Below are positions 1 to 39,091 of a stretch of 39,091 nucleotides of DNA, piece by piece. Under the pieces are notes generated by a model. The model was not told where the DNA came from. It saw only the letters and a program-made list of their open reading frames with translations, and searched no databases. How positions within the stretch are numbered: position 1 is the stretch's first letter; each line of letters starts with the position of its first letter. The position numbers and the translations under genes were made by a program. The stretch lies in the IMG/VR virus record IMGVR_UViG_3300042923_001092, positions 1 to 39,091 of that record. One strand, written 5' to 3'. Origin of the DNA: a virus.

Positions 1-342
1 TTTACTTTTTATGATGTTATAATGATGCTTTTGTTAGCAGCTATTGTATATTTTGTAGGCAAAAAGGTAATAATTAAACTATTATCATTTAAATATAAAC
101 GATCTAGAAGCAGGTTAGAAGCTCGTATAGGCCTTAAACATAGGTTAGCAATTGATTCTACCATAAATAAAAAGACAAGGCCTAGAATTAAAATTAGAAA
201 GGCTAAGAAGGTTAAGGTTGAACAAGCTGCATATAATGAAAATCAAGATGAAAGTACGAATATACCAGAGGATAACAAGATTAAAGATAGAAATTTATCT
301 TTCGATGAAAGGCTTGAGAAAATAAGAACTAAACCAGCTTAG
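1..342 (+). CDS. Hypothetical basic protein with an N-terminal hydrophobic segment, possibly 5'-truncated by the window edge
   Basis: The frame is open from base 1 to TAG at 342. Hydrophobic MMLLLAAIVYFVG is followed by a K/R-rich region. The next gene's RBS follows immediately. Confidence 0.6.
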   Translation, partial: FTFYDVIMMLLLAAIVYFVGKKVIIKLLSFKYKRSRSRLEARIGLKHRLAIDSTINKKTRPRIKIRKAKKVKVEQAAYNENQDESTNIPEDNKIKDRNLSFDERLEKIRTKPA

Positions 343-354
343 AAAGGAGTTACT

Positions 355-555
355 ATGTCTCAGTTAATGATGATGATTGATTTTAAAACTAAAGAAGCTA
401 GGGTAGGACTAGATGAAACTTTAAATGAGGAATATAAATCTTGGATTAACCGGTACCCTAATGGAAGAGAAATAGTCAGGAAGCGTGGCTACAACAGAAG
501 GCTCTGGAATCTATGGAAAGCCGAAGATAACGAACTCTACAGAAATAATTTCTAA
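355..555 (+). CDS. Hypothetical 66-aa protein, paralog of the N-terminus of 631..990
   Basis: RBS AAAGGAG precedes the ATG. Shares a TKE..G..T..(Y/F)KxW..R..R(G/A)YN..LW..W pattern with the next ORF. Confidence 0.8.
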   Translation: MSQLMMMIDFKTKEARVGLDETLNEEYKSWINRYPNGREIVRKRGYNRRLWNLWKAEDNELYRNNF

Positions 556-573
556 ATTCTGAAAATAAAGGCA

Positions 574-602
574 TTTACAAAAGCATTCTAGTATGTTATA
601 AT
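574..602 (+). promoter_or_regulatory. Sigma-A-type promoter P1 (TTTACA-17-TATAAT, extended -10 TG)
   Basis: TTTACA 574-579, 17-nt spacer, TATAAT 597-602, then AAAGGAGG and ATG at 631. The same motif recurs twice nearby. Confidence 0.85.
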
Positions 603-630
603 TATACTATAAAATAAAGGAGGAACATTA

Positions 631-990
631 ATGGATAACATGCAGCTTATGGCTATTAACTGGATTACTAAAGAAAAGATATGCGGATCCCCTCAAACGG
701 TTACCGATGTCTTTAAAAACTGGCAAACAAGACATGAAGATAATGAAGCAGAATTAAAGAAACTGAATATAAGAGCTTATAATAAAACCCTTTGGGAAGT
801 ATGGAATGAGTTTCCAAATGAAGGGGAAACAATGCACTTGATGTCTTGTCTACAAAAGGATAGAAAAATTGATATCTGTAATTCAGAGGAATATCAACAG
901 GTTACTGAATTCTTATATCTACATAATTCAGGATTTGCAGTTTTAAATATTGATTCAGATGCAGATACTTGTATCATTGAATTGCTCTAA
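631..990 (+). CDS. Hypothetical 119-aa early protein
   Basis: Has its own promoter, an AAAGGAGG RBS and a downstream terminator. Confidence 0.85.
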   Translation: MDNMQLMAINWITKEKICGSPQTVTDVFKNWQTRHEDNEAELKKLNIRAYNKTLWEVWNEFPNEGETMHLMSCLQKDRKIDICNSEEYQQVTEFLYLHNSGFAVLNIDSDADTCIIELL

Positions 991-1006
991 AAATAAGCCC
1001 CTCTTT

Positions 1007-1037
1007 ACCCCAGGGTTAAAAGCTCTGGGGTTTTCTT
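1007..1037 (+). terminator. Rho-independent terminator
   Basis: Stem ACCCCAGGGTT-aaa-AGCTCTGGGGT (with G-U pairs) followed by a T-rich run, just after the stop at 990. Confidence 0.75.
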
Positions 1038-1284
1038 ATCTAAGAAGATCAGAGCTCGAAGTTTTCTGCAGAGCGCGGCAGACGCGTCGGGCAAAATGTT
1101 CTTTGCAACTTAGAGCACTTTTCTTTAATGAGCTCTGTTTTACTAATAGTCTTGAAAGTTTAAATTGTCCAGAATGTTTAGACAATTGAGACAATGAGCT
1201 CTGGTTCGCTGAGCTCTGAGTTTGACATGCACACCGGTAGAGTTGGTTTATTCACTAACCAAACTAAGTCCCTCGAAAAGCGCT

Positions 1285-1311
1285 AAAAAAGGGACCCCTT
1301 TTCGAGGTCCC
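1285..1311 (-). terminator. Rho-independent terminator of the minus-strand gene
   Basis: The minus strand reads GGGACCTC-gaaaa-GGGGTCCC-TTTTTT, about 20 nt after the stop at 1330. Confidence 0.8.
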
Positions 1312-1329
1312 TACCAAAGAATTTTGAAA

Positions 1330-1704
1330 TTATACTGCAGCTTCTTTTTCGGCTTTTTCAGCGGCCTGTTCAGCTTTGAAAACCTCAACCATGACTTTCA
1401 GTAATTTCGGGAGTAATTTTACATCTGAGATTTTGGCCAGATATTTCATGGTTCCGAGGTGTTTTTCGTGTGCCTGTTTGGCTGAGATTCTTGTGAGGTT
1501 GTATTCCTTTTCAGTTTCTGAATCCAGAACCACGTTGATTTCGATTGAAAGGGAATTTTTGGATTTTAAGATTTTGCAAAGCCTCTTCTTGCCTTCGAAA
1601 AAACTGGTTCCTGTGGAAATTTCTGAGCTGATGATTTTAGTACCTTTGATTGCTGCTGTGGTATTTTCTACTGCGATTTCAAAAGGGGATTTTACTGCTG
1701 CCAT
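1330..1704 (-). CDS. Hypothetical 124-aa K/A/E-rich protein; the only credible minus-strand gene
   Basis: AGGAGG RBS upstream of the ATG, own promoter (1778-1806) and own terminator (1285-1311). Confidence 0.85.
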   Translation of the reverse strand: MAAVKSPFEIAVENTTAAIKGTKIISSEISTGTSFFEGKKRLCKILKSKNSLSIEINVVLDSETEKEYNLTRISAKQAHEKHLGTMKYLAKISDVKLLPKLLKVMVEVFKAEQAAEKAEKEAAV

Positions 1705-1777
1705 ATTGGGCCTCCTATGATCCGTGGCCTTGGTGCCACTGCCGATCTAATAATTATTTATTAATTATTATAGATTT

Positions 1778-1806
1778 ATTATAACACAGTAGAGCGGTTT
1801 TGTAAA
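1778..1806 (-). promoter_or_regulatory. Sigma-A-type promoter P3 (TTTACA-17-TATAAT, extended -10)
   Basis: The minus strand reads TTTACA AAACCGCTCTACTGTGT TATAAT. Confidence 0.85.
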
Positions 1807-1875
1807 TACCTTTTTATTATTTTTTTCATTTATTTTTAGCCAAAGAATATCATTAATTTTTGGTCATATTGCCTA

Positions 1876-1904
1876 TTTACAAAGGCGTTCTATTATGGTA
1901 TAAT
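1876..1904 (+). promoter_or_regulatory. Sigma-A-type promoter P2, divergent from P3
   Basis: TTTACA AAGGCGTTCTATTATGG TATAAT, then AAAGGAGG and ATG at 1933. Confidence 0.85.
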
Positions 1905-1932
1905 TAAGCTATAATTTAAAGGAGGATACAAA

Positions 1933-2127
1933 ATGATTAATTCATATCAAAGCCCTAAAGAAGGCGAAATATTCATATCAATGTGGGATGGCGACTGCAT
2001 GATTTATACCATCTTCGATACAGAGGAAGAGAAGGCAGCAGAAGTGGCCCGAAGGAAGAAGATAAACGATGAGGCTAAAGAAGCTCACCAAAATTACATA
2101 AAGTATTTGGAGTCAATCGGGGAATAA
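1933..2127 (+). CDS. Hypothetical 64-aa early protein
   Basis: Promoter P2 and AAAGGAGG RBS. A GC-rich hairpin (2137-2161) follows the stop. Confidence 0.8.
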   Translation: MINSYQSPKEGEIFISMWDGDCMIYTIFDTEEEKAAEVARRKKINDEAKEAHQNYIKYLESIGE

Positions 2128-2552
2128 GACTGGAGTGGAGGACTCGGCTAAAGGGTCCTCCTAAGACCAGCTGACAGGCACCCACCCATGGGCTCAAAAT
2201 TTCGCAGAAAACTGCGCAAAAAATAAAACGCTTTTTAGGCCTCTCTCGGGCGACCAGATTTTTTGACTTTCAGAATGTTCTGTCTATTCTTATCTCTAGT
2301 TAATCAGTTTATCTAAAAGCGCTTTCCCAATTAGTTTTACGGTTCATTATACGGTCATTTGAACTAGGCTAACCAGGGTAACGTTCTATGCGAATCCACA
2401 ATATCCACAATCAGTTCCACAGAGTGCTATAAATGCTATTATAGACTAAATACGACAATTAATTCTTAACGGCCAATACGATTTGTTAACGTTTATTGAA
2501 AAATGAGTTTAAATGAATAGTAATCTTAATAACAAATCTAGGAGGTTATAGA

Positions 2553-2768
2553 ATGAAATTAGAATTAGTTGAAAACGGGTCAATATTAAATATCGAATTA
2601 AGTAATGGAAAGCATCTATCAATGTCAGAAGAATTCTTAATGCAACTTGCTGATGTACGAGATGAAATGAAACATCGTTCACCGGGCCTAGGTAGACCTA
2701 GCTTCGACGTCTACGAATATATTAAAAATCAAGAAAAAATGATTTTAAAAGAAGGAATAAGATGCTAA
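2553..2768 (+). CDS. Hypothetical 71-aa protein
   Basis: AGGAGG RBS; overlaps the start of the next gene. Confidence 0.75.
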   Translation: MKLELVENGSILNIELSNGKHLSMSEEFLMQLADVRDEMKHRSPGLGRPSFDVYEYIKNQEKMILKEGIRC

Positions 2769-3388
2769 TAACTAAAGCTATAAATAAGAACGAAAGCGTA
2801 GCTCATTATGAGTTGAAGCAAATAGCTAAGTATATTCTATATAGCAAGGGCTTTACATGCATAGCTACAGAAGTTGGAATGGAAAGATATGATAGTTTGC
2901 TTTCAGAATATAAATGGTTTAAGTCTACGCATAAGATCATAATCGATACTATCGGTATTAAAGGTAATTTAGAATCTGTAAGAAATTATGGAAAAAGCCT
3001 AGATAAATATAAATTGATGGGCATAGAAGCTAAAGCTAGTTATGGTGATTTTCTAAATGGATTTTGTTGCCAGAGTGAATATACGTATGTGATAGCCCCT
3101 AAAGGTGTGATTCCTGTAGATAAGATTCCTAATAAAATTGGATTGATAGAAGTAGATTTAGAATCGTATCAGATTCTAAGGACTAGTAAGGGATTCGAAT
3201 TCTATGGAATAGAAACTGTGAAGCAATGTAGCAGTAGAAAGAAAGAGATTTATAGAGGCAGAAATGATTTATTTAGAAAGGATATGTTTAATTACTTAAG
3301 AAAGATAGCTTATAGAAGTTCTGTGAATGATATATTTAAGAAAAATGAAATTCTAATAAAAGGATTTAAAATCAGAAAGGAGCAGTAA
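2762..3388 (+). CDS. PD-(D/E)XK nuclease-fold protein, MmcB-like
   Basis: Motifs ATEV...IIDTIG...GIEAKASYGDF...YVIAPKGVIPVDKIPNKIGLIEV match the E..D..ExK-S..DF pattern of MmcB-like proteins. Confidence 0.65.
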   Translation: MLITKAINKNESVAHYELKQIAKYILYSKGFTCIATEVGMERYDSLLSEYKWFKSTHKIIIDTIGIKGNLESVRNYGKSLDKYKLMGIEAKASYGDFLNGFCCQSEYTYVIAPKGVIPVDKIPNKIGLIEVDLESYQILRTSKGFEFYGIETVKQCSSRKKEIYRGRNDLFRKDMFNYLRKIAYRSSVNDIFKKNEILIKGFKIRKEQ

Positions 3389-3546
3389 TGGATAGATATG
3401 ATGACGACTTGCAGTTAGAATATCTTAATAATTGGAAAGAAAGACGTGAAGCTAAGAGACTAAAGAGGAAATTCTATGCAAAGCAAGTAAGAATGGATTT
3501 TATATTTCTATTTAGAAACTTAGGGCTTCTATTAAAGAATATGTAG
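3388..3546 (+). CDS. Hypothetical 52-aa protein (MDRYDDDLQLEYLNNWKERREAKRLKRKF...), below the ORF-track length cutoff
   Basis: AAAGGAG RBS and TAATG stop/start overlap with the upstream gene; fills the gap before 3555. Confidence 0.65.
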   Translation: MDRYDDDLQLEYLNNWKERREAKRLKRKFYAKQVRMDFIFLFRNLGLLLKNM

Positions 3547-3554
3547 GTGATAAA

Positions 3555-4262
3555 ATGGGTTTAAATGTAGAATATGTATGTGAAAAATGTGGTAAACCTG
3601 CAGATGAAGATTTGTTAAAATCTAATAAGAATTGGAAAGTATATAAAACAGAATGTATTTGTGGTGGAAAGATAGTTGCAAAAGCTGATATGGAGGATGA
3701 TGAAATGGCACAATGTACTGCGAAATGCAAAGCGACTGGTGAAAGATGTAGAAGGAAAGCAGTAGAGGGATATAATGTGTGTACTGTTCATGGCGCTGGT
3801 ACTAAAAAAAGAGTTGAACAAGGCATAAGAAAAAGGCCAGGAGCACCTATTACTACCGGTGGACGAAGTCAGTATATGAAGAAAGAAGTTTTAGACAAAG
3901 TTCATGACTATCAGAATGATCCCGATTTAGAAAAGCTTGATTGGGAATTGGCGTACCTTAAGACTCTTCCAGATAGAGTAGAAAATAGTGATATGTTAGA
4001 AACTGACAAAATATTGTTATTGGAAAAGACATTAACTTCTATATTTAACAATATGGATAAAAGGGAAAAGATTATCGAAGCTAGAAGATATTCTTTTGGT
4101 GTAGAAAAATTGCAATTATTGATTCAATACATGTTTGCTTCTGTTAAAAAGCACGTATCTGACCCTAATGTATTAATTGCTATAGCTAAAGACTTAAGGG
4201 AAATTGCAGGGCAGACAAACAATATTGATGGAAATAGTGCAGGATTTCCTACGATCGAATAA
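3555..4262 (+). CDS. Putative terminase small subunit with an N-terminal Zn ribbon and an HGGxSTG-like Cys/His motif
   Basis: CEKC...CIC, then CTAKCKATGERCRRKAVEGYNVCTVHGAG and a helical C-terminus. Lies upstream of the large terminase. Confidence 0.55.
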   Translation: MGLNVEYVCEKCGKPADEDLLKSNKNWKVYKTECICGGKIVAKADMEDDEMAQCTAKCKATGERCRRKAVEGYNVCTVHGAGTKKRVEQGIRKRPGAPITTGGRSQYMKKEVLDKVHDYQNDPDLEKLDWELAYLKTLPDRVENSDMLETDKILLLEKTLTSIFNNMDKREKIIEARRYSFGVEKLQLLIQYMFASVKKHVSDPNVLIAIAKDLREIAGQTNNIDGNSAGFPTIE

Positions 4263-4329
4263 TATAATACCAAAAATTGTTAATTATAATGTGAGGTGCA
4301 AAAATATGAGATAACAGAGGGACAATATT

Positions 4330-4722
4330 ATGTTGAGTGAAAAAGATTTCCTAATAGTTCCAGATGAATATGGCTGGAAATTAATAAATAATCATAAACT
4401 AAAGATTTTAAGAGAAAAGTATAACTCATGCGATCCGGCAGTTTACAAAGGAATCTGGAAACAATGTCATACACATTTACTAAGCAAAAATATGGCTTAT
4501 GTAATGAGAGACAATTTGATTAAATCAAGGATTCCTAAGACTAGAAATAAGAGAATTTTAATGTCTCATATTAGGATTGCAGAAGATGAAATATATATTT
4601 CTAAAATAAAGAAATTAATTTACACAAGAAACAATAAAGGAAAGCAAGAATACTTAAATGAAAGAAGAGAAAGCTCTAATTATAGATTAAGTAAGCAGAA
4701 CAGGATTAGGAGGAAGAAGTAG
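4330..4722 (+). CDS. Hypothetical basic phage protein
   Basis: 130-aa ORF with an AGAGGGA RBS-like site; contains HTHL...IPK...SHIRI...YISKIKKLI. Confidence 0.7.
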   Translation: MLSEKDFLIVPDEYGWKLINNHKLKILREKYNSCDPAVYKGIWKQCHTHLLSKNMAYVMRDNLIKSRIPKTRNKRILMSHIRIAEDEIYISKIKKLIYTRNNKGKQEYLNERRESSNYRLSKQNRIRRKK

Positions 4723-4766
4723 TTTACAATCCAAAAATAAATAAACAATTAAAATTTTATACGTTG

Positions 4767-4848
4767 CTAGACCCTGATAGAGGTAGGTATAATTAATTCC
4801 AAATATTAATTTATTAGGATTAAAATATAAATTTCTATCAGGGTCTAG
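4767..4848. repeat. Inverted repeat with a 52-nt spacer, copy 1
   Basis: CTAGACCCTGATAGA (4767-4781) / TCTATCAGGGTCTAG (4834-4848), perfect 15 bp. Confidence 0.9.
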
Positions 4849-4866
4849 ATAAATTGGAGGTTAAAA

Positions 4867-5109
4867 ATGAGATTAAAATTCAAAAACTTTAATTCACCAG
4901 AGGAATTATGTGCCTTTGTTAATGACGATGAAAGTTCTATAAATATCTTTGGTATCTGTCAAGATGAGTTTGGTAAATATGTTTTGTTCTTTGGTTCAAA
5001 TTCTACAGAACGAATAAATAATATAGAAGCAGAACCAAGATTAGATGTAGAAGAATTTTGGGCAAGTAGATATGAACGGAGGAACAATAATGGCGGCGAA
5101 AATCAGTAA
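4867..5109 (+). CDS. Hypothetical 80-aa protein
   Basis: GGAGG RBS; its 3' end overlaps the terminase start. Confidence 0.7.
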   Translation: MRLKFKNFNSPEELCAFVNDDESSINIFGICQDEFGKYVLFFGSNSTERINNIEAEPRLDVEEFWASRYERRNNNGGENQ

Positions 5110-6952
5110 AAAAAGCAAACAAAATGACGTTTTTGCAGAATTATTTAGTAGTTTAGAAAATATGATGAAAGAAGATGACCCTAAAGAAATGTCATTTGGT
5201 TCTGCTTTAAATCAAATGGCTAATTTTTTTGAAACAGAAACTAATAAGCAAATAGATGCTGGCGAAACATTTGATGAAATTTGGGAATTTGAACCAGTTG
5301 ATTCATATACGTTCTGTACAAGCGAAAAATATCTAAACTTAGGAAGTGAGATTTATCCAGTAGTATTACAAGATTTAGCTGACACATTCCCCGGAGACCC
5401 TAAAAATATGAATCCAGAGCACTCTGAAATTATATTTGATGAAGCGATTGGTTCTGGTAAGTCATTCAAGCTTTCTATATTAGCTTCTTATATGGCATAT
5501 AAACTATTATGCCTTAGAAATCCACAAAAATTCTTTAAATTAGCTCCAGGGTCAAAGATAGCTATAATGAACATGTCAGTTTCTGCATCTCAAGCTAAAA
5601 GAGTTGTATTTGGTGAAATCAAAAATAAAATCGACTATAGTCCATGGTTTCAAGATCACTATCCACCGAACCCTAGAATAAGATCAGAATTACAATTTGA
5701 CCCTTCTCCAGAAAGCATGAATAAAAGAGAGATGGGAAGAATCTATAAAAACATTTATATTATACCAGGTTCATCATCAGGTATGGCACCATTAGGATAT
5801 AATCTGTTTTGTGGGATTATAGATGAAGCAACATTATGGAGAGATACTGAAAATAAAGACTATGTAGAAGATGTTTATGATATAATCCGACGAAGAGTAA
5901 CATCTCGTTTTATGGATAAAGGGCTAATAGTTTTAGGTGGATCGCCAATGTATAGTACTGACTTCCTTGAAAGACGAATTAAAGACGTTAAAGACAGAGA
6001 ACTTAAGAATGTAATGGTAAGAAGAAGAAGTCATTGGCATGCTAAATATCCAGACTATAAAGGACCAATGTTTTATTTTCATTTAGAAGACTGTAAAGTA
6101 TTTAAAACAGAAGAAGAAATGCTTTTAGACAGAGATAAGGTAGCTAAAAGAGCTGGTGATAATTGGGAAAATGCAGTAAAGTTATATGATGATCAAATAC
6201 ATCAAATTCCGATGATGTATTATGATGATTTTCATAAAAATCCCGAAGGTTCTAAGCGAGATTTAGGTGGTTGGCCATCAGATGCTATCAGCTCATTTAT
6301 AGAAAACCAATCTATTATAGAAGAAAATATAAATATGGATAGAGTAGACCCAGTAAGAGCACCTTTTCTATTCAAAAAATGGTTTAGGCCAAAAAATAGA
6401 AAAGCTTGGCACGTAATTCATATTGACCTTGGTATTACCGGAGATGCATGTGGTATTTCGATGGGCCATCCTGAAGGTTTTACTGAAGAAGGTGGGGTTC
6501 TAGTGTGGATAGATTTTATAATGAGAATACAGGGCAGTAAAGAAGAGCCTATTCAGATAGAAAATATTCGAGAAATGATTTATAGATTGTCAAAATTAGG
6601 GTTTCCTATTGGATTAATCACGATGGATGGATTTCAAAGTGTCGATAATATCCAGATTTTAAGAAAAAAGGGATATAATACTGAATATTTATCATTAGAT
6701 AGATCGCTTCTTCCCTATGAAGAATGGAAAGCTGCATTAAATGAGCATAGATTAAATATGTATGAACATGAAACATATATTAAGGAAGCTAAAAAGCTTG
6801 AAAAAATCAAAAATAAGAAAATAGATCACCCTAGGGGTGGTTCTAAAGACTGTACAGATGCCGTTGGTGGTGTTACTTATAATTGTAATATAGTAGCACA
6901 TTGGGATCCACCAACAGATGAGGATGATGAAAGTGAAGTTTACAGTTTTTAA
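5090..6952 (+). CDS. terL: Terminase large subunit
   Basis: Walker A EAIGSGKS, Walker B GIIDEA, RNase H-like nuclease motifs HIDLGITGD, MDGFQS and KDCTDAV. Start moved to ATG 5090, which has a GGAGG RBS. Confidence 0.93.
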   Translation: MAAKISKKSKQNDVFAELFSSLENMMKEDDPKEMSFGSALNQMANFFETETNKQIDAGETFDEIWEFEPVDSYTFCTSEKYLNLGSEIYPVVLQDLADTFPGDPKNMNPEHSEIIFDEAIGSGKSFKLSILASYMAYKLLCLRNPQKFFKLAPGSKIAIMNMSVSASQAKRVVFGEIKNKIDYSPWFQDHYPPNPRIRSELQFDPSPESMNKREMGRIYKNIYIIPGSSSGMAPLGYNLFCGIIDEATLWRDTENKDYVEDVYDIIRRRVTSRFMDKGLIVLGGSPMYSTDFLERRIKDVKDRELKNVMVRRRSHWHAKYPDYKGPMFYFHLEDCKVFKTEEEMLLDRDKVAKRAGDNWENAVKLYDDQIHQIPMMYYDDFHKNPEGSKRDLGGWPSDAISSFIENQSIIEENINMDRVDPVRAPFLFKKWFRPKNRKAWHVIHIDLGITGDACGISMGHPEGFTEEGGVLVWIDFIMRIQGSKEEPIQIENIREMIYRLSKLGFPIGLITMDGFQSVDNIQILRKKGYNTEYLSLDRSLLPYEEWKAALNEHRLNMYEHETYIKEAKKLEKIKNKKIDHPRGGSKDCTDAVGGVTYNCNIVAHWDPPTDEDDESEVYSF

Positions 6953-6964
6953 GGAGGGAGTAAA

Positions 6965-8674
6965 ATGGCAGAAAAGATCAGAAAAAATAGTCAGCTAGAT
7001 GGTAATACTAAAGCCACTATAATCAAAGATACATCTGGCGATGCTATAGTTGAACTTTCGACTGAAGATATGCTTACAAGTGTTGTTTTTAAACAAAAAG
7101 AAACTTCTAAAAAGATTAAAAAACCAGTTAATGGAACGAGTAAACAGATTGAAGACGAATTTGTTGACTTATATGGTTCTGATATCATAGAACCCCCATA
7201 CAACCAACTTTTATGGGCTAGTTTAATGGAAACTAATACACGATTAGCAAAGCTAATTAGAACATATGCTAGAAATACTGTTGGTTTAGGTTGGAGAATA
7301 GTTCCCAAAAAGGCAATTACTAAAAAAACTACTGCTAAAGAAAAGAAAGCTATTGAAGAAGAAAAGGAAATGCTCGAAGATTTCTTTAATAATATAAGTG
7401 ATATCTTGCCTTTTGAAGAAATATGTTTTAGAGCAAAAGTTGATGAAGAATCTATGGGTAATGGTTATCTTGAAGTTACAAGAGATTTAAAAGGAAAGCC
7501 TATGCATTTATTTCATATTTCCGGACATACAGTTAGAGTCCTTAGAAATAAAAAAGGATTTGTTCAAATAAGAGATGGCCAGAAAGTTTACTTTAAACTT
7601 TTTAATGGCGATTATGATATGAATTATCTAACTGGAGAAATAGTTGCAAAAGGCGCACTGAATTATGAGGAAAGAGCAACTGAAATTATACCTTTTCAGA
7701 TATATACGCCAAGAGATTCATATTATGGAATACCAAGATATGTAAGTACTGCAGATGCTATAGCAGGAAATAAACTTTCTGCAAGAAGAAATTTGTCTTT
7801 CTTTAAAAATGATGCAACTCCAAGAATGGCAATAACAGTTGCCAATGGACAGCTCACTACTGGATCTATACAAGAAATTAAAGATTTTGTAAATAGTGAA
7901 GGTAAAGGTGTAGATAATGCTCATAGAGCTATGATTATTCAAGCAAAAGGTAAAAATATGGGTGATGCTAGCCAAAATAATGTAAAAATTGATGTAGTAC
8001 CTTTGACTGTAGGACAAACTGACGACGGCTCATTTATTAAATATAGAGAGGCAAATGATGAAGAAATAAGAGAAGCATTTGGTATAGGCGAAGTATTTCT
8101 TGGTTCTAAAGGTACTGTTAATAGGGCTACAGCATCTATCCTTAGAGAAATAACTAATAATCAAGAATTTATACCAGATGCTAAAGTAAAAGAATTTATG
8201 ATTAATCAGACAATCTGCAAAGATCTTGGTGCGAGACTTTGTAAATTAGAATTTGTAAGGCCTTCTGCTCTTGGTGAATTAGATATGGCAGATATTTTTG
8301 CAAGATATTTACAGGGTGGTGGTATTACTCCTAATGATATAAGACATCAACTTGGAAAAGATGAATATTCTGAAGAATGGGCAGATAAACCAATACAGAT
8401 AGCATTAGTTGAATATCAAATGGGATTGTTAGCAGAACAAGGCGCTGCCTTAGGTGGCGATAATGGTAAGACTGATTCTAACAACGACGAAAATAATGAA
8501 GGTAATAATACCGATGAAGATGAAAATAATGACTCTAAAGATGGTTCTAATAAATCTAATAAGGAAAAAAATGAACAAGTTGAGAAGATAAGATTGAAAA
8601 TAATAGATACTGTTCAAAAAATGTTAGATCAAAGTATGACAACAGCAATCATCAGCTTAGATGATGATAACTAA
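6965..8674 (+). CDS. Portal protein
   Basis: Follows terL. Contains GNGYLEV, YYGIP, FFKNDATP, EIREAFGI and GITPNDIR motifs, and an acidic Asn-rich tail. Confidence 0.92.
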   Translation: MAEKIRKNSQLDGNTKATIIKDTSGDAIVELSTEDMLTSVVFKQKETSKKIKKPVNGTSKQIEDEFVDLYGSDIIEPPYNQLLWASLMETNTRLAKLIRTYARNTVGLGWRIVPKKAITKKTTAKEKKAIEEEKEMLEDFFNNISDILPFEEICFRAKVDEESMGNGYLEVTRDLKGKPMHLFHISGHTVRVLRNKKGFVQIRDGQKVYFKLFNGDYDMNYLTGEIVAKGALNYEERATEIIPFQIYTPRDSYYGIPRYVSTADAIAGNKLSARRNLSFFKNDATPRMAITVANGQLTTGSIQEIKDFVNSEGKGVDNAHRAMIIQAKGKNMGDASQNNVKIDVVPLTVGQTDDGSFIKYREANDEEIREAFGIGEVFLGSKGTVNRATASILREITNNQEFIPDAKVKEFMINQTICKDLGARLCKLEFVRPSALGELDMADIFARYLQGGGITPNDIRHQLGKDEYSEEWADKPIQIALVEYQMGLLAEQGAALGGDNGKTDSNNDENNEGNNTDEDENNDSKDGSNKSNKEKNEQVEKIRLKIIDTVQKMLDQSMTTAIISLDDDN

Positions 8675-8730
8675 GTATCAAACTATTTAATTATTATGTG
8701 AACTAAATTTAAAGAAATGGAGATGAAAAT

Positions 8731-9204
8731 ATGGTTAGGGAAGTAGTTCTTAATAAGCAGACTTTTGTAGGATTTGCTTTGGATACTAAACCGTCTGGCA
8801 TAATTGCTTTAAATTCAGAATATATTGAATTTGATGAAGACAATAAAACTATTACTAAATACAAATTCAATGGTATTGACTGGATTCAATTTGAAGTTAA
8901 TACGTATTCCGGTGCATCTACAATAGTTGTTGGGGGAAATGAGGACTTATTGCAGGGAAATATTACTTGTAATGGAGCTAAGCAAGCTATTTCTGCAACT
9001 AGTTTACCTTGTAAAGTAATAACTCTTCAGGCTAATCCAGCTAATACAGCCAATATTTTAGTTGGTAACAGTTTACTTGACGATACACATTATGCATTTA
9101 TTTTAGTGCCCGGCGGAAATATAACACTATCAATTTCTAATGCTAATAAAATATTTATAAAAGGTACGACTTCTGACAAAATAAGTTTTGGTGGTGAAGC
9201 TTAA
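8731..9204 (+). CDS. Putative head-associated beta-rich accessory protein
   Basis: 157 aa with an RBS and a beta-strand pattern (ITLQANPANTANILVG...LVPGGNITL). Lies between portal and protease. Confidence 0.5.
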   Translation: MVREVVLNKQTFVGFALDTKPSGIIALNSEYIEFDEDNKTITKYKFNGIDWIQFEVNTYSGASTIVVGGNEDLLQGNITCNGAKQAISATSLPCKVITLQANPANTANILVGNSLLDDTHYAFILVPGGNITLSISNANKIFIKGTTSDKISFGGEA

Positions 9205-9812
9205 TGCTTTTAAGATCTGGTTTTGGGAACAAAAGAAATAGAATATCTACTCCAGCAGTTTCAAGCCCAAGTATTATAAATCTTTGTATGAATCCTAGTT
9301 TCGAAAGCGATTTTCAAAATTGGGTTTCAGAGATGGAAGATACAAGCCTTGGATGGACTTCTGGAGAAGGTACTGGGATTACTATAGATAGTACAAGACA
9401 TAGTTCTGGTTCTAAATCTATAAAATTAATGGCAGACAGAGTTTTATGTTATGCATCTAGACTGTCTAATGAGATGATTCTTAATCAAACTATTGCAAAA
9501 AAAGTTGCTTTTGAAGCTGATTTTTATTTTGACAATATGGGTGATTATAGAACTTTTGAAACTAAATTGGAAATTTATTATAAAGGGGGAGGCTGGTTAA
9601 CTACTATCCCTGATAATAAATCTTGGCAATCCGGGACTCTTACACCTCCTAGCAATTCGCCAAATGGTGTATGGATGCATTATAATGCGGTTTTAGATAT
9701 GGGAGTCGAACCTATATCTTCATTAAAACTTCATTTTATTCTTACAAATGGATGGACTTCTCAAAAAATATTTGTTAATATTGATAATATTAAAGTTTAC
9801 GAAATTGATTAG
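9204..9812 (+). CDS. Carbohydrate-binding (CBM4/9-like jelly-roll) domain protein
   Basis: NLCMNPSFESDFQNW...IDSTRHSSGSKSIKL...VNIDNIKVYE pattern; TAATG coupling to the upstream gene. Confidence 0.6.
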   Translation: MLLRSGFGNKRNRISTPAVSSPSIINLCMNPSFESDFQNWVSEMEDTSLGWTSGEGTGITIDSTRHSSGSKSIKLMADRVLCYASRLSNEMILNQTIAKKVAFEADFYFDNMGDYRTFETKLEIYYKGGGWLTTIPDNKSWQSGTLTPPSNSPNGVWMHYNAVLDMGVEPISSLKLHFILTNGWTSQKIFVNIDNIKVYEID

Positions 9813-9902
9813 ACAAAAGAATTAAATCAATTATGATTTAATATATAATTACTATTTTAATCTATAATAATGAAAATAATTTTTAAGAAAGGAGGATATA
9901 TA

Positions 9903-11969
9903 ATGGCAACAATAGATATTAATAAATCTTTTGAGTTTGGAGTTAGACCTATAAGTGTTTGGAAAGATGATTCTACAAATAAACATTATGTTAATGCAGT
10001 CGCTTCTGATACAGAAGAAGATTATCATGGTGAAAGATTATCTTTAAATGCTTTAAATGGTCTAGTTAAGTGCATAAATAACAAAGAACCATATGCAGTA
10101 ACATTACTTCCAAGTCATTGGGATGCTTTCGAAATAGGAGTTTGTGAAAGTTCAAAAGTAATAGATAGTCAAGATGTATCAGGAGCTAAAGCATTATCCG
10201 TTGATATTGAACTTGATCTTGATTATCCGGAAGCCAGGTCATTATATAATGATGTCAAAAAAGGCAAATCTAAAAAGCAGCTTTCTATAGGAGGCTATTT
10301 AAATCCTGACAATGAGAATGCTTATTATTGGGAACCAAAGATGAAATATGATGATAATGGAAATTTAGTTCAAGATTGGGTCTTAGTGCTTGATGATGTT
10401 ATTTTAGAGCACATAGCAGTAACAAGAGCAAATAAGGCTGCTAATAATAGATCTGGTTTTGTAGGCACAATTGCCAAGTCTTTAGGACTAGAAAAACCAA
10501 AGGATTTTATCATTAAAGAGCAAGGTTTTAATGTTCTTAACGATACTAAAAATAAGTTCTGGGAAGTTAAAAATTCCGCTAAAAATAAAGGTGAAATTTT
10601 CATTTATGGAGACATTGTTAGCTATAAATGGTGGGATGAAGATGTTTCCGCAAACAGCCTTATTAAAGATGTAAAAGATCTTGGAGATATTTCAGAACTT
10701 GATATTAGAATTAACTCCGGTGGTGGAAGTGTATTTGCTGCTGCTGCTATTTTAAGTTATTTAAGAAGTCATAAAGCATTTAAAACTGTTTATATAGACG
10801 GTTTAGCTGCTTCAGCTGCTTCTGTAATAGCTATGGCTGGAGATAAAATTTGTATGCCTTCTCATGCTATGATGATGATTCACAACCCAGCTACTATTGC
10901 ATGGGGCGATTCAAGAGAAATGAGGAAAACTGCAGATACTTTAGATAAGATTAGAGACTCTATTGTAAATGCATATCAGACAAAATGTGGTAAAGATTAC
11001 GAAACCATTTGCAATTTAATGGATGAAGAGACATGGATGACTGGTAAAGAAGCGGTAGAACAAGGGTTTGCAGATGTTGTTCTTGATAATGTAGAAATAT
11101 CAGCATACTATGAAAAAGATATTTTAAATGTAAACGGTTTGAGCATTGAATCTTCAAGATTCAAGAATAAATCAAAAATTACAGAAATTATGAAATCAAT
11201 AGAAAAGGAGGGAGGCATTAGCATGGCCAAAAACGGTGTAAACAAAGGTATGGCAAATGGATGGGGTAAAGCCGTTAATAATTTCTTAAATCCTGCAAAC
11301 AATGAAAATGAGAAAGCTAAAGCTGAAGAAGCTGCTAAAATCGAAAATGCTAGAAAAGCATTAGAGGTTTTAAATTCGCTAAACGGGCTGGATAACTTAC
11401 CCGAAGATTTAAAAGCTGCTATTAACAGTCTTAATACTGCTCCTGCAGCTAATACTGATGAAGTTGATCCTGTTAATTCCGGTTCAGAAGATCCTGTTGT
11501 AGATCCCGAAAATACTGAAGGTTCTGAAGAACCTGTTACAGAAGATAATCCTACAGACAATCCTGAAAATACTGAGGGATCTGAAGGGCCTGAAACTAAT
11601 CCTGCTACAGAGCCTGAAAACTTTAATCCTGAGTCTTTTAAAGATTCAATTATGGATGAGGTTAAAAACTTAATTAATGGTATTCAGGAAGAAAATAAAA
11701 AATCAATGGAAAGTGTTGGAGCTTCTGTTGGAAAAATTATCGGAGAAGTTGTTAAGCAGCAGCTGGAACCTTTAAATTCCAAAATTTCTGCTATTGAAAA
11801 ATCTGCTGGTGGAAGTAAAAGTTTAAGCGGTCAGGAAAAGCCTGCTGTTACTAAGCAGAAAACCACTACTGAAGATACAGTTGATGAAAGCAACATGTGG
11901 GATGGTTTTATTAAAAACGCACTTCCTACAGATTTTAAAAACAAATATAATGAAACGGAGGAACAATAA
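9903..11969 (+). CDS. Fusion of prohead protease (HK97-type), ClpP-like protease and scaffold
   Basis: N-terminal ASDTEEDYHGERL, PSHW, QLSIGG, LEHIAVT..AAN. Middle INSGGGSV, DGLAASAASVIAMAG, MMIHNP, ETWMTGKEAVEQGFAD. Acidic coiled-coil tail. ATG 9903 has an AAAGGAGG RBS. Confidence 0.85.
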   Translation: MATIDINKSFEFGVRPISVWKDDSTNKHYVNAVASDTEEDYHGERLSLNALNGLVKCINNKEPYAVTLLPSHWDAFEIGVCESSKVIDSQDVSGAKALSVDIELDLDYPEARSLYNDVKKGKSKKQLSIGGYLNPDNENAYYWEPKMKYDDNGNLVQDWVLVLDDVILEHIAVTRANKAANNRSGFVGTIAKSLGLEKPKDFIIKEQGFNVLNDTKNKFWEVKNSAKNKGEIFIYGDIVSYKWWDEDVSANSLIKDVKDLGDISELDIRINSGGGSVFAAAAILSYLRSHKAFKTVYIDGLAASAASVIAMAGDKICMPSHAMMMIHNPATIAWGDSREMRKTADTLDKIRDSIVNAYQTKCGKDYETICNLMDEETWMTGKEAVEQGFADVVLDNVEISAYYEKDILNVNGLSIESSRFKNKSKITEIMKSIEKEGGISMAKNGVNKGMANGWGKAVNNFLNPANNENEKAKAEEAAKIENARKALEVLNSLNGLDNLPEDLKAAINSLNTAPAANTDEVDPVNSGSEDPVVDPENTEGSEEPVTEDNPTDNPENTEGSEGPETNPATEPENFNPESFKDSIMDEVKNLINGIQEENKKSMESVGASVGKIIGEVVKQQLEPLNSKISAIEKSAGGSKSLSGQEKPAVTKQKTTTEDTVDESNMWDGFIKNALPTDFKNKYNETEEQ
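11223..11969 (+). CDS. Nested in-frame scaffold protein (internal start)
   Basis: AAGGAGGGAGG directly upstream of in-frame ATG 11223; E/N/P-rich product of 248 aa. Confidence 0.7.
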   Translation: MAKNGVNKGMANGWGKAVNNFLNPANNENEKAKAEEAAKIENARKALEVLNSLNGLDNLPEDLKAAINSLNTAPAANTDEVDPVNSGSEDPVVDPENTEGSEEPVTEDNPTDNPENTEGSEGPETNPATEPENFNPESFKDSIMDEVKNLINGIQEENKKSMESVGASVGKIIGEVVKQQLEPLNSKISAIEKSAGGSKSLSGQEKPAVTKQKTTTEDTVDESNMWDGFIKNALPTDFKNKYNETEEQ

Positions 11970-11971
11970 CA

Positions 11972-13285
11972 ATGGCTAATGAATTAAATAACAGTCAGGA
12001 AGAAGTCCTGAAGACCATTGAGACTGCTGACTTTGGTAATGGAGGTTTACTTGACCCCAAGCGCCAGAAACAATTTCTTACTTATATAAGGGATTACGGT
12101 AAAATGCTTCCCATGGTAAGATTTGAGAGGCTTTCACAGTCTCAGATGACTCTCGATAAGTTATATATCGGAGAACCTGTTACAGAATCTGTTGAAGAAA
12201 ACAGCAACGCTGCTAATCCTGCCAAAGTAGCTACAAGCCAATTACATTTACAGACAAAGAAGCTGAAATCCAGCTGGAACATTACCACAGAAACCCTCGT
12301 TGATAACATCGAACAGAAGGGTTTTGAAACTACAATGATGCAGGGAATGACCAAAAGAATTTCCACTGATATCGAATTACTGGCTATCCAGGGTGACAGA
12401 ACTAAGTATAACGGTGCAACAGATACATTCGGTCGCTTATTAAAAAGAGCAAACGGCTGGGATGCACTTACAGAATCTGCACATATCTTGGATGTTGGTG
12501 GTGCTACAATTCAGAAGGGTATTTTTGCTGAAATGGTAAGAATGATGCCTCAGCAGTATCTTCAGGATGCTGACTTAAGATGGTTCGTTTCCAAATCTGT
12601 AGCAATTGACTGGATGGATCTTCTGGCTGACAGAGGAACTGCAGTTGGTGATAATGCTCTTAACGGAAACAGTGTATCTCCTTACGGTATTCCATTAGTT
12701 GAAGTTCCTTTACTTCCTGATAATAAGCCTGTTACATCATATTCCGGTAAAGCTGCAGTAGTAATTGGAAATCAGCCCGATCCGTTTGAAATTGTTGCTG
12801 GCGAAAATGATAAGATTAAAATCTCCATAGATGGCGTTACCGCTGTTACTGTAACTCTTAAACCCGGTACACATCGTGTAGGTGCAATTGCGGCTATGAT
12901 TAATGCTACTACAGGCTTGGCAGGTATTGCTTCTGATGATACACATGGTCGTTTGGTTCTTAAATCAAAGACAGTTGGAAATTCATCTTCTATTGCTTTA
13001 ACTTCTATTGCCGCCGATGCTTATGATGAACTTGGGTTATCTGAAGGCACCAATACTGGTACTTCCAGCGGATCCTTAACTACTACAAACGACGGTTCAT
13101 TTATCTGGTTGGCAAATCCTAAGAACTTTATTGCTGCCATGAGAGGTACCACCAGAATTTATACTGAGTTCAACAAGGACTATGACCGCGTTGAAACAGT
13201 TATCTACAATGAAGTTGACTTCTCAGTAGAAAATGATGATGCTATCGTTAAGGCCGTTAACCTTAGAAAACGCGATTTAATCTAA
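11972..13285 (+). CDS. Major capsid protein (HK97 fold) with a ~120-aa inserted domain
   Basis: GGLLDP, ITTETLVDNIE, DIELLAIQGD, YGIPLVEVPLLP and NPKNF motifs. Follows the scaffold and is followed by a terminator. Confidence 0.9.
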   Translation: MANELNNSQEEVLKTIETADFGNGGLLDPKRQKQFLTYIRDYGKMLPMVRFERLSQSQMTLDKLYIGEPVTESVEENSNAANPAKVATSQLHLQTKKLKSSWNITTETLVDNIEQKGFETTMMQGMTKRISTDIELLAIQGDRTKYNGATDTFGRLLKRANGWDALTESAHILDVGGATIQKGIFAEMVRMMPQQYLQDADLRWFVSKSVAIDWMDLLADRGTAVGDNALNGNSVSPYGIPLVEVPLLPDNKPVTSYSGKAAVVIGNQPDPFEIVAGENDKIKISIDGVTAVTVTLKPGTHRVGAIAAMINATTGLAGIASDDTHGRLVLKSKTVGNSSSIALTSIAADAYDELGLSEGTNTGTSSGSLTTTNDGSFIWLANPKNFIAAMRGTTRIYTEFNKDYDRVETVIYNEVDFSVENDDAIVKAVNLRKRDLI

Positions 13286-13310
13286 AGTTAAAAACATATA
13301 GGCCCTACTG

Positions 13311-13350
13311 AAAGGCCATTAGTCTTAAATGGCTAATGGCCTTTTTTATT
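13311..13350 (+). terminator. Rho-independent terminator after the capsid gene
   Basis: AAAGGCCATTAGTC-ttaaat-GGCTAATGGCCTTT followed by TTTATT. Confidence 0.88.
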
Positions 13351-13372
13351 AAGATATTAGGAGGAAAATAAT

Positions 13373-13555
13373 ATGTCTACTATTAAAAAGCAAATTGGTA
13401 AAGCTTTGGCACATATGCCTGAACTTGCAGAAGGTTTGTATAGCATCATTGACGATCTTGAAGAACTTAAAGCTGCATTGGAAAATCATAAACATGATGG
13501 AACTACCGGCGAATCAGATGCAGACGTGACTTTAAAAACTAAAAAGGAAATTTAG
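13373..13555 (+). CDS. Hypothetical 60-aa protein, possibly virion-associated
   Basis: AGGAGG RBS; short coiled coil ending in NHKHDG. Confidence 0.7.
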   Translation: MSTIKKQIGKALAHMPELAEGLYSIIDDLEELKAALENHKHDGTTGESDADVTLKTKKEI

Positions 13556-13582
13556 AATATAAATTTTAAGGAGGAATAAATA

Positions 13583-14080
13583 ATGGCTGTTTTAACTTAT
13601 TTTGATCTAAAATCGGCGCATAGTTACAAAATGTCAGGTCTTTCTGGAAGAAGATATTGTTTTTATAAAGGTAAACCTGTTGAAGTAACAGATGAAGAAG
13701 ATGCCAATAAATTTAGGGCGCACACAGATTTATTTTTTGAATGTGATGAAAGCGGAAAGCCTATCGCAACAAATGCTCAACATAATAATGCTAAAACTTT
13801 TGTTACATTTCGAAAACACATTGCTGACAGGGATGAAGTTATCGAAGAGAGTAACAAGCAAGCAATGGAACAAAGGAAAGCGGGAGTTGATGTAAATGCT
13901 ATTCTTGAAGAGGCAAGTAAAGATGCTATTAAGTCTGAGTCTTCTACAAAAAATGTAACTAAAAAATCTAAGGTAGCTAAAAAAGACAAAAATCCTCTTG
14001 AGTGCGAACTTTGTGGATATGTTGCTAAAGATCAGGAAGATCTTAAAGCTCACCTTGACCAGCACAGTGAAGAGGATTAA
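13583..14080 (+). CDS. Hypothetical protein with a C-terminal C2H2 zinc finger
   Basis: AAGGAGG RBS; CELCGYVAKDQEDLKAHLDQH fits C-x2-C-x12-H-x3-H. Confidence 0.75.
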   Translation: MAVLTYFDLKSAHSYKMSGLSGRRYCFYKGKPVEVTDEEDANKFRAHTDLFFECDESGKPIATNAQHNNAKTFVTFRKHIADRDEVIEESNKQAMEQRKAGVDVNAILEEASKDAIKSESSTKNVTKKSKVAKKDKNPLECELCGYVAKDQEDLKAHLDQHSEED

Positions 14081-14085
14081 TAAAT

Positions 14086-14886
14086 ATGGCTATTCTCGCT
14101 TATTCAACAATTAAATCTGTTAGGGAAATGCAAATCTCTGAAGCTAAAATGTCTGATAGCGAGGTGTTAAAGCTAATTCATCAATATTCTGCTTCAGTAT
14201 CAAGATTAGTCAATTCTTGGTTTGTTCCTGTAAACGTAAAGCAGAGGTTTAATGGTGGAGGTAATGTCATTTATACTGGCTTACCTCCAGTTATTAAATT
14301 ATTTAGCGCAAATATAGTTGAGTGGAACCAATCTAGAACCCTTATAGACCCATTAGAATATGATGGCGTAGGTAAAATTATTAGGTTCAAAAAAAGAACT
14401 CAAGAAGGGATTAAGAATATTGAGATCGATGGGCTATTTGGTCATATCGATAATAATAAAGTAGTCCCAGTTAAGACAACTACAGATATATCTCAAGGCT
14501 CTGTTTCGTTTGGAGTTGAAGATGCCTCAGAACTTGAAGAGAGAGATGTATTTATTTTTAATAATAGAGTTATAATTGCTAATTCAATTGATTATGAAAA
14601 TAATACTGTTATAATAGATAAACAATTATCATCTAAAATCATAGAATCTGGATCAGAAACTATATGTTTTGGTTGTGTCCCTTTTGATATTGAAAGAGCA
14701 ATAAATCTTATGATAAAGAATGGTAAAAAATTAGAAAAACTTATTGGTGGTAAATTAAAATCAGAAAAAACAGATGATTATGAGTATGAAGTTTTCCAAT
14801 CCGGAGATATGAGTACCGGTATTCCTGAAGTTGATAGAATATTGCAGACTTATCTTGAAGGTGAAGTAACAATAAATTATTTTTAG
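14086..14886 (+). CDS. Head-tail adaptor/neck protein
   Basis: Position after the capsid genes; AYSTIKSVR..., VPFDIERA, KSEKTDDYEYE and STGIPEVDRILQTY are adaptor-like. Confidence 0.7.
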   Translation: MAILAYSTIKSVREMQISEAKMSDSEVLKLIHQYSASVSRLVNSWFVPVNVKQRFNGGGNVIYTGLPPVIKLFSANIVEWNQSRTLIDPLEYDGVGKIIRFKKRTQEGIKNIEIDGLFGHIDNNKVVPVKTTTDISQGSVSFGVEDASELEERDVFIFNNRVIIANSIDYENNTVIIDKQLSSKIIESGSETICFGCVPFDIERAINLMIKNGKKLEKLIGGKLKSEKTDDYEYEVFQSGDMSTGIPEVDRILQTYLEGEVTINYF

Positions 14887-14896
14887 GAGGGATATT

Positions 14897-15352
14897 ATGA
14901 GTCCAATTATGATGAATACAATGGATATAGAAGTTAGAGTCCTTATAAACGATTCTAATAAAGATGCTTTCCCTTCCTATCAACACACAGAATATGATGA
15001 TATTTTTAGACAACCTACAACTCCTGGTGGAAAGAAATATACAGACCCTATATTGTTAGAAGATATAGCTCAATTTAGAAATAAAAAAATGAAAAAATGG
15101 AATTTTAAAGATTCTGATAATCTTACTTTAGAAAGTGAAGCTCATTTAACATTTTCTAAAGAAGATTGGGATGATGCTACGTCTCAATTAGGCTGTGAGC
15201 TAAAAAAAGGCGATCTTGTTGTTTCCGTGGCTGACAACCCAGTGGATTTAATAATAAATGAAATAAGACCTACTGGATTTTTAAATGGAGAAAATACACT
15301 GATAATGCTAACTTTATCTGATAATACAAAATCTATGGGAGGCGTTATTTAG
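14897..15352 (+). CDS. Head closure/neck protein
   Basis: Synteny; beta-rich with YDDIFRQP and LKKGDLV. Confidence 0.55.
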   Translation: MSPIMMNTMDIEVRVLINDSNKDAFPSYQHTEYDDIFRQPTTPGGKKYTDPILLEDIAQFRNKKMKKWNFKDSDNLTLESEAHLTFSKEDWDDATSQLGCELKKGDLVVSVADNPVDLIINEIRPTGFLNGENTLIMLTLSDNTKSMGGVI

Positions 15353-15984
15353 TGGCTCAAGTTTATGTGAAATATACTGGACAATGGGAAGAATTCAGAA
15401 TAATTATAAAAAATATGACTCCAAGGATTAGATCAGCTTTAAAAGCAGCTGCAAGAAAAAATGCAATATTGATTTTAAAAGAAATTAGAAATGGTATAAG
15501 AGAGCAGGCTCCAGGTGGTGAAGCATTTCCTCCTTTACATACATTAACAGTTATTGAAAAATCTCAAATTAGAGGTGTTGGCAGTGTAAAATCTAACCAA
15601 GCTCTTATAAGATATGGAGACTTATTAAGATTATTAACTTATTTTATAGATGAAGGTAATCCTGGATCTTTTAAAGTAGGCTATCCAGAAGGAGCTACAA
15701 ACAGATACGGGATTGATATAAATATGATTGCTGCTGCTATGGAAAAAGGCTTTACTGTTAATGTAACAGAAAAACTAAGAGGATATTTTGCAGCTAATGG
15801 AAGACCACTTAAGAAAGAAACTACACATCTTGATATACCGGCAAGACCATATTTTGAACCAGTATTAAAGAAATATAGAGATGATATAGTTATGAACTAT
15901 GTAATAGCTTTAGATAATGTTTTCAAAGCAAATCCTAATTTAGGATCTATTGTAGATGGTGATGAGAGTGGAGGTTGGATATAA
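15352..15984 (+). CDS. Neck/virion morphogenesis protein (GTG start)
   Basis: FPPLHTLT, ALIRYGDL and IPARPYFEP motifs typical of Mu gpG / HK97 gp10-like proteins. Confidence 0.7.
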   Translation: MAQVYVKYTGQWEEFRIIIKNMTPRIRSALKAAARKNAILILKEIRNGIREQAPGGEAFPPLHTLTVIEKSQIRGVGSVKSNQALIRYGDLLRLLTYFIDEGNPGSFKVGYPEGATNRYGIDINMIAAAMEKGFTVNVTEKLRGYFAANGRPLKKETTHLDIPARPYFEPVLKKYRDDIVMNYVIALDNVFKANPNLGSIVDGDESGGWI

Positions 15985-16547
15985 TGGCTGGAAATGACAC
16001 ATTGATTAATGCAATTGGAGTAATCTGTACTGCTATGAAAAATAAAATATGTGAAAATGTATCATTTCATCCTCAAGCAGATTTTGTTGAAATTTCTAAT
16101 GAAAGAAAAGATAAATTTCCAGCCATTATAGTTAGAGGGCCTCAAATAGATGAAGATTTATTATTTAGAATAGAAGATCCCAAAATAGTATTTGAATTAC
16201 AATATGGAAGATATATTAAGACTCCAACTCCTGTAGTTTGTGATGTATATTTTAATGTTATAATCTTATGTGAAAGTGATATCGAAGGGTTGCAAACTTT
16301 ATCAAAAGTTATTTCATTTTTTAAATCTATGCCTCAAATCACTGTAAAAGACAGTCCAAATGACACCAAAGGTAAAATATATAATGTAATTTTAAAAGGC
16401 TCTCTATCGGAGTCTAGGACAGCAAATATTTCTGATATAGTTAGATATGAAACAAAATTTTTAATTGAAGGTATAGAGTTCTCGTCTGGTGAGGATACTA
16501 TAGGTAAAATTGCTAAAGAAGTTAATCTTAACATTAACAGCAAATAA
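15984..16547 (+). CDS. Tail terminator/sheath-cap-like protein
   Basis: TAATG overlap with a GGAGG RBS (ATG 15984 preferred over TTG 15975); FPAIIV...PVVCDVYFNV; lies upstream of the sheath. Confidence 0.55.
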   Translation: MAGNDTLINAIGVICTAMKNKICENVSFHPQADFVEISNERKDKFPAIIVRGPQIDEDLLFRIEDPKIVFELQYGRYIKTPTPVVCDVYFNVIILCESDIEGLQTLSKVISFFKSMPQITVKDSPNDTKGKIYNVILKGSLSESRTANISDIVRYETKFLIEGIEFSSGEDTIGKIAKEVNLNINSK

Positions 16548-16564
16548 AATATAGATGGGAGGTC

Positions 16565-16828
16565 ATGAGAATGGTTAAAGTGAAAAATAAAAACAATTTT
16601 CCTTTAGTGATTAACCTTAAAAAAGGCAGATCTGTTCACCTTCCTCCATTTGGAGAGGTTGAAATTCCGGATGAAGATAGCAAGTCGCCTGATCTTTTAA
16701 CTAAGATCAAAAGGAAAATGATTGAAGAATTAACTTCTACACCGCAAAAGGCTGAAGTTAAAGAAGCTGAAGAATCAGCACAATTTACACCAAAACAAAA
16801 AATTAAGAAAGAGGAGGTTGACAAATAA
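16565..16828 (+). CDS. Small hypothetical protein preceding the sheath
   Basis: GGGAGG RBS; coupled to the sheath gene by TAATG. Confidence 0.75.
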   Translation: MRMVKVKNKNNFPLVINLKKGRSVHLPPFGEVEIPDEDSKSPDLLTKIKRKMIEELTSTPQKAEVKEAEESAQFTPKQKIKKEEVDK

Positions 16829-18345
16829 TGGCTCGTAAAACACCTAACGTTTATATTAACGAAGGTTCAGGCGGATCTAAACCTGTTACTGGTGCTTCTA
16901 CTGGTATAGCTGCTTTTATAGGCTGTGCTCAAAAAGGAGAACCCGGAGTTGCTACATTAGTTAAGTCATTTAAAGAATTTACTGGAATATTTGGTTCCTA
17001 TATTTCTAATGGCTGGCTAGCTTATGCAGTAGAAAATTTCTTTATTGAAGCTGGAGATGGAGCAGATTGCTATGTTGTAAGAACTGTACATTATACAGAT
17101 ATTACAGATCGCGATACTAATACAAATAGTGTTGCTTCTGTAATACTTAAAGATGCAGCTACTACTCCACAGAATGCATTAAAAGCTGAAACTCTTACAG
17201 ATGAAGCAAGCGATCTTAAAGTAACTATTGCTGCTGCAACGTCTGGAACTACAGATAAATTTAAAGTAGAAATATACAAAGGCAGCGGTTCTACGGCTAT
17301 TGCTTCTTTAGATGAGCAAACTAATTCAGAAATAGATGGGGTTACTCTCGGCGGAGTTAAATTTACAATGATAACTACAACAAGACCCGCAAATATTGCA
17401 AAAGCTGCTCTTACTGGAGGTAGTGATGGTTTAACTGGAATTACAGACAATGATTATATTGGAAGTCAGGCAAGTAATACTGGACTCTATGCGCTTGACT
17501 TTATTGATGAAAATATGAACATAGTAGTTCCGGGTATTACTTCTAGATCAGTTTTATTAGCTACGGCTTCATACGCTGCTAATAAAAAATGCTTCCAAAT
17601 CGGCGATGAACCTATTGGACTTGATTATTTAGAAGCTAGAGATTTTAAGCAGGCAATTGGAGATTATAGTTCAGAAGCTGCTATTGACAGCGATTTTTCT
17701 GCATTATATTATCCTTGGATTTATATCAAAGACCCCGTTACAGGAGGTAAGAAACTATTTCCTCCGGCAGCAGCTATGGCTGGTGTTTATGCAAGAGTTG
17801 CTGGTTCAAGAGGAGTTCATAAAGCTCCAGCCGGTGTTGAAGATGGTAAATTAAGATGTGCTATTGGAGTTGAAAGAGTTATTAATGATACTCAACAGGC
17901 AGAACTTAATCCCAATGGAGTTAATGTTATAAGGTCTTTCTCAGATGCAGGTATTGTGGCATGGGGAGCAAGAACTACTTCTTCCAATGCTTCTTGGAGA
18001 TATATTAACAACAGGCTTCACTTTAACTATATCGGCTCTACTTTAAGAAAAGCATTTAGATGGGCAGTATTTCAGCCTAATGATTCTATATTATGGGGTC
18101 AACTGAAACTGGCTGCTGAATCTTTCTTAGAAAGAGAATATAGAAAAGGTGCTTTTAACGATGGTGGTTCTGGTGACCCTGCGGATGCATATTATGTAAA
18201 TTGCGATTCCAAGAATAATACCAGAGAAACAATTGATCTTGGTGAAGTTCATCTCGATGTGGGAGTCGCTCAATCAAAGCCCGGAGAATTTATCGAGATT
18301 GGAATAAATCAGTGGGATGGTGGAAGTTCTGTTACCGAGTCCTAA
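16828..18345 (+). CDS. Contractile tail sheath protein
   Basis: PNVYINE, AAFIG, ALYYPWI, GVHKAPAG, LNPNGVNVIR, WGART, WRYINNR, WAVFQPND and KPGEFI. Confidence 0.95.
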   Translation: MARKTPNVYINEGSGGSKPVTGASTGIAAFIGCAQKGEPGVATLVKSFKEFTGIFGSYISNGWLAYAVENFFIEAGDGADCYVVRTVHYTDITDRDTNTNSVASVILKDAATTPQNALKAETLTDEASDLKVTIAAATSGTTDKFKVEIYKGSGSTAIASLDEQTNSEIDGVTLGGVKFTMITTTRPANIAKAALTGGSDGLTGITDNDYIGSQASNTGLYALDFIDENMNIVVPGITSRSVLLATASYAANKKCFQIGDEPIGLDYLEARDFKQAIGDYSSEAAIDSDFSALYYPWIYIKDPVTGGKKLFPPAAAMAGVYARVAGSRGVHKAPAGVEDGKLRCAIGVERVINDTQQAELNPNGVNVIRSFSDAGIVAWGARTTSSNASWRYINNRLHFNYIGSTLRKAFRWAVFQPNDSILWGQLKLAAESFLEREYRKGAFNDGGSGDPADAYYVNCDSKNNTRETIDLGEVHLDVGVAQSKPGEFIEIGINQWDGGSSVTES

Positions 18346-18369
18346 AATTTAAGAAGGAGGTAGAATATA

Positions 18370-18846
18370 ATGGCAGTTGAAGCTTATAAGACTAATTACT
18401 ATGACAAATATGCATTTCAAATTGTTATAGGTGGCTTTGTAAGAGCTGGATTTTCAAAAGCTGATGGACTTGAAGAAAGTGCAGAAGTAATTGAATATAA
18501 CGAAGGCGGGCATTTAAGAGCACATAAGAGTCCAGGCAAAATCTCATCTAAAGATGTAACCCTTGAAAGAGGTGAGACTGATGCAATTGACATGTTTAAC
18601 TGGTGGAAACAGGTTGCAAACAGAGCATCAGATTCTGGTGGAGTAGTTGATTCTGATTATAAAAAAGATATTCAGATCATACAGTTAGATAGAGCTGGAA
18701 CGGTAAGGAAGACATGGAATGTATATGGTTGCTGGCCAAGTACATTTGGTGTTGATGACTGGGATGGTGGTTCTTCTGAAAAGCATGTTGAAAAACTCGT
18801 GCTTGCTACAGATGGAATTGAATTTGTTTCAGGAACATCAAAATAG
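18370..18846 (+). CDS. Tail tube protein (T4 gp19-like)
   Basis: AGFSKADGL, EVIEYNEGG, KSPG, VTLERG and WNVYGCWP; follows the sheath. Confidence 0.92.
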   Translation: MAVEAYKTNYYDKYAFQIVIGGFVRAGFSKADGLEESAEVIEYNEGGHLRAHKSPGKISSKDVTLERGETDAIDMFNWWKQVANRASDSGGVVDSDYKKDIQIIQLDRAGTVRKTWNVYGCWPSTFGVDDWDGGSSEKHVEKLVLATDGIEFVSGTSK

Positions 18847-18888
18847 CTAAAACTTATCGCTTAGTTTGAAAAATCAAATATAAATATT

Positions 18889-18927
18889 CAATGCCTTCAT
18901 ATTTTATTATGAAGGCATTGTTTTATT
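18889..18927 (+). terminator. Terminator-like hairpin after the tube gene
   Basis: Perfect 13-bp stem CAATGCCTTCATA/TATGAAGGCATTG followed by TTTTATT. Confidence 0.75.
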
Positions 18928-18947
18928 ATAATAAGGAGGATTATTCT

Positions 18948-19709
18948 ATGGAAAATTCAGAATTAAATGTTATTGGTACCGGCATGCCAACTGACAAACC
19001 AAAAGAAGAAAAAAAGATAAAGTCTGAGGTTGTACCGTTACCTTCCGGTCATTGGGTTGAATTAAGAGGTATGAAAACTCAGGAAATGGATATTCTTGCT
19101 AATAAAAAACAGATGAAAGATGGAGAAGGAATTAATGATATAGCTAAAAATTGTATCATGGCGTCTTCAGATGGATTTGATTACGACACGGCTTTACAGG
19201 GCGATAGATACAAGATAATTATATTCTTAAGAAAAATTACTTATTCAGGTCCTTATGAATTTGAAATTTCAGAGTGTCCTGAATGTGGAGATAAACATGA
19301 ATTTAGAGTAAATCTTGATACTTTAGAAGAAAAGAAACTTGATGGACGGCCTACTAAAGATATAGAATTTAAGTTCCCAGTTTGTGGAGTTAAAATTAAA
19401 TATCACCTTCCTACCGGTACTGATGAAGCTGAAATTATAAAAGTAAGAAAACAGTATCCCGATAGTACAATAACACTTGCTCTTATGGTTTATACTGACT
19501 GGATTGAAGGAGTTAAATTCAAAAGCCTTGAGTGGTTTAGAGATCTCGATGCAGAAGACGTATTAGCATTTCAGGAAGATCTCGACGCACATAACTGTGG
19601 TCTTGAAACCACCATTAATCTAACTTGCCCTTTTGAAAAAGAAGAGTTTGAAATGGAACTCCCTATTACAAAAAATTTTTTCTTACCCAAAAAAGCAAAG
19701 AAGCTCTAA
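18948..19709 (+). CDS. Tail assembly chaperone / T4 gp26-like hub assembly protein
   Basis: Lies between tube and tape measure; LPSG, GDRYKIIIFLRKITY, CPECG and ELPITKNFF. ATG 18948 has an AAGGAGGA RBS. Confidence 0.7.
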   Translation: MENSELNVIGTGMPTDKPKEEKKIKSEVVPLPSGHWVELRGMKTQEMDILANKKQMKDGEGINDIAKNCIMASSDGFDYDTALQGDRYKIIIFLRKITYSGPYEFEISECPECGDKHEFRVNLDTLEEKKLDGRPTKDIEFKFPVCGVKIKYHLPTGTDEAEIIKVRKQYPDSTITLALMVYTDWIEGVKFKSLEWFRDLDAEDVLAFQEDLDAHNCGLETTINLTCPFEKEEFEMELPITKNFFLPKKAKKL

Positions 19710-19867
19710 GAGAACAAATATTCGTACTTGCTTATGGAGGGTTAGTTACTATTGGATACAGAGATGTCATGGAATGGTGCGAAGAAGAGCGAGAATGGTA
19801 TCTTAATAGATTAATAGAAGAAAAACAAAAAGAACAATCTGAAATAAATAAGACAGGAAGGAAGTAA
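19670..19867 (+). CDS. -1 frame extension of the chaperone (LREQIFVLAYGG...EWYLNRLIEEKQKE)
   Basis: Open -1 frame with no RBS/start of its own, beginning at the slippery run A AAA AAT TTT TTC and ending 8 nt before the tape measure ATG. Confidence 0.75.
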   Translation, partial: KKFFLTQKSKEALREQIFVLAYGGLVTIGYRDVMEWCEEEREWYLNRLIEEKQKEQSEINKTGRK

Positions 19868-19875
19868 GTTGATAA

Positions 19876-22800
19876 ATGGGGCTTAATACATTAGGACTTG
19901 GAATAATTTTATCATTAAGAGACGGTGCATCTATTCCAGCTAATAGAGCAGCTGCCTCATTGGGCCAGTTAGATAGTGCAGCACAAACATTTTCTAAAAA
20001 CTTTAATTCAGCAATGGCTACTGCTTTTGAAGGAATGAATATGTTAGCTGCTGGTGCAATGATGCTTGCAGCCCCAGTTGACTTTGTTAAATCTACTTTA
20101 GAGACTCAAAAAGCATTAGCTTATGTTGCGTCTTCCGGTATTGAAGATTTAAACTTGATGAAGGAGGCTGCTGAAGATTTTACTAATTATTGGGCTGGAA
20201 CTACACAAGCCTCCTTCTTAAATACTGCATACGAAATAAAATCTGGTTTATATGAATTGTCAGATGATATGGTTGCTAAGATGACTAAAACAACTGGTAT
20301 TTTAGCAAAAGGTACTAAATCAACAGTTGATGAAATGCAAGAGTTATTACCTATCATGTGGGGTATCTTAAGGCCTTCTAGAGGTGGAATAACCGACGAA
20401 GCATTTATGAATGAATTATCTGGTGCCTTAGCTGAATCAGTTAAAATATATAGGGCTACAGGTAAATATATGGGTGATGCTTTTTCACAAGCAACAGCCA
20501 TTGCAACACAGCAAGGTATTTCAATGCAAGAGCAATTTGCTATTTTAGGTCAGTTACAGCAAACCATGACTGGTTCAGAAGCTGGTACTAAATTAAGAGC
20601 ATTAGCAGTTAATACTCCTAGAGCAGTTGAACTTGCAAAAGAAAATAATATAGATATTAAGCTTATAGATGAAAAAGGTATGATTTTACCTTTGATTGAT
20701 ATTATACAAAATGTAAGAGATAGATATGGTGAAAAACTTAACGCTACAGCTATGGAAGAACTAAGAAAAGTATTTGGCTCAAGAGAAGCAACGGCTACTA
20801 TTATTAACTTGTTACCATATGTAGATAAATTAAAACAAGATTCTGCAGCAATTAAAGCAGCTATGAATGATGGTATGCCAGTAGCAATGGAAATGGCAGA
20901 GACAGCTGCTGACAATATGGGAGATGCATGGGAGATATTTGCTCAGAGAGTAAATAATGCTAAGCAAGCTATTGGTGAAGCTATCATACCAATTTTTAGG
21001 CCTGTATTAGATATCATAGGTAAAATATTTATTGGTGTCCAAAGCTTTGCTGAAGCTTATCCATGGGTAATAAGAATAGCCAGTGCAATAGTTTCATTAG
21101 TTGGAACAATGTTAATCTTAACAGGTGCTTTATTCATTTTAAGTGCCGGGTTTAAAATAGTAAACGCCTCTATTGAATTAATGAAATCAAGAATAACTTT
21201 GCTTAGAGCTGAGTTTCAAAAATTTATGTTGACTATGTGGCCATTTTTACTAATGGCTGGATTGATGTATATAGCATTTAAATCTAACTTCATGGGAATT
21301 GGTGATGGGGTTATGAATTTAATAGAAAAATTTAAAAAATTCTGGAACAATGTTAAATTAGTATTTCAAGGTTTATCTGAACTTATTGGATCGTTTAGTA
21401 ATGATAAAGGTATGATCTCAGAAGACTTAAAGAATAAATTGGAAGATGCTGGTTTATGGGATTTAACTGTAAAATTATTTATGCTCTATACAAGGTTAAG
21501 ATATCTTTGGAATGGTATTGTACAAGGTTTCAGTGATTTTTGGCATGCACTTGTAATAGTACTTACTCCAATAGGAAAAGGGCTTAAAAAATATGTATTA
21601 ATTCCATTTACAAATTTACTTGCAAAATTAGGAATTGTAGTACCATTATTAAATAAACTTATTGAACCAAATCAAGAAAATGCTAATACATGGGAAAAAG
21701 TTGGATACTGGATTGGTGTTGCTGCTAGTGCGCTTATGACTTTTGCTATTGCATCCGCGATAATAAAATCAGTAGTTGGAGTATTTAAAACTGTATTAGC
21801 TGTTGCTAAGGCTTTTGGTAAAGTAGCTAAGGCAGTTCAAGCGGTATGGAAATTCTTATCTAAGTTTGCTCCAGTATTTAGGTTTATAGGAAAGATATTA
21901 TTAGGAGTAGGTAAGGCATTATGGTCAGTATTTATATGGGTCGCTGGTATAGTTGCCGGATTACTTGGAGTTCCTGTTTGGGTCGGAGCAATAATAGTTG
22001 CTGCTGTTGTAGCAGCAATAGCATTAGTTATAATATTTAGAAAGCAAGTTGTAGCAATAATAAAAACTATATTTTATGTAATTGTTGGTATAATAATGGC
22101 TATTGGTGCCATTTTAGCAGCTGCAGTTTATGCTGGAGCTTTATTAATAGCTACTGTAATAGCTGCAGTAATAGGAATAATCTGGGGAATACTGAATGTT
22201 ATAATCTCTATAGGTGCTGGGATATTTGGAGTATTAGCAACAGTATTTGCTATATTCCAAGGAGTATGGCAAGCTATTAAAGCAGTAATTGTTGGAATAG
22301 TTAAATCAGTAATTGCTATTGTAAAAGCTATCTTTACTGGCGATTTTTCTACACTTGGTGAAACTTTAAAAGGTATTTGGAAAGGCGTTTGGGATAAAAT
22401 CAAAGATATAGTTTCAAATACTGTAGAAAAGATTAAAGGTATTTGGGAAGGCGTTGGAGATTTTATCAGTGGCGTTTGGGATGGACTAAAATCTGAAGCT
22501 AAGAAATTCTTTGACTGGATTGGAGAAAAATTTGAATACTTTGGTGGTTTAATAGATACTCTTAAAAAGGGCTTTGGATGGGTAGGAGATAAAATAGGTC
22601 AGGCTTGGAATAAAGTAACTGGAGGCGAAAAAACAAATATAGAACCTCATGCCACTGGTGGTTTATTTAATGGACCAAGTATTATACAAATTGGTGAGCA
22701 AGCTGGAGTTAATGAAGCTGCTATCCCATTATCCGGAAAACATATGATTCCTTTTGCAAATGCAATTGCTTCAGTAATGCCAAAGCCTAAATTAGATACC

Positions 22801-23007
22801 CCTACTACCAATTCTAACACAGGAACTGTTAACACCATTATAAATAATAATTACAATACAACAAATAATAACCAGAATGGTTCTAGCAGCAATACAGCAG
22901 CAGATCCTGAACCAAAAATTTATAAAATTGAAGTTCCAGTTAAGCTCAATAATAGAGAAATTGCTAGAGGCGTTGCAGAATTTGTAACACAAGAAAGAAA
23001 TAGGTGA
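19876..23007 (+). CDS. Tape measure protein
   Basis: 1043 aa, Ala-rich and helical; GSEAGTKLRAL core, hydrophobic middle, W-spaced repeats and C-terminal HATGG...IGE...EAAIPL. Confidence 0.93.
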   Translation: MGLNTLGLGIILSLRDGASIPANRAAASLGQLDSAAQTFSKNFNSAMATAFEGMNMLAAGAMMLAAPVDFVKSTLETQKALAYVASSGIEDLNLMKEAAEDFTNYWAGTTQASFLNTAYEIKSGLYELSDDMVAKMTKTTGILAKGTKSTVDEMQELLPIMWGILRPSRGGITDEAFMNELSGALAESVKIYRATGKYMGDAFSQATAIATQQGISMQEQFAILGQLQQTMTGSEAGTKLRALAVNTPRAVELAKENNIDIKLIDEKGMILPLIDIIQNVRDRYGEKLNATAMEELRKVFGSREATATIINLLPYVDKLKQDSAAIKAAMNDGMPVAMEMAETAADNMGDAWEIFAQRVNNAKQAIGEAIIPIFRPVLDIIGKIFIGVQSFAEAYPWVIRIASAIVSLVGTMLILTGALFILSAGFKIVNASIELMKSRITLLRAEFQKFMLTMWPFLLMAGLMYIAFKSNFMGIGDGVMNLIEKFKKFWNNVKLVFQGLSELIGSFSNDKGMISEDLKNKLEDAGLWDLTVKLFMLYTRLRYLWNGIVQGFSDFWHALVIVLTPIGKGLKKYVLIPFTNLLAKLGIVVPLLNKLIEPNQENANTWEKVGYWIGVAASALMTFAIASAIIKSVVGVFKTVLAVAKAFGKVAKAVQAVWKFLSKFAPVFRFIGKILLGVGKALWSVFIWVAGIVAGLLGVPVWVGAIIVAAVVAAIALVIIFRKQVVAIIKTIFYVIVGIIMAIGAILAAAVYAGALLIATVIAAVIGIIWGILNVIISIGAGIFGVLATVFAIFQGVWQAIKAVIVGIVKSVIAIVKAIFTGDFSTLGETLKGIWKGVWDKIKDIVSNTVEKIKGIWEGVGDFISGVWDGLKSEAKKFFDWIGEKFEYFGGLIDTLKKGFGWVGDKIGQAWNKVTGGEKTNIEPHATGGLFNGPSIIQIGEQAGVNEAAIPLSGKHMIPFANAIASVMPKPKLDTPTTNSNTGTVNTIINNNYNTTNNNQNGSSSNTAADPEPKIYKIEVPVKLNNREIARGVAEFVTQERNR

Positions 23008-23011
23008 TAAG

Positions 23012-23461
23012 ATGGGCGTTTATGAAAAAGTATTTAAAGCTGCGATAGTTGATTATAATACACAAGAAATGAAAGAATTTCAATATAATCCTAGTAGTTT
23101 TTCAAATAATAAGTCAATAAATTTTTCTGCAATTACTATACCAGGGTTGAATATGCCAATTTATCAGTTCGTATCTGGTGGCGAAGAAATAATTGATATT
23201 AAACTATTTTTAAACGCTCTAAATCACCCAAAAGGTGGCGCTGGAATTAAAAGTGATTATTTATGGTATAAAAAAAGAACAGTTGCTAAGAGAGCTTCTA
23301 ATATGCTTGATGTTGCTCCTCCAAAAGTTCTTTTTGTATGGCCTAAGATAGGCACTTCTAAATGTATTATTTCTTCATGCAATGTAGAATGGACTTCTTT
23401 TTTTAAAAATGGATTACCAAAAACTGGAGAATTAACATTGGAACTTAAAAAAACTTATTAA
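23012..23461 (+). CDS. Tail tube initiator (CIS-tube-like)
   Basis: FQYNPS, YQFVSGG, PPKVLFVW and FFKNGLP motifs; follows the tape measure. Confidence 0.75.
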   Translation: MGVYEKVFKAAIVDYNTQEMKEFQYNPSSFSNNKSINFSAITIPGLNMPIYQFVSGGEEIIDIKLFLNALNHPKGGAGIKSDYLWYKKRTVAKRASNMLDVAPPKVLFVWPKIGTSKCIISSCNVEWTSFFKNGLPKTGELTLELKKTY

Positions 23462-23477
23462 GAGGAGGTGAATAATA

Positions 23478-23771
23478 ATGTCTGTATTGGAAGGTTCTAG
23501 ATATGAAGGAGCTACTGTTTATAGTCACGAAGATAAATATTATATAGGTTCAAGAATAATATTACAATATAAAGAATACCCAGACAATATTATTCATACA
23601 GTATCTGAAAGTGAAAGGCTTGATACTATAGCTTATAAATATTGGAAAAACTCAGAATGGTGGTATATAATCTGTGATTGGAATGATATTTTTAATCCAT
23701 TTGAGCCCTTAGTGGCTGGTACTATTCTGAGTTTACCAAGTTTTAATAGAATTGCAGGAGGTGAGTTATAA
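23478..23771 (+). CDS. LysM-like / P2 gpX-like baseplate protein
   Basis: SRY...HTVSESERLDTIAYKYW...WWYIICDWNDIFNP...GTILSLP. Confidence 0.85.
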   Translation: MSVLEGSRYEGATVYSHEDKYYIGSRIILQYKEYPDNIIHTVSESERLDTIAYKYWKNSEWWYIICDWNDIFNPFEPLVAGTILSLPSFNRIAGGEL

Positions 23772-25282
23772 TGCCAATACCTGAGGCTTATGATCCATTT
23801 TTTTATATAAAAGTAGACGGTAAGTCACTAAATTCTAAGCTTGCTACAAAAATTAGTAAATTCGAATTTGAAGAAATTGATGATAAAACAGATATTCTAA
23901 CATTTATTGTTGACAATCAATCGCTTGAATTTACTGATGAAGATGCATTGGATGTTGGTGGAACAGTCACTTTTCAATTTGGTTATTTAAACAGAAGAGG
24001 TAAAATAAGAAAAGGTATAATTAAAAATTATGAAGGATTTGAAGAAATAAAAATTGAAGTATACCAGACTAAAGTTGGCAGTGCAGATCCGGCAAAACCA
24101 ACTACAAAAACTGCTCCTTCAAAAGTTACTTCAACTCAGTCATCTCCTAAAAAATATACAGTAATTAAAGGTGATAATCTTTCATCTATTGCTAAAAAAT
24201 TCGGTTTATCAAAGTGGCAAGACTTATATGAAGTAAATAAAAGCATAATTGGCAAAAACCCAAACTTAGTTTATCCGGGACAGAAACTTACTATACCTGG
24301 TACTGAAGAAAAAGTTTCATCTGCCACTAAAAAAACAACAACTTCTAAATCAACAAATGTTTCTTCTAATACTTCTAAAAGTTCACCTGCTGTTAAAACT
24401 TCTAATCCTTTAGCTCAAAAATCTAGAGTATGGAAGAAAAAGACATATTCTGAAATAGCAAAAAGTATTGCTACAGAAATGGGATTATTAGCTGATATAC
24501 AGACTACAAAGATAAAATATGATAGTGTTCCCCAAACAAATGAAGACAATATAGAATTTTTAAGAAGATTAGCTAAAAAAATTGGATATACAGTAAATAT
24601 ATATGGAGACTATTTATTTTTTAGAAAACAAGATTATAGTTCAAAAACTCAAAGAACTTTAGTTTATTTTATCGATGGAGCAGGTGAAGTTGAAAAATTT
24701 TCTCCATCGATAAAGACTAGTGGATCTACATCAGCAGCTTCTTCAAGTACAGTCGATCCAGCTTCAAAAAGTGAAGTTAGTAGCAAATCAAATGGTACAA
24801 AAGATACACATTTAGGAAAATACTCATATGTAGTTGATGGTATTACTGGTGAAGAAAAAAGAGTTTTAACTCCAGAATCTTCAGCTTCAAATGACTCTGT
24901 AAAAACTAATACTGATTCAGATACAAGCACTTCTACAAATAGTAAAATGTCATCTTCTGAAAAGAAATGGCAAGAAGCTGAAATAACTTGTGTTGGTATT
25001 CCAGAAATAGAAGCCGGTAAATTAGTAACAATCAAAGGCGTAGGGAAAAGATGGTCTGGAAATTGGTATGTAAAGACAGTTAGACACACGTTAGACAGTG
25101 ATGGTTATAGAACAGTTTTAGAATGTACGCGCGATGCTTCTGGAAAAGCTGCAAAAATATCAGAAGAAGTAGATGGCGCTGTTAATGACACTCCGGCTAA
25201 AACTGATTCGTCTAAAAAAGCTGCTAAAGTAGTTATTGTTGATGGTATTACAGGAAAAGAAACAGTAGGCGAAATGCCTTAA
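23771..25282 (+). CDS. Baseplate hub (late control D / gp27-like) with an inserted LysM domain
   Basis: FQFGY, QTNEDNIEFLRRLAKKIGY, GIPEIEAG, GVGKRWSGNWYVKTVRH; LysM YTVIKGDNLSSIAKKF...NPNLVYPGQKLTIP. Confidence 0.85.
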   Translation: MPIPEAYDPFFYIKVDGKSLNSKLATKISKFEFEEIDDKTDILTFIVDNQSLEFTDEDALDVGGTVTFQFGYLNRRGKIRKGIIKNYEGFEEIKIEVYQTKVGSADPAKPTTKTAPSKVTSTQSSPKKYTVIKGDNLSSIAKKFGLSKWQDLYEVNKSIIGKNPNLVYPGQKLTIPGTEEKVSSATKKTTTSKSTNVSSNTSKSSPAVKTSNPLAQKSRVWKKKTYSEIAKSIATEMGLLADIQTTKIKYDSVPQTNEDNIEFLRRLAKKIGYTVNIYGDYLFFRKQDYSSKTQRTLVYFIDGAGEVEKFSPSIKTSGSTSAASSSTVDPASKSEVSSKSNGTKDTHLGKYSYVVDGITGEEKRVLTPESSASNDSVKTNTDSDTSTSTNSKMSSSEKKWQEAEITCVGIPEIEAGKLVTIKGVGKRWSGNWYVKTVRHTLDSDGYRTVLECTRDASGKAAKISEEVDGAVNDTPAKTDSSKKAAKVVIVDGITGKETVGEMP

Positions 25283-25288
25283 GCATAA

Positions 25289-25372
25289 TTAGAATGCTGA
25301 TAGAGGTATTTATAATTAGTTTTTAATATATTAATATGTATAAAGTTTTATTTATTTCTATAAGCATTCTAA
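25289..25372. repeat. Inverted repeat with a 52-nt spacer, copy 2
   Basis: TTAGAATGCTGATAGA (25289-25304) / TCTATAAGCATTCTAA (25357-25372), 15/16 complementary. Confidence 0.88.
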
Positions 25373-25387
25373 AGGAGGTTTAAAATA

Positions 25388-25918
25388 ATGGATGTGTTAG
25401 ATGTATTTGGAAAATTTGAGTCTCAAGATGATAATAAATTTTTCGGAAAGTTCAGAGCAGTTGTATCAAAAATTGATGACCCGGAAAAATTAGGTAGAAT
25501 AAAAGTTACATGCCCGGATATTTACGGCGATGATGAATCTCCTTGGGCTTGGCCTTGCTTCCCTATTGGTGGTTCTTTAGAAATAGGGTATTTTGGAATA
25601 CCTGAAAAGGGAGCAGGGGTTTGGGTTGAATTTGAGCAAGGTCATACTACAAATCCTATATGGTCTGGATGTTGGTATACTAAACCAAAAAATAAAAATG
25701 AAGTTCCAAAAGAAGCTAAGGATAAATATGGAGACACACAAGTAATAAAAACAAAAACTGGCCATATTATAGAAATTTCAGATAAAAAAGGCGATGAATA
25801 TATACATCTATATAATGGTAAAACTAAGTCATCTGTTAAAATAGAAAAAGATATTACTTTTCATTCAGAAGGTAATGTTATTATAGAAGTTCCCAATGGA
25901 CACGTAGATGTGAGGTGA
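25388..25918 (+). CDS. Baseplate spike, gp5/Vgr OB-fold (gpV-like)
   Basis: GKFRAVV...DPEKLGRIKVTCP...WAWPC...PEKGAGVWVEFEQG...PIWSG. Confidence 0.9.
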   Translation: MDVLDVFGKFESQDDNKFFGKFRAVVSKIDDPEKLGRIKVTCPDIYGDDESPWAWPCFPIGGSLEIGYFGIPEKGAGVWVEFEQGHTTNPIWSGCWYTKPKNKNEVPKEAKDKYGDTQVIKTKTGHIIEISDKKGDEYIHLYNGKTKSSVKIEKDITFHSEGNVIIEVPNGHVDVR

Positions 25919-25922
25919 TAAA

Positions 25923-26267
25923 ATGCCAGCTGTAGCAGTAAAAGGTGGAAGTATTTTAGGTATGACTACTGGTGAGCATGGAGGGCATACTAATCCAAAT
26001 GGTACTCCAATGCATGGACCAGGTACATTAACAGGAACTATTACATCCGGAACAGATAAGTTAAGAATTAATGGTATTTTTGTTGCTCTAGAAGATGAAG
26101 ATACTGAAGAAAGTGATAACTGCGATTCTGATACTGGAAAATTAGGAAATATTGAACATAAATTAAAAGTAAATGGTAAGTCAGTTCAATGCTTAGGAGA
26201 TAATACTAAACCTCATAACGGGACTGCTAAAATATCAACAGGTAATTCTAAAATAACTACTGTATAA
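25923..26267 (+). CDS. PAAR-like spike tip protein
   Basis: MPAVAVKG, ITSGTDKLRING, VNGKSVQCLGD, several His/Cys ligands; follows the spike. Confidence 0.8.
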   Translation: MPAVAVKGGSILGMTTGEHGGHTNPNGTPMHGPGTLTGTITSGTDKLRINGIFVALEDEDTEESDNCDSDTGKLGNIEHKLKVNGKSVQCLGDNTKPHNGTAKISTGNSKITTV

Positions 26268-26277
26268 GGAGGTAAAT

Positions 26278-26646
26278 ATGTCTAAGCTTGGTATAATATT
26301 CCCATTAACTTCTGATTATAAAGGATCAGTTGAATATAATGAAAATTTAATTAATTCAATAGAATCTTCTATAAAACAAATTTTGTTGACTACAAAAGGT
26401 GAAAGACCTATGAATCCTGAATTTGGATGTAATCTTAGAAGATTAAATTTTGAATATGATATAGATATTATAGAAGAATTAGGTAAGCAGTATATAACAG
26501 AGTCTATAGAAGAGTTTGAAACTAGAGTTCAAATAGAAGATATAACATTTTCAAAGAGTGACGATACTATATTTATCCAGTTAGTATATTCAATCAGATA
26601 TTCTAATTTACCATTACAAGCTTTAGATATTCCATATAAGTTATAA
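26278..26646 (+). CDS. Baseplate wedge protein, gp25/gpW-like
   Basis: SIKQILLTTKGERPMNPEFGC...FETRV. Confidence 0.92.
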   Translation: MSKLGIIFPLTSDYKGSVEYNENLINSIESSIKQILLTTKGERPMNPEFGCNLRRLNFEYDIDIIEELGKQYITESIEEFETRVQIEDITFSKSDDTIFIQLVYSIRYSNLPLQALDIPYKL

Positions 26647-26680
26647 TTAATATGAAACAATAAATAAAGGAGGCGATAAA

Positions 26681-28066
26681 ATGGCAATAGATTATACATC
26701 TCGCGATTTTCAATCATTAAAAAGAGACATGATAAATGCTTTATTAGTAAAAGCTCCAGAGCTTTCTAATAAAAATGATTCAGAGTTTGCAGTAGCAATG
26801 ATTGAACTTTTTGCGTATGTAGGCGATTTGTTATCATATGCATTGGACAGATATAAAAACGAGGTTTATTTACCTTCTGCTATTCAGAAAGAAAATGTTT
26901 CTAAAATATGCAGTATGTTAGACTATAGACTTTATAACTATGAACCATCAAAAGTCTTATTAACATTTTCTATAATAGAGCCTCATGATAAACGTATCAT
27001 TATACCGGCAAAAACAACATGTATGACAGAAGGTATGAGCCCTGTAGTATTTGAAACTGATGAGATTTCTTTTATTGAAATAGGAGAAACGTCAGTAACG
27101 ATAAAAGCTACTCAAGGAGAAACTCATGAAGAAATACTTGGATATAGCGATGGTTCTTCAAATCAGGAATATAATTTGACTTATTCTCAAGTATTAGATG
27201 GTATTCAGATATTTGTAGAAAGCGAATCATATACTGAAATTGATAACTTTATTAATAGCAATAAGGATAGCAAATATTTTGTAGTTGAAAGATCTGGAGA
27301 TAAAAAATCAAAAATATCATTTGGAAATGGTGTAAATGGTTATATTCCAGAAGAAAATTATCAAATACTTGCTTCTTATAGAGTTGGCGGCGGGTTAGTT
27401 GGAAACGTAAGTATGAATTCTATAAATTCGATAATTGATCAAATATATGATGAAGACGGTGATATGGTTGATGTATCGGTTACAAATGAAGAAGATGCTA
27501 CTGGTGGATTAGATGAAGAATCAATAGCTTCAGCTAAAGCTAAAGCCCCAGCTCAAGTTTATACATTGTGGAGGGCAGTTACTAAAGAAGATTTTGTTAA
27601 ATTAGCTCTTACTATTTCAGACGTTCAGCAAGCAGTCGCTATATTAGATTCAGTATCTAGTAGTACTACAGTTTATCTTTATATTAAATTATTAAATAGA
27701 GATGATATACCAACTGTAAGATTACAAGAACTATATGATTTTTTTAATGAAAGAAAGTTAATAGGAGTTGTAGTAATAATAAATGAACCAGTTTATAGAG
27801 AAGCAGTTGTTAATATAAATGTACTTGCTCATACAGGGTATTTAAACTCAGAAGTTAAAACTAAAATTGAAGATTATATTAATCAAAATTATACAGCTGG
27901 TTCATTAGGATTTGGAGAGCAGATTTTAGATGGTGAAATAGTAGATGAATTAATGGATTGGGATGAAATAAAAAATGCAAGAGTTACAATAAACAATGGT
28001 GAAACTTTAGAAAATGAAATCATTAAGATAGGAAGTTTAAATATTGTAGTAACAGGAGGCAAATAA
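26681..28066 (+). CDS. Baseplate J / gp6-like wedge protein
   Basis: DYTSRDF, ELFAYVGDLLSY, FGNGVNG, YRVGGGLVGNV, ATGGLDEES and RAVTKEDF. Confidence 0.92.
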   Translation: MAIDYTSRDFQSLKRDMINALLVKAPELSNKNDSEFAVAMIELFAYVGDLLSYALDRYKNEVYLPSAIQKENVSKICSMLDYRLYNYEPSKVLLTFSIIEPHDKRIIIPAKTTCMTEGMSPVVFETDEISFIEIGETSVTIKATQGETHEEILGYSDGSSNQEYNLTYSQVLDGIQIFVESESYTEIDNFINSNKDSKYFVVERSGDKKSKISFGNGVNGYIPEENYQILASYRVGGGLVGNVSMNSINSIIDQIYDEDGDMVDVSVTNEEDATGGLDEESIASAKAKAPAQVYTLWRAVTKEDFVKLALTISDVQQAVAILDSVSSSTTVYLYIKLLNRDDIPTVRLQELYDFFNERKLIGVVVIINEPVYREAVVNINVLAHTGYLNSEVKTKIEDYINQNYTAGSLGFGEQILDGEIVDELMDWDEIKNARVTINNGETLENEIIKIGSLNIVVTGGK

Positions 28067-28067
28067 A

Positions 28068-29960
28068 ATGGATAAGGATTTTTTATACAATAGTTTGCCT
28101 GAAATATATAGGACTTTAGATGTTGATCAAAAATTAATTCTTAAAAGATTTTTAGAAGCAATACAAGAAGGCGGAGCAGAACCAATGCTTGACGCTATTG
28201 TTGAATTTGCTAATATAAATAATATTGACAAATTAGACGAAGAACAATTAAGGCTTTTAGGTAGAACATTTGGTTATGAATATAATGAAAATCTATCATT
28301 ATTTAATCAAAGAAGACTTATTAAAAATCTTATAGTAATATACAAAAGAAAAGGTACTAATTCTTCTGTAATTTATGTGACAAGAGAAATAACAGAATTT
28401 GACGCCGAAATAGTACCATTAATGAACAAAATGTTTAAAACTTGGTCTAATAAAAATCATATGGAGATACCGGGGTATGAATTATCCAAGACTTTTACTA
28501 GTTTTGGAGATACACAGTCACATTATTTACCTGGTACTAAATATTCAAAGACTAATATATTCTTAAAGCTTATTCCATTATTTGATATTGGACTTCAATT
28601 TGAAAGAAGTTTAGCTTTAAGTGAAATACTTCAAATGCTATTACCAGTTTATACAAAAGCATTTTTACTTCTATCGAGTAATGAAGGTGATGAAGCATTA
28701 GATGTAAAAGTCGATGAAAGTAAAGACAGATTATCAATTTATCAAGAAGAAACAGATTATACTATCAATGCTGATATTGAATATTTAAATATAAATATAG
28801 ATATAATTGCATCTATTGAAGAAAATTCAAATAATAAACATATAGAAGATTCAGAAGTGACTGCAATTAGGTTTTCACCAGACCAGTATGATGTAAGCAC
28901 ACAGAATTTTAATGACGATTTTGAACATTTTAGATTTGGAGAACTTGGAGAGTCTGTAACTTCAAATCTTGAAGAATCTGATGATATTTCTTCAATTCAA
29001 TTTAAAACAGAAGATGAAACAAAAAATTCTATCAATTCTACAACTACAGAAACAAATGAAGATACACATATTAAGTTTTCAGAATTGATAGAGGATGAAT
29101 ATACAACCAACAAGCAAGAAGACGGAGATTTTATTTTTATTAATTCATTAGATTCAGAAGATTTAAGTTCTATTTCCAGCTTAACAAGTGAAAGTGATAA
29201 TATGATAATATCTTCTGATGATATAGAAGTTTCTAATACTTTGGCAGAACACGATGGTATTGACATGGTTAGAAATAATAATGAAATAATGGTTTTATTT
29301 AGCGAAGCAAATCCTATTAAAATTACTAGAATAGAAGGAAGTAGTAGACAAGATACTGTTATTTATGACCCTGCAACACAAGTTCCTATAGTTTCTGCTT
29401 CACATTTTAATATAATATCAAGCGATGGAGATACTTTAAGTGATTCTGTAAATGTTCCGATAGACTTAAGATCAATGCCAAATGGCACTAAAGATACATA
29501 TGACATAGTAAATGGAACAGGTATTAAAGCAAAAAGAATAAATACTATTTTATTTGATGGTAGTGCAGATGAAAATTGGATAAAAGCTCAGATAGGTACT
29601 GGAAGTAGGTGGAGATTTTATATTTCTATAGCTGATAAAAAAATTAATGCTGCAGCTGATAGTATTTTATGCGATAGATTAAGACCTGCAGCATTTAACC
29701 TAGCCAGTCCTCCGACTTCACCATCAATATCCGGACACAATACAGTAAGTACCATTAATATATTTGGTACAATGTTTGACTCGATGTCTTTGACAGATTT
29801 TAGATCTTACATTTCCTTATATCCTTTGCTTGTGCAATATGAAACTTTAACTACTACTACAGAAATAGTAGGAGATTTAATTGTTAGCGGTTATGCTGAT
29901 GCAACATATCTTTCGACAGATTCAGATCCTGAAGTAAAATTTTATATAAGATATCAATAA
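28068..29960 (+). CDS. Baseplate protein with a P2 gpI-like N-terminus and an acidic extension
   Basis: FLYNSLPEIYR..D, LKRFL and IYKRKGT; D/E/S-rich middle; beta-rich C-terminus. Confidence 0.75.
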   Translation: MDKDFLYNSLPEIYRTLDVDQKLILKRFLEAIQEGGAEPMLDAIVEFANINNIDKLDEEQLRLLGRTFGYEYNENLSLFNQRRLIKNLIVIYKRKGTNSSVIYVTREITEFDAEIVPLMNKMFKTWSNKNHMEIPGYELSKTFTSFGDTQSHYLPGTKYSKTNIFLKLIPLFDIGLQFERSLALSEILQMLLPVYTKAFLLLSSNEGDEALDVKVDESKDRLSIYQEETDYTINADIEYLNINIDIIASIEENSNNKHIEDSEVTAIRFSPDQYDVSTQNFNDDFEHFRFGELGESVTSNLEESDDISSIQFKTEDETKNSINSTTTETNEDTHIKFSELIEDEYTTNKQEDGDFIFINSLDSEDLSSISSLTSESDNMIISSDDIEVSNTLAEHDGIDMVRNNNEIMVLFSEANPIKITRIEGSSRQDTVIYDPATQVPIVSASHFNIISSDGDTLSDSVNVPIDLRSMPNGTKDTYDIVNGTGIKAKRINTILFDGSADENWIKAQIGTGSRWRFYISIADKKINAAADSILCDRLRPAAFNLASPPTSPSISGHNTVSTINIFGTMFDSMSLTDFRSYISLYPLLVQYETLTTTTEIVGDLIVSGYADATYLSTDSDPEVKFYIRYQ

Positions 29961-29980
29961 TAAATAAACTAAACATTATA

Positions 29981-30058
29981 AAACCCTTATAGAGCTATTA
30001 AAAATAAAATTAAACATAAAAATACAACATAAATAATTTAATCAATCTATAAGGGTTT
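29981..30058. repeat. Inverted repeat with a 52-nt spacer, copy 3
   Basis: AAACCCTTATAGA (29981-29993) / TCTATAAGGGTTT (30046-30058), perfect 13 bp. Confidence 0.88.
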
Positions 30059-30174
30059 AAATAAATATAATACTTATGACTAAGATAAATCAATAATAAG
30101 TTTATAATATAGACAAGTAAAAACGTTTTATTTAGATATAATTTTATTGAACAAATAATAGGAGGTAATTTAAT

Positions 30175-30717
30175 ATGAGTAAAAATACAATTATCGAAAA
30201 TTTACCTAATGTCAGAGATATTATGCAGGGTGAGTTTAGGGACGTAATACGCTACAAAGATGGCAGAATAGAAGAAAGGCCTTGGCAAAGGAATTTAATT
30301 GTTAATGATATTATTAAAGCAATTGCTTGCGCACTAAAAGGCGATGCGGGAATTAAATACTGGGCAATTGGAAAAGGATTGGATTCCTGGGATGATGTTA
30401 CTCCTCCTGCTCCTGCGGCAACAGATTCACAATTAGTCCAAGAAATAGGTAGAAAAGCCTTGACTTCTGGTTCATTTCAATATGTTGATGGAAGTGGAAA
30501 TGTTTCTACTCCTATGACTAATAGACTACTTATTACAGTAACTTTTGGATACGAAGAATGCAATGGTAATTGGAGAGAATTTTCTATTGTTGGTGGAAGC
30601 AGTGCAACTGCCACCTTAAATACCGGCGTATTATTAAACCATAAGACTCATGGTTTGATCGTAAAAACAAACAGTATGGAAATTGAAAGACAGATAAGAT
30701 TTACGTTTAATAACTAA
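30175..30717 (+). CDS. Tail fibre attachment/baseplate protein
   Basis: NLIVN, YWAIGKG, LVQEIGRK, NGNWREF and IVKTNSMEIERQIRF resemble fibre-base domains. Confidence 0.65.
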   Translation: MSKNTIIENLPNVRDIMQGEFRDVIRYKDGRIEERPWQRNLIVNDIIKAIACALKGDAGIKYWAIGKGLDSWDDVTPPAPAATDSQLVQEIGRKALTSGSFQYVDGSGNVSTPMTNRLLITVTFGYEECNGNWREFSIVGGSSATATLNTGVLLNHKTHGLIVKTNSMEIERQIRFTFNN

Positions 30718-30737
30718 TTTAACAGGAGGTAAGATAA

Positions 30738-31436
30738 ATGGCAGACTTTTCTATAGAAGATAGATTTAAAAAAGAAGCCGCATTTTCCTCAGTTAAGTTT
30801 GGTGGTGATTCTTATATTCTTGGTGAAGAATTAAATGAAATGCAAGAAATAATGAGAGAAAGAATTAGAAGCATTTTTCGAAATTATTTCGGAGATGGCG
30901 TCTTTGGAACTGGTACATTAAATTATAATGCCGAAACTAAGGAATTTTCTATTGAAGATGAAAGTGTTGTAATTGATGGTGAAATCATATATATAAAAAA
31001 TATGGTTTTAGAAAATGTGGAAGAAGGCGCCATAATTTATCTTGAAGTATGGGATGAAGAAGCAAACTTTAATTCAACTTTAAAAAAATGGGGAAATCAG
31101 CAATCAGATGAAACAGTAGAAAATACTATGCTTGATCCAAGAGTTCTTGAAGAAACTACAAGAAGAATGGTTTTGTGTAATCGCTTGACTTTAGATAATT
31201 CAAATGAAAATCATAGATTCATAAGATTAGCACATATAGAAGATGGATTTGCAGAAACAGATGCAGTAAGTATAGGTGGCATGGTTAATAGACATGGAGA
31301 TCAGATGCAAGGAGTACTTAAAGCTAATAATAACAATCAATATAATGTCCCTCAGGTAAGAAATTTTGTATTATCTACAGACCCGCCAACAGATGATATA
31401 GGGCAAAACGGTGATATTTGGTTGATGTATGAATAA
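30738..31436 (+). CDS. Tail fibre proximal protein
   Basis: ELNEMQ N-terminal motif, YLEVW, and C-terminal STDPP...GQNGDIWLMYE. Confidence 0.65.
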   Translation: MADFSIEDRFKKEAAFSSVKFGGDSYILGEELNEMQEIMRERIRSIFRNYFGDGVFGTGTLNYNAETKEFSIEDESVVIDGEIIYIKNMVLENVEEGAIIYLEVWDEEANFNSTLKKWGNQQSDETVENTMLDPRVLEETTRRMVLCNRLTLDNSNENHRFIRLAHIEDGFAETDAVSIGGMVNRHGDQMQGVLKANNNNQYNVPQVRNFVLSTDPPTDDIGQNGDIWLMYE

Positions 31437-31451
31437 GGAGCGTGTTAATAG

Positions 31452-34400
31452 ATGGCCGGCAATTTAATTTTAAATCCTAATATGTTAGAAGTAACAGATC
31501 AGAATTATGATGTGCTGACATCTGACTGCCTTGATAGGACTGTACAAGGGAAAATCACAGACCCAAAATATTATTTCTACTTAGGAGGTTGTGATTTTCC
31601 CGACTATCCAAATGGACTACCAGCTGGAGTAACAATGAGTAGTTTTGAGTATGCTGGAGGTGAACTGGCTAATGATTCAGTAGATAATGACCCTTTAATA
31701 TCTAAAAGTATTATGCTAGATGCTTCTAACCCTCTTACGAATTTTGGAAGTATAGGAAAAGAACATAATCCTATATATGGTGGTTCTGGTGGTGTTACTC
31801 AAGTCGTTTATATAGGACAAACAGAAGCTAAACCTTTTAGGTTTTCATGTTATTGTAAATGTGAGGATGTTGTAGGTAACGCTAGAGTATTATTTGATGT
31901 TGTAGGCTTTGATAATACTGGTTCTGGGACATATTTGTCATATGTTTCAGGTACTCATGATTTTCAAAAATTATCAGAATTAAAAACGTTTAGCTTTCCA
32001 GTAAAATATGCATTTCTTCATTTTTCTGTTCAAAATATGTCATCAGGAAAAGCATGGTTTGCTAAACCTCTAATAGAAGAAATAGATATGGACCTTATTG
32101 TTCCGGATCCTGATGAAAGAGTAATGAATCCGATATTTGTTCATACAAGCAATGAAGTCGATACGGTGGCTTGGGAAACTACAAATTGTGAAAGATTTGA
32201 AGATATAGATTTAATTTATTTAAACCCTTATATGGGGACAATGTTAAAAATGACAAGCGGTTCTTCCTTACAGCAAAATGCTATTATTGTAAGCGATGTT
32301 TCTCACGCTATATTAAACGTAAAATGTACTTTAAGAAGTTTTGGTCATACTGTTGTCAAAATAACTCTTACAGAAAGAGGAAGACACAGAAACAAAATGA
32401 ATGAAGTTTCTAGAATATATAATATATCTTCTGATGATATTTGGAGACAAATAAGATTAATGACTTATTCAAATGTATTGATAGAAAAAATAGATTTGAA
32501 AATAGAGCATATTTCAGGAGATGATATATTAATATGCAATGCATCAATAACTGAAAACACTATACCACCTTCTAATATATCTGAAGATAAGGTTTTTACT
32601 AAAATCGAAAGTGATGTTGAAATACCTAATTTACCTAATTATGATGATACTCTATCTATCAAATTGGAAAATGAATTAAGTCCTAAATATTTAGAGCTTA
32701 ATCCTAATGATGAATTTAATGGAGTTGCATACTTAACAAATGGCATGATAGGTAAATTTGTACCTTATAAAGAATTATCTGGATACAGTTTATATCAAAA
32801 CAAAAAATTAACTAAAATAGATGATGATTCATATTACTTAACTCCATGGGACCCAAATATTGTCGAATTAAAAACTCCGGACGAACGCCTAAGAAATTTC
32901 TTACCTGCACCTCATATCAACGAAACAGAAGATGTAGTTATAGAAGTAGATGGACATATTAAGGCCGGAGACAGAAGGTATTATTGTGCCACTGCATATA
33001 ATGAATTTGGAGAGTCTACTAAATCAAATGATGTAAGATATATAATACCAGACAGTTATTCTGATTATAATGTAATAAATTTAGAAATAACTCCAGTTAA
33101 AGGAGCAACTGGATATAGAATTTATATGTCAAAAGCATATGATAATGAAGACCCTAATATGCCTGGAGATTGGGCACAATACGGAGCTGATTATGTGTTG
33201 TGGGGAGAAAATGCTTTATTAGATACTATATCTCATGAGCAGCTAAGATCAAATGGATATTTTTATTATGATTATGGTTCTAATGATGATAATATGAAAC
33301 CAGGTACTCCAAGTATGACAGTAAATACTGCTAAATTCTGGTACAAAGATGATGCTTATCAAACTGTCCATTTAACTAGTACTTATTATAGTAAATATGA
33401 CATTTATGCTGGATGCTTAATTGAAGATTATATTATTCAGGCTATTAAATATTTACCTCATAAACGAAAACTCTATTTGGCCACTAATAAAGGCGTTTTT
33501 GAATCCGATGATAAATATACAAACAAGCTATACAAGGTTTTAGACAGTAATCTAATACATTCTATGTCATATGTAGAAAGTGGACTTAAATATTATACAA
33601 ATGCAAATATTGGCTTTTTACAAACTGAAACTAATAAGTATTATCTCAATTATGTTACCGGAGTTTTGACAATTAATGATTTAAATAATACTTATATAAG
33701 CTCAAGTGAAATAGAGGTTCCAGATGCTATATTGAATGGATTTTCTAAATATTATGATAAATTCATAACTCATAATAAAACTAACGGAACTTTTATAATA
33801 TTTGAAGAAAACGGCACTATAGATAAGATATTACCTTTTGTAATAACTGATTTTGAAAAATGGGATATTACTGGTTCTATTTTGTCAGTTCTTATGAATG
33901 ATGGAGTAGTAAAATTATTTGGAATTTTCGCAGAAGAGTATTATGGAAGATTTAATAGTTTAGATACTGCTTATAGAGGTTTACATTTCCCTGCGTTATG
34001 CAAACCAAGACTTCCAGATGAATCAGTTGAAACTGATGATCATGAAGCTTTAGTAAATGGGACATTTACAGTTTGGAATGGTCAAAAAACTTCTCCTGAA
34101 GGTTTTCATATTATTTATGATACGCAAAGTGTAGTAAACTTAGGACAATCAGACGATGTAGCTATAGTAAATACTAAAGCACATGTTTATAAAACTTTAG
34201 TAAATTCATGGGGAAGTATTTATAAGCAAGATGTTGAAGTAGATGCTGATTCAACGTATATAATATCTCTCTATACTAAAGCTTCGATAAAATCATTTGG
34301 TTCTTTAGGAGTAAAAGTCAAAAATGCTCAAGGGCAAGGTGAAGAAATATATTATAGTTTCGATTGCGAAACTGAATATGAAAAAAGATCGTTTGAAATA

Positions 34401-37088
34401 CATTGTGATGAAAATGCAACTGCAATTGATTTCAGAGTATTTTATTATGGTACAGACGATCACCCTATAACTTATTACACTAATATGTTATCTGTAATGT
34501 TAAAAGAAGATCAGCCAAAAGAGCTTGACTTTAGTTATATTTCCAATGGCGACTTTTTAAATTATGGCCAATCTGGAAGTAGTCCTGATGGGTGGTCACA
34601 TTTTAATGATGTTTCTTCGGCAATTGAAAATAGTAGCATGGGAAGTATAGGAAAAGCTTGGAAATTAACTTTGCCTATAGCACCGGCAGAACCAGTAATA
34701 ATTACACCAAGATTTTCAGCAGAACAGGGTGACAATTTAGAATTAAAATTTTTATATAAAACTACAGATCCATCCAATGGAATTATTGGTTGTGGCATAG
34801 AATATTTTGATATAAACAATAACTATATAGACTCCAACTTTAAAGATATTTCTATATCTGGAAATAATGTAACAAATGAAGTGTTAGCAAGATTTGATAT
34901 TAATTATAATTCTGCTTATTGTCATATTAAAATAGTTATTAAGAATTATAATTGCATATCTTGGTTTGAAAACATGACAGCACTGCCTTATATCAATATC
35001 GATGCTAATGAAAAGGTTGTAAATCCAAGATTTGAAGAAGGTTTATATGGCTGGAATCATTCTCCAAACGTATATATAGGGGACTCCATAAGAAACTTAG
35101 AAGGTGGATATAAAGAATTAATACCAAATTGTGCTATATGTAAAATAGATTCTATTTTGGACCCTGATACTACTTATACAGAACTAAGGCAAGAAGTATT
35201 TATAAACCAGTTGACAAACAATAGAATACATGTAAAACATAAAAGTAGATCTGTTAGCAAAACTCCAACTGGAAATATACCTTCAAGATGCGACATGGTA
35301 ATATCTTATATGGATAATACTTCAACTTATAATAATTTTGAACTTTCAGATGGGTCAATGTACAATGCAGAACCTTATTTAAAACTACCTTATGATAATT
35401 GGACTAATATAGATTTTTATATAGACCCTATAAAACCAGTTAAGTCTATAATTTTTATTTTTGCTACTGGTTTTGGACATGAAGGAACTTTATATGTTAA
35501 AAGCACTTCGATTGAAGAGATCACACAAGAACTACCGTTTAATGATATTGACCTTCAATTATCTGATTACAGTTTAGTTAATTTAAATTTAAGGGAATCT
35601 TTTTATAAAGAAATAAATGGAAGTGCTAAATTATTATATAATGGCAATCCAGTTTATGCTAAAAATAAAAATATAGATATTGAAATTTCTCCAGTTGCTT
35701 TTGACTATATATTTACAACTACAAATAAATTTGGTAAAGCTAAATTCAAATTTAATATTATTAATTTTGTTGGAATATTAACAGTCACTGCAAAATTAGG
35801 TGGAGTATCAGTATCTAAAACTATTACTGTAACAACCGGTACATTTAAATCAAAATTAAGAAATTTCTTAAGACCAAAACCTATTGGACTTCCAGATTCT
35901 ATAAGCAATATTTATTTAGAGGTAATTGCACAAAGGACTAAAAAACCTGTACAAAGAGTTCATGATAGAATAGGTACTTGGGAAGTATTTAGAAGATCAG
36001 TAGTAAGTCCTGCACAAACAGAAGATTATGATATACATTGGGCTGAAAACAGTTCAGAATATGCTTTTGTATATCCTAATTCTTTGTATATAGACTATTA
36101 TGATTATTTAAGTTTTTATCCATCTTATGGCGCAGCTACTGAAATAGCTGAAAAAAGAAGCGAATGGAGATGTGTTGAGCCAACTGGTATTTCTCAACCG
36201 TTTGGAGATGGAAGAAGTTATTATAATTGGAAAGACCCTGAATGTAGAGCATGGTTTGCAGGAAGAATGATACAACGTACTTCTGAAGTTACAAATTGGT
36301 CTGATGGAACTTATTTGGATGATTTTTGGGCTGAAAGTTATGAAGCTGATGGATTTGACTGGGGTGCTAAAGCATCATGGTTATTAAATTTTAGAACTAT
36401 TAAAGAAAGACTTGAAAATCAAGGAGAAGGGTTAAGGCTTACTGCAAAAGAATATCATAAATATGGTTTATATTTTACTTCTAATTATGGTGATTCTAGA
36501 AAAATTGATTATAGTAAGTCAGAACCAGATTTAGACGAAGGAAGTAAAACACTTGCTGATAAATTTGATGGTTATTTAAGAGAAGTTTGGTTTTATGGTG
36601 ATTTAAGGCCGCCAATTGAAGCTAGATTTCAAATATCTAAAGTAAGAGATGAAATTGAATTTTTAAGATATTGCAATAAAAATAATAAATTTGTTGCTTG
36701 TCTTGCTGGTCAGTTAATGCATGGTTATGATGCAAGAATATTTGCATTAGCAACTTTATTATTTGGAAAAGGTGATTATACTTATTTTGCTTGGAGAAGT
36801 TGGGACTTTAGTTATTGGCATTATGGAATGGCTAATCATCAAACTATCCTTCCGGAGCAAACAATTTACGTTGGAGAGCCTAAATCTGAATATGTGTATG
36901 ATAATGACGGATTTTTTAGTAGAGAATTTGATAATTGTATAGCTCTATTAAATGTAAATCCTAATGCAAATTCAAAAACTTATACATTACCAGATGGTGT
37001 ATGGTTTACTACTAGAGGCCAAATGTTTACTGGTTCTATTACTGTAACTTTTCAAAAAGCATATGTTTTAGTTAAAGAAAGACCATAA
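31452..37088 (+). CDS. 1878-aa multidomain tail/receptor-binding protein: CBM-like repeats, FN3/Ig-like domains and a C-terminal glycoside-hydrolase-like domain
   Basis: Repeated module starts LILNPNM, VMNPIF, LVNGTF, ISNGDF, VVNPRF. C-terminus DPECRAWF..DGTYLDD..DGYLRE..FALATLL..VGEP..GFFSREFDNCIALLN. Confidence 0.7.
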   Translation: MAGNLILNPNMLEVTDQNYDVLTSDCLDRTVQGKITDPKYYFYLGGCDFPDYPNGLPAGVTMSSFEYAGGELANDSVDNDPLISKSIMLDASNPLTNFGSIGKEHNPIYGGSGGVTQVVYIGQTEAKPFRFSCYCKCEDVVGNARVLFDVVGFDNTGSGTYLSYVSGTHDFQKLSELKTFSFPVKYAFLHFSVQNMSSGKAWFAKPLIEEIDMDLIVPDPDERVMNPIFVHTSNEVDTVAWETTNCERFEDIDLIYLNPYMGTMLKMTSGSSLQQNAIIVSDVSHAILNVKCTLRSFGHTVVKITLTERGRHRNKMNEVSRIYNISSDDIWRQIRLMTYSNVLIEKIDLKIEHISGDDILICNASITENTIPPSNISEDKVFTKIESDVEIPNLPNYDDTLSIKLENELSPKYLELNPNDEFNGVAYLTNGMIGKFVPYKELSGYSLYQNKKLTKIDDDSYYLTPWDPNIVELKTPDERLRNFLPAPHINETEDVVIEVDGHIKAGDRRYYCATAYNEFGESTKSNDVRYIIPDSYSDYNVINLEITPVKGATGYRIYMSKAYDNEDPNMPGDWAQYGADYVLWGENALLDTISHEQLRSNGYFYYDYGSNDDNMKPGTPSMTVNTAKFWYKDDAYQTVHLTSTYYSKYDIYAGCLIEDYIIQAIKYLPHKRKLYLATNKGVFESDDKYTNKLYKVLDSNLIHSMSYVESGLKYYTNANIGFLQTETNKYYLNYVTGVLTINDLNNTYISSSEIEVPDAILNGFSKYYDKFITHNKTNGTFIIFEENGTIDKILPFVITDFEKWDITGSILSVLMNDGVVKLFGIFAEEYYGRFNSLDTAYRGLHFPALCKPRLPDESVETDDHEALVNGTFTVWNGQKTSPEGFHIIYDTQSVVNLGQSDDVAIVNTKAHVYKTLVNSWGSIYKQDVEVDADSTYIISLYTKASIKSFGSLGVKVKNAQGQGEEIYYSFDCETEYEKRSFEIHCDENATAIDFRVFYYGTDDHPITYYTNMLSVMLKEDQPKELDFSYISNGDFLNYGQSGSSPDGWSHFNDVSSAIENSSMGSIGKAWKLTLPIAPAEPVIITPRFSAEQGDNLELKFLYKTTDPSNGIIGCGIEYFDINNNYIDSNFKDISISGNNVTNEVLARFDINYNSAYCHIKIVIKNYNCISWFENMTALPYINIDANEKVVNPRFEEGLYGWNHSPNVYIGDSIRNLEGGYKELIPNCAICKIDSILDPDTTYTELRQEVFINQLTNNRIHVKHKSRSVSKTPTGNIPSRCDMVISYMDNTSTYNNFELSDGSMYNAEPYLKLPYDNWTNIDFYIDPIKPVKSIIFIFATGFGHEGTLYVKSTSIEEITQELPFNDIDLQLSDYSLVNLNLRESFYKEINGSAKLLYNGNPVYAKNKNIDIEISPVAFDYIFTTTNKFGKAKFKFNIINFVGILTVTAKLGGVSVSKTITVTTGTFKSKLRNFLRPKPIGLPDSISNIYLEVIAQRTKKPVQRVHDRIGTWEVFRRSVVSPAQTEDYDIHWAENSSEYAFVYPNSLYIDYYDYLSFYPSYGAATEIAEKRSEWRCVEPTGISQPFGDGRSYYNWKDPECRAWFAGRMIQRTSEVTNWSDGTYLDDFWAESYEADGFDWGAKASWLLNFRTIKERLENQGEGLRLTAKEYHKYGLYFTSNYGDSRKIDYSKSEPDLDEGSKTLADKFDGYLREVWFYGDLRPPIEARFQISKVRDEIEFLRYCNKNNKFVACLAGQLMHGYDARIFALATLLFGKGDYTYFAWRSWDFSYWHYGMANHQTILPEQTIYVGEPKSEYVYDNDGFFSREFDNCIALLNVNPNANSKTYTLPDGVWFTTRGQMFTGSITVTFQKAYVLVKERP

Positions 37089-37098
37089 GGAGGAATAT

Positions 37099-37614
37099 AT
37101 GTCAACTATAAAAATGTTTACTCCAGGAGAAATTCAAAGAATTGAAGTTAATTCTAATAAGAGTTATATAATACATGGTAAAGCTGTAGTAGATCAAGAT
37201 TTTACTCATATATATACAAAAGAAGAAGATTTATTACCTCATGATGGTTTATTACCTTATGACGGCGTATATCCAGCTTATAAAGTAATTTTATTTAATG
37301 CAAATAATCAAATTATAAGAACTGATTTAACACTTTTAGGAGCAGGAGTTGGAGTTTATGATATGCTTCATAAACTCACAATAACTGCAAGTACAAAATA
37401 TATAGAAATAGAAACAGTTAACTGCGATATAGTTGAACTTTATTATAATGAAGTCAACTTATCCGGAATTATATACAAAGGTAATAGCGGATTAAGATTT
37501 AAAGAAAATAATTACTATCAAAATATAATCAATGCTTGGTGTAAGATCGATGGAACTTGGAGAATGATAAGATATATTTACTTAAAGCAAAAAAGAGAAT
37601 ATAAACAGCTTTAA
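37099..37614 (+). CDS. Tail fibre-associated protein
   Basis: LLPHDG-LLPYDG-VYP repeat and C-terminal AWCKIDGTWR; AAGGAGG RBS. Confidence 0.6.
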   Translation: MSTIKMFTPGEIQRIEVNSNKSYIIHGKAVVDQDFTHIYTKEEDLLPHDGLLPYDGVYPAYKVILFNANNQIIRTDLTLLGAGVGVYDMLHKLTITASTKYIEIETVNCDIVELYYNEVNLSGIIYKGNSGLRFKENNYYQNIINAWCKIDGTWRMIRYIYLKQKREYKQL

Positions 37615-37615
37615 T

Positions 37616-37732
37616 TGGAATAAATTTACTAATGTTTAAATAGACGTAATTAGTATTTATACTGCTGAATCTGGAATTAGTCTGATTATTAATTTCAATT
37701 AAATATTAATATTTATGAGTAAATTTATTCCA
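37616..37732. repeat. Perfect 15-bp inverted repeat enclosing the intergenic region before the lysis genes
   Basis: TGGAATAAATTTACT (37616-37630) / AGTAAATTTATTCCA (37718-37732). Confidence 0.8.
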
Positions 37733-37750
37733 TGAGAGGAGTATAAATGG

Positions 37751-38188
37751 ATGGCGGAAGAATTTATAAGTAGCGACTTTTGCAAAGGTTGCAAAGAAGG
37801 ATTCGATAAGCAGATTGAGGAGCTTAAAAGAGTGACTGAAAAAAGATTAGATGCTCATTCTGCTGATATAGCAGGGCTTAAATTATTATCCGAAAGATTA
37901 ACAGTTGTTTCAGAACAAAATACAGAATTATTAAAAGAATTAAGAGACAGGACAAATGAAGATGTTAAAGAATTAAGGGCTGAAATAAAAGAATTTATGA
38001 AAAAAAGTCCAGAACCTACAAAATCAGAAAAGAAAGAGACATTTTGGAACTCTGAAGCTGGAAAACAATTACCCAAATGGGTAGCTATAGCTTTTATTAT
38101 TATTGTAATTTTTATTGTGGCAGCATTAGTTGGAACTAACCTTGTAGAATTCATAAAAGAATCCAAAAGTATTGTTCCAACTAGTTAA
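37751..38188 (+). CDS. Coiled-coil protein with one C-terminal TM helix (XhlA/holin-like lysis protein)
   Basis: Coiled coil followed by WVAIAFIIIVIFIVAALVG; immediately upstream of the endolysin. Confidence 0.55.
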   Translation: MAEEFISSDFCKGCKEGFDKQIEELKRVTEKRLDAHSADIAGLKLLSERLTVVSEQNTELLKELRDRTNEDVKELRAEIKEFMKKSPEPTKSEKKETFWNSEAGKQLPKWVAIAFIIIVIFIVAALVGTNLVEFIKESKSIVPTS

Positions 38189-38247
38189 TATTATAAAGCT
38201 GTAAAATGTTACTAGAAATGGTTCTAATGCGCTAAGGAGGTATGTAT

Positions 38248-38988
38248 ATGGCAATTAAAATTGGTCACGCTTCAATTGATGAAAACGGCAAAGTTTCCGG
38301 CGGTAAGGTAGGAGATCAAACTAAAAAAGAGATATGTACAAGACTTTGGTACAATAAGCCTTGGAATGTATATCTTGTTTGTACTGACGAAAAAATAGCT
38401 AATATAGCAGCAACATTTATGGAGCAAATTTGTGCTGATGAAAATTATGGATATGATCAGGGAGAAAGACTTACTGGTTATAATTCTATAATTAAAAATG
38501 GTGGAAAGGTAAAAGGTGGTAAAGGTGAGTTTGATTGTTCGTCTCTCATTTCTGCTTGCTATATTTTTGCTGGACTTAAATTATCACCAGCATGTACAAC
38601 GCGTTCATTAAAAGCTGCATTACTTGCAACAGGCAAATTTATTGCTTATACTGAAAGCAAATATCTAACTAGTGACATTTATGCAAAACGTGGTGGAATT
38701 TATTTAAAAGAAGGAAGCCATGTAGTAATGGCGCTTGAAAATGCAGTTCAAAAGAAAAAGAATAATCCTTATGTTGAACCTAAAGATTCTGTAGAATTTG
38801 GTGAATTAGGTATTAGCGTAAGATGGGCACAATGGGAACTTAATTATGCCGGATTTGCTACAAAAGTAGATGGAGAATTTGGATCTAATACAGACAAACA
38901 AGTAAAAGCATTTCAAGAAAAATATAATCTTAAAATAGACGGCAAAGTTGGTCCTATAACAAGAGCTAAACTTAAAAGTTTAGTTTAA
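38248..38988 (+). CDS. Endolysin: NlpC/P60-like Cys-His catalytic domain plus PG_binding_1 domain
   Basis: YGYDQ..R, FDCSSLI, SHVVM; C-terminal VDGEFGSNT..VKAFQ...LKIDGKVGPIT. ATG 38248 is best spaced from AAGGAGG. Confidence 0.88.
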   Translation: MAIKIGHASIDENGKVSGGKVGDQTKKEICTRLWYNKPWNVYLVCTDEKIANIAATFMEQICADENYGYDQGERLTGYNSIIKNGGKVKGGKGEFDCSSLISACYIFAGLKLSPACTTRSLKAALLATGKFIAYTESKYLTSDIYAKRGGIYLKEGSHVVMALENAVQKKKNNPYVEPKDSVEFGELGISVRWAQWELNYAGFATKVDGEFGSNTDKQVKAFQEKYNLKIDGKVGPITRAKLKSLV

Positions 38989-39004
38989 GAAAGTGAGGAT
39001 AATT

Positions 39005-39091
39005 ATGGAACAGGTTATTTTTAATCATGCTATTGATATTGCAGCAGCGATTTTTCAAGCTATTATGCTTGGTATTATAGCATATGGATTT
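39005..39091 (+). CDS. Probable holin (partial, runs off the window)
   Basis: GAGGA RBS; hydrophobic MEQVIFNHAIDIAAAIFQAIMLGIIAYGF directly after the endolysin. Confidence 0.5.
   Translation, partial: MEQVIFNHAIDIAAAIFQAIMLGIIAYGF

Follow-up and report, generated by a model that had tools for sequence, protein, structure and literature searches.

To our knowledge, only a few models (among them SPO1, phi29 and the kayviruses) have given a detailed picture of how large lytic phages of Gram-positive-like hosts time their gene expression. Host sigma-A (sigma-70-type) promoters combine a TTGACA-like -35 with a TATAAT-like -10 hexamer 16-18 bp apart, and at class II activator promoters (e.g. CRP/FNR class II, PhoB boxes, MarA/SoxS) an activator site centred near -41.5 overlaps the -35 region. 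Arbiol et al. (2010) are said to have described PeSL (promoter-early stem-loop) cassettes in T4-like phages. The late promoters of SPO1 depend on gp33/gp34 and follow the consensus CGTTAGA-N17-19-GATATT (cited in PMC3601020), while those of kayviruses consist of a long -10 box, TGTTATATTA, with no -35, and are presumed to use a phage factor (PMC7698491). The elements described here share features with several of these systems, and are tentatively best explained as late promoters of a separate class.

The window analysed (39,091 nt) belongs to the genome of an uncultured soil phage (107.6 kb, complete, with terminal repeats; 154 of 160 ORFs on the plus strand) and had been predicted to contain three inverted repeats, each with 52 nt between ...ATAGA and TCTAT.... 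The arms and spacers of all three were recovered [Table 1]; each element, ~84 bp long, comprises paired inverted 16-bp boxes placed 52 bp apart around a promoter-like AT-rich centre. The gene contexts given in the original prediction also hold, copy 1 preceding an 80-aa ORF and TerL, copy 2 a gp5/VgrG-like hub gene (PF04717), and copy 3 baseplate-wedge and fibre genes. Together the copies fill three of the four clearly non-coding intergenic gaps of more than 100 nt in the structural block, the other gap lying at 37.6 kb, and in all genomes copies 1 and 2 stand on the coding strand ahead of the first gene of an operon, whose ribosome-binding site or ATG follows 15-22 nt later. Two further predicted details, a TATAAT at the same offset in copies 1 and 2 (spacer positions 7-12; 4788-4793 and 25311-25316) and a TTGCTA (4764-4769) 18 nt upstream of it in copy 1, are likewise correct. 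This TATAAT is found in this genome only and is missing from the orthologues, the conserved -10-like motif lying at offset 20-25; with the latter as hexamer, the -35 position reads TAGAAT/TAGAGG.

Table 1. Coordinates of the paired-box elements and related features in the window.
Feature	Position	Strand	Remarks
Copy 1 inverted-repeat arms	4767-4781 + 4834-4848		15/15 complementary
Copy 2 inverted-repeat arms	25289-25304 + 25357-25372		15/16 complementary
Copy 3 inverted-repeat arms	29981-29993 + 30046-30058		13/13 complementary
Copy 1 left box GCTAGACCCTGATAGA	4766..4781	+	Two TAGA sub-sites 10 bp apart; perfect arm is 4767-4781
Copy 1 central block	4799..4814	+	CC 4799-4800, -10-like AAATAT 4801-4806 (spacer positions 20-25), then AT-rich to the dyad
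Copy 1 right box TCTATCAGGGTCTAGA	4834..4849	+	Left box inverted; 17 nt from box end to ATG at 4867
Copy 1 host-type promoter match TTGCTA-N18-TATAAT	4764..4793	+	10/12 match; overlaps left box; this genome only
Copy 2 left box TTAGAATGCTGATAGA	25289..25304	+	11-bp period
Copy 2 -10-like TAATAT	25324..25329	+	Spacer positions 20-25
Copy 2 right box TCTATAAGCATTCTAA	25357..25372	+	Abuts AGGAGG ribosome-binding site; hub gene ATG at 25388
Copy 3 left arm AAACCCTTATAGA	29981..29993	+	Weak central motif in copy 3
Copy 3 right arm TCTATAAGGGTTT	30046..30058	+	
Box-like CTAGAACCCTTATAGA	14334..14349	+	In ORF 14086-14886; E = 0.078; uncertain member

The genome contains 46 inverted repeats that are perfect over 11 nt or more and have loops of 20-120 nt, versus 3-13 in Markov shuffles. 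Because inverted repeats exceed these shuffles and the 52-nt spacing recurs in seven orthologous copies, the pattern goes beyond chance. These seven, all full copies, come from one metagenome fragment and from two IMG/VR phages that are related to this one; TerL and hub proteins of the relatives are 53-83% identical to those of the phage studied here. The original prediction had staked the family on a spacer length that does not vary among relatives, and 52 nt is the length in all seven. A scan of 2.9 million viral contigs yielded no further copies, no RNA run was found to contain the phage, no near relatives were found among GenBank phages, and the window has no Rfam match at the gathering threshold. 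The family is confined to a small clade of uncultured soil phages, and the proposal of an undescribed cis-acting system stands.

Among the four orthologues of copy 1, mean pairwise identity is 0.90 for the left box, 0.73 for the centre and 0.82 for the right box; among the three of copy 2 the corresponding values are 0.79, 0.58 and 0.44, the right box being conserved at copy 1 only. Between these blocks, the DNA of orthologues is near random (identity 0.34-0.46 at copy 1; spacer identity 0.34-0.47). The conserved left box has the consensus yTAGA(A)CCCTKnTAGA; CC-TAATAT comes next, occupying spacer positions 18-25. At copy 1 the orthologues have a centre that reads CCTAATATAAAT, with no change of offset. 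From TAGA to the -10-like motif, 11 of 11 copies show one and the same distance; that from box to box is exact in 10 of the 11 aligned copies (three of them in the window), the single indel (G0 54k, spacer 51) falling after the -10-like motif. At copy 1, the flank from box to ATG varies by genome between 18 and 22 nt while the spacer is constant.

Several familiar kinds of inverted repeat were considered and set aside. Rho-independent terminators have a GC-rich stem that closes a loop of 3-8 nt and is immediately followed by a U-tract. Here the loop measures 52 nt, no T-run follows the right arm and a terminator scan gives none at the elements; an intrinsic terminator was rejected. MITEs and other mobile small repeats leave target-site duplications, occur as near-identical copies and show presence/absence polymorphism among relatives. 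The short length, terminal inverted repeats and several dispersed copies would suit a selfish MITE-like element, or else a chance or neutral palindrome family, but target-site duplications flank none of copies 1-3, the spacers have diverged to the near-random identity given above while the boxes were kept, the sites are orthologous in three or four genomes despite the divergence of their proteins, and the contig scan is devoid of further copies. We consider this origin very unlikely and have rejected it.

An invertible promoter micro-switch, in which the 52-bp segment would flip between the repeats, might be suspected from the way these flank a promoter-like segment. Invertons (fimS, Bacteroides-type) are accompanied by a site-specific recombinase encoded nearby or elsewhere in the genome, and both orientations appear in reads. 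The original prediction saw no recombinase in the window, and this extends to the complete 107.6-kb genome, in which serine and tyrosine recombinase profiles (PF00239, PF00589) have no match at E <= 1, with controls positive. A 21.7-kb contig with a depth of ~97 carries copies 2 and 3 in a single orientation and has no strand-changing joint, a check that rests on Logan contigs at these two copies, contigs being prone to drop rare variants. The centre keeps the same orientation in all orthologues, and a segment of 52 bp is far shorter than the invertible segments known to us. The switch was rejected as exceedingly improbable.

Two other promoter classes were recognized in the genome: TTTACA-N17-TATAAT, at 0-2 and 84-107 kb, and GTTAAT-N15-TGATATAAT, at 41-88 kb. 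Clean intergenic members of either class are missing from the structural block (4.8-39 kb; 34 kb), where sigma-70-type matches occur at chance level (82 vs 85 and 81 vs 88). The phage encodes a SigB/F/G-like protein (89477-90196; Sigma70_r2, 64 bits) and a second, divergent sigma-like protein with a zinc finger (50433-51173). Quite possibly, then, the elements represent a third, late promoter class, SPO1-like, with a box near -40 and an additional mirrored box downstream. Its basic unit would consist of a 16-bp box, in which two TAGA sub-sites are offset by one helical turn, then 17 variable bp, CC and a TAnnnT-type -10 (TAATAT). Were transcription to start ~7 nt past the hexamer, the box would be centred near -40, where class II activator sites lie and where phage sigma factors have their -35-region determinant. 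Host RNA polymerase may be directed to these units by one of the two sigma-like proteins, acting by itself or together with a factor that binds the box, which would drive the terminase-to-tail, baseplate and fibre operons; the assignment of a sigma factor to the late class is guesswork.

The likeness to SPO1 is a resemblance, not membership. The upstream determinant ends in (G/T)nTAGA in SPO1 and the box in KnTAGA here, the -10 is AT-rich and of xATAT type in both ((T/A)AATAT here), and both phages have sigma-like proteins of their own, a temporal cascade, probably modified DNA, and promoters (putative ones here) before structural operons. However, the spacing is 20 bp in all copies here versus 17-19 bp in SPO1, the box is 16 bp long with two TAGA repeats, and the -10 is followed, 27 bp further downstream, by a mirrored box; moreover, sigma homology is weak (PHROG E = 7.5e-5). 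As at class II activator promoters, a box at ~-40, strictly constant in its distance to the -10, would take the place of a -35 hexamer, and its direct sub-repeats one helical turn apart recall PhoB/OmpR-type sites, but the box sequence is unrelated, the activator hypothetical, and the second, inverted box would lie inside the transcribed leader. Kayviruses, too, have few late promoters confined to the morphogenesis block, with an extended AT-rich -10 and a presumed phage factor, but theirs lack an upstream box or inverted repeat. PeSL cassettes are reportedly similar in being short, repeated regulatory cassettes that combine promoter and hairpin at gene boundaries; their stem-loop, however, stands beside a host-type early promoter, whereas here the inverted repeat encloses the promoter-like core, and the class would be late and phage-specific.

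Some members of the family sit uneasily with a promoter. G0 54k and G1 90k carry the better box and TAATAT on the minus strand. In the relatives, the right box alone survives at copy 3, giving a minus-strand box that faces against the genes, with CC/AATATA or TAATGG at the family offset. The -10 hexamers of copy 3 in this genome and of copy 2 in G002 are poor, and box copies occur within genes, far from start codons, at 14334 and 70526; the former recurs at the orthologous place in both relatives and lacks a matching right box, its -10-like motif being out of register.

A simple promoter would also leave the exact distance of the right box, and the compensating arm changes in this genome, unexplained. 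Both halves of the element have CC at position 18-19 and a TAAT-like motif, symmetric about the dyad, and since 52 equals 2 x 26, that is 2 x (20 + 6), the full element resembles two mirrored units meeting at the dyad. This symmetry, the exact box-to-box distance, the retention of TAGA sub-sites where the rest of the arm has diverged, and half-units whose orientation is not tied to the gene strand are also consistent with a platform on which a multimeric DNA-binding or architectural protein would wrap or clamp ~84 bp through four TAGA sub-sites and an AT-rich bendable centre, the element itself being no promoter. Such a platform would regulate neighbouring genes or serve another DNA transaction, for instance replication initiation at an unwinding centre. 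The same ATAGA/TCTAT core recurs in 15 of 17 early-class promoters, at a constant position within their spacers though in either orientation, which suggests one protein reading both. We nonetheless regard a platform without promoter function as rather unlikely: copy 2 orthologues keep the left box and the centre and not the right box, half-units (box plus centre) are found without a partner box, and the box centres are 68 bp (~6.5 turns) apart, placing the boxes on opposite faces of the helix. Furthermore, no Xre-type HTH protein was found as a candidate for binding the boxes, and GC skew does not switch at the elements.

The arms could alternatively act in RNA, pairing into a 13-18-bp stem in read-through transcripts that would be a substrate of host RNase III or serve for stability or as an insulator; RNA initiated within the element, devoid of the 5' arm, would escape, following a lambda sib-type logic that may coexist with a promoter. 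Structure prediction gives strong hairpins at copy 1 in all four genomes, and in this genome at each of the three copies (-35, -22 and -17 kcal/mol; z = -8.5, -3.5 and -6.8), and copy 1 lies at the early/late boundary, upstream of which no terminator was found. The covariation of the arms noted originally holds within this genome (compensating changes, ATGC/GCAT vs ACCC/GGGT) and extends to orthologues of copy 1 (A-T in G0, T-A in L144), with a covariation score of 0.249 vs 0.197 in shuffles, exceeded by 15 of 500; across the family it is weak (76% of cells paired vs 72% in shuffles), and quasi-palindrome perfecting by template switching could give compensating changes without selection. RNase III processing stem-loops are largely continuous dsRNA helices of ~20 bp or more, kept by compensatory change. 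The RNase III processing hairpins of T7 and SP82 and lambda sib retroregulation are similar in that conserved intergenic hairpins stand between operons of a lytic phage, and a hairpin would be complete only in transcripts from upstream; here, however, 52 unstructured nt, including a conserved promoter-like centre, lie within the stem, several orthologues have lost the pairing, and the loop is of invariant length, for which RNase III sites have no need. Compared with dinucleotide shuffles, the spacers show no gain in folding (mean z +0.15), indicative of a length constraint on DNA geometry rather than RNA folding, and an unstructured spacer cannot account for exactly 52 nt. In copy 2 orthologues the arm pairing is largely gone, and neither these nor copy 3 orthologues fold (z ~0), yet those with both boxes keep the 52-nt geometry. 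There is no consistent G-U strand bias, the minus strand folding better in G1 copy 1 and G2 copy 2. The phage has no RNase III gene that we could find, so that cleavage would require the host enzyme. An RNA-level hairpin appears unlikely. Of the four options raised by the original prediction, late promoters and bipartite sites for a DNA-binding protein fit, and both may hold; the invertible switch falls, and processing stems are weakly supported.

Returning to the late-promoter reading, the second, mirrored box of the full element would occupy ~+21 to +36, just before the ribosome-binding site, as an accessory part strictly conserved only at copy 1, the early/late gene boundary. It may be a second site for the same protein, clamping or timing the promoter, or part of a leftward unit, or it may fold read-through RNA, but not RNA started within the element, into a hairpin. 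A more speculative and quite improbable extension sees in the 84-bp dyad a timing device of a new kind: the ATAGA core would be read by a single phage protein both in the spacers of early promoters, to shut these off, and in the paired boxes that bracket the late promoter core, while the mirrored downstream box would cause read-through RNA from earlier operons to fold and be destroyed and RNA started inside would escape. Were this true, late genes would be insulated and switched on by one compact module whose geometry is fixed to the base pair.

The cis-element family itself is solid; its function we infer from sequence features. These point to three separable promoter classes in this clade, the late class being set apart by unusual paired boxes whose arrangement is constant to the base pair. 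If borne out, the elements would offer synthetic biology a compact orthogonal promoter, possibly together with its factor, and would supply a rule by which late operons can be annotated in related metagenomic phages. They would also make it possible to test how the early-to-late switch is sharpened by a mirrored downstream site or by a hairpin that only read-through RNA can form.

The three inverted repeats of the original prediction were found where it had placed them, the distance from ...ATAGA to TCTAT... being 52 nt in each copy (see table). TATAAT at spacer positions 7-12 of copies 1 and 2 (counted from the left box) and TTGCTA 18 nt upstream of it in copy 1 are both present, and the gene contexts proposed for the three elements hold. 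Copy 1 is located upstream of an 80-aa ORF and the gene of the terminase large subunit (TerL), copy 2 is directly adjoined by the ribosome-binding site of a gp5/VgrG-like gene (the hub gene), and baseplate-wedge and fibre genes come after copy 3. The whole record (G0), whose first 39 kb make up the window, measures 107,581 bp, has direct terminal repeats and a G+C content of 30.8%, and holds 46 perfect inverted repeats (at least 11 nt, loops of 20-120 nt) compared with 3-13 in Markov shuffles.

Positions of the paired elements, the sigma-like genes and representative early-class promoters
Feature	Position	Property
Copy 1	window 4767-4781 and 4834-4848 (arms)	15/15 complementary
Copy 2	window 25289-25304 and 25357-25372 (arms)	15/16 complementary
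Copy 3	window 29981-29993 and 30046-30058 (arms)	13/13 complementary
SigB/F/G-like sigma	G0 89477-90196	
Divergent sigma-like protein	G0 50433-51173	C2H2 finger
Early-class promoters (examples)	window 574, 1876; G0 85519, 87112, 95547, 103710, 106244, 107028	AATAGAA/TTCTATT present

GenBank phages gave no megablast match, and the best tblastn match for TerL among them was 32% identical. Closer relatives came from IMG/VR, where G001 (111 kb) and G002 (42.6 kb) encode TerL proteins 82-83% identical to that of G0, and from a metagenome scan, which yielded a fragment (L144) with a TerL 80% identical. The spacer is exactly 52 nt long at the site before the terminase operon in G001, G002 and L144 and at the site before the hub gene in G001 and G002, bearing out the fixed length that had been proposed. 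A copy-3-like element with 52 nt is found in G002, and a further copy, whose spacer measures 51 nt in G0 (at 54.1 kb) and 52 nt in G001, precedes an operon of kinase, aldo-keto-reductase and radical-SAM genes. In TerL relatives at 35-44% identity the terminase gene is not preceded by any comparable inverted repeat, and an Rfam scan of the window returned no match. A loose pattern applied to IMG/VR (ATAGAGNTA-N44-52-TCTATMAG) retrieved at least 118 stretches, nearly all of them chance matches; a strict one (CCCTKNTAGA-N47-57-TCTANMAGGG, 2.9 million viral contigs) retrieved 20 loci, among which copy 1 of G001 is the only family member and nine loci with 50-nt spacing all represent one unrelated conserved sequence. 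The cis-element family is real and conserved, with a geometry exact to the base pair, and is apparently undescribed.

Read towards the centre, the box of either half is a 16-bp sequence, yTAGA(A)CCCTKnTAGA, that carries the TAGA sub-site twice with a period of 10-11 bp and is followed by 17 variable nucleotides, CC at positions 18-19 and a TAATAT-like hexamer at 20-25. Since 52 is twice 26, the full element amounts to two mirrored units joined at the dyad. Single or unequal half-units are found as well. At the copy 3 site, G001 and G002 have a minus-strand box only, the family offset being occupied by AATATA or TAATGG, and the minus-strand half of the 90-kb element of G001 differs from the left half of copy 2 of G001 at only two of about 45 positions. 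Boxes are also found within genes, at G0 14334 and G0 70526. The latter (G0 70526-70540; L156:11526-11540), CCAGACCCTGATAGA, is identical at 15 of 15 positions to the copy 1 box of G001 and G002, falls within the coiled-coil region of an SbcC/Rad50-like gene, is kept in G001 and is without a partner box. A sub-family resembling the right box, TCTATmAGnG(T)TCTAAA(A)TAGG, occupies intergenic sites in the early and middle regions (G0 39563, 54177, 84519 and 103584), with a degenerate form of the partner box 49 nt upstream of the 84519 site.

Among the four orthologues of copy 1, mean pairwise identity is 0.90 in the left box, 0.73 at spacer positions 18-33 and 0.82 in the right box, and only 0.34-0.46 in the DNA between these blocks. 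The corresponding values for copy 2 are 0.79 in the left box, 0.58 in the centre and 0.44 in the right box, the last of which is thus not conserved at this site. The inner TAGA stands at the same distance from the central motif in 11 of 11 copies, and the sole indel among them, in the 54-kb copy of G0, is positioned after that motif; between the right box and the ATG the interval ranges from 18 to 22 nt, so that indels do occur in the DNA adjoining the elements. Neither strand of the 52-nt spacers is more stable than its dinucleotide shuffles (mean z +0.15 and +0.07), which places the length constraint on DNA geometry rather than on an RNA fold. An inner stem in the spacer that seemed to covary was likewise dismissed given this shuffle-like stability, the CC at 18-19 of both mirrored halves giving rise to the apparent pairing.

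The proposed covariation of the outer arms stood within G0, where complementarity is near-perfect and changes between copies compensate each other, but was only weak over the 11 copies taken together, in which 76% of cells are paired compared with 72% of those in shuffles. Their covariation score of 0.249, versus 0.197, is exceeded by 15 of 500 shuffles. The orthologues of copies 2 and 3 showed no fold, G-U pairs did not consistently favour either strand, and no RNase III gene was found in G0. That the elements are terminators is contradicted by the 52-nt loop and the lack of a U-tract, and a MITE origin by their orthologous positions, diverged interiors and lack of target-site duplications. 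An invertible promoter switch, one of the options raised originally, is at odds with the absence of a serine or tyrosine recombinase from G0, with a segment of only 52 bp and with a centre that points the same way in every orthologue; in two soil DNA runs, represented by contigs only, the elements had a single orientation and no informative variant was seen. An origin of replication may lie at the elements, but nothing supports it, and the GC skew is uniform, with no hint of an origin.

Plus-strand ORFs account for 154 of the 160 in G0, and two promoter classes were recognized in this genome. An early class, TTTACA-N17-TATAAT, has members in the stretches 0-2 kb and 84-107 kb and one more upstream of the zinc-finger sigma gene; a middle class, GTTAAT-N15-TGATATAAT, occurs at 41-88 kb. 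AATAGAA or its reverse complement TTCTATT occupies a fixed place in the -35/-10 spacer of the early class in 15 of 17 promoters of G0 and 12 of 17 of G001; those of G0 without it are at G0 50323 (before the zinc-finger sigma gene) and, pointing leftward, at 1806. The longest inverted repeat of the window (1767-1915; 42-nt arms, 81% complementary, 65 nt apart) consists of back-to-back early-class promoters, directed left towards ORF 1330-1704 and right towards ORF 1933-2127. As the early-promoter spacers and the paired boxes have the same ATAGA core, the sequences hint at a single DNA-binding factor common to both; no candidate for it was found, a search for Xre-type HTH proteins having matched sigma region 4 only. 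The middle-class -35 (GTTwAw) and its 15-bp spacing are similar to those of sigma-B-type promoters, which suggests that the SigB/F/G-like sigma reads this class. A single ORF (88443-89459) separates its gene from the middle-class promoter at 88396, about 1 kb upstream.

Other structures were noted along the genome. A terminator-like hairpin follows the major capsid gene (11972-13285) at window 13300-13360, and a strong bidirectional one at 18889-18920, with a 13-bp stem and T-runs on both strands, comes shortly after an ORF end at 18846 and overlaps an ORF start at 18891. A different inverted repeat, CTTTCTAAAATAGAT, with a 51-nt spacer at G0 100879-100959, has a counterpart, GCTCTAAAATAGA, with a 49-nt spacer on the reverse strand of G001 (29693-29767), both near a GAGCTC-rich non-coding island; unlike that of the 52-nt family, its spacer length varies.

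The structural block (4.8-39 kb) contains no clean intergenic promoter of the early or middle class, and its sigma-70-type matches are at chance level. Copies 1-3 occupy three of its four clearly non-coding gaps of more than 100 nt. The fourth (37615-37750), before gene 37751, has an inverted repeat whose sequence bears no relation to the 52-nt family (37616-37732; perfect 15-nt arms TGGAATAAATTTACT, 87 nt apart). The promoter unit would lie on the coding strand and combine the box with CC-TAATAT, the distance between them being fixed at 20 bp; late operons have this unit 15-22 nt ahead of their first ribosome-binding site or ATG. For a fixed-distance unit in such a position, in a block otherwise without recognizable promoters, the best reading is that of a phage-specific late promoter. 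If transcription began some 7 nt past the hexamer, the box would be centred near -40 and the mirrored right box would lie at approximately +21 to +36.

The right box is conserved at copy 1, which marks the early/late boundary, and there is no terminator between the upstream genes and this copy. It may provide a second site for the box-binding factor, belong to a leftward unit or form the 3' arm of a hairpin made only upon read-through. The box and hexamer resemble the SPO1 late promoter consensus, CGTTAGA-N17-19-GATATT (PMC3601020), and the element is also similar to the late promoters of kayviruses, which are few and dependent on a long -10 motif (PMC7698491). It nevertheless belongs to neither class because of its 20-bp spacing, its double box and the mirrored box at about +21 to +36. 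In their architecture the elements most likely represent a new variant among phage late promoters, with a promoter activity and a factor that we infer.
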